A DNA stretch of 64,000 nucleotides from Macrostomum hystrix. Its lineage: Eukaryota > Animalia > Platyhelminthes. The translations under genes were made by a program, and so were the position numbers. The stretch spans positions 11,718,001-11,782,000 of the forward strand of contig CATNEN010000007.1 in NCBI GenBank assembly GCA_950097015.1. Direction: 5' to 3'. Below are positions 1 to 64,000 of this stretch, piece after piece. Each line of letters starts with the position of its first letter. Position 1 is the first letter of the stretch. Under the pieces are notes generated by a model, which saw only the letters and a list, made by a program, of their open reading frames with translations, had not been told where the DNA came from and searched no databases.

Positions 1-1809
1 CACCCAACAGATTTCAAAAAAATAAACTCGCTGACTCTGACACTGCGGTTCTTGGGCATTAAAAGCGTTGCAGGCTTTCATTCTTGCACTTAATTAATTT
101 GCATTCAGCTTCCCCAATCGGCGATGAAAGCCTGCGGGGCTCCGAGCTATCCCACAATGGCTTCGACTCCTGCACGTTGGGTTTGCAAACGTTTTTAGAA
201 TTATCCAATCGAATGGAGCAACATAAAAAGCTCCGCCGCCACTCATGTCGGGTAGAAAACTGAATTATTTTGAAAGTAAATATCTATGACTTCCCTTGCG
301 AGCTGCAGTCCAGAGCGAGTCGAGATGCTGACTCAGCAACCAACCGGTTCAGGCTGGTATTTCTGAGCACACCTGCCTCAAAAATTGACACGAAATTGCA
401 GTTTCTTTTGTTCAACAGGAAGCTGAAAGAGGAACTGCTGCTGCAGTGAGCAGTGCTCAGATTGGGGCAAACTCCGCTTGAGCTGCGAGTCGACTTATCA
501 ATATTTAGAGAAGCGAATGAAAAGGCATCACTGCAGCAGCAGCTCAGAATCTCTCAAATTTCCCACAGAGACCGTAGAAAGCGAAGCATAGGCTGCTTGA
601 GCTGGGCGAGCACCATGAGACACATGCCTCACGCGTCTCAACTGAGCCCCGGCTCAAGGACAATCAGAAACAGAATTGCGAATCAATGACTCTTCGATGC
701 GAGACTGATGGTGCGGCCCATCTAACGCTTGTCGAGACGGCAACTCAGACATCAACCAGGCCAGACCACATGATAAAAACGGTGCCAAAGAATTACAACT
801 ACTGTACAGTGCTGGTAGGGCTTGGGATTAATTCAATAAATTCCTGTCAAGTCAGGCTTCCTGCTGTCACAGGTCAAGCAGAGGACAAAACCTCGGCGAC
901 CCATCAGGTGAATTTTAGCTGGAGGTGCAAAGAAGGCCGAACCAGTGCCGCAGTTCACACGGCTGAAAACAGGCAGGTCAGGCGGCAGTGGACCGAAATC
1001 AATTCACCTCGGGAGAGCTGCTGCAGTGCTCAGCCCCGCCGACCACCTGACCCACAGGCCATCAGCTAATTGCATAGGCGCATAGGAGAGACAAACAGTT
1101 ATTTCGTGGAAAGAGAAAGTGCCAGCAAATTTTTAATTTCAACTAACTGTTCTCCCAGCTTTTCAATAACCAGTCAGGAGAGCTGTCACGAGAACTGTTG
1201 CTAATGAAGCTCTTAGTATCAGGTTTGCTGACACTCATCGACTGGCAGCCCGAGTCTAGCCGGCACAATTCAGGTCTAAGAGAACGCGAAGCTGTGGACA
1301 GTCATAGCAAGCATAAAATGAAGATTTTGAGCATAAGAAGAGCCTTGGAGGACTGGCCTCTGTAACTGCCTGCGTGGGTGCAAGTGAGCTGCAAGGGTTC
1401 GAGCAACCCCAAATAACTATGCGGAGAGTCCTCACGGCCTGCAAATGACTTGCCTGTACTATTAGGCGAAGCTATTCTCGGAGCAAGGCCTTGTTGATAA
1501 GCAGCATCGCTCAAACCCGGCGCCCCACTGGGACAGACAGCTAATTACTGCTGGACCCCACCTGAATAATGCAGCATCATTCATGCAACTGGGCTGCAGC
1601 GGTGCGTCACAGCCTCCACAGCGGAGAATGCTGGCCATCCATCCACCAGCCATCAGTCACATGAGCAGAGCCCGCTCGAGACGTCCGCGGACACTTAATA
1701 AAATTAGATTTTTACACAATTTCATTAATTTCGGATGTCATTCAAATAGATAATCAGCAGTAAGCACGAGGCCGGAAATTCATATTTGCTGTGAAGTGTA
1801 AGCCTTGCC

Positions 1810-2380
1810 TTGGAACTGAGGCATCTGGAACATTGGAACTGAGGCATCTGGAACAGTGGAACTGAGGCATCTGAAACAGTGGAACTGAGGCATCTGGAAC
1901 AGTGGAACTGAGGCATCTGGAACAGTGGAACTGAGGCATCTGGAACAGTGGAACTGAGGCATCTGGAATATTGGAACTGAGGCATCTGGAACAGTGGAAC
2001 TGAGGCATCTGGAACAGTGGAACTGAGGCATCTGGAACAGTGGAACTGAGGCATCTGAAACAGTGGAACTGAGGCATCTGGAACAGTGGAACTGAGGCAT
2101 CTGAAACAGTGGAACTGAGGCATCTGGAACAGTGGAACCGAGGCATCTGGAACAGTGGAACTGAGGCATCTGGAACAGTGGAACTGAGGCATCTGGAACA
2201 GTGGAACTGAGGCATCTGAAACAGTGGAACTGAGGCATCTGGAACAGTGGAACTGAGGCATCTGGAACAGTGGAACTGAGGCATCTGGAACAGTGGAACC
2301 GAGGCATCTGGAACAGTGGAACTGAGGCATCTGGAACAGTGGAACTGATGCATCTGGAACAGTGGAACTGAGGCATCTGG
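1810..2380. repeat. 23-bp tandem minisatellite (GGAACTGAGGCATCTGGAACAGT), ~24 copies
   Basis: Periodicity is directly visible and explains the three repetitive minus-strand ORFs at 1725-2497. Confidence 0.97.
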
Positions 2381-3445
2381 GTTGGGTAGTGAAATGAGGC
2401 AGGGGTATTTCAGCTCTAACGGGTTCGAAATCCGAATAACCAAGCAGCTTAGGCCTGTGCAGGTGTTTGATTCAGTGCAATAGCGGAGTTGCTGCAAAAC
2501 AGCTTTCTATATCGCCAGGGGTGGCTGGACAAAGCTATAACGAATTGAACAAGGAGCCAATAAAGGGTGGGAAAGTGTTGCACTCACTGGTTCCTAAGTG
2601 GGCCCACTTCGTCGATCAGTCACAGTTCTAATTGAATCTTTCCTCATCGCTTTGAACTAATTAATCAGGTGAAATGGGAATCAGTCCAATGCGCGCCTCA
2701 ATGCGAGCTCAAAGCGGCAATGAGGACCAGCCGGAAATTGTGAGGCCAGCCGGGCAAATGGAAGTCCGATTGCGGGATCCCTCACAGAAATCCGGCGCCT
2801 TAGCAACCGGGCCTTCCGCAGGTGCCAGTGCTTGCCCAGCAACTGTTGCTATGGGGGCGATGCCGAACCAAGGAAATGGGTTGGAGAAAAAGCAAAGAAT
2901 CCCAGCTCCTGGCGTAGGTCACCGGGACGCCGGTCTCAAAGAAGACAATCAAACCGATTTCTGTGGCTTGAGGCTGAGCCTAGAGCAAGTCAGTGTTTAT
3001 TTAGCAGCTGGTCAATGCACAAAAACAATATGTAAACACACAGGTAGCTGGGACTAGCCGCATTGCACTTGTTTAGCAAGGAAAGCTCACAGGAAGCTGC
3101 TGTAACACAATAGCGCTTAGGGCTCAAAGCAGAACTAATCGCAGAACACGCAGCCCAACAGCTCTTAAGAGAATGTGAGATTACTGCAGCGCATGGCTAA
3201 AGTAAAAAAGGCGAGCACTGGAAATTGCGCAAAAATAATAAATCCGTCTGATGTAGCTAAATTGCAGCCATAGAGATGATGCTGGGGAGGCAGGGCGGGC
3301 GGGTGGGTGTCAGGGGACAAAAGGCCGGCCTGCAGCCAGCCAGCGTATCCCAGTATAAAGACATGCGAGATGCCAGGAATCTTCGATTGTGAAGCTTGAA
3401 GGATTCGAGAGTCAGAAAAGAGTCAGACCGGAAAAGTGAGATGGA

Positions 3446-4110
3446 AGAGTCAGACTGAGAGTCAGACTGGGAGAGTCAGACTGGGAGAGTCAGACTGGGA
3501 GAGTCAGACTGGGAGAGTCAGACTGTGAGAGTCAGACTGAGAGAGTCAGACTGGGAGAGTCAGACTGGGAGAGTCAGACTGGGAGAGTCAGACTGGGAGA
3601 GAGAGGCAGAGAGAGACAGACTGAGAGAGTCAGACTGGGAGAGTCAGACTGGGAGAGACAGACTGAGAGAGACAGACTGAGAGAGTCAGACTGGGAGAGT
3701 CAGACTGGGAGAGACAGACTGAGAGAGTCAGACAGAGAGAGACAGAGAGAGACAGACTGAGAGAGTCAGACTGGGAGAGACAGACTGAGAGAGTCAGACA
3801 GAGAGAGACAGAGAGAGACAGACTGAGAGAGTCAGACAGAGAGAGACAGACTGAGAGAGTCAGACAGAGAGAGACAGACTGGGAGAGTCAGACTGGGAGA
3901 GTCAGACTGGGAGAGTCAGACTGGGAGAGTCAGACTGGGAGAGTCAGACTGGGAGAGTCAGACTGGGAGAGACAGACTGGGAGAGACAGACTGAGAGAGT
4001 CAGACTGGGAGAGTCAGACTGGGAGAGTCAGACTGGGAGAGTCAGACTGGGAGAGACAGACTGAGAGAGTCAGACTGGGAGAGTCAGACTGGGAGAGTCA
4101 CACTGAGAAA
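3446..4110. repeat. 14-bp purine-rich minisatellite (GAGAGTCAGACTGG) with GA-rich variants
   Basis: Directly visible tandem array. Confidence 0.95.
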
Positions 4111-4718
4111 GTCAGCAATTAAAATAAATTCAATGCGTATAAGGCAATCCGAATGAGGAAAACCCCAATAAAAATGCAGGGCAGATCCGCGCCAGCCCCG
4201 ATCAGGTGTCATCAGGCACTCAGCGAATCGATAAATAGAAGCGGCCTTCACGATTGTAAACAATAAAACTGCTAGCAGATTGTGACACAGAATGCAAAGA
4301 CAATTCTCAAGGTCCTACTGAGATAGTAGGCTGTGTAAGATTTTACGCAACAAATCCGCAGTGGCTGATGAGGCGGCAAAATGTCTGGTTTCGCCGCGCT
4401 TTTGCAGTACGGCAAAGTTTGCGATGCAATAATACGAGTATACGGAATGTTCCCAGCGGAATAAACTAGAACTAGATCAAAGTATTACTATATTGTTATT
4501 GTAGATTGCAGATTCCCAAGAAATTGAAGATTATTTTTCACTAATATTTAGATTTGAAATCGACCGGTGAGGCAATTACTTTTTCGGCAGTTTTTCTGCA
4601 ACGTAATCCGCCCAAAATCCCACAGGAATCGCAGTAAAAACTAGGTCGACTGTGTGCAAATGAATGAGCAGTAAATTAGTATGTACACTGTACACCCCAG
4701 TTGATGGCATCACACAAG

Positions 4719-5693
4719 TCAGGATGCCAATGCTGCCGCACAGGGCGGAGATGCCTTGCTGCGCTGTTCTTGCTGCTGCTGCTGCTGCTGCTGCTGGCCA
4801 TTGTGCCTCCGGTAGGACTTGGACTGCCTGTCGAACAGCAGCGGCAGGCGGCCCAGCTGGCCGTCGTGGCGATTCTTGGCCACCTGCAGGTAGCGCTGCG
4901 GATGCGGCCGGTCATCCATGCCGGACTCGTCCTGCAGCAGCAGTACATTGTCCGCCTCCTGGGTCACCTTGCCGCCGCCGTAGACGGAGCCAACCTCCAG
5001 CAGCCTCTTCGTGTCCTCCTTGCGCGGGTGGGCCACCAGGGACACGTGCAGGCCGGTCCGGTTCACCAGCTGTCGCAGCTGGCCCACGAACCGGTCCTGC
5101 CGGAGGAACCGCTCCGTCATGGAGGCATCCGGTTCGCCGCCCAGCAGGAACTGCAGGTTGTCGATGACGGCGTGTCGGATGCCAAGCTGGCCGGTGGCCG
5201 CCGCTTCCAGGTCGCGGAGCACCGACGCTGTGGCCTGCGGTCCGTGATAATCCAGGAAGTGCATCGGCAGCGACGCGAAGGCGTCCATGACGGCGTTGAT
5301 GGTGTCTGCGGACTCGCGGTGCAGCGGGCGGCCCGAGAACTGGTGCAGCATCAGCGAGCACAGGCGGTGCAGTGGCACCTCGAAGCTGCCCCACAGGGTG
5401 GGCACGCCCTGCTCGCACAGGTCCAGCGAGTACTCGGACAGTAGCGTGGTCTTGCCCGTGCCGGTCCGGCCGCACAGCACCGTCAGCTCGTGGGTGCGGA
5501 AGCCCTTCAGCAGGGCGTTGAGCTCGGTGAAGCGGGCCCAGCGCTGGCCCTGCTCCTCGTGGTGGCGTAGGAGGCCCTGCAGGGTGCGGCTGCGCAGCCG
5601 CCCAGTGAGGCCGATCACGCGGCCAGGCAGAGAGCCCGCGGCCGACGCGGCAGCTGCGGTGGACTGGGCGAAGCAGGCGGGTAGGGGTTTCAC
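4719..5693 (-). CDS. TWNK: Twinkle-like mitochondrial SF4 (DnaB-type) DNA helicase, linker and helicase domain only; exon starts at acceptor ctcag|GTG
   Basis: Twinkle-specific motifs: RWARFTELNALLKGFRTHELTVLCGRTGTGKTT (Walker A), SEYSLDLCEQGVPTLWGSFEV, HAVIDNLQF (Walker B), VAHPRKED, KVTQEADNVL, LQVAKNRHDGQLG. There is an in-frame TGA just upstream of 5708 and no ATG before the Walker A motif. Confidence 0.92.
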   Translation of the reverse strand: MKPLPACFAQSTAAAASAAGSLPGRVIGLTGRLRSRTLQGLLRHHEEQGQRWARFTELNALLKGFRTHELTVLCGRTGTGKTTLLSEYSLDLCEQGVPTLWGSFEVPLHRLCSLMLHQFSGRPLHRESADTINAVMDAFASLPMHFLDYHGPQATASVLRDLEAAATGQLGIRHAVIDNLQFLLGGEPDASMTERFLRQDRFVGQLRQLVNRTGLHVSLVAHPRKEDTKRLLEVGSVYGGGKVTQEADNVLLLQDESGMDDRPHPQRYLQVAKNRHDGQLGRLPLLFDRQSKSYRRHNGQQQQQQQQQEQRSKASPPCAAALAS

Positions 5694-5757
5694 CTGAGTC
5701 CCAACCAATCATGCATTCTTTGTGCTGGGCTGGCCTTGGCCCGCTTCGCTATCAGTA

Positions 5758-5937
5758 GACCAGCCACTGCTCACAAGGATAAGTACAGGACCAGCCACTG
5801 CTCACAAGGATAAGTACAGGACCAGCCACTGCTCACAAGGATAAGTACAGGGCCAGCCACTGCTCACTAGGATAATTACAGGACCAGTCACTGCTCACTA
5901 GGATAAGTACAGGACCAGTCACTGCTCACTAGGATAA
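5758..5937. repeat. 31-bp tandem repeat (GACCAGCCACTGCTCACAAGGATAAGTACAG), ~6 copies
   Basis: Directly visible. Confidence 0.95.
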
Positions 5938-6318
5938 TGTTTGTATGACCAAAGCAGAAGAAACACAAAGTCGGTTAAAAAGCCGGCAGAAGTTGTCTAG
6001 TATTTAGTAAAAACAGATCGATAAGCAGTTTTGTTAAGATTTTAAATACAGAGCAATGCACACTGGGCAGCGGAAGACATGGCGGAATGTTTGTTCGAAG
6101 ACCAATCGAAAGCCTTGGGATAATGTTTACCATTTTGTGAGATTCATGTGACCTGAACTGTCAGGGCTGACAAAAATGTGCTAAAATAAAGTGAAGGCCA
6201 GTGCGATTTGCACCAATCGTCAGCAATGCGTAGGAGAAGAATAGCCAAAAATGGAAGCGCTCGGGAAGGCAAACAATTTATAAGCAAACGCAATAAGGCC
6301 GAGCAGACTACTAGCCGG

Positions 6319-7383
6319 TCAGTAGTAGGAAGGCGGCGCCCGCCTAGCCGCCAGGCACCAGTTGCCCTGCTCATGCCACTCGCGCAGGCAGTCCAGGCCG
6401 AGGCCGCGGGCGCAGTCGGTCAGCTCGCCCTGCCTGAACACGTGGTAGAAACGAAAGCGCCGGCCCTCGTTCACCAGCCCGCCACAGCCGCAGGCTCCGT
6501 CGCACAGGCAGTCGCCAGCAGCAGCCAGGCGTCTGGGACACGAGGAGGCGGGGAATTCGCGAATGCGAAATTCGGCGCTCGATTCGCCACAGTCGCTGTC
6601 CTCGGCGTCGTCGCTGTCCCGCAGTACGCCGACGTTTGTGCACTCCTTGTCGACTGTGGTGGCGGCGTTGCCAGAAAAAAGAGCCGACAGCAGAGGCAGC
6701 GAGAACAGACGACGGAGCCAGGGCGACTTCAATGAAACGGACGACTTCGGCTGCGCTAGCTTCGGTGACAGAGGCTCAGGGGCGCCCCAGGGAACCAGCA
6801 GATCCTGGCAGTCAGAGGAACGTTCGCGGCGCCCGGGCTGCTCGAAGGCCCAAGCGGTGACTAGAAGGCGGCCGCCGGGCCGTAGGAGGCGGGCAGCCTC
6901 GGCTAGTAGGCGACGCCGACGGTCGCGCGATGCCAGGTGGTGCACTACCGACACGCAGGTCACGGCGTCGAAGGCGGCCGAGCGCAGCGGGCAGCGGAGA
7001 GCGTCACCTCGGACCAGCAAGAGTTGCTGACGCTGCCGGCCCTGGCGCTGCTGCTTCCGCCGTTGCCAGCCGTCATTCGCAGCCAGCAGGAGGTCGAGGC
7101 AGATGTCGGCTCCGATGGCTAGGTGACCCCGCAAAGCAGCCAACCGAGCCAGGGAGGCGGCCGAGTTGCCGCAGCCGAGGTCGGCAAGCAGGCAGCCCGG
7201 CGGAAGGTCTAGCAGGAGGTCACGCACGCAGGCAGGTAGGCGACGGCCGCAGCGGGTGGCATCACTGGAGCAGGCGGCCAATGCGGGCGCCATGCAGCTA
7301 TAGACCCGGTGGACGAATTTCTCTTCCAGGGCTGCCTCCGCCTCGCCAGAGCCATCCGCAGATGCAGCCAGCTGCTGCTGCCG
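6319..7383 (-). CDS. TRMT9B: TRM9/TRMT9B-like class I SAM-dependent tRNA methyltransferase; coding region extends 90 nt upstream of the ORF-track ATG to acceptor ctgcag|CGG
   Basis: N-terminal TRM9 motif ALEEKFVHRVYSCMAP lies upstream of the first Met. Also motif I LADLGCGN, FDAVTCVSVVHHL, LRPGGRLLVTAWAFEQ, QDLLVPW, a long insertion, RFYHVFRQGEL and EQGNWC. The insertion between DLLVPW and RFYHVF is as in TRMT9B. Confidence 0.85.
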   Translation of the reverse strand, partial: RQQQLAASADGSGEAEAALEEKFVHRVYSCMAPALAACSSDATRCGRRLPACVRDLLLDLPPGCLLADLGCGNSAASLARLAALRGHLAIGADICLDLLLAANDGWQRRKQQRQGRQRQQLLLVRGDALRCPLRSAAFDAVTCVSVVHHLASRDRRRRLLAEAARLLRPGGRLLVTAWAFEQPGRRERSSDCQDLLVPWGAPEPLSPKLAQPKSSVSLKSPWLRRLFSLPLLSALFSGNAATTVDKECTNVGVLRDSDDAEDSDCGESSAEFRIREFPASSCPRRLAAAGDCLCDGACGCGGLVNEGRRFRFYHVFRQGELTDCARGLGLDCLREWHEQGNWCLAARRAPPSYY

Positions 7384-7713
7384 CTGCAGTTAGCGAGAAA
7401 AACGGAAATCAGCTTGAGTTACTCATTGTGTACCACGTGGGCCACAGGAAATGCAGTTTGCTAAACCGAAGTGCATCTAATAAGAGTTCTGATTAACAAA
7501 CAGGCAAAGAAAACCAACCACAACTCATTATCTTCATATACAAATGTTCAGTTTGCAACTAATGCAAAACGGGCCATTGCAGACCTTTGTATAATAACAA
7601 GCTCAATTAGTTGTGCGTTTCTGACCACAGCATCCGAGGGCAGTAATATTGTCCGTTAATAATAGAGTTCATCGTCGAGGCCATCAAAAGGCTGGTTGGC
7701 TGGGGCACAAGCA

Positions 7714-7929
7714 CAGAACGCTGTTGACTGCACCACCCAGGCCATGGAGAAGTTCAACGTCGAGAAGGACATTGCGGCCTACATCAAGAAGGAGTTCGAC
7801 AAGAAATACAACCCGACCTGGCACTGCATTGTGGATCGCAACTTCGGCAGCTACGTGACGCACGTGAGCAAGCACTTCATCTACTTCTACCAGGGACAGT
7901 TGGCCATTCTGTTGTTCAAGTCCGGCTAA
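7714..7929 (+). pseudogene. DYNLL: Dynein light chain LC8 (DYNLL) fragment, 5'-truncated, probable pseudogene
   Basis: [50 protein letters not shown]...ILLFKSG* is clearly LC8. The first ~17 residues (KAVIKNADM) are absent, and normally conserved residues differ (IVGRN to IVDRN, THETKH to THVSKH, FYLGQ to FYQGQ). Confidence 0.7.
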
Positions 7930-8484
7930 ACCTGCAGTTGAGAAGGGAACACTAAGGACCCTACATTCTCTGAGCTAAGGTCCGCTCCTACCCGTCCCTT
8001 TCTGTTTGTAAAGCTTGAAAAAATACATTATTATATACAAACTTCTATTTTTGTCTCCGACTGTCACTGCTTTAGTGCCACAGCAGACCCCTGTTGCTTT
8101 TCAAAGCCTTAATCTGAAAGCAAATAAAAAACTGAGCAAAAATGTGGAAATTTGTTCCAATACTCGCAGTCCGAACGGGAAACCAATGACGCGTATAACG
8201 AGAGAACGATAGCAGAACAAAGGCAAGCTTCGGCTAGAACAGCGGCAAGTCTGTTTTCAACAGTAGAGATCAAACTGTGATTAGGCGCCAGGCACTAATT
8301 AGGCACGCTGGCTAGGTCTAATGGGGCAGAAAATTGAGCATAAGACGCCCACAGCCAGTTGGCGGAAATCATCACTCAGAACCCACTATAGGCTGATTGG
8401 CTAAAAAGATAAAACTTTAGCTTTAGCTTTAGGACGAATCGTGACAATCACTATGCCGCGGTATGGCCGCCACCGCATATATTA

Positions 8485-9064
8485 ATGCCTGCTGACTGCC
8501 TCGGAGACAAACCATGCGGAACAGAGATGAACAACTGCGGACAATTTCCCAAGCTGACCTCAAAGGTGAGGCGCGAGTCAATCAACAGGGAGATCGTGGA
8601 GCTGAAGCGATGCCTTCCGCTGCCTCGGTCTGTCACCAAGAAGCTTTCCTACTTGCACATCTTATCGCTGACAAACACATACCTGAAGAAGCTGCTGCAC
8701 ATGCCACCATTGCGGCCACCTGCACAGCAACATGAGCTCCTCGCTCCTAGCAACACGGAAGCGTGCGCCGCACTGGATTTTTTCTTTGTGCTGATGAACC
8801 AGCAGCTGGAAATTCTGTACATATCGGACAACTGCAACCAGTTCCTGCCCAAGACAAACACAGAGCTGATGGCGCAGTGCCGCAGCCTGGCCCAGCTGCT
8901 AGAGTTGCCTGCTAGACCGGAGCGCCTGCTGTCTCGGGGCAGCGAAGGCGGGCACGAGCTCGCTTTTCTGGTGAGCCAGACAGCCCGGCAAAAGAAGCAG
9001 CAGCAGCAATCAGCGGCAGCGGGCGAAGAAGAAGAGGATGGAGGAGCTGGCGACTTGCCAGCTG
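8485..9064 (+). CDS. NPAS4: NPAS4/dysfusion-like bHLH-PAS transcription factor, exon 1 (bHLH and PAS-A)
   Basis: SKVRRESINREIVELKRCLPL...KLSYLHILSL matches the NPAS4-type bHLH (LSYLHIMSL). PAS-A motif EILYISDN. Phase-1 donor G|gtgagc at 9064/9065. Confidence 0.8.
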
Positions 9065-9261
9065 GTGAGCTCAGTTTTTGATAAGCAGCACAAACGAAAG
9101 AAGTGGGAACCATAAAAGAAACAGGAAAAGAGCGACCTCGCCAAATGACCTGAAAATTTCCGAGGAACGAGGGAGTGGGAAAGAATCAAATACTGTACAT
9201 CAGTGAAGAGAACAAGTATTAAAAACAGAAGCTGGATAAACAAAAAGCTTCCAACATCCAG

Positions 9262-9971
9262 CAGGCGCTCAGCACGTGACCCTGAGTATCCGGGAAGTCA
9301 TTCCGCCGCATATTCTTTACTACGGTAACGAGCATCAGTACAACCAGCACGAGCCCCCGGACAGTCAGCAGCACCGGCTACTCCTGGCCGAGTGCCGGAT
9401 GCTACAGGACGACGCCGCACCCATGGGCACCCTGGACCTTCTGACGTTGCATGAGCCGGACATGCGGCTGCGCTCCGCCTCGCAGCTTTTCCTGGACCAT
9501 TTCCCTGGCCTGGCAGCCAGGCACAGCTGGTACCAGCTGGTGCATCCGGATGACCTCGGCCTGGCCAGCTGCATGCACGCGGAGGCGCTGAACAGCCCCG
9601 ATAGGCCTGCCCGCGCCGCCCTGCGGCTGCTCCGGCCAGACGGCCAACCGGGACCCGCCTGTCTGGCCAGCCTGCGGGCAGTGGCTGATGCAACATCGGG
9701 CGTTGCCACTAGCCTCCGCTGCAGCTATAGGGTAGCTTGGCCGGCCCAGCTGCCAGCCCTGCGCCTCTTCAGCCACATAAACAGGTGCCTGATCGCGCAG
9801 GAGACGGCGGCTACGCCGTCTGAGACCGGCTTCAGTCACGATGTGCAGACGGACTGGAACCCCGCCTACGTAGCCGAAGGCGCCTGGGACTTTGACTACT
9901 GCAGCTGCGACTGCTGCCATGGCGCCTACTCTAACCAGTATGCTCACTGCCACTACGACTACTGGCACTGA
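9262..9971 (+). CDS. NPAS4: NPAS4/dysfusion-like bHLH-PAS factor, exon 2 (PAS-B and short tail)
   Basis: Phase-compatible NAGNAG acceptor (ccag|cag|) at 9261/9264. PAS-B motifs LHEPDMRL and SWYQLVHPDDL. Total ~429 aa. Confidence 0.8.
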
Positions 9972-10300
9972 GCACACCTGACACAGCCTCACGACACCTG
10001 ACACTGAGCCTTACCTCACATGACACTGAGCCTAACTAGACCTGATACTGAGCCTAACCACACCTGACACTGAGCCTAACCACACCTGACACTGAGCCTC
10101 ATGACACCTGACACTGAGCCTCACCTCACCTGACACTGAGCCTTACCACACCTCACACTGATCCTCACCTCACCTGACACTGAGCCTTACTACACCTCAC
10201 ACTGAGCCTCACGACACCTGACAATGAGCCTCACGACACCTGACAATGAGCCTTACCACACCTGACACTGAGCCTCACGACACCTGACAATGAACCTCAC
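9966..10300. repeat. ~22-bp degenerate tandem repeat (CACACCTGACACTGAGCCT..) starting at the bHLH-PAS stop codon
   Basis: Directly visible. Confidence 0.9.
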
Positions 10301-11097
10301 CACAAAACTGAGATTTTCTCCGAAAGATTAAGACTGAACCAGAATGAGACAAAATGGTCACTTAAATTTAAAACAGTGCAGACCGCTAGTGGAAATGAAC
10401 GCTAGCAACCTGACAACTCAATCGTGTCGCTAATGCTACCTACTGCAAATAAAATAAAAACAGACAAAGCAATCCAAAGGCCGCATTGATCAGTCAGACT
10501 CAACGAGACGGAGCGAAGCCTGCTCGAGTGTATTTGAATTTGTTTCATTCTTCCTACTTTCAGTTTTCCTATATGTTGCTGAACAATCAACTGGCCTCAA
10601 TTTTAGGGCCTTAGCACTTGAAACAATTAACCTAGCTAAGGGGAATGGGACAGAGGCGGTACTTGTGGAAGTTGTCTGAATCTTATTCAGTCCTTGAGCC
10701 AATAGCGGATAAACTGAGAGCAGCAGGCAGAACAATGCAGCTGGATAGGCATAAGAGAAACTGAGTAACCATTTGTTTAGTGAGCTGCTCAAGCAGGTGG
10801 AGAGGAGCAACACTTTCTACTCGGGCGTCGTTAACAATCAGTGAGAGTTCTAGTCAGAAGGCAGATACGGGGAAGGGCAAAACTGCGGCAGGAGAGCTGC
10901 GCGAGCTGAACAGCTACTACTATCAGTACTATAACTGTGATGTGTAGAAAAAAACTGCGGCAGTCAGTAGAAAAAGGGAGAGTATAAGAAAAGATAAGCA
11001 AGCAAGCGAGCGGTCCTCCTCAGGCCGGGCTCCCATTGCAGCCAGATGCTGGCAGTCAAACTCTAGCAACTTCAGCCAGCCGTCATGCAGCACCAGC

Positions 11098-13585
11098 TCA
11101 GTCGTCATCGTCTCCAGCTGATCCGCGGGGCTTCGGCCCGCCGGCCGGCCGGGACATGATGATCTCATCCACGCTGAGCACGGTGCAGGCCGAGCGGCAG
11201 GCCAGACGCAGGGCCCACTGTTTCACGAGCAGCAAATCGGAGAGGCCCTTCTCGGCCACGTTGGTAACAGCGGTCTCGCCAGTCTCGGGGTCGCAGAAGA
11301 CGCCGGTGTGTTTCTTGCCAGCGGCCAGCTCGGCGTGAATCTTGCTTAGTGTCTCGGCGCCGTTCAGGCAGCAGTTGGTGGCGAGGGTCTTCACTACGGC
11401 ATCCAGGGCGTTAGCGAAGCGGGAGATGGCGTACTGCTCCAGGCCAGGTTCGGCCTCGGCTGCGGCGGCCAGCTTCACGGCCAAAGCGGCTTCGGTGGCG
11501 CCGCCGCCGGACACGAAGCGGGCATTGCGGGTGAGCGCCTTGTAGGTGTTGACACCATCGTCAACGGCCCGCTCGAGGTCGTCTAGTAGGTTCTCAGTGC
11601 TGGCGCGCAGCAGCACCGTTGAGATCTTGCAGTTGTCCTCCTGGCAGTGGTTTTATTGGATATTGCTAATATACAAATAGCCCATCAGCCAATTAGGTTA
11701 TGTGCTTAGGCGCCCTTTAAATCAGCAAATGGAGAGAACTGATTTAGCCTCTGGTTAGGGGCGGAGCACAGTGGGTAATGAAGTGAGTTTGGTAACTAAG
11801 CATAGGTTTACTTTAACCTTTAACCACATTGACTTAATACCTATGCACAGCCGGCAATATCTGGTAGGGGAAGGAACACAGTGGGTAACATCTGGTAGGG
11901 GGAGGAACACAGTGGCTAACATCTGGTAGGGGGAGGAACACAGTGGCTAACATCTGGTAGGGGGAGGAACACAGTGGGTACATCTGGTAGGGGGAGGAAC
12001 ACAGTGGCTAACATCTGGTAGGGGGGAGGAACACAGTGGCTAACATCTGGTAGGGGGAGGAACACAGTGGCTAACATCTGGTAGGGGGAGGAACACAGTG
12101 GCTAACATCTGGTAGGGGGAGGAACACAGTGGGTACATCTGGTAGGGAGAGGAACACAGTGGGGTAGGTTATACAAAGATTTTGAATCAGAAAGGCCACC
12201 TTTTGAAAGATGGCAGATTGAGACAAAGTACTAAAATATGTAAAAACTGTATTTTAGCATCCGTCGCTACTGTTGCATTCTCGAATTGCTTACCTCAAAA
12301 ACCACCACATTGGTGTCGCCGACCTCCTCGGTGAACACGCGCGAGCAGGAGCCCATTTCTTCGGCGGTGGGAGTGGTGAGGCGCGGCAGGGCGGTGGCGC
12401 CAGTGGCGGTGGCCAGGCGGCGCAGGTCGAACTTGGAGGACACTCGCAGCGCCATGATGTTGTAGTGGTTGAGGTAGTGCAGCGCCAGCTCGCCAATCTT
12501 GCCGCCGCTCACCACTACGCGGGCGCCGGCCTCGGACAGGGCGCGCACCTGCGCCTCCATAATGCGCTCTTCCTCAGCGGAGAAGTTGGCCAGCTCGGCC
12601 GCCGTCTCCATCAGGACGGTGCCTTTCGTCTCCGTCTGTAAGAAGTCAACCGGGCAGGCGAACACCGCAACCTTGACGCGGCCGACGTCAGTTACATGGG
12701 TGACGTCACCTTCGGCGGCGCGCCGGAAGACCATGCCGCCGATGAGGCGCGAGCCTTCGACGGAGCCGCCGAGCACTTTGCAGACGCGGACGCGGTCGAC
12801 ATCGAAGTGGCCGCTCAGCGGCAGCACGCTGATGCAGGCCTCGCTGATGAGGCGGGCCAGGCGGTTGTGCAGGCCGAACTGCTTGGACATCACGGCGCAG
12901 CGGATCAGCGGCTCCACCTGAGCCAGGTCACGGATATCGGTCACCTGTTGGGGAGATTGAATGGGATGGCGGTGTGCAGTCTGAGCTCACTGTGGCTACT
13001 GTGGATTTTTATTGTCGGATGTGGCACCGCGGCAACGATACACTGTGGTGAGCTGTGTCACAGGCATGGGCCCCATTTCACAGCTCAAAAGTAACAATAT
13101 ATGCCCTGCTCTACACAGTACTTTAGGCAGCTGACCTGTCCCACCACCTGGTCGTCCAGCATCTTCTGCGCCATCTCGTACGCCTTCTCGTAGCCGGCCA
13201 CAACCTCGGTGGGGCTGAGGCCCATGCGCAGGACGCTCTCGGCCTCCTTAAGCAGGAAGCCGGCCAGCATTAGGCAGAGGTTGGTGCCGTCTCCGGCCTC
13301 CTGTTCCTGCTGCTTGCTGGCTAGCACAAGCATCTTCGCGGCCGGGTGGGCCACCTCCAGCTCCTGCAGCACGGTGGCGGCATCCTTAGTAACGAAGTAC
13401 TTGCCGATATGGTTGATGACAATCTTGTTCATGCCAACTGGGCCGTAGCAGGTGCTGGTCATACCGCTTATCTGGCAGCAGGCCTCGATGTTGCGGAAGA
13501 CAGCCTCGTCCATCCCGGCATAATGGCGGGCGCCGTCCTTCAGCATTGAATAGAAGCCTGGGGCTCGGGGTACGTGCAGTGCCAT
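11098..13585 (-). CDS. CCT8: T-complex protein 1 subunit theta, 3 exons: 13585-13136, 12944-12294, 11640-11098 (547 aa)
   Basis: N-terminus MALHVPRAPGFYSMLKDGARHY, GDGTN motif, SKFDLRRL, C-terminal VDEIIMSRPAGGPKP..DDD. All junctions are GT-AG, phase 0, and the summed length matches CCT8. Confidence 0.97.
11859..12165. repeat. 31-bp tandem repeat (CATCTGGTAGGGGGAGGAACACAGTGGCTAA), ~10 copies, in CCT8 intron 2
   Basis: Directly visible. Confidence 0.95.
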
Positions 13586-14117
13586 AATTGAGCGGAGTGG
13601 GTGGCTGCAGCTGCAAGTTGAGCAAGAGGCATTGTGCTGGCATGCATGTGCAGGTAGACATTCACTCTAAATTTCTATTTCTCTGTTGCCACGACTAGCC
13701 GCTCCCTAACAATGCAGTCCTCTAACCCTATCGTTGATGATAATCCAGCAAACAGCTGTGACCTGAGCCTACATCAAGGTCTGCATTCTTCAGCGAATCT
13801 TCAACGAAGCTAAACAAAGGCACAAATGGAAAATGGGTGAACTAAAACAAATCCGCGAGTGTATTGTTACTAGTGTATTCATCATAGCACAAATTTTGCA
13901 TTTATAAATTATAAAAATCATATAAAGAAGCAGCACGAGCGCTAGAATTATGACAGGCTACTAGCCGGATTGTACTTTGCCTGTAAGAAAGCAAATTGAT
14001 TGCTAATGCCAGCTACGGAATCTTCAGGGAGACGGAATCTCCCTGAAATACTACTTCCTAATTTGTGCCGACAGACTAACCGATTGGAGCGGACAGGTAT
14101 AAGCCTGCTGGCCCATA

Positions 14118-14377
14118 AGTGTGCTAATGATTAACCCCGCTGGCTTATCAGTGTGCTAATGATTAACCCCGCTGGCTTATCAGTGTGCTGATGATTAACC
14201 CCGCTGGCTTATCAGTGTGCTGATCATTAACCCTGTTGACTTTTCAGTGTGCTGATGATTAACCCCGCTGGCTTATCAGTGTGCTGATGATTAACCCCGC
14301 TGGCTTAACAGTGTGCTGATGATTAATCCCGCTGACTTTTCAGTGTGCTGATGATTAACCCCGCTGACTTTTCAGTG
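14118..14377. repeat. 32-bp tandem repeat (GATTAACCCCGCTGGCTTATCAGTGTGCTGAT), ~8 copies
   Basis: Directly visible, between POC1 and CCT8. Confidence 0.95.
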
Positions 14378-14713
14378 GCTGGATTAGCAGCATACAGATA
14401 AGCAAATAGACAGATCGGGCCCGCCCTGATCTGCTGGGTGCCACAGCAACAGTTCAAAATGAGCGACATAATGTCGTTTAACATTCAAAAAATATAACTC
14501 GTGATATGATAAATAGTAAGTAAAAAAGGTTCAGGCAGGACGGAAGTAGAATCGCGTAAGTGAAGCCGGTTTCTATGGTACTATGCTACTAATAGCAACG
14601 GAATGGTCCACTAAAAAAACAAACCCACAGGATGGCAGTCAATGCCAGCAGGGTGAGATTTGGAATCTTTCTTGTAGAGGGCTAAATGAGTGACAGCAGC
14701 CAGGGATCCGGTA

Positions 14714-16851
14714 TCATTTGCGGGATGCGGGCCGCTGGGAGTCCAGCACATCCTTCAGCTTGTTCTCTGTCAGTGTGAGCCGCTGCTCCAGGATGGACAC
14801 GGTCTGCAATGATAGGTGTGAGCAGGGAGATGCAGGACACTGCTTATAACTGCCGTGGCGCATGATCACAACACAAACTTCTGTGGTTGAGCAAACCTGC
14901 GTGAGAATGTCCAGCTGCCTGACAACATGCTCCAGCGTGTTGGAAATCACAGGCGGCACTGAGCCCAGCTGCTGCTGCTGCTGATTCGGAGCAGCCGCTC
15001 CGTTTGCATTGACGGGAGTCGCTAGACTCGGCCGCGGTAGGCTGTCATCGAAAGCTGATGATGGACCGCGGCCGGAGCCGCCGCCGTGACGGCCAACATC
15101 GGTAACGAGGCGTGAGCTGCTAGCCAGCTCGGTTGACCGATGTCCAGCCAGCTGTTGTCCGGGTTGGCGTCCCGTCCGACTGTCCGGCTGCCTGCGAGGC
15201 TGTCCGGGCTGCGATTGAGGTGGCGGAGACTGGCTTTAAGGGATTAAACCCAAAAGAGAACTGACCAGCGGCCTCACCCAGTTGCCATGAGTATGAAATG
15301 CTCAGAAAGACTCACCTCGGCATACTCAATGGTCTCCGGCTCCTGAATGCCGGCCTCCCTGTCGAAGTTGGTCTTCCACAGGAACACCTGCTGGTCAGCA
15401 CCGCCGGAGGCAAAGTTGGTGCCCTGGGCGCTGAAGGCGCAAGCGGTGACGGCGCCGTCGTGCCCGCGGAGCGTATAGATGAGCCGGCCCTCCAACAGGT
15501 CGTACAGGCGCAGGGTGGAGTCGTCACCACAGGACAGCAGAAAGTTGCCGCTAGGATGAAAGGCGATGCCGTTGACGGCACCTTCATGCACTGGGTAGTG
15601 CTGCACCAGCTTGTTCATGCGGATGTCCCAAATCTTAACGGAGCCGTCCGAGGCCGCCGCGGCCACGCAGTTGCCGGCCGGGTGAAACTGCACATTGTTG
15701 ACAAGGCCACCGTGCTCCTATCCAACATGATGATAAAAATGAATAGCCATTATAAAAATGATGAAAAAAGTTGTGATTTAAGAAAAATCGAGCAAAAGTG
15801 CATTACAAGCCTTTGTAATGTGTCCAGGGGTGTCATGTGTCCAGGGGTGTCGCGATTTAGCAGTTGGATTTAGCAGCGTGAATTAATGCAGTCAAAACTT
15901 TATATTTAGAAACTTTTTGGACCAAAACTGTGTCAAAAACTCCTACCAATAATTCATTTTGAAATTTTAGCGTTTTATAACTAAGTTTGGTGTTGAACCT
16001 ACAACTTAATGAGATTTGAATCCTCGTACATTCATAACGACGGCTACCAGCTCACCGGAGGGGGGCATAAAGTGATAGTTCAATCTGGTTTTATAGCTCT
16101 GCCCTCTTTCTCACGTCTTTACGCCGCCTTCTGATTGGCCGCCTCTCAACTTCTCGCCTCTTTCTCTTACCCAGTCGCGCACCTGTTATTGCACCTGTTA
16201 CACCTTGTTATCTTGACAGATTTCTCTTTCTCCCACTCGACTAACTGCTGGCTAGCCTAAAAGTTATTTTTACGTATTTTTCGACAAGGAGAGAGCTTCT
16301 CTCCCACTCCGAATCACCTGGAAGGTGCTGATGCAGTCCTGTGACTGGCAGTCCCAGAGACGCACTGTCTTATCGTCGGAGCCGGATACTATGAGGCGGC
16401 CCTCCGGACTGAATTTTGCGCACTTCACCCAGTTGACGTGGCGGCTGAGGGAGAAAAGGAACTTCTGCCGGTGCACTGTCCACACCTTCACTGTCTTGTC
16501 ATCCGAGGCGGTCAGTAGGCGCTCATTGTCTGCGGTGAAGTCGACCGCCCTGACGCCGGCTGTATGGCCGCGAAAGGCCGTGCTCTCGCCTTTGACACTA
16601 GGAGTCCATAGGCGGACGGTTTTGTCGCGCGAGGCCGAGGCCACTAGCTGGCCGGTGGGCGAGAAGCGCACCCCCAGCACCGGCTCCTTGTGGCCCATGA
16701 AGCGGAAGGCGCGGGACTGCGGCCTGAAGTTCCATATGGTGAGGTTGCAGTCAAGGGAACCCGAGACCAGCTGCTTTCCATTAGGCGAGAAGTCGACGCT
16801 TGTTATGGCGTCCTTGTGGCCCTTGAAGTGAATTTCTAGCGCCGGGTCCTC
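14714..16851 (-). CDS. POC1: POC1 centriolar WD40 protein; exons 16851-16318, 15717-15316, 15229-14897, 14803-14714 (~452 aa, no own ATG found)
   Basis: N-terminal [17 protein letters not shown]40 repeats, and the C-terminal Poc1 coiled-coil [14 protein letters not shown]|[16 protein letters not shown]. All junctions are GT-AG, phase 0. Confidence 0.95.
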
Positions 16852-19468
16852 CTGAAAGCAGACAAAAGAGTAAAATGACTATTCTATAGATAAACCTAGC
16901 ACTGTGCATACAAAAAACAGATTACAATGCATCTGGTCATGCATTTGGAAATGTACATTTACTTGTGGACTTATTGCTTACTACTAACTTGTGATTCAAT
17001 ATCAAGTAAAGTTAGCTCATATGAGAATAAGTCACATATTATAATTATCTATAAACTAGATAATTCTCTTCTAGATATACAATATATAATAGAGATTTGT
17101 CATATGTATAAAAATACTAATATGCTTTTTTGGTAGAAATAGCTCTAAATGTCAAAATATTTGGACCCTTAATGCTTATAAAAATAAATTAGAACTTGAT
17201 ATAATTTGCATTGAATGGCCACCTGAATATTATCTTGTTTGTGAACAAGTTTACTTTATGTCCCTCAATATTAATTTACAGTGTGTCAATTGATCCAAGT
17301 TAAAACTTATATCTCAAACCTATGAAAATTGTCTAGTTGACTGTTTTTGGTCTAGGCCACAACACTAGTGGTGAGATCTTTTGTCAAGAAAAATGCTATA
17401 TCGAATCCCTATTGATGTTGTTTAACCTCAGGGAAGTAAGTAAAGAAAGAAGCCTCATTATTGGATGCATAAAAGCCAATGTAAGGGCATGGTATTCAGG
17501 TTTTAAAAGTTAACTATTTAGTCAACTTAAGTTAGCAACACAATATTTTAAAGCCTGCTTTCAGTCTCAAGGAAAAGCAAGCTATTTCAGTTAATTATGG
17601 TCCATATAAAGCATATTAAAATTAAAGCTGCAAAGCTCTGCAACTAAAAACTTAGGTTGTCAAATATATATTTTTACATTTTCCCTATGCATATCCATAT
17701 CTTTAAAATTTTCATAAATCCAATCTACATATGTAACTAAATAAAGTTTGTGTGCTACTGTCTGAACCATATCTCACAAGCAATGACTTCAGATCAACCA
17801 ATTATTGAGGGCCCAACAAAAGCCCGTAACATACTGGGGTCTAGGAAAAAAAGTAACAATACAAGGTACATAGGTGGTTGAATATATATAAGAGCATTAT
17901 TTCTTAGGACACTTTCAGGGTAGAACCCCTACAGTACCCCACAAAATATAGATAGGCAATAAGGCATTTAAATATATAGAGCTTGAGTTCACATCACACC
18001 AGGGAATTACGAATTTCCAATGTTGGCAGTCTAAATAATTGTCTAACTAATATAAATTATGTGAAATCTTGGCTAGCTATCTCTAGCCCCTCCCAACAGC
18101 CAGGAAATACACAACCTACAAGGTAAATGTGACATAAAAATTTCTAAGGAAAAGACTATATATCTCAAAGTTTCCACTAGGAAAAGATCCACAATTATAC
18201 AGTAATTATCAGCATTTGTTCAAATTTAGTAATTATATTTAGTATAGTAGATTGATATTACTTATAATATTACAGAAATGTACAATATTAAAATGTTTGT
18301 TCTGACAAGTTTACTATTTTTCTAGGAAAATTCACACTTAACTATAGGAACTTCTCATTTGAAGAATATTGAGGAGATAAAACTCTAATTTGACAAGTAG
18401 GCCTATCTACTTGTGTCATAGAATATTTAAAGCCCATTATAGACAACTGCCAAGCCCTTAGGTAAGAAGTGGTATATAACTAAGAATATATCCACTATGA
18501 CCCATTGCACTATAGGGACAGCAGCTGTGCCAAAAGTCCACATAGCTGGAGATAGCCATTGTGACTCTAGGCAAAGAGTGAGTAAAAACTAGGCAACAGA
18601 GACATGGCAGCTATGTCCCTAGGAATTAGGAGTTAGATGTACAGCCACTGTGACCTATGTCCCTAGTCATAGAAAATTATTAATTATTCTTTGCTAGCTA
18701 ATTTATAATTATGGCAATCCTCTTGTTTTGCATATTTAATTGTTTTACAAAAGATAAATACTTTCTTAACTAATGCAAGTGTAACAGGGCTTATGCCTCT
18801 ACTTTTCTCTCTTGGTAGCGTATCTCTCAGCATGAACAGTTTATCTTTCTAAGGCACTGGTCTCCTATTCTCCAGTCTTTGCTAGGCGTTTTCTGTGGAT
18901 CAGAGGGTCACAGCCTCAAATAACCAACTCAACACTTAAACACCTTCTTGCTCACTGCTCAGTTATAGCTTATTAGCTTTTTGCCACACTGGCACTTTGC
19001 TTTGTCCCACAGGAATTGCAGTCGTTTACATACACAGAAAAAGGTTTGTTAAAATGAATGAATTGGACAGAATATTTATAATATTTTACATATAAAAATA
19101 TTTAGCGCATTTAAACAAAGAGCATAGGTACAAATTTGGCTTATTAAAAAATGATAAAAGCATCCCTACTACACAAGTAAATATTTTAACTTCAAAAAGT
19201 TTTTGAATGACATAGCAGTGCATAGAAAACTCTTTCTCTGTATTAAAAGCAATAGAGAGAAGAGAATCTGTGGGGGGACTAAGCTGGGAAGATGATTTCA
19301 TTATTACCTTATTAGCTTGCCTTGCCTTGTTACCTAATTTCTTACAATCAATGTTACAATATTTTCTGGGTGGCACACTAATACACCATCTGAGTGCACA
19401 ACTATGACATCTGATTGGCTTATTGGTTGTTATTTTTCTTGCTAGTCATTTTCCTTTTTTTGTTTATA

Positions 19469-19881
19469 ACCTTTTAAACTTTCCTGGACTCAGGATTTCC
19501 CGACTTCAATCCTGACTTCTAATACAGACGCATTAGAAGTCGGGAATTCCCAACTCGAATCTGTAAGGGGGGACCATTACAAATTTGTAATATGTATATA
19601 TATATTTGTATTTGTATATGTTATTCAAGTTTAAGAAAATAATATAATATTTATATTATTTGTTAAATAATATTTGTATATGTAATTAAAGTTTAAGAAA
19701 ATAATTCGAGTCGGAAATGGATCTGCAAAATTTGTTATGGTCCCCCCTTACAGATTCAAGCCGGGATTCGAGTTGGGATTTGAGTCGGGATTTGAGTTGG
19801 GAATTCTTGACTTTAAATGCATCTGCACTAGAAGTCAGGATTGGAGTCGGGAAATCCTGAGTCAGGGAAAGTTTAAAAGGT
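19469..19881. mobile_element. Mutator/foldback-type MITE with ~115-bp TIRs and a 9-bp TSD
   Basis: ACCTTTTAAACTTTCC...GGGGGGACCAT is mirrored by ATGGTCCCCCC...GGAAAGTTTAAAAGGT. Perfect TSD TTGTTTATA at 19460-19468 and 19882-19890. Confidence 0.88.
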
Positions 19882-21231
19882 TTGTTTATATTTATATTTT
19901 CTTGATAAAGAAATCATTAGGCCTAAAAGTGCCATTGTGAATTGGATTTGAATTAAATGTCAACTAGAGGATCACGAAGTTTAAATCTTGCTTTCACAAA
20001 CAAAATAATTAACAATTTAACTTTAAAGACTTCAAAGTTAGATAGATTTTGTTTTAATTATAAAAAATGCTAGTGAACTGGAAAACAAAGAATTTAGGCC
20101 ATACAAAAACAAAAATCCAAATGACAATAGACATAAATAATGTATCATTATTAATTCGTCTCTCTAGTGAAAATCAAAGGCGACAACTAATTCCATCTAA
20201 AAAATTAAGTTGGATGCATACTTTAATGGTTGTCAGACACTGAACTTCTTGGAAACAAGTTAATTAACTGGTTGTTATTATATATTGCAAATTGTAGACT
20301 TGACAGATAACTTTAAGAAGAATTAAAGTCTTTAAGTGTGACTCTTACTAGCAGAATTAAATAAGCTTGTTTTAACGTTTAATGTTATTGTTTGCAATCA
20401 GTATTCATTTTAATTAAATGCCTAAATTGCCTAAGAAGTCAGCTAATCCGTAGTCTACATATGTTAGAAAAGCACTGTAGCTAAATGGCATGACTACATA
20501 TTTTAAGTTAAAAAGTAATACAGTTTATGTAAATAATAGACTTGATTTTCGATTTTAAATTTTATTTTGTAATTTTATAAAGTCTAAAAAAAGTGTTGCT
20601 TACAATAACTGTCTGCTACAGATAAAAGCGACTGGCTTTGTTTTACCTTGCCTAATCGACTTAATCTGATAAGCATATTTTTGCAAATTTAAATACGTGT
20701 TTCCTTCATCATTAATTTGCTTCTATATTATTTTAATTAGGACTCATTAGGAGTTAGCTCATTCACTATGCCAACTCGAATCTACTCAAACTTCTAAACG
20801 TACTGCATCTTTGCACTGATTTTCCGAATCAATGCAGTTATTTCTTCGTTGGTGACTTTAGAATAAAGTATAGAAATCGCATTAAAAAACCTTCCTTTAG
20901 GCTTCAGGGTCGACAGGCGACCTGAGTTTAGGCATTTCCTTACTATTTCCTAATAGTAAGGCTTAGAAAAATTCTCAGGTATGTTTTATACACGTTAATA
21001 TATTTGTTCATTGATCTATTTGTCTAGCACATAGCAATCAGCAACTTAGCTTGCTAATAAAACTATTGTTGTGAAAAGTGTTGTGAAGATCTAGTCCAGA
21101 CTCCAGCTAGGCCTATGGCTTGTTTGTAGTTTGCTATTGTAGTTCCCCGACCTTCAAGTCATGAGTCCGACGCGCCTACATTGAGAAAAATGGATAACCT
21201 TGCACCTGATCAGATGATTAAAATGATCAGA

Positions 21232-21525
21232 TGATCATTGTCAACTAGGTGATCATTGTCAACTGGGGATCATTGTAAACTGGGTGATCATTGTCAACTG
21301 GGGTATCATTGTCAACTGAGGGATCATTGTCAACTGTGGGAACATTGTCAACTGGGGGAACATTGTCAACTAGGGGATCATCATCAGCTGGGGGATCATC
21401 AACTGGGGGATCATTGTCAACTGGGGAATCATTGTCAACTGGGAGATCATTGTCAACTGGGGGATCATTGTCAACTGGGTGATCATTGTCAACTGGGTGA
21501 TCATTGTCAACTGGGTGATCATTGT
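21232..21525. repeat. 18-bp tandem repeat (GATCATTGTCAACTGGGG), ~16 copies
   Basis: Directly visible. Confidence 0.95.
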
Positions 21526-22334
21526 AGCTTAAAAAAGCTGAAAATACAGCTGCTAAAAAGTATATACAAGACGAATTAAAAATATTTCTGTTTCCTGAAG
21601 GGGGGCAAAACATGCTAGCCTAGTTAAATATTTAAAAGTTGAATTGTTTCTAAATAGGCCTAATTGATTTTTAAGTATGCCATTGAATAAATAGATGCCA
21701 TCACTAATCTATATATATAAAAGTGAAAACTCTGTCTGTCTGTCTGTCTGTGTGCAACCTTTTGTCTTTATAGACGCCGAAACCGCTCAACCAAATCGCA
21801 CCAAACTTTGCACATACCTAAAACCACCTACGCTGAGTGCAATAGGCTACTCAAATTCCCGAAAAATCATTTCCTTCCTGCTCAAAAGTGCAAAAAACTG
21901 CTCAAAAATCGTCAAAAAATCACTCAATTCGATATATCGTCGCCCCACTTTGTCAGATTTTCTCCAAATTTGATCCACTTACACTTTACATGTTTTCCAA
22001 CAATGCTGTCAATTTTGACCATCTCTACTAAATCCAGAGCAAAGCTGCATCATCTCAAAGTGAGTCACTTTTTGTTTTCCGAGGACAGCCACCCCAACTC
22101 CCCTCCGCCACTCTGCGGGCCAAATTTTATTACAGCCACCCCCTCCCTTCCCCGGGCGCCGAAGCCCCAGACTGTACATTGTATTTCAAGCCGTGAATGT
22201 ACACAGCCCAAACCCCTAGACTGTCTAATGGCCCCCAAGCAACAGCACTGAGACTGAGTGCGGTGAGTGCGGTGGCGTCCCAGTGCGCAGGGCTCTCCGG
22301 TCGATATTTCTCTCCAAGAAAGAGAGAGGCTGGC

Positions 22335-22941
22335 ATTGACTGGCTGTCAGAGAGGGCAATTCTGTGTCCTAGAAATGATGCCGCCAATGAAATTAACTAC
22401 CAACTGCTTCAGGAGTTGCCTGCAGGTGCAGTTTTCACCTACAACGTTGACTGATGACACCGCTGTGGAGTATCCTGTTGAGTTTCTGAACTCTCTAGAT
22501 CCTCCTGGAACTCCATCGCACAACTTGCAGCTGAAAGTTGGGGCACCAATTATGCTCCTCCGCAACCTGAATGCGCCAAGGCTGTGTAACGGCACCAGAC
22601 TGATAGTCAGGCGGCTCTTCCCACACGTGATTGAGGCCACAATAATGACTGGATCTGGCAGAGGAGAGTCTGTGTTCGTTCCCCGGATTCCAATTATCCC
22701 CACGGACCTGCCATTTCAGTTCAAGCGACTGCAGTTCCCTGTGAGAGTGTGCTTTGTGATGACTATTAACAAGGCTCAGGGACAGTCGCTGAAGGTGGCT
22801 GGCATCAACCTGGAGACTCCTTGCTTCTCGCATGGGCAGCTTTATGTCGCCTGCTCCCGTGTTGGAACTCCAGCTGGCCTATTCATTTTCGCACCAAGGG
22901 GAAGAACGAAGAATGTGGTGTATCCCCAGGCCTTGAGGTGA
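22335..22941 (+). pseudogene. Helitron RepHel Pif1 helicase C-terminal fragment, frameshifted near 22450
   Basis: [13 protein letters not shown] in one frame, then [73 protein letters not shown] in another. Confidence 0.92.
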
Positions 22942-23093
22942 CTCGCAAGCAATTAATAGAAAAGTAGTCACGAATTGACCTTGACCTGTCTAACTCTGAA
23001 CTCTGAAACAGTTTAATTTTGTTTCTTTGACATTGTTATTGTTATGCCATGGCTATTTTCCTTATGTATACGCGTGTACATGCATACTGTATA

Positions 23094-23369
23094 CAGAGGC
23101 AGATTTAGGGGGGGGGCGGGGGGGGGCAGTCGCCCCCCTAAATTTTAATCATGGGAATAAGATGCCCCCACCAGGGGTGCCAGTCGCAGCACTGGCGCCC
23201 CTTTTCGGCCGCTGGTGCCCCTTTTTCAGCCGCTGGCTCCCGTTTTTCAGTCGCTGGCGCCCTTTCTTGGCTCCTGGCGCCCTTTTTCGGCCGCTGGCAC
23301 CCCCTCTGTGATTCTCATGGTGCTCCCCTGACAGACCGCCCCAAAACAAAATTCCTGGATCTGCCACTG
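23094..23369. mobile_element. hAT-type MITE nested in the Helitron
   Basis: TIRs CAGAGGCAGAT / ATCTGCCACTG. Perfect 8-bp TSD ACTGTATA at 23086-23093 and 23370-23377. Confidence 0.88.
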
Positions 23370-23714
23370 ACTGTATAGAGGAGTGGCTAAGAGACATGTT
23401 TCTAAAGAAGTAATCAAGAGAGGGCTGTTTGGACAAACTTTTCACTTATTTTTTACTTAAAACGCCCTTAAACAAACTCTTCACTTTTCATTAATGCAGT
23501 AAATAAATAAATGGTGACCTTCACTATAAAGTTAATACAAAGACGTGAATTGCTTACTGCTTTGCTTTAAATTTCTGCCCCAAAAGCAACGGGCAAAAAA
23601 GCTAGTATATATATATTTGTCTATACTGTGTCTATACTCAGTCTATACTATACTAGGCCTATACTTCTGTAAGTCACCAAAATCTCTTGTTACTGAAGCA
23701 ACTGTAAACAAGAA

Positions 23715-24144
23715 GGTCCCAGGTCATTTCAGTGACAGTCATTTCAGTGACACAATTAGTCAGATTTGTGACAACTATTTTTGCACCTAAATATGCTAAA
23801 AAACAGCCTTTCATTTTAACTATGCACACTTATAAAGTATTAATTAAATAATGCTATGAGTATTAATAAGCTGTATCACTATGATTAAGTCTGGGTTTTA
23901 CTTTAAATGAGTTAAATGATTAAATTATTTAATTACTAGTCAATAGTTTCAATAGTTATTCATTCCTAATTAATGTGTATAATAATCATTTTTCAAGTTT
24001 TGGATTGACAAGGCGAGTGCAGGCTTTAAGTAGCTGCTAGATCATGGAAGGCTTTTTTCTCAGCATATTTAGGTGCAAAGAAAGTTGTCACCAAACTAAC
24101 CAATTCTGTCAGCAAAATGACTGTCACTGAAATGACCTGGGACC
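23715..24144. mobile_element. MITE with ~100-bp TIRs (GGTCCCAGGTCATTTCAGTGACAGTCATTT...)
   Basis: Long inverted repeats and an imperfect flanking duplication AACAAGAA/AACAAGAG. Confidence 0.82.
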
Positions 24145-25841
24145 AACAAGAGATATATTGCATAACCCAATTTGATTTGATTCAAAAAAGCAACACTTAC
24201 CACACAGACTTATTTTGTGCAATAGTTTTTAGTGAACTATTATAGTAAAATAATTCAATTTTTTTAATTTTTATTTGCATTTTTGTATTTTTTTTCAAAA
24301 TGCACAGCATTTCAACCAATTGTAGCTATTTCTATTTATATCTACTGTTGGTGTCGTAACTGTGCTAAATAAGAAAGTATGTATTTTAAAGATAACTCTG
24401 GTATGTAAACATTTTACATTTCCAACATATTTATTACATACATAACAAATTGCATGGCAATGTTCAAGGTTTTAATTTATTGTGTTTTTTTTATGATGTT
24501 TCCAGTTCTGCTTCTGCATTATTGCTGAAGACAAATATTTTTGCATTTGCTGATTTATGCTACTTTTATGTTAGTATATGAAATTTTCTTTACAATCTCA
24601 ATAATACATTTATTGTTTTCAATTTTTAGGTGCAAGTTAAATAATCAAGCTGTGGCATGCAGTCTGTATTCCAACACCGCAGATGCAAATATATTTATAA
24701 TATATATTGCATAAAAGGAATCAGTATTCAAAGGCAAGTTTATAACAATACTTATAGCTCTTTTTTCTACCTTTATCAACTGCCTGTTATGCTTTTTATG
24801 GAGTTTTTTGCATTGACTTAAATTTTTGCACAGTTTAGAGCTGTCATGACTTTCAGATATCAAATGTCATCTTCAGTGTCGTATCTGTGCTAAATTAAAT
24901 TCTTTTGCCAAAACGCTAGGGACATTTTCACTTTGCTTTCAGCATCTAATATGAGTTGTCCTTTAGTAATTTGGCAGACATACTTTTTTACCTTTTCTAA
25001 TTTTTATCTTTTAGATTATTCAGAAAAATGCTTCAATGAAATGATGCTTTTCAGTTCTGCTTCTGCAACATAGCTGAAGATAACTTATCTTAAAATCTTT
25101 ATTCTGATTCTCACTTTGTTTGCCTACCCATATAATGCATCTGAACTGCTAACTGAACCTAAATTCGTACAATCATTTCTGCCTAATGCCTTTTTAGACT
25201 GACAATGAGTCGGCCGCCCGCAAACTCTGCTGCCGATCTGCTGGGCTGCTGTTAAAATTTAACTTTTTTGTGATTCTTTGCGATTTTCTTGGGTTTTTTT
25301 AAATAAAAAGTTGTTTTGAACTTCAAATTAAGTTACTGTTCTATTTGTGATACTCACGGTATTATGTTTTCCAATATTTTACTTTTTACCACAGGCTCGG
25401 TGCTTCGGTGATAATAAGCTAATTTTAGCTGCACTGAATTTACTTGCGTGCCCTACAATACAAGTAAAATTCACAATACACGTAAATATTATGTCAGTTT
25501 TACGGATCAGTGCTTGAGGCATGCAGATCGTTTTTCTGCAGAATTCAGTTCAAGTTTATCAAAAAATTGGCTTTTTATTGATTTACTTCTGAAGCTTTTA
25601 TTCGGCTTTATTGTTTTTAATTTGTTAAAAACAACTAAACTTGATTTCCCATTTCGCACATCAACTGGACCTTCCTCGTCTCCCTTACGTTGGCACATAT
25701 TGCTAGTTTTAAATAATTAAGTTCAATCGTAGTACGTATAGGGCGGGCGACTTGAAATTCCCGATAATCGGTGCTCAAATTTCACTGCCACTAAGTAAAA
25801 TTTTTTTGTTTTTTTAAAACGCGCATATGTTCATTTGTTAA

Positions 25842-26305
25842 CAGTAGGACTACCAAGCCATTTTGCCGCCCGTTTTCCTTGAAATTCCCTACCAGAAAAT
25901 TTTGGCAGCGCCTGACTGCTATCAGCGTTGGGTGGTGACTGATTGGTTGACAGACTAGGCGATAGTGTCCTGTCGTTGAGCTGCGCCAATTATTTAGGCT
26001 TGTTTAGTGAAATAGAAGAAATTCGATTCAGAATGTCCTTAGTGGTCTATTTCCACCTGTTTTAGCCCTTACCACCGAAGTCTGACATGATACAGGCACA
26101 TTCGGGTGACATGCTGATAAATTTTGAAGGCCTGGCAAGGCTGCACTGAGGCGCAGTGCTAATTCGTTTTTTGGGTGTATGAAATACACTTGCGCTTATG
26201 GGAAAAATTTGACCTTCAGCCAGAAACATTGAGTATCTCGACGGTCTGAAAAGCTGGCGACTTTAATTCTTTTTCAGAAGATGCGCGCCAAAAAAGTTGG
26301 CCCGT
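25842..26305 (+). mobile_element. 3'-truncated copy of the TTAA-flanked non-autonomous DNA transposon at 32987-33576
   Basis: Starts TTAA|CAGTAGGACTACCAAGCCATTTTGCCGCCCG and is colinear with the second copy until the LINE poly(A) tail. Confidence 0.85.
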
Positions 26306-26306
26306 G

Positions 26307-26905
26307 TTTTTTTTTAAATTCCCCCCAGTCGCATGTGTAGCTCAAGGCTGATTCACTCAGCATGTAGCAACAACAACAAAAGAGATTGTTAAGCCGGTGG
26401 ACAAATTCCACCCAGTTGGTGCAGGTCGGGTACTTCGGCACCACACCACAGAGAATGCACGTATCTCCGGGTGCAAGCCTGTCCCCGCCAGAGCGGACGT
26501 TCTGGGTGAATGGCTGAGCAGCGTGTCCTGAGCAGGCTGTGGGCAGTAACTCTCGAGCAGGAACACGTGGCCCGCCAGTTTATGCCTGCGCAGGATAGTG
26601 TACGGGCCCTTTCACAAAGGGCCTCGTTACCCAAGTTCTTGTTGGAAGGCAGCGCGGAGCAGCCCCGAGTGCGCCGAGTCCAGTCGCCGCTCTAGCGTGG
26701 CTGTCACGCCACGTCTCCGCGTTGTACAGCAGGACGGTCTCGACCACCGCCTACCATAGCAGAGCCCTAGCTCTGCAAGATCACGGGCCGCATTTGGACT
26801 GGAGGACGGCGCGTACCGAACGCGGTAGGCGGCCCAGGCGAGTCCTCTGCGCCACCTGAGGTCGCCTAACACGATAGGCACCAGACCACCGAGGAAGGTG
26901 AACGT
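26307..26905 (-). mobile_element. 5'-truncated, degenerate LINE (RTE-like) 3' end with poly(A) tail
   Basis: Frameshifted translation reads FTFLGG..DLRWRRGLAWAAY..VVETVLLYNAETW..TLERRLDSAHSGLLRAAF..NEALCERA..KLAGHV, typical of the region C-terminal to a non-LTR RT. A10 tract at 26307-26316. Confidence 0.8.
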
Positions 26906-27439
26906 TAATGATTATACGAATTGCAGATACCGAAGTGGGCAAGTAGATTAGCACTGTTGATAAGGAACTCACCGATTGGTTTTGAGACGCGAGACTGCGA
27001 TTCGATCCAGGCTGCCAGTTTTCTTATTTTAAGCATGCAGATTAAGTGATCACGTACTTTACGAACTCAAATTTTTATGAGTTCTACTCGTATATTGCAA
27101 ACCATCGATAAGAGACAGAATTTAAGTATAAATGCAGGCGCTTTTCCAGCCAGACCGCCAGTCGTGGACAACTGGTGCAACTGCGCCAAATTTAGAAACC
27201 AGCATGAAACAGTTTTTCGTCAAGGTCATGCACAATGGATAAGTATTATAGCAAAATACTAGTGAATTATAGCCAAGTAGATTTGGGATGTACTAATGCG
27301 CGGCCTGAGTTCTGAATTATGCATCAGCTGATTTTAGACCCCTCGCTGCCCTTCCTGCCATTCATCCTCTGCATTGAAAGTAAAAAAATGCACTTAATGC
27401 CGCAGAGCAATTTGAGCACTCGGCAACTCAAGAGTCGCC

Positions 27440-27525
27440 AAAATGGGACGCAAATTGTTTCTGCTGAGTCGGAAATCGAACCCCAGACCTTTAATTGTTT
27501 GAGACCCTAACCTAGGCTACTGCCC
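27440..27525 (-). mobile_element. Degenerate tRNA-derived SINE head (same family as the copy at 29800)
   Basis: Reverse strand GTAGCCTAGG..AAGGTCTGGGGTTCGATTTCCGACTCAGCAGAAACAATTTGCGTCCCA aligns with 29806-29890. Confidence 0.65.
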
Positions 27526-28471
27526 TGTTTATGCAATCATGAATATTACGACTGAAGCACTTCATTTGACTTTCTACATAAAAATCTCTGCGGTTGCTTC
27601 GGTCCCATTGTGTAAAAACTTATTCTACATGTGAAACGAAAGGGCATGGGGCTAGTATCCACTGTGCTGCACATTTTGCATTTTTTAAAGCGTTGTAACT
27701 TAATATTCTATATGCCTGCCTCTTGTGCATTGCATTGAAATACAAAAGTATTTCACCCACGGCACAGTTACACTCGCGCAGGAATTAAGTTCAAATTTAC
27801 CTCTGGGAAATAAGTGACAATAGGCTCATTGAAAAGCGCGCTGTCAGCTGCCTGCTGCGCTGGACTGCTAAACTGCGGGCTGTCGGCGTTGTTTCACCTG
27901 TCTAGTGCATGCTATAGTTGCTTGCTTGTCAGTTAAAGGAGGGCTTTAACTCCCTTCTGGGAATTTTGTATCCACGTCTGCCCACTGGGCATCTATAATA
28001 TGCGCATTAATTGTGTCGGATGATAACTATAGCCTGATGCGGCGCTCTCCGAGACATTGGCAAGAGCCTGCATGATATCTCGATCTCGCTCTAACTTTTC
28101 AACTCTATTCAGTTCAATTTTTATTTCTTCTCACTATCTATATCACCAGTTTATGGAGACAAAAAGTTTGATAGAAGAGGCGAGAAATGAGACGACCACC
28201 TCACCGACTGACCAGCAGTATTAGTGCCTGCATGCTATGGAGCGCATTGGGGCCCGGGGAAGGCCTGCTTTAAGTCCGTTGGACACCCCATGCCCCGATG
28301 AAAGTCACGTTTCTGTTGTGCTTAGCAACAATAAACAACAACTGGTTCTATTTATGCGACCGATGACCCAGCGAACCCACATTATCGCCAACTTTCAAGC
28401 AAGCGCTCAAAGCCCTAAAGCCGTTCACTATCGCCGCTTTCCTGTCAACTGCACCCAGCGGATCGGCCGCC

Positions 28472-28577
28472 ATGACCGGGTCTCGACACGAGATCTCCAT
28501 CTGCTCTTCTCTCGGACGCCGACTTCCCGCAGTCCTTGTGCTGCTGGCTGTGGCTGTCTGTCCTGCTGATGCCTATA
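28472..28577 (+). CDS. Exon 1 of the giant gene: signal peptide (not in the ORF track)
   Basis: Kozak GCCGCCATG, then MTGSRHEISICSSLGRRLPAVLVLLAVAVCPADAY. Donor A|GTAAGT (phase 1) joins ttcag|CC at 28928 to give TCPSGW. Confidence 0.82.
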
Positions 28578-31500
28578 GTAAGTTGCGCTGGTGTTGCTGG
28601 GATTTAGAATAGTATCTGGGAGACTAGCACGCAGGACCAAGGCTATGTACTCCAGTCACTCTGTGCTTCTGCTAGTCGACTTACTGTCGCATCTAGCAGC
28701 TGGTGCAATTCTTTACCTTTCATGCTTCGTATCACCTGGTCCGTTGGTTCAGTTTGGACTAATCCCGCTCCTTTTAATTTGTTGTTGACTAGTACGAGCT
28801 AATGATCTGCGCCCCTTTTTATCTTGTGCATGACTTCAAGCTGGGTCAAAATTTAAACTTCTAAATGGATAAAATACGAATTGAGCACGCACGTCACGAT
28901 CTCAGAAAATGCCCGCTTCTCATTCAGCCTGCCCCAGCGGCTGGGCGCAGCACTTCGACAAGTGTCTCAAGGCTTATTTCAGCTCCTACAGCTACGAAGC
29001 CAGCAGCAGCTACTGCCGTTTGGGGACCGGCCAGCTCTTTGCGCCCAAGAACAGACACGACCTGAGCCTGTTCGACCACCAATTATTGTCGTATACTTTT
29101 TACGTTGATGCCAAGCGCAACGTGAGTTTAGGCGCTGGCTTCTTCGACAGCACCGGCAGTCCTGTACCTGACGACATTTTCTACATGCGGCACCTGGGCA
29201 GCGGTCTCGACTGCGCCGTCTATAGCGTGTCAGTAGTCAAGCTGGTGCCCGTAAGCTGCTCAACCTCGACAGGATTTATCTGCCAGATCCCTGCGCTGCC
29301 ATCTAATGGTGCGAGCATGTTAAGAATGGGGAAGGTCTCAAAATGCAGGCAGTCAGCGATTAGTTAGTGAAGAAGCCGCTCGGCTTTGATTTGATCTCAA
29401 GTGTTAAAAGTCCAAATAGTTCGAGTTACTACTTCGAGAAATCGCACATTCAAGCTCCAAAGAAGGCAGAGAGCTCAAGTCTTATTTTATAAGATCGAAT
29501 CGAATTCAGGCGCGTATCGATTTTGATTTGACCACCCTCGTGAGTATCGTCTCAGCCTGTTTGCTACACGGCCTGCCAATTTCAGACACTTGCCAGCCGT
29601 CATATGCCGTCTCCTTGAACGCGTTCTATGCAAGCTTGTACGCTTCCAGCCTGTACATCGAAAGCCCGGGCTTCTTTTGGACAGGCAGCTTCGTCATCGG
29701 CCTTCTCCCAGTTTTGCAGTCGAACAGCGCCGGATTTTCCTTGACCTTTTGTTTGGTGAGTTGCGTGGCCGCGGTCTGCTGCAGACTCATGAAGGTTCAG
29801 GGGGTTGTAGCCGAGTGGTTAGAGCTTCGGACTCACGACTTGAAGGTCGGGGGCTCGATTCCCGACTCCACTGAAGCAATTTGTGTCCCACAGTAAGACA
29901 CTAAACTCTGCATTGCTTCAGTTCACCCAGCGGTTAAATGCGTACGAGCATTAGAAATTGAGGGTGAGGTGTTGTGTCCTCCTGTCTGTTATGCTCCCTG
30001 TTTTACCCTTTATGATTGTCGTTCTTGACAATCATGTCGCTTTATAACCTTTTACATCGTATCCCCAAAGTATACGTGCTGAATGTACATTGTGCCAGCA
30101 TATCGAGTCAAGCCAAACTCTCCCCTCTCTCTCTCTTACGAGTATATCGATAATAAATAGCCAGATGCAATGCGTCAGATACTACAATGGACTGAGCAGC
30201 CGTACGCAGCTTTCAGACACGGCTATTACCAAGGTTCACTTTTCCGAGAGAAGATGGCATGTGCGATCACGACTCGCTTTTGTCACTAAATCCTAATTCC
30301 AAAATTGTCAGAAACTTGCAACTTAAATTTTCAGCACAATGTCTAGTCTTTTAAGCGAGAAGAGAAGTTTGGATGTTTATTTAGTTAAGTTTCGTCACAC
30401 GTGTCCCACATAGTTTTTTATAAGCAAAATATCAATAATATACTATGGTGCAAATTTCTTATTGCAATCTGAATATCGATTTATTTCAATCTTAAATCCC
30501 CTTGAGTGAAGTCTCTCGGTTCGCCGGTTCTTTTCAATAAAGTCCTCTATCGGAATGAACAATGTGATAAGTTAGCAACGGCTGGACCAGCTGCATTTTC
30601 GCAGACGGCAGTCAAAACTCTCGAACGCTGCATGCGATCCACACTTTAACAGGCTTATTCAGGCTTCCAATGCTACCCACCCGGCACCGACATTGGAACG
30701 TATCAGATCTACTGGACCAGTAGTACCAATCCTGACTTCGTGGCCAATACTAGGTTTAACTATGATGCTCGCGCAGCCGTGGAGTACATCTGCCTGAGTA
30801 AGCATCATAATCATATCACTGTTTCCCTTTTTCCAACTTGGTTCGCATGTCGATTGAAATAAAAATTTAAATACTCTCTTATGACTGGTAGCTTATAAAT
30901 GATTTGTTCCTCAGTATTGTTAAGGCACTTTAACAACTCAGAATTTCGAAAAATGGCTCAAAATCGTGCTCCAGAAAAAGACGAGATGACTCAGCTGATG
31001 CACGGAATCCCCGGTCGCCTCAGCGTCACCTTGACTGCCAGCAGTTTTACAAGCTTCGCTCGGCCTGAGTATGCCTTGCTGAATAACAGCTTTCGGACTG
31101 GCGGTGAGCTCCCACCTTGTGGGCCAGTAGTCTCCAGGTGCCCAGTGGAATTAGTAGATTAAAAGTGAAGCGAACTGTTAACTCCATGAAGACGTGTTAA
31201 ATATAACTTTAGAGCACAATATGCCACATAGCTGGTTTAAAATGCCTTATCTAAATATAATATTGCCATATTTCAGACCACCGAGTGTGCATCGGGACCA
31301 GCAATTACTTTGGAAAGCTGGATGTGAATCTGGCGGGCGAAGCCTGCATCAACGCAACTGCAGATCCAGAGAGCACCAACGAATGCCGCCTCCACTGTGA
31401 GCGATGCCGCTGCTTCTGGATTGCAGATTCTAGTGCTCACCTGAGCTCTACATGTATAGACTCAACTACTAAGACAAGGCATAGCCATAGTGAAAGCTTT

Positions 31501-34500
31501 GTGGCATCTTGGCTCTTGCTTATCACCTAGAAATGGAGGGTAGATCGCAAGTTTAGAGCAAAAGCCTGGCAAAGTCGGGTAGATGTGCACACCTGCGTGA
31601 GTGAGTCGAAGGAGTCAGCGAAATTAACAAAGGAACTCATAGGGCAGTCGACTGCCACCAAATAATGCGTCATTTTTGCATGAAGCCGTGTTCCGTAATA
31701 TATTAACGGTTACATAGTCGAAATTATTATATTTATTACACAAAAGTTCAATTGGATTTTCAAAATTTCAGCATTAAATTCGATCGGGTGCTTCAATGCT
31801 TCGAACTTGAGAAGCCCTTGCGAAGTTCCGGGTTGCTGTGAGTTGCTGCGGTATTACTCAGTGTGTTAGGTGATGCTTTTAACAACTTTGAGTAAAAATC
31901 AACGGTGTCTATACCCTTCAGCTATTCGTGTGGCGAGCGGCGACACGAGTCCGCATGGCGTTCGCGGACTGCAGGCCGCCTTCGGCGAGATTTTTATGAA
32001 CGGCGGTCAGAAGATCCCGTTCACCGTGGACTCGCAGGACTTCAGCGTGTTCAGCACTATTCAGTTCCAGTCCGTGGTGTCTGCCGACCGGCTGTATTTT
32101 ATTCTCGTCGACCTGAAGACTCCGGCTCTAGTTAGCCTCATTATGCTGCGCTCGTCCATCAGTGAGTTTCTCAAGCAGTAGCCAATTTCCAAGCATATGT
32201 TCTTGCTGCACAATCTCGTTGCACTGGCTTTGACTGGCTGTATCTTTATCCCGAAATCTGTCGTGAAATGTGCCCATTAACTTGATTGTCATTTTACCTC
32301 TTGAGATGGGTTTTGAGAGATTCCCGCGGTGTGACTTTTCATCAAACAATTACTGGCCGATATACGTTGGCAGTGTTTTTTAATCTTTAAGACGTCTTTG
32401 TATTATTAAAGCTTTGGATAGCAGTAGAAAATACAATACTGCAACCACTCGCATTTCATGAATATGACATGAATGACCACGAGGAAAGCTTCGTACCTCA
32501 TATCTACCAAGCATTCTCATTGCTGTCTTCAAGGGTTTTATAAGGACATACGCTCGCAGAATATGAAAAGTGACAGAGTCTGATTTATCAAATTTCGCAT
32601 AAACGGAAATACCCACACTGAAAATACATGCAGGCAGCGACATGCGCTGTCTCTGGGCAGGAGTATCGGACTCCTGGAACGCTTCGCTGAACGAGGACGC
32701 CTTCTCAGCCTGGGCAGCATGTGATGCACAGGAAGGACCCGAGACGAAGGAACTAGCTGTCTATTTGCAGTGCGGAACTGGCCGCGGCCTTCTAGGCCGG
32801 TATGTTGTCATCACGAGACGGAAGACATGCGGCTACCACCGGGTGGAAGGCCTGAAGATTCACGGCGACTTCTGTAAGCTTCTAGTGCCTCTGGCTATGA
32901 ATGCTTTCGATGCTGCAGCTCAATTCGAATACTAACTGGCATGGCTTCAAGCCAGTGCACTAATTCAGGAGCGTAATCCCGCTTAACAGTAGGACTACCA
33001 AGCCATTTTGCCGCCCGTTTTTATTACAAGGTCGCCCCCTGAAATATTTTTGGCAGCGCCTGAATGCTAACAACGTTGGGTGGTGACTGATTGGTTGACA
33101 GACTAGGCGATGGTGTCCTGTCGTTGAGCTGCACCTAATATCTAGGCTTGATCAGTGAAATATAATAAATTCGCTACAGAATGTCCTTATAGACCTATTT
33201 CCACCTGTTGTAGCCCTTGAAGGTCCAGCAAGTCCGTCTACTAGATAAAGGTAGGTGACCACCGAACACGGAGATGATGCAGACACATTCGGGTGACTTG
33301 CTGATAAATTTTGAAGGCCTGGCAAGGCTGCACTGAGGCGCAGTGCTAATTCGTGTATAGGGTGTATGAAATAAACTAGCGCTTATGGGAAAAATCTGAC
33401 CTTCAGCCAGAAACATTGAGTATCTCGACGGTCTGAAGAGCTGGCGACTTGATTCTTGTTTTAGAAGATGCACAACAAAAAGTTGGTCAGTGTTCTTGAG
33501 TTTCGTGTGCTTGCGTTTCTCCGTTCGGGTGTAGCAAAAAAATTGTCAGGGGGAAATCCACCTGGTAGTTCTACTGTTAATGTGTTCTCAATTAGCCAGA
33601 ATCTGGATTGAAAAGGGGTCGTGCCATAAAGCTTTCGTAAAATAAGTTAGATCTTAGCTCCTGTTAATTTTGAGCTGCTTTACGCAATGCGCATGTGTCA
33701 ATACTGAGGGCATACAGCTACTTGGCCTACAGCGGCAAGAACATGAAAAATCATTATAAGGAGTGCTAGGAAATGAATATTCAAATATCGAGCTTCGAAG
33801 AGTGCGCCAACGGGTGATAACGCGGGGTCTGGTTGATGCAAACTATCCAGAAACCAGACATGCTCAAACCGCACTCGGTAGCTGAGTTATTAGTCCCTGG
33901 AAATCTGCTTCTGAATCTATGTGTGCTCAGACTAGAGTGGAGTATATGCACTCACATATGCGTACTCCTCTCTGCAGACAACGATGTGAACATCCAGCCA
34001 GGGGCGAGCTACATCAGCGCTATTCCAGACTCGATGCAGCAGAGCCTACAGGCTACTGGGGCGGTCAGCTTCTCTGCCATCCTGCGAAACACCTACGGCG
34101 ACTTCTTTCTCACCCAGGGCACAAAGTACAGCGAAAAGTTGGACCGGGTGAGCTGGCCATATGGAATGTGTGCATTTCAAGCAAGATTGGGACCGGGTGA
34201 GCTGGCCATATGGAATGTGTGCAGTTCAAGCAAGATTGGGACCGGGTGAGCTGGCCATATGGAATGTGTGCAGTTCAAGCAAGATTGGGACCGGGTGAGC
34301 TGGCCATATGGAATGTGTGCAGTTCAAGCAAGATTGGGACCGGGTGAGCTGGCCATATGGAATGTGTGCAGTTCAAGCAAGATTGGGACCGGGTGAGCTG
34401 GCCATATGGAATGTGTGCAGTTCAAGCAAGATTGGGACCGGGTGAGCTGGCCATATGGAATGTGTGCAGTTCAAGCAAGATTGGGACCGGGTGAGCTGGC

Positions 34501-37500
34501 CATATGGAATGTGTGCAGTTCAAGCAAGATTGGGACCGGGTGAGCTGGCCATATGGAATGTGTGCAGTTCAAGCAAGATTGGGACCGGGTGAGCTGGCCA
34601 TATGGAATGTGTGCAGTTCAAGCAAGATTGGGACCGGGTGAGCTGGCCATATGGAATGTGTGCAGTACGCGTATTGTGAGCTCGTATTAGAACTATTACC
34701 TGCTTACTGAGATACTGAGATATAAATTCACTGTTAAAGAAAAAGTGGAATGAAGGAACTATGGTCTCACTTTGGACATATTCCACAGATTAGAATCGAA
34801 AGAAAGCTTCGGAATAAACAAACTTTCTTGAATTTCTATTGATGCCTTTTTACGAGTAATCGTACTCACGGAGATTCGAGTTGACATAGTCTATCAGCCT
34901 CCTTAAACTGTGCAAAATTTCCAGCGCTACCTTTTCCGATTCACCGGAAACTCAACAAGTAGCACCATCTACCTGTCCAAAGCGACAGCGCTGAACAAGC
35001 AGAGAACCCCACCGGAGATTAATCTGATGAGTTCTCTATTCCTGAGTCCCCCTGATACCCTGAACGCTACAGGACAGATCAGCGTGTTCGACTTCCGAAA
35101 CATCACCCTTAAATTCTGCTGTAATGACAGCTCCGCCTTGAACTGGACATTCGAGGTCTATATTGATTCAGTTCTAGTCGCTGTGCTGCACGACTCAACC
35201 ATTCACGGCAACTTTTCAATCAATTCAGCGGGATTTTCAAGGAAATCTACTGACAATGAGTACAACGGATTGATTGTTCGGTTCCCGATTGAAAGTATGA
35301 TTGGATCGGAGATACTTCGATGAATATACATGCTCATCAGGAACAAATTTTAGATTTTCATGAATTCATATCTTTAATGCATTGCAGATACGATAAACGC
35401 TGGATTTTGGCAGTCGCCTACATACGCTGACGCGTCTGACTGGCATCAGGTAGTTTTCAGCTTGTTCATTCTGTGCCCAGAATAAATAGTTAGTTTACTC
35501 CATGACATTTGTCTTCAGCTATGAGAATACCCGTCGTAATGCAGGTCTCATTCTCAAGCTTCGTGCGGGTCTTCCTAATCGGTTACCAGGGTGGGTCGGA
35601 TGCTTTCGATTCCATTGCTGGCGCGCTCAGCTTCTATCGCTACTGGTCCGCCGACCTGTTCTCCTGGATACCTTTGGACCAGAAGTACACCACTCTGGAG
35701 TACAATATCAGCGTGTTCTCCCGGCATGCAAGTCATTCGCCACTGAAGCCGCCACAGCTACTGAAAGGAATGCGGCACCAGCCCAGCACGGCCAAAATGT
35801 TCTTTCAGTTTAAGTACATGCTCTACGGAAAACTGGCTGCAGGTACGTTTGCTAATCGATTCAAGGGTTCTGGGTACTTAATGGGATGCTGGGTGGTTAG
35901 AGGATGTCTGCGACCACCCATGGAGCTCTGATTCTAGAAACATGAGAGACAGCTCCCGCCAAATCTCCATTTTCCGGACCAGAATGGGCTGATTGGCTGT
36001 CCCAAGAATGCATTAAGCGGATAGCAAATTCTAAGGCACTACTTGGAGAAAGACACTGACTTCCGTATCCTGCAACATATTTTCAAACTATTTGTTTTAT
36101 TAAAAAGCTGAATAAATTCTCTACAATCTAGTTGGAGCTTGTGCACGTCTACCTGTTTTAGCTAGTGAACCAAAACTAATTTTTTTTTAAGTTTAACGAA
36201 GATGAAAATTGTTAACTTTAAGACAAGAATGTGCAATGTTGTACTGCTTTTTTTCTGTTTTTTTTCGAAAAGTTTCGAAAAGTTTATTATTATATTCGAT
36301 GGGTATATTGATGTTTTCTACAAGTTAAGCTTCATTTCGCTAAAATCGGGCAACTAATCGTAATAAAAAGTGTTTTGCATAACTTTTTAAGGTCATGCAC
36401 GGCTAGTGTTATATAAAATACGATTGCTTATTTAATCGTTAAAAAATGTACGATTCTGAGCCGGGAATGTGTTGTCTAAGGTAATTTTTGGTGAGATTAT
36501 TTGATAAAAACTAGGATATTATATCATATAATCTCCTCGAAATAAGGAGCATTTATGGAACATTGAAGTGAACTTTGAATTCGGCTTTTAAGTTTTGCCA
36601 CCACTGACTGACTGGCTGCTTCGTGACGTATCTTCATGAGAAATTAATTTTTTTGTCTATGGTCGGAATCAAATGGTCTAAACCTACATACATGTATATG
36701 TCTATCAATCAGATGGGATGCCCCGAAGAATAAGCAATCGAATTTCATATATAATGCAATATGTAATCGGCTGCAATCAATGGTCCTGGGCTCGCTACGC
36801 TCGCCTCGAGACCATTAAACGCAGCCTCGGACATTCTAACCACAGAATGTGAATTAAACGGCGTTTATTATTTACTTAAACACAGCTCAGTGGCTAAAAC
36901 AGTTAGATGCACAAGCTTAAACTAAAATGTTGAGAATTCATTCAGCTCATCTTATTACGTTTTTGCAGAACATCAAAAGGAGAAAGGCAGAAAATTACTG
37001 ATCCCACTGGGTTCGTTCGACCGATTTTCAGCTCATTCATCTGAGATAGATCTTTTGGCTCAGAAATTTTTTTAAGATCTTAATTTTCGTGTGCTTTTCA
37101 AAAGGAGTATTTTAATCGGTAGATAATTAGTGGGTTCATGAATTCTACTGGTCAATAGTGAATCACAACTCCCTATCTGCCGTGATGTATTGGGACATAT
37201 AGCAACTTTGATTCTCGAAAAGAGGGGTTTGACGGGTAATTGGTTCTTCCGATGGGTTGGTTACCTGTGCTGGGTGTCCGCATCAGCCGGGCTTCCGGCA
37301 CCGCTGATCGGAACGGTCTGTATTTACCGGGTCAATCAGCTGTGTGCAGAGCTAAAATCGAAGCTCAAACTGCTGCAACTTTCGCAGAGTATGACAGAGC
37401 TGGCTACCCCTGGCTGTTATCGCGCAACCAGCCAGCCGGTTTCATCGGCTCCAGTCTTTTCGCGACGACGGCACTAACGGATGGCCTACGCAGTCTTTTT

Positions 37501-40500
37501 CAAAGTGGGTCGTACGCACTTGTCGCGGCGGGAAATGGCCTTCGCTGGATTTACATAGACATGGGTTACAGCAGAAACTTCAGCCATGTTGTGACGTTTC
37601 AAACTGCGTGCAATGTTACTAATTACTATTGCTGTGAGCCTTTCTTTGATAAAATTCAGAAAACATCCTAGAGAGTAAAACAAACAAAATCAGCATTCCA
37701 CTATTCACAAGCCCAAAACCTGTACGTTTCAGTGGCAAACACCATCCGTAACACAGAGTTCTATGCTCAGCTATCACAAATCGAGGCTGCCCCAAGTTTC
37801 CTAGCTGCAGACCTGTGCTACAAGCACCCGAACTCCTATCTTAACTCTGATGGAAAATATTTCGACTACCTCATGTTTGACTGCAAGAAGGTTAAAAAAC
37901 AATACACTTTCCGTTCGACGTACATCTATCCAGCAAAAGGATTAAAAAAAATTAAAAAAGGAGTTCTCAATGCTCAAATTTTAGACTGCTCGCTACTTGA
38001 CGGTGAAAAAGGACGATTCGATTTATGAAGCTTTGTCATTCGCCGAAATTGAAGTTTACGGAACGCTGCATTGTAAGTCTCTTCCGCAAAAGTGCATTGT
38101 ACATCAAGTTACTTCTGTATTTAGGCCTTTCCATTTTTTCCTTTCTTTTCCTTTTTCTTTTTGATGTGGAAACAAGTTTCCACTTAAAGTGCGTTGTTGG
38201 CGCGTTAGAGTGGCAATCTACTCATTCTGCCACAAAATGTGCCCCATTGCCATCAGTGGCCCTGGCATGCGGCATTAAGAAAGTCCTCTTACCTCTACCC
38301 CTTGCCCCATTGCCATCAGTGGCCCTGGCATGCGGCATTAAGAAAGTCCTCTTACCTCCACCCCTTGCCCCATTGCCATCCGTGGCCCTGGCATGCGGCA
38401 TCCTCTTACCTCCACCCCTTGCCCCATTGCCATCCGTGGCCCTGGCATGCGGCATTAAGAAAGTCCTCTTACCTCTACCCCTTGCCCCATTGCCATCCGT
38501 GGCCCTGGCATGCGGCATTAAGAAAGTCCTCTTACCTCCACCCCTTGCCCCATTGCCATCCGTGGCCCTGGCATGCGGCATTAAGAAAGTCCTCTTACCT
38601 CTACCCCTTGCCCCATTGCTATCCGTGGCCCTGGCATGCGGCATTAAGAAAGTCCTCTTACCTCCACCCCATTGGTGCTACCTGACATGCTTAAAAACTA
38701 CTCTAACCTCCCCCATTTGTGCCATTGTGCAGCTGATGCACAGTTGAATCGGCTGGCTGAAGTGCCCGTCGGACTGGGCGAGAATGTGCCCTTTGAGTCG
38801 CTTTTCATCTCGCAGTCCATCAATTCTGGCGGAGTGTTGGCCCTGCCGCTCTCAGCCAATGAGAGACCATTCGTAGAGTCGACCACTCGGTTCTCCCCGT
38901 ACAGCCCAGCATACACGTTGGTTTATTTTCCGCTGGACATGACAATCACCGGCTTCATTGTGCGAGGCAGCGGGAAACGATCATCGAGTCTCAAAAGCTA
39001 CCCGACACTTGTTCTGGTCTCGTATTCCGACTCTAAATCGGTCCGAAGACCTAAGTATAATTACAACCCGGCTTCTAGCGGCAGCGAGGTAAGTGACGCG
39101 TTTTCAAAAAAGATTCTTTTCTATGGCAATTATGTCCTAATTAAATCAATAACGATATTGAGGTATGTGTCAGACTAAAAAGCCAGTGGTACGGCTTATC
39201 TAATTAGTGTTACGTACGTTTGATTTTTGCGGTTATAACAAAGGAATCGTGTGAATTGAGTATACGAGTAAAACGATTCGCTCGTAAACTCGTTTAATAA
39301 ATGTGCATTGGGTCGCAGACTTAAAGAAAGCCACAATAGGGAAGCTAGAAACACATCAAATAAACATTTATTCAGTTTCTTATGTGCCCAGAAAATGAAA
39401 TATATATTCTGAAATATCATTTGACTTTATAAGCTATTTTCGAATGTTAGGTTTCCCTTGTCCCGGAGCATGTCCATTTTTACAGCAAATTTTGAGTCGT
39501 TTTTATAATAAGCTCACCAAAATTTTTTAACGAGGAAGAAATTGTCTTTCATTGTAGACAGTGTACTATACTGCTCAATCAACTTCGGTTGCTCACGTGA
39601 TCTACTTTCCTCGAAGTATTGTTGCGCAAATGATTACTCTGACGGCTAGAGAAGCGAGCTATGGGCAGGTTTCAATCAAGCTCGAAATACTCGGACACCC
39701 GACCGCATCACGTGAGCACATGGGCCGAAATAACTGTTGCAGTTACCTTCTAGATACATGCAGTTCCGTCCATTTGTTAAGACACTTGGTCCGATTGAAT
39801 TTCTCGATCCTGGACTTGGCATTTTTCACTAGCGTTAGCAAGCCAGGTCCGAGCACCCTCTCTTTACTCTCTCCCTAGAGCCAATAAATACTTTCAACCT
39901 TCCCCGGAGACTACAAGCGCTTAGCTGGACCAACAGCCTCGCACTTAAAAAGTGCTGTTTCTATTCATTACACGTTTCCCGGCAGTGATTCCATAGCTTT
40001 CGTCTGACAGCGTAAATGATGTAGTTCATAAGTTCTCCGCCTAATGTGTTTGACCCCTTGTAATTAAAAATAAATTGCTAGAGTAATCGCACCTTCATTC
40101 CAATTAGGGTAATCTCGAAATCGACAAAGCCCCCATTTTTTCAATGCGTATTTACTGTAGTTCGCGGAGTGATCTCACCTGCCAACTACACGGTCGATAA
40201 GTATGTGAGCGGCAGTGAACAGCTGATCAGAATCGTCTTCAACGAGATTCACTACGTCACTTCCCTGAGGCTGGTCAACATCGGGCCGGACGATAGCTTC
40301 TTCGTCACATATAGCGTCGTGCACAACGGCTCCAGCAGGGAGCTGAGGGTTCCGTGGCTCGATAAACTGTACAAAGTGAGTTTGGGTGCATACACCCAAC
40401 TGTGCCGCTTGTAAAATGAAAAAGTGAGGCCTAATTCTCTCCGCAGTTCGAAATAGACAAACCCGAGGAAGACTTCCTGGTTCCAGTTGTACTTTCTCCT

Positions 40501-43500
40501 CTGACTTTGGAGCTTCACTTCCAGCCAAACGCTACCGTTGAGCTGACCGATTTAGTCAACATCAGAGGAGAGCCTATTGAATGTGAGCAATTTGGCCGTT
40601 TCAGGCCTTGTTTTTTGTTAATTATCACAATCGTGCCGCAGCGCCCATTTGTTATTCAAGCGACACTTTCAATCGACTCTGACTATTTAGGAAAAATAAA
40701 ATTGTGTTTTTGAAAAGTGATGAAAAAGTTGCCCATCAACTGGTGCACAAATTTAAAGCGGTATTCTCTCAAATCACTTCCCCTTAGCTTCTACCCCAGC
40801 ATCCGTCAGGCTTGGAAGCAGCTCTGAGAGCTCTGAAGTAGGTGTTCTCTGTAGCTCTAAGTTCATAGGCTTTGCAACTCCTGGAATCCGTGAAAAAGGC
40901 CTTCCAACAATTACAGACTTTAACTTAGGAAACAAACAGAAACATCCATGGTGCAAGGTCTATTGAAAATTGCACCTCACCAGAGGAGCAGACAAACTCT
41001 TCTGACCCCAGGGTTCGAACGTAATTCTAAGACCCCAGAAGAAAAAAGCGACCTAAAAAGGAAATTCCGGAAAATGCTCCCTGCTGATTTTGTCTGCCTG
41101 GCTCCTTTGCATAGGCAAGCTAGCTACCTCAGCTGCACGCGTCACGAGCTACGTTTATAAAGATCAGCAGAAATATTACAATTCCTAGATGTCGTGATCT
41201 AGTATACCACCAGCTGTCTGAAGTCTGAAGTCTAGCAGTCTATTAGTATTTTCCCTATCGTAGATTTTTTACTTGATATTCTAGTGACTATTGCAAAAGA
41301 CTCACGTCCGCAAATTTACCAGCCGAATGCCCACCCGGCTGGCAGCCCAAGTACAACATCTGCCTGCTGGTGATGTCAGCCAAGATGGACTGGAACGCCT
41401 CGCTGGACTACTGCCAGAGCCGGCATTGGAACGGCAGGAACGGCACTCTGTTCATGCCCAAGACGGCAGTCCTCAGGAACTTTGGCCACTACATGTGAGA
41501 CCGGGACAGACTAATGCTTCGCATGTAATCGGATTTTATTTACACCCTAAATTAATAACTACTCTTTATTGAGACTTTGCCATTTCGCCTATAGTTTTGC
41601 GAAAAAAGCAGAAGAATTTTCTCCCGGTGCTGTAGATAGGTGGGATTGAGCGTGACGGTAAGTTTTCTAGGAGCAATCGCATAGATTATTAGTGACCTTT
41701 CGTTTTCAAATCTTAGTTTTAAGATTGAAGTGCGATCATAAAGCATAGAAGAATGAAAGTAAGGACTGCATTTCCTGGTCCACAGGGGGATGACGTTCCA
41801 CGTCGGGATTCGGCGGAACGACACCGCTGACGGTCAGGTCCGCTGGTCGTGGCTGGACGGCTCGGATGTGGAGCCGGGTGCCTTCTACATGGGCCAGCCA
41901 GCTGCTTCTGACTGTGCTGCGCTCGCCACTGACCTCAGCGGTCTCTACCGCACCAGCTGCAGCTCTCCGTGCAGCTTATTGTGCCAGATCCCAAAGAAGA
42001 CTTGTAAGTTCCAGTTTTGAATTATCTTGCACTATTAGACATGTGCTACTTCTGTGTTCCGCCATGACCCGCTAATTGCTAAACGCTCACGTCCTTTTTT
42101 AGGGTCCAACAGACTGCAAACAGTTATAATCAACAGCATCTATTCAATTTCTGATTGGCGCGTGCTGTCGGCTCTACCGCTCTCTGCGTTGCACCTTATT
42201 GACCATTTGCGGCTTTGGAGCCTTGACAGTGCACTTAAATATATCCCTCATACATCTAGTTCAGGGGGGAATGACTTATCCGCGCAGTATCAGTCCATAG
42301 GAGAAGAAAGTTTGCCAGCGCAAACTGCGCCCGGAAGCGCGGTCTATCAGCGGACTGCTATTTGCGATGGTGAGTCAGTCAGTTGAACATGACCAGTTTA
42401 GCTTTGAATACATTTTTCACATATTTTTGCGTGATTAAACCCTTAAGTTAGCATAATCGAGTAACAAAAATTCATTTTTTACTTCAAATCTAACAGGCTG
42501 CATGGAGCCACTTCTATATTCGGAGGCTGGGGGCCTTGACGTCATTATCAACGCATCTTCATATCACCAGCGGAGATCCCCAGACAAGGCGTTCCTTGGC
42601 AGTGTAATGTCTAGCGAATGTAAGCGAGATTTCTTCATTTGAGAAGCTGATACTTCATGACCGGCCCAGGGAAAAGACTTTAAGACCTTAAATACCTCAA
42701 AAACACACTTTCAGATCACGTTCAATGCTTTCTTTCTATGGGTGACTATCTTTACCGCGACAGTGTCTCTAGCGTTTCCGCCAGTGGCCTAGTGTGCAAT
42801 AATTGGACCGACCCTCTGTACAGGAACTATAGTAATCTCTGCCGTAAGTCTCTTCCAACTATTTAGAAAAAAAAGTTCTAAATATTCTTTCAAATTATTG
42901 TTAAATTTTCCCTTGCAGTCAGCACAGCAGGCTCTTATAGCCGGTGTGTGACGTCCAAGGGCTCCGAAAACTGCTATACTCAAAACTTATGCAGTAAGCC
43001 TTTTGCTAGAAGCTTTTTATCATCAAGCATAGTAATTGCACAAATACCTGAACACTGAATACAACCAAATGCTGACAATGGCAGGTCTTGGTTATGATCC
43101 ACCAAGTGGTTACTCGGATTATGCCAACGCTCTTCTAAACAAAGTTCTGTACTTCACGGGCCAGCGAGTAAGCGCATGGTACCAGACCTCCAACCCGATG
43201 GTCTGCATCATCCGCTCGGCTTACATTTCCGTTAGCACTCCAAGTAGCTTTTGGTGGCTGCTCGCTGACTTGAAGACGCAGTTCAGACTTGGCCAAATTA
43301 TCCTTGTACTATGTTAGTAAATCATTGGAAACAAAAAATGATAGAAACTATCCTAAGCATAACTTATTTGCTAATAAACATATTTTAGCCTCGTCTCTGA
43401 CTAGATTCGACTTTAAAGCGAGTAGCACCACCTGGAATATAACTCTTGGCGACTCAGCGTTTGACAATTGGGCGCTGGTCTATCGTTGGGCCAGCGTGGA

Positions 43501-46500
43501 GCCGATATCCGGTCCAGTGACAGTTGTCTTTCGAGGCCAGCCTACCGCGAGGTACTTGGCAATGCTCTCTCCCGTTGCCTTATCCAGACTCAACGTCGAC
43601 ACCATGCTGCTAGTTGCAGATGAAGGTAATTCTCTATTTTGTAGTTTATCGTGTTGGAGGCTTCACATTATGCCAGTAAGACGTAGTATTTTAACCGCTT
43701 GAAGCTCCTTGAAGTGCAGACGCATATGACTACTTTTAGTGTTCGAGCACGGAACGCAAGCTGATCTTCTTCGGCCTAACCGATTTCCGAGGGAATTGAT
43801 GTTGAAGGCGGTGAAAGCTAGAAACATGACGTTCTACGTGCACTTGAATCGATCAGGACTGTCACTGATGCTTTCAGCATTTAATTCCGAGTCAGACATT
43901 TTAAATGAGGTACGAATAAAATTTTCTGACTAAGAAAATTAGGCAGGCGACGCAGCCAGAGATCAGCAGAGATCACTTTCCACTATCCCATGATTTCCAA
44001 AAAATAGTTTAATTGACAAGTAATAATATCAGGGCACAGGGTGAAGGCTGTGGGCATTGACAAACCAATGGCTACAGTCGGCCCACAGCCAGAGAGTTAA
44101 TTCAACCCTTTCGCATACACATCTGCATCCGTATATGTGTACATCTGCCTCTTATCATTTGGCGGTGTACACTTTGGCGTTGGTCCTCATGGGCGCATAC
44201 CGCACGACAAGCCCACTAGTCTTTACTCCGCGGCTGCTAAGCAAACCTTTTCCTCTGAAAATACTGCTTCCAATCCTTTATATCCGCTCCAGCGGCGCTA
44301 TGAGTTCAACCTGACGGCCAGCGGCTCCTCCATCATCCTGGAAGCTGCCGCCATCAGGCAAGGCGACGCCGACCCGGCCAACCTGCGAACCGTGGGCGCG
44401 ATTGAGCTGCATGACGCGACACCTGTGATTGCAGACACAGAGGAATACTTGCCGATAACACTCACCTGGACTGCTGACAACTGCAGGTTGAATTTCTTCT
44501 GTGACGGAGTGAGCCTTGGCTACGCGACCGTGCAGGCCAATGAGTCCATCAACTTCACTGCCGCCGCCTACCGCGCTCTGATTTCGTCCAGTGTCTTTAG
44601 TGGTCCCGACATCATGTTTGACATGTCGAGTAAGGCTGTTAGTCATACAAATATTCAGATATATTCGTTATTGGCTTTTGTATCTAGATCCAACCTGAAA
44701 CCAATCCAGATTCACGACACCTGGGGTTCTGGAGCTGGAAAACTGCACCATCCACGATTGGGTTCAATGACTACATTCAGGTAGGAGCTAATGGAACTCA
44801 TAGCATTGTGCGCTGCTTCTAGTCAGAATCAGTTTGAGCTGCGCTTTGCTTTCTGACAGTAGCCACAGCTTGTGGTATCATGGATGACAATTTGAGTACT
44901 TTGCACTAAATCTCCATGCTGTGGAGATCTCCATTGCGAGAATACATTTATATTATTTCTTAAATGGTCAATTGCGATTGATTGTGAAGACAGCTAGTAC
45001 GAAAGCTTTCGATATATATTTTTAATTATGCCCTCCGTTTTAGGCTTGGTTCAGCAGCTTCGTCACTCTGTTTGTCGTTAGTGTTCAGGCTGGGACCAGC
45101 AGAACTGACTCGTATCCGGTCTATCCCAAGTTACTCCAGCTGACCTACAGCACCGACGGTCTATCACAAAATCCCTACATCCACGTGAGCTCAAGCGCAA
45201 ATCCATTTTTTTTCGATTTGCTTCAACATAACTTTACAAATAAGCTTGCCACTTTTGCCAATTTAGAATATCTCTGGAACTCTGAACAAAAGTGACGTGG
45301 TCAGCAGCTACCGAGTGGTACCGGAGATTCACGCGAGAGGCTTCCGGCTGTACGTCCTGGAAGTACACGGAGCCAGGAATGAGCTGCGCTGGATGCTGTA
45401 CGGCAGCAAGCAGAGTAAGGGTGCGATCATTTGCATAGAGACTCCCTATCAAGAAGTTTTGTGGTCAAGCAAGAAAGATGCCTAGGTCACAAGCACGTTG
45501 TCCTGAATGCTCCATGCATTATATTATATATTATATATTAAAATTAATTGTTTAATAGATTTATGAATAACTTTGTTCAATAAAGTTCGTATCCATTGAT
45601 TCGTCTTTACATGGCCATTTTAAGCTGAGTACAGCTACCAGTATCAAGGACCGGTGTTGATCTCTCGGCATCAACGACTTCTGAGCTCAAGCCCGAGTTC
45701 CGCTGACAATCGTACTGGCGTCTTGGACGGGAACAGGTCCCCAATTCTGGACTCCCCTTGCTGGATTCACAATGCGCTGAACGCGTACGTTGCGGTGGAT
45801 CTCGGATTCCCCAGATATATTGAGAGGGCCTACATCTGGGCTAGAAGTGACGACGACAAAGGTGAGTAGAAGGATTTATTAGCCAAACCATTTTTACAAG
45901 CCTCTGACAGTGAATGAAAAACTTTCAGGCTTGTTTGAGTATGACGATAACAAGTATTCCCAGGCGTACATCTCCAACTCATCAGCCAACTCGAGTGTCC
46001 AAGTAGTGGACCAGGTTTTTAATGAGACTGTTCCGCAACCCTGGATATTGAGCGTAAAGTCTGTGAGTTCGGTTCTAAGCCTCAAATATTAGGTTTGTCA
46101 GGTTTACAAAACGCTTTACATTCCTGATGTGAATTTTGCATACCTTTGCACAATCGCAGATGGCCAGATACTTCGGAGTTCGCAGCAGCGCCAACACTTC
46201 CGTGCCATTTTCGATCTGCGAGATTGAGATCTATGGTTTTCCATTGGGTGAGGCAACGTGCAGCCCAAGTCAGTAATTCAACCATTAGTCTTCTTAACTC
46301 GCGCTGTTGCAGGCTACGCACCAATTTACATTAAATTTGCCTTTATATCTTGCTCTTGCAAATCGAAAAAACGTTCCCGACTACTTCGATTGGCTCCACC
46401 AGTCTTTCCTTAGGCATTAAGTAACAATGAGAGCCTTACAACTGTCTGTGCGAACTGCTTGCATTTTTTTTAATATTCAGGGGCTTACAACTTGTAGTGC

Positions 46501-49500
46501 ACTGCGTTGCCCTCTCCCTCCCACACTGGCATAGCGTCATTGTCAACGTGCAATGCTCTTGGCATGTACTTTGTGTTGCGTCATGCACTCATGACTGGGC
46601 TGCATGTCTGTAGCCACTGTGGCTGCGACTATACGAGTATAACAACTCAAATATACGGCCCAAGAGGCCACGTTCCTTACTCACTCAGCTGCACTACTAT
46701 GGCATCGCAAGTCAGTATTCAAACCCCACCCGCACTGGACTTGCGCACGGACCCTAGCACAGCCCAAACAAAATGGAAGAAATGGCTCGCCCAGTTCCAG
46801 CTGTTCACGGTCACGGCATCGACGATAAGAAGCGGCTGCGCCAGCTGCTACTGTACACCGCCGGCGAGGACCTGCAGGCGATCGCGGCCGGCCTCACCAA
46901 CGAGGCGGCGGGCAAGGACGTCGACACACTCGTTGCCGCGCTCAATCAGCACTTCGACGGCAAGCGGAATCTGCCGTTCACCCGCTACCAGTTCAGGCTC
47001 TGCACTCAGCGCCCCGGTGAGCCCGAGGCGATGGCTCCAGCGCCGCAAGGACGCCGCCGACTGCTGCGCCTTCGGAGACCTGCGAGAGTCTCTGATCCGT
47101 GATCAGGTGATTGCCTGCTGCAGCTCCGACCAGCTCCGTCGGAAGCTGCTAGCCATCGACAACGTGGACCTGGAGCAGGCGGTGCGGGCGGCCCGGGCCA
47201 TGGAAGCGGCGGAGGCCCAAGCGAGCGTCATGGAGGCCAACGATGCGTCTGTGCTACGGCTCCGACGTCAGGAGGCCGGTGCAGTAGCCCATGCAGCGCG
47301 GCGGCCGACAGGGCAGCCCAGGTACATCAGGTGCGGAGCCCCCGGCCACCGCACGTGCAGCGCAGCCGAAGGCAAGACGTGCAACCTCTGCGGCAAGCGA
47401 AATCACCTGGCGAGCACCCTCAGCGAGGTCGAGCGGCGCTACGCCGTCATCATGCAAGCCCTAGAGACGGGCCACTGGCGCTGCGGCGCCGCGGCCCCGG
47501 CGCACAGCTTCCGGTCCCTGAAGGATGAGCTCAGCGTCCACGGCGACGTGGTGCTCCGGGGCAGCAAGATCGTGATCCCGGCGGAGCTGCAGCAGCTGAC
47601 CATCGCACTAGCGCACCAGGGTCACCTCGGCCAGAAGAAAACGTGCGACCGGAAGTGGAAGGTCTGGTGGCCCGGCATGACATAGCAGGTCGAGGCCGTT
47701 GTCTCCCGCTGCCGCCCGTGCCAGGCGGCTCGACCGGACGGCGCCATCAAGCAGCCGCCGATGCAGCCGACACCGCTACCCCCGGGGCCATGGCAATCGC
47801 TGAGCGTGGACGTCTGCGGACCGTTCCCGACTGGCGAGAACGTGGTGGTCCTGGTGGACTACTTCAGCCGGTACCCGGACACCTACCTGGTGCGCAGCCT
47901 CACGAGCGCCAGCATCATCACCTGCGCCATGGCCTCGTTCAGTCGCTTCGGCGTGCCACGGCAGATCACCACGGACAACGCGACCTACTTCACGAGCGAG
48001 GAGTTTAAGGAGTTCCTCGACGGCCTCGGAGTCCAGCACCGCAGGGTCACCCCACTCTACCCGGCAGCGAAAGGCGAGGTCGAGCGATTCAACCGCAGCC
48101 TCAACAAGTGTGTCAACGCCGCGGCAGCGGAGGGCAAGGACTGGCGCCGGGCCATCCATGAGTGGCTGCTCGGCTACCGTAACTCGGTGCACCGCGGCAC
48201 GGGCCGTTCGCCCAACGACCTCATGTTCAACAGGGCCGTCGGCGACCTTCTGCCTGCCGGCCCCGCGGAGCAGCTGGACGACGCCGGACGGCAGCTGCAG
48301 CGTCATAACCGCAGCTACAAGCAGGCGATGCGCCGCGGCCGACACGCGAAGAGCGGCAGCGCCACACGGCATCTCGGCGGGCGCCCGTGTGCTGCTCAGG
48401 AACCGCGGCAAGGCCAAACTGCGGTGCCCGTTCGACCCGCGCCCCTGGCTCGTCAAAGCGGTCCACGGCGATGCCCTGACGCTGGAGAGAGGCGAGGCCG
48501 TGCTGCTGCGGCACGTGACCGAGACCAAGCCGCTGCGCGAGTGCCCCTTGGAGCCGGACGAACCGCTGGACGGCCGGCTCGCTGATCCGCAGCCCGCCAC
48601 AGACGGCGGCGCCACGGACGGTGCCATAGCGCAGAGGCCCCGTCAGGCTAAGAGGCACATCTGCTATAAGGAGAAACTGTAGTGACAGGGGCTGACAGGC
48701 ATCTTTCCATGCGAACTATTTGCGGTTTATTTTGCGTTCCGATTTTTCAAGACCCACTCAATGCGCCGCGCGTTTGACCTTTTTTTACTCCGAGGGGGAG
48801 AGATGTAGTGCATTGCGTTGCCCTCTCCCTCCCACGCTGGCATAGCGTCACTGTCAACGTGCAATGCTCTTGGCATGTACTTTGTGTTATGTAATGCGCT
48901 CATGACTGGGCTGTACGTCTGTAGCCACTATGTGGCTGCTACTATATAACAACTCAAATATACGGCACAAGAGGCCACGTTCCTTACTCACTCAACTGCA
49001 CTACACAACTTGAGCAAGCAATCGGATTCAAACAAAATGTATTTTTTCAAATCCAGGTCAACCCAGCGACGAAGCCTCGAGCTTGACCTTCGTGCGGACC
49101 GGCCTGGGCAGGCGGTTTCCAGCCACCGCGGTGATTCCTTCCAGGCTTCAGGAATTCGGCGGTTTCTCAGGCGATGTCTATTCTCTGTCGCTCGACTTTC
49201 CCGGGGATGAGGTCTTCAACTTTGCCATGTACCTCAGCAGCATGGACTTCACTGTGTTTCTTCCCTGCGTGTACACCGTCAGCGGCCTCATCATCCAGGG
49301 CTCTGGCCAGCTGCAGCCTCCGTTCGGTGGCCGATTCAAGAGCTTCAACCTGATGTTCGCCTATGAGAGGCGGCAAGATATGACGGACTATTACAGGGAC
49401 CTCCAGACAGGCTTGCCTGTGAGTCTTGCTGATTCATGAGTTAGAGATCGGAGATCAGGGATCAGGACCTAAGGACACGCGTTATGGGGATCATTGCTCT

Positions 49501-52500
49501 GCTTTCAAGTACCTGAAGTCGCATATTTCTTTCAGGCCGTCTTCGATGGTCCCAGAGACGAACTGCAGAGGCGGCGCCACATTCTGTCGAACCCCTTCTT
49601 GGCACAGGCGGTAAAACTGGTGTTTCTCGGGAATCCGTCAGATCCTACAACATTCTACTTTGGCCGCGCGGCTGTGAAGCTTGACCTCATCGGATTTCCA
49701 AATGATACAAGTAAGTAAATTTAGATTTGCGATCGTAAGCTTATATCTGTCTTCCCTTGCTTGGGACCCTTAGAACAGTATAAGTTCTATTTACATTTCA
49801 AAGCCCATTTTTGAAAAGTTGAGGCATCCATAATTGGTGAAAAAGTTTTTTGTCAGGCAGCATTTTCAATTCCGTTGCCCCCTTACTCGCTGTGTTTTAA
49901 TGTGAATCTCCATCGAGAAAACTCACTCGATTGCAGATAGCACACAGGTGTTGGCCACCGAACACAAAATTTCGATGGAGGACTCACGAACTATGCTGGT
50001 GGACTTTCACAACATCTACCATCTGAATTACCTCAAATTTAATCGAAGTTCCTCGGCTCCGCTGCTCTTCCACCTGAGCTTCGAAGAAGTGTATGGTGAA
50101 GTGGAGCTACTGAGGATCTATAACACCACATGGCTGGTAAGGTAACTTTTTCATTCCGTTTCTCAGTTTCTACAAGTTCTTGATCTGTCATGGATGGCTC
50201 TTGCAGTTCAACGTGACAGCCGCCATCCAGAAGGTGACGCTGCCGCAAGTCCTGCAACCGGTGAGGCTGAGGTTTCACCTGCAGAACGGCAGCGGCCCGC
50301 TAAGTCCCAGCGAATTGTCTCTCTTCGGCAAGCGAATCGTTGAGTGCCCGCTCGGCTTCACACCGAGCTTCAACGTGTGCGTCAGAGTGATCACAGTGAA
50401 CGCCAGCCAGGGTGCGGCCCAGAACCACTGCAGAACGTACTTATGGGCGGGGCAGCGCGGTACTCTGTACATGCCCAAGGACGCTCTCAGCATGAGCCTT
50501 CTAAACAAGATGTGAGGATGTGACTGATGTAGAAATCACATTTTTACGTAATGTAATGATATTTTGGGCCCATTGTGAAATTATATGTTTTGAGACATAC
50601 TCTCTTATGTTCTTTATGTGAGCTCACTGAGTTAACAAACGACGGCGTTGAGTTATATTTTTTGCATCATCTGAATTACCCATTTCGGTTCACCTCTACT
50701 CAAGCAGCACAAAAACATTAGTGATGGCGAATTCCAATGGCCAATTCAGAGTCAACAAAACTCAGACTGGGCTAAATCGCATTTCCAGGACTCCCTGGAC
50801 AATACATGTCGGCCTTTCAAGGAACTCGAGCACTGGCCGCTGGGAGTGGTTTGATGGAGAGCCTGTCAGCCTCTCCGCCTGGGTGGTAGAGCGACAAGGC
50901 AACCGGCATGCCGCTTGGCATGTGCTGTACAATGGTCTTGTCCCTGTTGCCTCAGCTGAGTTGAGCCTCTACTTTGCCTGCCAGCTTACCATGCCTAAAA
51001 GTGAGTTTTCGTTTATTTTTTTCTTTCGGCTGGTAATACAATGCCAAATTTTTCAATGCAGGTAACGGCCAATGCGTCAGAGGTGTACTGATGCAATATG
51101 GGTACTTAGCTAGTTCTTTGGCCTCCTACAATTTACGAGACGTGAACTCCATGGCCGCGGTCTCGAGCTACAACTCCATGGACGAAAAATATCGGAACTA
51201 CTCAATCTCCATAGTTTACTACTCTTCACCTTACTTTAACCTCATTGACGGATCCTATTGGCACTCAATATTCTACTTTGGAGATCCCAATGGAAAACTT
51301 GAATACGCCGTGTGCGTTAGCAAAGGTACTTCGTGGCATGGAAATATTGCTTAATTGTTTTTTGTACCTGATACACCAGATAAAGTAGTTATTAGCACAA
51401 ATTCCAATTTTTCAGAATGAATTAATTATATTTTATGCGTATTTGCTTCTAAAAGATTCTTAGAAACCAATTTCGCTACTTTAGACTGCATTCAGCCGCT
51501 GCTGCCCGGAATTCCTGGGCAGCTAAAAGTGCAGCTCAGCAGTCGTGGCCGTTCGTCCTACCACCGTCCTGAGGACGCAATTATGGGTAGCATCTTGACT
51601 AGCGGCGGTGAGTTCATGGTTGATAAGACCTCGTAGGAAAATAGTTCCGCGCTCCAGTTCATCTGCTTCAGTTCACCCAGTTGTAGAATCGACACCAGAA
51701 TCCAGTAGCTTCATTTCACCCAGTTGTAGAATCGACACCAGAATCCAGTAGCTTCAGTTCACCCAGTTCTAGAATCGACACCAGAATCCAGTAGCTTCAT
51801 TTCACCCAGTTGTAGAATCGACACCAGAATCCAGTAGCTTCATTTCACCCAGTTGTAGAATCGACACCAGAATCCAGTAGCTTCATTTCACCCAGTTCTA
51901 GAATCGACACCAGAATCCAGTAGCTTCAGTTCATCCAGCTGTAGAATCGACACCTGAATCCAGTAGCTTCATTTCACCCAGTTGTAGAATCGACACCAGA
52001 ATCCAGTAGCTTCATTTCACCCAGTTCTAGAATCGACACCAGAATCCAGTAGCTTCATTTCACCCAGTTGTAGAATCGACACCAGAATCCAGTAGCTTCA
52101 TTTCACCCAGTTGTAGAATCGACACCAGAATCCAGTAGCTTCAGTTCACCCAGTTGTAGAATCGACACCAGAATCCAGTAGCTTCAGTTCACCCAGTTGT
52201 AGAATCGACGCCAGAATCCAGTAGCTTCAGTTCACCCAGTTCTAGAATCGACGCCAGAATCCAGTAGCTTCAGTTCACCCAGTTGTAGAATCGACACCAG
52301 AATCCAGTAGCTTCATTTCACCCAGTTGTAGAATCGACACCAGAATCCAGTAGCTTCAGTTCACCCAGTTGTAGAATCGACACCAGAATCCAGTAGCTTC
52401 AGTTCACCCAGTTGTAGAATCGACGCCAGAATCCAGTAGCTTCAGTTCACCCAGTTCTAGAATCGACGCCAGAATCCAGTAGCTTCAGTTCACCCAGTTC

Positions 52501-55500
52501 TAGAATCGACGCCAGAATCCAGTAGCTTCAGTTCACCCAGTTGTAGAATCGACACCAGAATCCAGTAGCTTCAGTTCACCCAGTTGTAGAATCGACACCA
52601 GAATCCAGTAGCTTCAGTTCACCCAGTTGTAGAATCGACACCAGAATCCTGTAGCTTCAGTTCATCCAGTTGTAGAATCGACACCAGAATCCAGTAGCTT
52701 CATTTCACCCAGTTGTAGAATCGACACCAGAATCCAGTAGCTTCAGTTCACCCAGTTGTAGAATCGACACCAGAATCCAGTAGCTTCAGTTCACCCAGTT
52801 GTAGAATCGACACCAGAATCCAGTAGCTTCAGTTCATCCAGCTGTAGAATCGACACCAGAATCCAGTAGCTTCATTTCACCCAGTTGTAGAATCGACACC
52901 AGAATCCAGTAGGTTCATTTCACCCAGTTCTAGAAACGACACCAGAATCCAGTAGCTTCAGTTCACCCAGTTGTAGAATCGACGCCAGAATCCAGTAGCT
53001 TCAGTTCACCCAGTTGTAGAATCGACGCCAGAATCCAGTAGCTTCAGTTCACCCAGTTGTAGAATCGATGCCAGAATCCAGTAGCTTCAGTTCACCCAGT
53101 TGTAGAATCGATGCCAGAATCCAGTAGCTTCAGTTCACCCAGTTCTAGAATCGACACCAGAATCCAGTAGCTTCATTTCACCCAGTTGTAGAATCGACAC
53201 CAGAATCCAGTAGCTTCAGTTCACCCAGTTGTAGAATCGACACCAGAATCCAGTAGCTTCAGTTCACCCAGTTGTAGAATCGACACCAGAATCCAGTAGC
53301 TTCATTTCACCCAGTTCTAGAATCGACGCCAGAATCCAGTAGCTTCAGTTCATCCAGCTGTAGAATCGACACCAGAATCCAGTAGCTTCATTTCACCCAG
53401 TTGTAGAATCGACACCAGAATCCAGTAGCTTCAGTTCACCCAGTTGTAGAATCGACACCAGAATCCAGTAGCTTCAGTTCACCCAGTTGTAGAATCGACA
53501 CCAGAATCCAGTAGCTTCATTTCACCCAGTTCTAGAATCGACACCAGAATCCAGAAGCTTCAGTTCACCCAGTTGTAGAATCGACACCAGAATCCAGTAG
53601 CTTCATTTCACCCAGTTGTAGAATCGACACCAGAATCCAGTAGCTTCATTTCACCCAGTTGTAGAATCGACACCAGAATCCAGTAGCTTCATTTCACCCA
53701 GTTCTAGAATCGACACCAGAATCCAGTAGCTTCATTTCACCCAGTTGTAGAATCGACACCAGAATCCAGTAGCTTCATTTCACCCAGTTCTAGAATCGAC
53801 ACCAGAATCCAGAAGCTTCAGTTCACCCAGTTGTAGAATCGACACCAGAATCCAGTAGCTTCATTTCACCCAGTTGTAGAATCGACACCAGAATCCAGTA
53901 GCTTCATTTCACCCAGTTGTAGAATCGACACCAGAATCCAGTAGCTTCATTTCACCCAGTTCTAGAATCGACACCAGAATCCAGTAGCTTCATTTCACCC
54001 AGTTGTAGAATCGACACCAGAATCCAGTAGCTTCATTTCACCCAGTTGTAGAATCGACACCAGAATCCAGTAGCTTCATTTCACCCAGTTCTAGAATCGA
54101 CACCAGAATCCAGTAGCTTCAGTTCACCCAGTTGTAGAATCGACACCAGAATCCAGTAGCTTCATTTCACCCAGTTCTAGAATCGACACCAGAATCCAGT
54201 AGCTTCATTTCACCCAGTTGTAGAATCGACACCAGAATCCAGTAGCTTCAGTTCACCCAGTTGTAGAACCGACACCAGAATCCAGTAGCTTCAGTTCACC
54301 CAGTTGTAGAATCGACACCAGAATCCAGTAGCTTCAGTTCACCCAGTTGTAGAATCGACGCCAGAATCCAGTAGCTTCAGTTCACCCAGTTGTAGAATCG
54401 ACGCCAGAATCCAGTAGCTTCAGTTCACCCAGTTCTAGAATCGACGCCAGAATCCAGTAGCTTCAGTTCACCCAGTTCTAGAATCGACGCCAGAATCCAG
54501 TAGCTTCAGTTCACCCAGTTGTAGAATCGACACCAGAATCCAGTAGCTTCAGTTCACCCAGTTGTAGAATCGACACCAGAATCCAGTAGCTTCAGTTCAC
54601 CCAGTTGTAGAATCGACACCAGAATCCTGTAGCTTCAGTTCATCCAGTTGTAGAATCGACACCAGAATCCAGTAGCTTCATTTCACCCAGTTGTAGAATC
54701 GACACCAGAATCCAGTAGCTTCAGTTCACCCAGTTGTAGAATCGACACCAGAATCCAGTAGCTTCAGTTCACCCAGTTGTAGAATCGACACCAGAATCCA
54801 GTAGCTTCAGTTCACCCAGTTGTAGAATCGATGCCAGAATCCAGTAGCTTCAGTTCACCCAGCTGTAGAATCGACACCAGAATCCAGTAGCTTCAGTTCA
54901 CCCAGCTGTAGAATCGACGCCAGAATCCTGTAGCTTCAGTTCACCCAGCTGTAGAATCGACACCAGAATCCTGTAGCTTCAGTTCATCCAGTTGTAGAAT
55001 CGACACCAGAATCCAGTAGCTTCAGTTCACCCAGTTGTAGAATCGACACCAGAATCCAGTAGCTTCAGTTCACCCAGTTGTAGAATCGACACCAGAATCC
55101 AGTAGCTTCAGTTCACCCAGTTGTAGAATCGACACCAGAATCCAGTAGCTTCAGTTCACCCAGTTGTAGAATCGACACCAGAATCCAGTAGCTTCAGTTC
55201 ACCCAGAATATGCTGGGTTAGAGATTTGTGTGCTGTTGCGGCCTCCTTAGCTCAGTCCACGGACTGACAGCCTGTGGAAACGCTGTTCCATTAAACCATA
55301 GGGCTAAGCCTTAACAACAGCGAATCTCTAAGCATAGGAAAGCTTCGTTATTATTGAAACTCGCGCGCCAATTGCAGCTCCATGCGTTCACAATCGCGGG
55401 GACGGCAAATTCTACCTGTATGACCTGAATGTGACAGCCGAAGGTATCGCCTGCCTCCCAGAGACTGAAGACAGTGCGGCTGGTCTGACCTACAATCGCC

Positions 55501-58500
55501 AGTGCTTCAGCCGTAAGCGCTTCCTAAATGATGTGCGACCTATGGCACTAGAAGACACAAACCTCACTTTCCCGTAAAATTAAACATATTCGAAGAATGT
55601 TCGAAACAGGACATGCAGCTTTAGTTGTAAAAATTCAAGTTGATTAACTGAAGAGGTGTGCTTTATTAAGCTATTATTAACTTTCTACTGACCATTGCTC
55701 CAGGGAACCCGTATGAGCAGCCTTCGTGCAACACTAATTTAGGCCGGAAAACATGCATCGATTTCAGCTGCTGTAAGCGCACAACACAATCAACCTTCCC
55801 GAATCTCTTCGGTACATAAACGTTTTTCAATTTACTAGAAGGCGCTGTTTTGTTTTCAGTCGATTACTACCATCTAGTGACCAGCGACAGGCAGATCGGC
55901 GGTCAAAATGCTGCTAGAAACAAAGCGGTGTGGATGAACGGTCGCAGCATTTCCACCACAAACACCGACAGTAGAGGCTTTATTAGAGTACTCACACCCA
56001 GCTCTCTTGCGGACACGATCACCCTTCACTGGCTGCTGGTCGACCTCAAGCTCCGCCACACGATCACTGGCGTGGAGCTGGAGCGCTCCCATGGTACGAT
56101 TACTAGCTTATGCGCTAGCTTTCTCTGCCGTTATCAGTGACGATTTTAGCGCGTGAAGATTAATTGCTTTATAGAAAGTACAAGCGACGATGTAGACAAC
56201 ATCCCTGTATTTTAAAAGTTATTTTATATATGTTATTTGATGTAATAATAATAAGCGTGATCAAATGTGTCTACGGCCTTCTTAATCGAAAAGTTGGTTT
56301 TCTACTCGACCCCAGGCGCGGAGGACCATTTCCCACTAATCGTCATTGTCGGCAACAAGTTCAACATGTCTGCCGGCGAGACCGAGTTTCAAGACTGGCC
56401 TCTGTGCGACTCAATCGAGTTTTCCACAGGCAGTCTGCAATACAGCCTCATCTGCAGCCAGCCGATGCAGGCCAGATACGTGGCTGTCACTCGACCTGCG
56501 GACATGGGAATACTCAACTTAACAAGCCTGTTTGTTTATGCGGAGGAATGTGAGTCACCAAAAGTGTATAAGCTCGTGCTAAAAATACACTTTTTACTGC
56601 AGGGGTCGGAAAACTCGGGCTCGACCCGGCCCTAGAAGCTCCCGGCCTGTTGCCCCTTCCGATACCTACAGTATCATTTTTCATCTCTCCTGTGTCTCAT
56701 CTATCCCGTGTCTCACCTCTCCCGTGTCTCATTTCTCGTGTGTCTCATCTCTTTCTTGTCTCATCTCTCCCGCATCTCATCTCTCCTGTGTCTCATTTCT
56801 CCTGTGTCTCATCTCTTACCTGTCTCATATTTTCCCTGTCCATCTCTCCTGTGTCTTATCTCTCCTATTTCATATTTCTACAGTCAATGCGGCCCGCTGT
56901 CTTCATTTAGGTTCTCTTTTTGGCCTGCTAGCTAATAAGTTTGCCGACCCCTGGTTTACTTCCTTTTTTCAACCCATCTCGCTAATATAATGTACATCTC
57001 ACTCATCTACGAGCTCAATCTGAAACTCGCGATCGTAGTTATGCAACATAAATATGCCCGGTAATATTTTATATCGCGCATATACTATTCCCACTGCTTC
57101 CAGTGTACGAGTATGCCGCATATGTGGACAAGCGAGTTCATTGGTTCCCCGATGAAGCTGTTTTCGACGCCTTGGCAACACAGAACGCGACACTCTTCAT
57201 ACGGATTCTGTCCAGAGTGGCAAAGATTTGGCTGACCAATCAGTTTGGATATCTGGAAGCGATGACAAATGTATGTTGTTGCGATTGTGTAAAAACAATG
57301 TTCAAGTGAACGAATATTCCTTGCAATGCACTCGCGAATGCCGATTCACTATCGAATTTCAGCCGAGGTACATGGTGCTGTTGAAGGGAGACGGGCTGAG
57401 CGGGATCTCCTACTTGGGAGTTGTGGTGGAGCACAGCGACTACTCGTCTTCAAACGCGTCGTTTTACACGCTCGGATCACTGAATACCACCCTGAATCGG
57501 TCGGTGCAGTTCAACACCGACGACTTTGCTCAAGTCTGCGTCACGTGGCAGGCAGCTGGTGGAGTAACCGTGATCAGGACCTTCGTAAATGGTGTTCAAG
57601 TCGGCGAATCATCGGATGCCATCTACGGCATTCCGGTCCTGAAAGTTGGCTTTTCTAACGATGTACTGAGCTCATCGACTGGCAACATTCATGTGTATTT
57701 CAACGTTCCCAGCACCAAGAGTGTAGGATCCTTCAGACCGACGGCCTTTCAGGGAGCTAGCCTTGAACATATATACCTACAGGTTGAGTAACTGCTTTGC
57801 TGGTAAAGCTGGGCTTCAAGTATGAGAAGCCTGTTCTGTTTTTATCGTCAAATAAAAACTCCAGATCCTTCCTCAGAGAGGATAACTAACATTATAAACA
57901 AAGTAGAACTTTATTTCGTCACTGCAGGCAATATTCGACAAGTTTGTCCGCCTGCAATGGATAACACTGCTTGGTGGCCCCGGAAGTAGCTCTATCGGAG
58001 ACTTCATGACCTTGGTCAGAGCTTTCAACATCACCCACAGTGATGAGGCGCGCTACTGGAGAATTTATTACGCCTCGATAGTGAGTCAGTGCAGTTTCTA
58101 AGGGACTGTCGCTGTTCTGTTGTACTTTTGCGCTATTTAAATACGACAATTTCTTTTAAACGAAAAGACGTAAAATAATGGAAATGGATTTTGTAACAGA
58201 AAAATAGCATTTTTAATTTCTTAATTCATCTAGATATAGAAAGTGCCACTAGTGCTATTAATAACAATAAGCCAGCTACGCTCGTATTATTTTTTTTTAA
58301 ATGCAGCCCGTTGGAGGTCCGCGAGACAATCCCCGCCAGGCTGCCAGTTTCCGCTTTCTGCCCTTCCTATTGACTCTCGGTGTGCGGCTGTTTCCCATTC
58401 AAGCTGTCAACATCCCGGAGTTCAAGCTGCAGCTTTACGGCTGCATCTACTGTAAGCCACTACCAATGTCCCTGTCGCATTCATTTCTTCATCCGAATAT

Positions 58501-61500
58501 CCTGTCACACTTCTCGCAGCCTCACGGGACTTTGTTCTGCCCATCTTGGTCTCCGCGGCAAAGAAGCGTCTGGCGAGCTCATCGACCACCTCCGAGTTGT
58601 ACGGAAATGACGGGGTGGTCTCTACCACTTCGACTATGTCTACTGCCTTTGAGGACTATGCAAACGTGTACCACTACTGGATGCTGGACTTAGGAATTGG
58701 TACCACAGTGAAATACATCCGAGTTTTTAGCGCAATAAACAGTAAGTTTCTTCTTAAAGAGAATTATATTATTCGCATATTACTCGTTTATACTTAACTA
58801 ACAGGTTGCATGATTGCTCAATCTACTCGAGAAAATTCACCATTTTGAACCATTTTTTCTTATTTATACCCCCCTCAAAGAGATTATGCAGTGGTAAAAA
58901 AAACTATTTTTTCTGATAAACCCCTATTAGGAGTTTCATTCAGAAAAATGATTCAGTAGGCACGAAATTCATAGCCACAAAAGTGCAGCTTGCCATTGGA
59001 ACTTCGATTGCTTTAGATTATTACGGCGGAGACGTGTGCTCATCAAGCTCAGATAAATCTAGCTACTTCGGTAAAACCAACGTAACGATTGGCGGCATCC
59101 CCTGCCAGAACTGGAAAGCATCGACGCCCCAAACAATATCCGCGAATTGCCGAATGGACTCGAATTTCCCGAGTAACAATAGGACGGCATCAGAGAACTT
59201 TTGCCGGCGGTGTGAAACAGACGGCGGCAGCTTCTTCTGCTACACGATGGATCCCTCTGTGACGGTTCAGACCTGTCAAGTGATGCCATGTAGCGCAAGC
59301 TATTTGAGATTCGGTAATAATACTTTAGCTATCCTGGAATATATTCGCGTATGGTGCAGGAGACCACTAATGTCGAACTGAACACCTGCCATAATTAAAA
59401 ATAAGTGAAAAAACTGAAACTATTTGAACACAGATTACGAGGAACTTGATTTCACGGAGATGTTTATCTCCAATACTTCAACAATCGATGATCCAGCGAT
59501 CAAGGTGGTTGAGCGGCGTGGCCAAGGTCGTGTCAATGAGCACATGTGGCTTGTGGAGAACATCGACGCGGTAATGATTTTTTCTAGATGTACCTTATCT
59601 CACATTTTTAAATCCGGCAATGGAATTCTGGACTTAACAGGCTGACATTGAGCATATTTCGAGTAGAAAACCAAAGGTAAATGGCTAATTAAATTAAACT
59701 ACAACACTATTTAGACTGGAGGCCAGCTGCATATACAGCCAAAGTCAGAAAGTCTAAAATAAAAGACATTGCTTTACTGACAGTCCAGGACTATACTATT
59801 TCAGAGTGCATTGATTTGATTCAGATGATAAAATACAGTCGTCACTCCTTCCTACGAAAGGTGGCCAGATATGCCGGACTCCGAAAGCTGACAGAGTACA
59901 GACGCCGCATCAGCTTTACCGAGTTCGAGGTCTTTGGCTTTCCTACCATCAGTGAGTACACAGTAAATATTACAATGTGCCTTATTAAGCTTTAATGTCA
60001 GCTCGTAACAAAACCAAACATGTCCTCCAGGTCAGCTGCATCTGTTGGGAAACCCAATCGGAATAGAAGATGGAGTCATCGAGCCTAACCAGTTCGATGC
60101 TCAGAAGGACAGAGTTGTAACTTACCCCACCTATCCTTTAGTTGCATCGCCACACATGCTTCGCCTAAACTCTCCTCAAAAGCCAATGCAGCCACCGGGA
60201 ATGTTCATGAACGCGTATATTCAGCCAGGTTAGACTTTTGGGAATGATATTATGAAGCTTTTCAGCACTCAAAGGTACGAGCGAGTGTAAGTACTGCATT
60301 TTTGTTTTCAGCAAAAGTGCTAATCTACTTGACAACAAGGCACACAGTCATTGGCTTTGTGGTGCAAGGTGCGTCCATCTCGGACAACAGCAGCACTTGG
60401 AAGTCCTACTCCAGGATTTTCAACTTTTCTTATGGAGACGATCCACGGGCACTTGTACCATATCAGTCGTTTCAGAGATCAAACACGCTAAGCGTTGTGA
60501 GTTGATTCCATCGACAAGTTTTATCTGCGCTATAAGCATACTTCTTGTTATTGAATGCCAAACGTTTCGATATGAAACTCAATTTCAGCACACATTCAGT
60601 GCGGCTTATGGAGGCGAGAATCTGGCAGTCCGAGTGGACCTCCCAGTACCGATTAGGACCAGAATTGTCGAGTTTGCATTTGAAGGATCAAATTATTCGA
60701 CATATATGTACTACACCATCTGGCAAAACAGAAAAGCCATTCGATTGGAAATCCTAGGCTACCCTGATGGTGAGCACTACTGAATTGTTCGACCGAACTC
60801 CTGAACTCCTAAAAATAAACGGTTGGGTTGCTGCTACCTTAGTCGAAAGGGTCGATCGCCCCGTAGGCTTCTCTAACCTTAAAGCTGTAATTTAAAAAAA
60901 AGTTTCACTTCATGTTGACTATCGTAACAAGAGAAGCCCTGGCAAATAAACACGGTAGCCCAGACAAGTAATGTGGAAATCCTTCCACAAAAATGCTTCC
61001 GCCAAGATTCCGCTGTCTCCTTCAAATTACACCTGTTTCAGGGGAAACTCCAATCCTGGAGAGTCCTCCTCTAGTTATTTTGACTCGAAGGAAACTCTTA
61101 TCCAAGAGAGTCCTGCTGCTCTCACGTGTCCTTATGAAACTCTTATCCAAGAGAGTCCTGCTGCTCTCACGTGTCCTTATGAAACTCTTATCCAAGAGAG
61201 TCCTGCTGCTCTCACGTGTCCTTATGAAACTCTTATCCAAGAGAGTCCTGCTGCTCTCACGTGTCCTTATGAAACTCTTATCCAAGAGAGTCCTGCTGCT
61301 CTCACGTGTCCTTATGAAACTCTTATCCAAGAGAGTCCTGCTGCTCTCACGTGTCCTTATGAAACTCTTATCCAAGAGAGTCCTGCTGCTCTCACGTGTC
61401 CTTATGAAACTCTTATCCAAGAGAGTCCTGCTGCTCTCACGTGTCCTTATGAAACTCTTATCCAAGAGAGTCCTGCTGCTCTCACGTGTCCTTATGAAAC

Positions 61501-64000
61501 TCTTATCCAAGAGAGTCCTGCTGCTCTCACGTGTCCTTATGAAACTCTTATCCAAGAGAGTCCTGCTGCTCTCACGTGTCCTTATGAAACTCTTATCCAA
61601 GAGAGTCCTGCTGCTCTCACGTGTCCTTATGAAACTCTTATCCAAGAGAGTCCTGCTGCTCTCACGTGTCCTTATGAAACTCTTATCCAAGAGAGTCCTG
61701 CTGCTCTCACGTGTCCTTATGAAACTCTTATCCAAGAGAGTCCTGCTGCTCTCACGTGTCCTTATGAAACTCTTATCCAAGAGAGTCCTGCTGCTCTCAC
61801 GTGTCCTTATGAAACTCTTATCCAAGAGAGTCCTGCTGCTCTCACGTGTCCTTATGAAACTCTTATCCAAGAGAGTCCTGCTGCTTTCACTTGTCCTTAT
61901 GAAACTCTTATCCAAGAGAGTCCTGCTGCTCTCACGTGTCCTTATGAAACTCTTATCCAAGAGAGTCCTGCTGCTCTCACGTGTCCTTATGAAACTCTTA
62001 TCCAAGAGAGTCCTGCTGCTCTCACGTGTCCTTATGAAACTCTTATCCAAGAGAGTCCTGCTGCTCTCACGTGTCCTTATGAAACTCTTATCCAAGAGAG
62101 TCCTGCTGCTCTCACGTGTCCTTATGAAACTCTTATCCAAGAGAGTCCTGCTGCTCTCACGTGTCCTTATAAAACTCTTATCCAAGAGAGTCCTGCTGCT
62201 CTCACGTGTCCTTATAAAACTCTTATCCAAGAGAGTCCTGCTGCTCTCACGTGTCCTTATGAAACTCTTATCCAAGAGAGTCCTGCTGCTCTCACGTGTC
62301 CTTATGAAACTCTTATCCAAGAGAGTCCTGCTGCTCTCACGTGTCCTTATGAAACTCTTATCCAAGAGAGTCCTGCTGCTCTCACGTGTCCTTATGAAAC
62401 TCTTATCCAAGAGAGTCCTGCTGCTCTCACGTGTCCTTATGAAACTCTTATCCAAGAGAGTCCTGCTGCTCTCACGTGTCCTTATAAAACTCTTATCCAA
62501 GAGAGTCCTGCTGCTCTCACGTGTCCTTAGGAAACTCTTATCCAAGAGAGTCCTGCTGCTCTCACGTGTCCTTATGAAACTCTTATCCAAGAGAGTCCTG
62601 CTGCTCTCACGTGTCCTTAGGAAACTCTTATCCAAGAGAGTCCTGCTGCTCTCACTTGTCCTTATGAAACTCTTATCCGAAAGAGTCCTGTAGTTTTCGC
62701 TCGTTGGGCTCGGTCTGATGCCTTGGTGGAGGTCCGCCGAAGTCCGTCGAAGACGTCTGAGGTTTTTGGATTCTCGGGAATCACGTATTTATAGCCGACC
62801 CCTCCCATGCGATGCCATTCGCTGAGGCTCATTCGAGCTCTCTCATTGGCCGGAATGAAGTCACAGACGGAAATTGTACGGGTGTGCCACAAGAGCGGTG
62901 GAAAAACAATGGAAATATCAGCCAACTTGCGGCTTTCGCATTCACGACCTTAAAACATTGCGACGCAATGAATAACAGAAGAGTATCCAACCTTTTTAAA
63001 TCGTTCCTGTGTTTTTCAAATAGATAAAGAATGAATATGGTTCGCTAGTAATGTCACGAGTACGCTAGCTAGTACACTAGTATGCGCTAGTATGCTATGT
63101 CACGCTCACATTTTATCTGGAATCGCTTGCAGACTGCGATTTGATTGGGTTCGACCAGGTGACCGCCAGCAGTGAATCGAGTGTGCAGCTGCGCTTCGTC
63201 TTTAATGAGGTCTACCACTTCACGGGCTTCTCGCTGAACTCCAGCCTGCCCGTGGAATTCCAACTGCAGTATAAATCCATGAGGAACTGGACGTTCATCA
63301 ACTTCACCGTGCTTGGAACTGTTACGGTAGGGCTTAGCATTATTGCGAGTGCTTCTTTTATCAATTTTATTGCGCACCCTGAGTTACATAACAACACAAT
63401 AATTGAACTAAGGTGATGTCTTTGAATTCGTATCTTTCAACTCGAAAGCGGGATTTAATTGCGATTAGTGATTTCTTATAGTAAAAAGTTAGTACTTCGG
63501 ACTGTAAAAGTTATAGAAAGGAAACATCAGGTTTGTAGGCTATATTTAATGCAAATTTCGGAGTTATGTGGCTTCTGGTGTGTCATAAGTAATGTCACTG
63601 AGGGAAAAATAGACCAACTGGCAATCCCAGATGAGCAAAGCTCTTTCAATCAACAACACCAATGTCCCCCAATATCAATCACCCTCTGGCAGTGCTCGTA
63701 CAGCTTCTTGAACCTCAGCCTGCAGGTGTTTTTCCTTCAACTGCCGGAACCAGTGTAACGCTGCTTATTTGACCTCGACATGGTTTGCGAAACTTCTCTT
63801 GGAAAAGTCTGCCTTCAGTCACTTGTATAGAAACCGGTCGCACAAGCTAAAGTCTGGGCTGCAGGGACTCTGCCAGAGTAGATTCACTCGCCGTCCAGAA
63901 AATCCGAAACAACAGGTGTGCGGTCGTGCGTTATCCATCTGGCGCAGCACATCGTTCAGGTGAATCGGGTTTGACCGGAGCGAGTGCCAGAGGCCTCCAG
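28472..64000 (+). CDS. Giant multi-exon secreted mosaic protein: signal peptide plus three macro-repeats of CTLD / F5/8-C / kringle-like / F-type lectin / LamG-FAMeT-like domains; continues past the window end
   Basis: Dozens of short same-strand GT-AG exons. The junctions I checked are phase-compatible. The same ordered series of exons recurs three times (~28.9-40.6 kb, ~41.3-50.3 kb, ~50.3-64 kb). Not every junction was verified. Confidence 0.78.
28928..29308 (+). CDS. C-type lectin-like domain 1
   Basis: CPSGWAQHFDKCLK..YEASSSYC..GQLF..FYVDA..DCAVY..VSCSTSTGFICQIP. Confidence 0.85.
29800..29950 (+). mobile_element. tRNA-derived SINE (A/B boxes and core)
   Basis: A box GTAGCCGAGTGG, degenerate B box GGCTCGATTCCC, then a core-like AAGACACTAAACTCTGCATTGCTTCAGTTCACCCAGC..AAATG. 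Related fragments lie at 27440-27525 and 21140-21180 on the minus strand. Confidence 0.75.
32987..33576. mobile_element. Complete 590-bp non-autonomous DNA transposon with TTAA flanks (piggyBac-like target site)
   Basis: TTAA|CAGTAGGACTACCA ... TGGTAGTTCTACTG|TTAA. Second copy at 25842. Confidence 0.85.
34141..34665. repeat. 49-bp tandem repeat, ~11 copies, spanning an exon/intron boundary
   Basis: Unit GGACCGGGTGAGCTGGCCATATGGAATGTGTGCAGTTCAAGCAAGATTG. Confidence 0.96.
37388..38072 (+). CDS. F-type lectin-like domain of macro-repeat 1 (three exons)
   Basis: LLSRNQPA..ALTDG..WIYIDMGYSRNFSHVVTF ... TARYLTVKK..LSFAEIEVYG. Counterparts at 45635-46248 (VAVDLG..ARYFGV..SICEIEIYG) and 58520-59952 (WMLDLG..ARYAGL..SFTEFEVFG). 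Confidence 0.72.
38241..38672. repeat. 63-bp intronic tandem repeat, ~7 copies
   Basis: Unit GCCCCATTGCCATCCGTGGCCCTGGCATGCGGCATTAAGAAAGTCCTCTTACCTC(C/T)ACCCCTT. Confidence 0.95.
41323..42003 (+). CDS. C-type lectin-like domain 2 (two exons)
   Basis: ECPPGWQPKYNICL..WNASLDYC..GTLFMPK | FHVGIRR..WSWLDGS..DCAAL..TSCSSPCSLLCQIP. Confidence 0.85.
46493..49005 (+). mobile_element. Internally deleted Ty3/Gypsy LTR retrotransposon in an intron; LTRs ~46493-46698 and 48804-49005
   Basis: LTRs TGTAGTGCA...TGCACTACA, 5-bp TSD CAACT, PPT GAGGGGGAGAGA. Gag with CCHC knuckle (CNLCGKRNHLAS). Integrase with HHCC and DDE (VDVCGPFP..TDNA..GEVERFNRSL). Frameshifts and stops are present. Confidence 0.95.
50340..51001 (+). 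CDS. C-type lectin-like domain 3 (two exons)
   Basis: ECPLGFTPSFNVCV..AQNHC..GTLYMPK | IHVGLSRNSSTGRWEWFDG..YFACQL. Confidence 0.8.
51665..55207. repeat. 43-bp intronic satellite, ~82 copies (GCTTCAGTTCACCCAGTTGTAGAATCGACACCAGAATCCAGTA)
   Basis: Directly visible 43-bp period. Confidence 0.98.
56685..56870. repeat. Degenerate ~16-bp pyrimidine-rich repeat (TCTCATCTCTCCTGTG)
   Basis: Directly visible. Confidence 0.85.
59030..59292 (+). CDS. Kringle domain in macro-repeat 3
   Basis: C..SYFGKTNVTIGGIPCQNW..ENFCR..FFCYTMDPSVTVQTCQVMPC has the canonical kringle cysteine and motif pattern. Confidence 0.88.
61091..62690. repeat. 45-bp intronic satellite, ~35 near-identical copies (GAAACTCTTATCCAAGAGAGTCCTGCTGCTCTCACGTGTCCTTAT)
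   Basis: Directly visible; lies between exons ending ~60769 and starting ~63133. Confidence 0.98.

Follow-up and report, generated by a model that had tools for sequence, protein, structure and literature searches.

A predicted giant polycystin-1-like gene of the flatworm Macrostomum hystrix with a triplicated cassette of lectin-type folds

Background

Relatives of polycystin-1 have a central part in kidney disease, in ciliary sensing and in signalling between sperm and egg, and the ligands of their ectodomains are largely unknown. The PC-1/PC-2 channel is activated by the N-terminal region of polycystin-1 (PC-1), in which a C-type lectin domain lies (PMC7728438). The sea urchin receptor-for-egg-jelly proteins SpREJ1-10, PKD1-family members of 1,450-3,716 aa, contain C-type lectin domains, sometimes a second type of lectin (SUEL), EGF, PKD repeats, REJ, PLAT and 1-11 membrane helices, and have been shown to be expressed in sperm and to have roles in the acrosome reaction (PMC1934368). 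Among flatworms, the PKD1-like genes (pkd1L) of Schmidtea mediterranea are expressed in sensory neurons and needed to sense flow or vibration (PMC11448475). The literature searched contains no description of a PKD1-family protein that carries a kringle, an F-type lectin or a fibrinogen-like domain.

Here we analyse a 64,000-nt stretch (the window) of contig CATNEN010000007.1 (contig 7) in the Macrostomum hystrix assembly GCA_950097015.1, in which the gene part occupies positions 28472-64000 of the forward strand. A first-pass annotation described this part as a giant secreted multi-lectin protein with an architecture not recognised from any characterised protein. The sequence comparisons presented below make it likely that it comprises the first 57 exons, encoding ~3,790 aa (against an earlier estimate of ~3,500 aa or more), of one very large PKD1-family (polycystin-1/REJ) gene.

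Results and discussion

Three collinear copies of one cassette

Downstream of an exon that encodes a signal peptide, as originally annotated, with a hydrophobic core that forms the earliest peak in the hydropathy profile, a cassette of ~18 exons is present in three collinear copies, A, B and C, of 1,279, 1,195 and 1,325 aa (Table 1). The ordered exon series that had been noticed to recur three times at low identity was recovered by iterated searches among stop-free stretches, by exon-level profile comparisons and by a self-trained splice model, under which exon sizes and splice phases are equal across the cassettes. The iterated searches linked the CTLD exons (28.9 / 41.3+41.8 / 50.3+50.8 kb) and, in collinear order, the 'HGIPG' exon (31.0 / 42.5 / 51.5 kb), both exons of the first F-type-like domain (31.9+32.6 / 43.1+43.4 / 55.9+56.3 kb) and the exons at 38.0 / 46.1 / 59.8 kb and 38.7 / 49.1 / 60.3 kb. 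The best exon families reached E 1e-9 to 1e-14 in the profile comparisons, and the E10, E12 and E17 families gave weak matches between cassettes (E 8e-4 for E10, B-C).

Table 1. Features of the gene part of the window (positions count from the first nucleotide of the window; letters A-C denote cassettes)
Feature	Position	Strand	Basis
Exon 1, start codon and signal peptide (MTGSRHEISICSSLGRRLPAVLVLLAVAVCPADA/Y)	28472..28577	+	first ATG of open stretch; hydropathy
A CTLD, single exon	28928..29362	+	Pfam Lectin_C E 4.7e-5, above cut-off; 43% identity to first CTLD of contig-29 paralogues
A predicted linker exons (two), uncertain	29586-29755, 30653-30797	+	splice model only
A E4	30975-31103	+	E4 A/B/C profile comparisons, E 6.5e-7 to 3e-14
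A E5, kringle-like	31277-31396	+	E5 family profile vs solved kringles, E 5e-6
A E6	31772-31837	+	
A first F-type-lectin-like domain	E7 31922-32161, E8 32634-32873	+	E8 A/B/C comparisons, E 1e-9 to 1e-13
A LamG/ConA-like	E9 33978-34147, E10 34925-35294	+	position; 43% identity to paralogues
A E11, putative beta-sandwich	35388-35449, 35545-35842	+	conserved in four paralogues
A second F-type lectin	E12 37388-37633, E13 37694-37890, E14 37985-38072	+	E12 family profile; E14 linked A/B/C
A E15 and E16, discoidin-like by motif only	38733-39088, 39558-39711	+	E15 A-B comparison, E 1.7e-9
A last domain of unit	E17 40161-40375, E18 40447-40582	+	conserved in paralogues
B CTLD, two exons	41323-41494, 41786-42003	+	Pfam Lectin_C E 1e-3, second exon; 76% and 55% identity to paralogues
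B linker exon	42103..42369	+	conserved, four paralogue matches, E 1e-9; no Pfam match
B E4	42497-42619	+	linked to A and C copies
B E5, kringle-like	42715-42843	+	kringle profile
B E6	42919-42993	+	
B first F-type-lectin-like domain	43085-43312, 43389-43625	+	iterated searches, profile comparison
B LamG/ConA-like	43740-43909, 44293-44637	+	53% identity to paralogues
B E11, two exons	45044-45184, 45267-45414	+	conserved in paralogues
B second F-type lectin	45625-45861, 45929-46062, 46160-46247	+	Pfam F5_F8_type_C_2 E 0.006; profile matches F-type lectins
LTR retroelement remnant, intronic, outside protein	46466..49071	+	direct repeats 46466-46761 / 48780-49071
B E15 and E16	49057-49418, 49536-49710	+	57% and 50% identity to paralogues
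B E17	49937..50136	+	paralogues, splice model
Bridging exon, B E18 and first half of C CTLD (...LFGKRIVECPLGF...)	50207..50511	+	stop-free, read directly
C CTLD, second half	50705..51000 (acceptor 50705 or 50789)	+	Pfam Lectin_C E 0.027
C predicted linker exon, uncertain	51062..51325	+	splice model only
C E4	51464..51607	+	linked to A and B copies
43-bp minisatellite, ~80 copies, intronic	51650..55190		
C E5, kringle-like	55378..55512	+	E5 B-C comparison, E 4.8e-8
C first F-type-lectin-like domain	55860-56093, 56316-56549	+	iterated searches, profile comparison
C LamG/ConA-like	57104-57270, 57363-57722	+	Pfam Laminin_G_3 E 7.6e-4, below cut-off
C E11	57928-58080, 58307-58451	+	paralogue match
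C second F-type lectin	58520-58741, 59434-59570, 59825-59951	+	profile matches; 59434-59570 conserved in four paralogues
Full kringle exon nested in C second F-type lectin	59017-59313	+	Pfam Kringle 9.1e-11, above cut-off
C E15 (split in two) and E16	60031-60228, 60312-60496; 60589-60769	+	iterated searches, paralogues
45-bp tandem repeat, intronic, open in two frames	60950..62720		
C E17	63133..63326	+	paralogues, splice model
Dispersed repeat, in intron leaving the window	63572..63993		at least 40 genome copies, 84-87% identity

The splice model joins the donor of exon 1 in phase to the CTLD exon of cassette A; a counterpart of exon 1 was looked for in the paralogues described below and none was detected. 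The two predicted linker exons of cassette A are not conserved in the paralogues, and the frame is kept with or without both because their joint length is 315 nt; the predicted linker exon of cassette C likewise has no paralogue match. E18 of cassette A ends in ...GEPIE, whereupon the next CTLD follows, and the open stretch before the B CTLD contains no in-frame ATG. Cassettes B and C lie in one reading frame since a single exon, with 59-60% identity to paralogues over 100 aa, spans both without an intron. The last exon of cassette C, E18, lies 1.1 kb beyond the end of the window.

Domain composition

The predicted order within each cassette is a CTLD, a degenerate kringle, an F-type-lectin-like domain, a LamG/ConA-like sandwich, a putative sandwich, a second F-type lectin and two further putative sandwiches. 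The proposed mosaic of lectin-type folds is supported, although not every individual label stands, and for half of the domains in the cassette no fold assignment was obtained. The CTLD assignments agree with Pfam Lectin_C matches at 28.9, 41.8 and 50.8 kb and at two downstream sites, which makes five CTLDs. The kringle-like exon E5 corresponds to the first half of a kringle, and because only this half is matched, and in cassette B E5 and E6 together hold six cysteines with shortened spacing, we regard it as a degenerate kringle; the full kringle of cassette C had been overlooked in the first-pass annotation. The second F-type lectin was correctly recognised: the E12 family profile matches the solved structures 2j1r (fucolectin-related protein, E 1.8e-4), 3cqo (1.7e-3), 3le0 (3.8e-3) and 1k12; the proteins matched include FBP32 and Sm-hPAF. 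For the first F-type lectin, the recurrence of E8 stands and the fold label is weak, the single match of the E8 profile among solved structures being eel fucolectin 1k12 (E 0.06).

The LamG label is similarly weak. It derives from the below-threshold Pfam match of cassette C, from which the label on the A copy was taken; library-wide, the C copy matches a fragment from Macrostomum lignano at E 3e-10 and, at E 1.2e-4, a pentraxin-like repeat protein from Saccoglossus, and the E9-E10 exons have no match in solved structures. The three F5/8-C labels (35.5, 38.7 and 40.2 kb, with their copies) found no support, there being no significant Pfam or solved-structure match: E11 of cassette A has none among solved structures, E15-E16 none in Pfam or among solved structures, and a fold search with E17-E18 was negative. 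Profile comparison with the real discoidin exon that unit D carries beyond the window (match to factor V C2, E 1.6e-3) was negative as well. The AF2 model of E15/E16 of cassette A has a pLDDT of 41, and E15 of cassette C, despite its discoidin-like opening 'PIGIEDGVIEPNQ', has no database match.

The calcium and sugar ligand motifs of C-type lectins are EPN or QPD plus WND. In an alignment of the five CTLDs, none retains these motifs: QPA in cassette B and EPS in the fifth CTLD are all that is seen of the first, WND is absent from all five, and the CTLD of cassette C has lost two conserved cysteines. In the second F-type domain, the histidine aligned to the 'THT' of known lectins is missing in A and C; the B copy ('CWIHN...YVAVDL...ARSDDDK') is the only one with a histidine near the fucose-triad position, one residue off in B and its orthologues, and the arginine positions of the His...Arg...Arg triad lie across an exon junction. 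The glycan recognition that had been proposed for this protein, in immunity, mucus/adhesion or gamete interaction, is a putative role.

Probable continuation into a polycystin core

Downstream of the window, on the same strand, come a fourth, divergent unit (D) and, after an intron of 90 nt, a fifth CTLD (E). Beyond them, Pfam searches identified a fibrinogen-like domain (Fibrinogen_C, 4e-18), a PKD repeat (2e-13), REJ (2.2e-23; exon at window+18,680-19,177), PLAT, a polycystin domain (Polycystin_dom, 2.9e-28) and a PKD channel (PKD_channel, 5.9e-30), the PKD C-terminus for which a downstream check had been suggested; the part from REJ to the channel lies 14-25 kb past the window. The PLAT match (E 3e-4), to the second half-domain exon alone, scores 21.9 bits against a cut-off of 23, and PLAT-like sequence directly follows TM1, the strongest hydropathy peak. 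The hydropathy profile consists of the signal peptide, ~7,800 aa without a strong peak and then 11-12 peaks after residue 7,830, that is, TM1 and about ten more, the helix count being approximate. The GPS motif, a hallmark of the family, gave no Pfam match on the 458-aa exon and the H-L-T autoproteolysis triad is absent before TM1; the equivalent stretch reads F-R-S-N-L-F-G in the contig-7 gene and in three of the four paralogues on contig 29.

The self-trained splice model, used in a conservation-guided dynamic programme, can thread a single ORF (91 exons, 8,856 aa) between the ATG at 28472 and a stop at window+25,368, a result to be weighed against the many GT/AG sites that make some frame-preserving path easy to find. 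This ORF takes in all paralogue-conserved segments and omits repeats and a 219-nt stretch where the two final exons meet. Nine predicted exons are without paralogue support, and the predicted protein is put at ~8,300-8,900 aa, with an uncertainty of a few hundred residues.

Because the same ORF can run on into REJ, TM1, PLAT, the polycystin domain and the channel, the triplicated part is best read as the ectodomain of a membrane protein of the polycystin-1 family, which is already described, and the description as secreted is not supported. A free secreted protein appears unlikely, and the lectin cassettes are probably the outer arm of one polycystin-1-like gene. The predicted protein would consist of the signal peptide, three old cassettes of 1,200-1,325 aa, the divergent fourth unit, the fifth CTLD, the fibrinogen-like domain, an EGF-like exon, a 1,385-aa exon with the PKD repeat, REJ, a GPS-like stretch without H-L-T, TM1, PLAT, some ten helices, the polycystin (TOP) domain and a PKD-type pore.

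Paralogous genes and dating of the triplication

On contig 29 (3.549-3.745 Mb), four paralogues in tandem correspond to the gene exon for exon, starting at the first CTLD and ending with the channel, with 54-79% identity in the C-terminal core, and six further loci were found in addition to this array. The contig-7 gene differs from the paralogues in its separate locus, ~50% divergence and own intronic retroelement and minisatellites. Cassettes that are positional orthologues share 47-51% identity, as opposed to only 20-23% among the cassettes of the contig-7 gene, and form position-specific A, B and C clades with 100/100 support. Since the cassettes group by position, the triplication must have preceded duplication of the gene, which supports the suggestion of an old intragenic duplication.

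Conceivably, the locus could comprise two or more transcription units, for example, a trans-spliced operon in which a secreted multi-lectin mRNA (A-C, perhaps D-E) precedes a shorter polycystin-1-like gene, and the 1.8-kb gap after 63326, which exceeds every other gap between conserved exons, speaks for this. However, that gap is filled by the dispersed repeat and measures ~85 bp in the paralogues, no in-frame ATG or second signal peptide lies ahead of unit B, D or E, whose CTLD exons also contain no in-frame ATG, and one exon bridges B and C. Furthermore, the repeat unit of the contig-29 array extends from the first CTLD through the channel, with gene boundaries only between a channel exon and the following first CTLD, and in a genome-wide search all 28 matches to the E8 profile, at 11 loci, lie 20-55 kb upstream of a PKD_channel match on the same strand, so that the cassette exon never occurs without a downstream channel. 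We therefore consider separate units improbable and infer a single transcript for the cassettes and the channel core. That the contig-7 copy is an intact-looking but silent or decaying member of a large family, as the broken matches and the TGA in the channel exon of one of the four contig-29 copies and the retroelement and minisatellites in its own large introns might suggest, is very doubtful given that its conserved exons are all open and compatible in phase, including stop-free exons of 4,156 and 1,376 nt, and that frames and cysteine patterns are kept despite ~50% protein divergence from the paralogues.

Relation to known polycystins and possible function

The single gene predicted here resembles human PC-1 (PKD1, 4,303 aa) in the presence and order of the signal peptide, N-terminal CTLD, PKD repeat(s), REJ, TM1, PLAT, helices and PKD-type pore. 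In contrast to human PC-1, the flatworm protein is about twice as long, has five CTLDs rather than one, a single PKD repeat by Pfam and no GPS H-L-T triad, and contains kringle, F-type lectin, LamG-like and fibrinogen-like domains unreported for PC-1, whereas no LRR, WSC or LDL-A was seen in it. The SpREJ paper (PMC1934368) mentions neither kringle nor discoidin domains and describes no repeated multi-domain cassette such as that of the flatworm gene, and no lectin domains are reported for the planarian PKD proteins (PMC11448475), unlike the Macrostomum hystrix gene with its lectin cassettes.

By analogy with other members of the family, a PKD2-like channel subunit may be the partner of this protein, either in sperm or in a sensory cell with cilia, and the long ectodomain could capture or sense an extracellular ligand, which need not be a sugar, or a force, and gate the channel. 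As a more distant speculation, which we rate as rather unlikely, giant polycystin-1-like receptor-channel subunits would have expanded in macrostomid flatworms into a lineage-specific class with at least 11 members, whose ectodomains of 5,000-7,000 aa are arrays of diverged lectin-type cassettes. Each paralogue and cassette position would have its own extracellular ligand, and the family would form a combinatorial system for chemosensation or for the recognition of mates and gametes, in which TRPP-type channels are gated with no need for GPS autoproteolysis.

A family member of twice the human size, with an old triplicated lectin-type cassette and without the self-cleavage triad, widens the range of designs in this family and offers a natural set of ectodomain variants with which control of the channel by the outer arm can be addressed. 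To this set the present locus adds an independent copy diverged by ~50%, a date for the triplication before gene duplication and a cassette that is found only upstream of channel exons throughout the genome.

Intronic repeats

The retroelement remnant retains an integrase core (Pfam 1.9e-11). At the place of the 45-bp tandem repeat, the paralogue intron is ~70 bp long. A strong GC skew extends across the 43-bp minisatellite stretch.

A triplicated exon series that runs into a channel core

In the window (contig 7, 11,718,001-11,782,000, plus strand), plus-strand stop-free stretches with recognizable protein sequence begin at 28.4 kb, and BLASTP, phmmer and jackhmmer comparisons among these stretches linked sets of exons that recur collinearly in three units (cassettes), A, B and C (see the table). 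Besides the window, we examined the 40 kb 3' of it and 200 kb of contig 29, to which an exon search pointed, in a source assembly of 220 Mb and 42 contigs. An exon-by-exon comparison of sub-profiles, each combining one cassette copy with its positional orthologs from contig 29, connected A, B and C in exon families E4 (6.5e-7 to 3e-14), E7 (1e-4 to 2e-8) and E8 (1e-9 to 1e-13), A with B in E15 (1.7e-9) and B with C in E16 (3e-6), and yielded weak links between cassettes for E10, E12 and E17. In a purpose-written splice model, with self-trained codon usage and splice matrices and a bonus for conservation with the paralogs, exon sizes and phases match across the three units (129/123/144, 120/129/135, 240/228/234, 240/237/234, 170/170/167, 370/345/360, 88/88/127, 215/200/194 and 136/136/133 nt), the entry phase being identical in all three for every one of these families. 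The units measure 1,279, 1,195 and 1,325 aa, with ~3,790 aa of model inside the window. The first-pass annotation, which described a secreted multi-lectin protein, was correct in proposing a triplicated super-module of ~1,200 aa.

That annotation also called for a look 3' of the window for a transmembrane segment or a PKD-type C-terminus, and the series does continue past the window end, on the same strand, into a first membrane helix (TM1), Polycystin_dom and PKD_channel. The intervening elements include a divergent, rearranged fourth unit (D), the discoidin of which has a profile that matches factor V C2 at 1.6e-3, and a fifth CTLD (unit E). With the splice model, a single ORF of 91 exons and 8,856 aa can be followed from the ATG at 28472 as far as a stop codon at window+25,368 (25,368 nt past the window end). 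Its exon boundaries are predicted, nine of the exons are unsupported, and the true length may lie anywhere within about 8,300-8,900 aa, compared with 1,450-4,303 aa in known family members. Apart from repeats, a single conserved segment falls outside this ORF, a stretch of 219 nt where the last two exons meet. The hydropathy profile comprises a signal peptide, ~7,800 residues without a strong peak, and then TM1 and ~10 more helices. This profile and the domain order are the layout of the polycystin-1/REJ family.

Exon series, downstream elements and repeats of the window gene
Feature	Position	Setting	Details
CTLD exons	28.9 / 41.3+41.8 / 50.3+50.8 kb	units A / B / C	collinear
'HGIPG' exon	31.0 / 42.5 / 51.5 kb	units A / B / C	collinear
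Exon pair	31.9+32.6 / 43.1+43.4 / 55.9+56.3 kb	units A / B / C	collinear
Further exon	38.0 / 46.1 / 59.8 kb	units A / B / C	collinear
Further exon	38.7 / 49.1 / 60.3 kb	units A / B / C	collinear
Complete kringle	59017-59313	cassette C	Pfam 9e-11
E18 of unit C		first element 3' of window, same strand	
Unit D, rearranged		after E18 of C	CTLD, F5_F8_type_C_2-like region, LamG-like exon, kringle-like exon, true discoidin
Unit E		after unit D, same strand	fifth CTLD
Fibrinogen_C and EGF-like exon		after fifth CTLD, same strand	Fibrinogen_C 4e-18
4,156-nt exon		after EGF-like exon, same strand	PKD repeat 2e-13
REJ		after PKD-repeat exon, same strand	2e-23
Strong membrane helix, then PLAT		after REJ, same strand	PLAT 3e-4 on half the domain
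Polycystin_dom, PKD_channel		after PLAT, same strand	3e-28, 6e-30
LTR retroelement remnant	46466-49071	intron between E14 and E15, cassette B	~300-bp direct repeats around ORF
43-bp tandem repeat	51650-55190	most of a 3.8-kb intron	~80 head-to-tail copies; strong negative GC skew
45-bp tandem repeat	60950-62720		unit ETLIQESPAALTCPY; open in two frames, >520 codons
Dispersed repeat	63572-63993, on to about window+650		at least 40 copies, 84-87% identity, many contigs
Short tandem-repeat blocks	34150-34700, 38200-38690, 56570-57000	introns of window gene	three blocks

Whether one gene or several is involved was judged from sequence, at the junctions between the units and at related loci of the same genome. 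Exon 50207-50511 bridges two units, encoding the last part of B and the first part of the C CTLD in one frame. In units B, D and E, the open stretches that hold the CTLD exons lack an in-frame ATG, and several of the units are separated by short introns only (90 nt for D/E). The predicted junctions lie at 40582/41323, 63326/window+1,107, window+1,239/+1,563, window+10,172/+10,263 and window+14,074/+14,200. Contig 29 contains four head-to-tail paralogs that are collinear with the window gene at the level of exons, starting with the first CTLD and ending with the channel exon; in that array, gene boundaries occur solely where a channel exon is followed by the first CTLD of the next paralog. Moreover, all 28 matches to the E8 profile genome-wide, at 11 loci, lie 20-55 kb upstream of a PKD_channel match on the same strand. 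Because of the bridging exon, the missing internal starts, the short junctions, the collinearity with contig 29 and the pairing of E8 with the channel, we consider it quite probable that units A to E and the channel core constitute a single gene. No second signal peptide was seen. The sole long gap between conserved exons, after 63326, is explained by the dispersed repeat that it contains; the equivalent interval in the paralogs is ~85 bp.

Domain assignments within the cassette

Database and fold searches were performed exon by exon, with single exons as queries; the joined model served for length, hydropathy and short alignments. Several labels of the first-pass annotation were upheld: the CTLD has a Pfam Lectin_C match in all three units; the 15-row profile of the kringle-like exon E5, which covers the first half of a kringle only, matches 42 solved chains, nearly all of them kringles (for example, HGF at 5e-6, angiostatin at 7e-6 and prothrombin at 1e-4); and the profile of the second F-type lectin (E12) matches fucolectin-related protein (1.8e-4), FBP32, Sm-hPAF and eel agglutinin. 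For the first F-type-like domain, the sole match among solved structures was eel agglutinin at E 0.06, and the scores for the LamG-like exon fell below threshold. The three positions designated F5/8-C (E11, E15-16 and E17-18) gave no significant match, though their motifs look discoidin-like. Profile searches of solved structures with E7, E10, E11, E15 and E17 returned nothing significant, and profile-profile comparison gave negative or weak results for E15 with discoidin, for E17 with E15 and for E7 with E12. AF2 models of the unit D discoidin exon (4 rows, pLDDT 37) and of E15 (17 rows, pLDDT 41) were unusable, and ESM Atlas recognized E15 poorly, with no usable lead.

The complete kringle of cassette C was missing from the initial domain list. 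Its exon interrupts the second F-type lectin domain of that cassette, where A and B carry just a short exon that is not a kringle, and the insertion also occurs in cassette C of the contig-29 genes.

Age of the triplication and the paralogous loci

Across 701 retained columns from nine exon families, the window gene's own cassettes are 20-23% identical to each other, whereas each is 47-51% identical to the same-position cassette of the contig-29 genes; the paralog rows were chosen by tblastn with position-specific queries, a choice that we judge harmless, given how far apart 50% and 22% are. In the maximum-likelihood tree, positions A, B and C each comprise one group with 100/100 support, and within each group the window gene's copy is the sister to the contig-29 copies. 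Thus, judging from these identities and position groups, the triplication is older than the duplication that separates the window and contig-29 loci. In the whole genome, lectin-cassette exons are paired with a downstream same-strand PKD_channel exon at at least 11 loci; six further loci with full-length, high-scoring PKD_channel matches look like PKD2-like partners.

In the second of the four contig-29 paralogs (3,654,000-3,697,700), which may be a decaying copy, the matches to both large exons are fragmented and the PKD_channel match is interrupted by a TGA.

Comparison with known proteins and possible function

For the sea urchin REJ proteins, only CTLD, SUEL, EGF, WSC and PKD repeats are reported before REJ (PMC1934368), and no lectin domains have been reported in planarian PKD proteins (PMC11448475). 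No paper on a protein that unites REJ or PKD1 with kringle, discoidin or F-type lectin emerged from a literature search. Among public sequences, a cassette exon is best matched by a 191-aa protein fragment of Macrostomum lignano, recovered when the whole library was searched with the LamG-like exon; the other matches in that search were to a Saccoglossus protein and, spuriously, to WD40 sequences. In word-indexed searches, one metagenome fragment matched the 1,394-aa exon (53% identity), and the channel exon had no match by this method, which is blind to proteins much longer than the query. Where the GPS would be expected (window+21,122 to +21,631), the window gene has F-R-S-N-L-F-G and no H-L-T cleavage triad, as do three of the four contig-29 copies; the degraded copy differs. 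A basic cluster ~105 residues before TM1 is RRHR in the window gene and RRRG in the paralogs.

No sign of sugar binding emerged from the sequence. The EPN/QPD and WND ligands are not retained in any of the five CTLDs, and two cysteines have been lost from copy C; the histidine of the fucose triad is missing from the second F-type domain in A and C, and its placement in B is approximate. By analogy with known polycystins, the predicted protein would pair with a PKD2-like subunit. In mammals, the PC-1/PC-2 channel is activated by the N-terminal region of PC-1, in which the C-type lectin domain lies (PMC7728438); planarian pkd1L genes have a role in sensory neurons (PMC11448475), and sea urchin REJ proteins in sperm (PMC1934368).

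Repeats and mobile elements

The ORF of the LTR retroelement remnant encodes an integrase core (Pfam rve, 1.9e-11) together with a zinc-binding motif of integrase type; the interval between the direct repeats showed no reverse transcriptase. The 45-bp tandem repeat was considered as coding sequence and rejected: the paralogs carry a ~70-bp intron at the same place, so we read it as intronic. The last of the three short tandem-repeat blocks (56570-57000) also matches repeats of contig 29.
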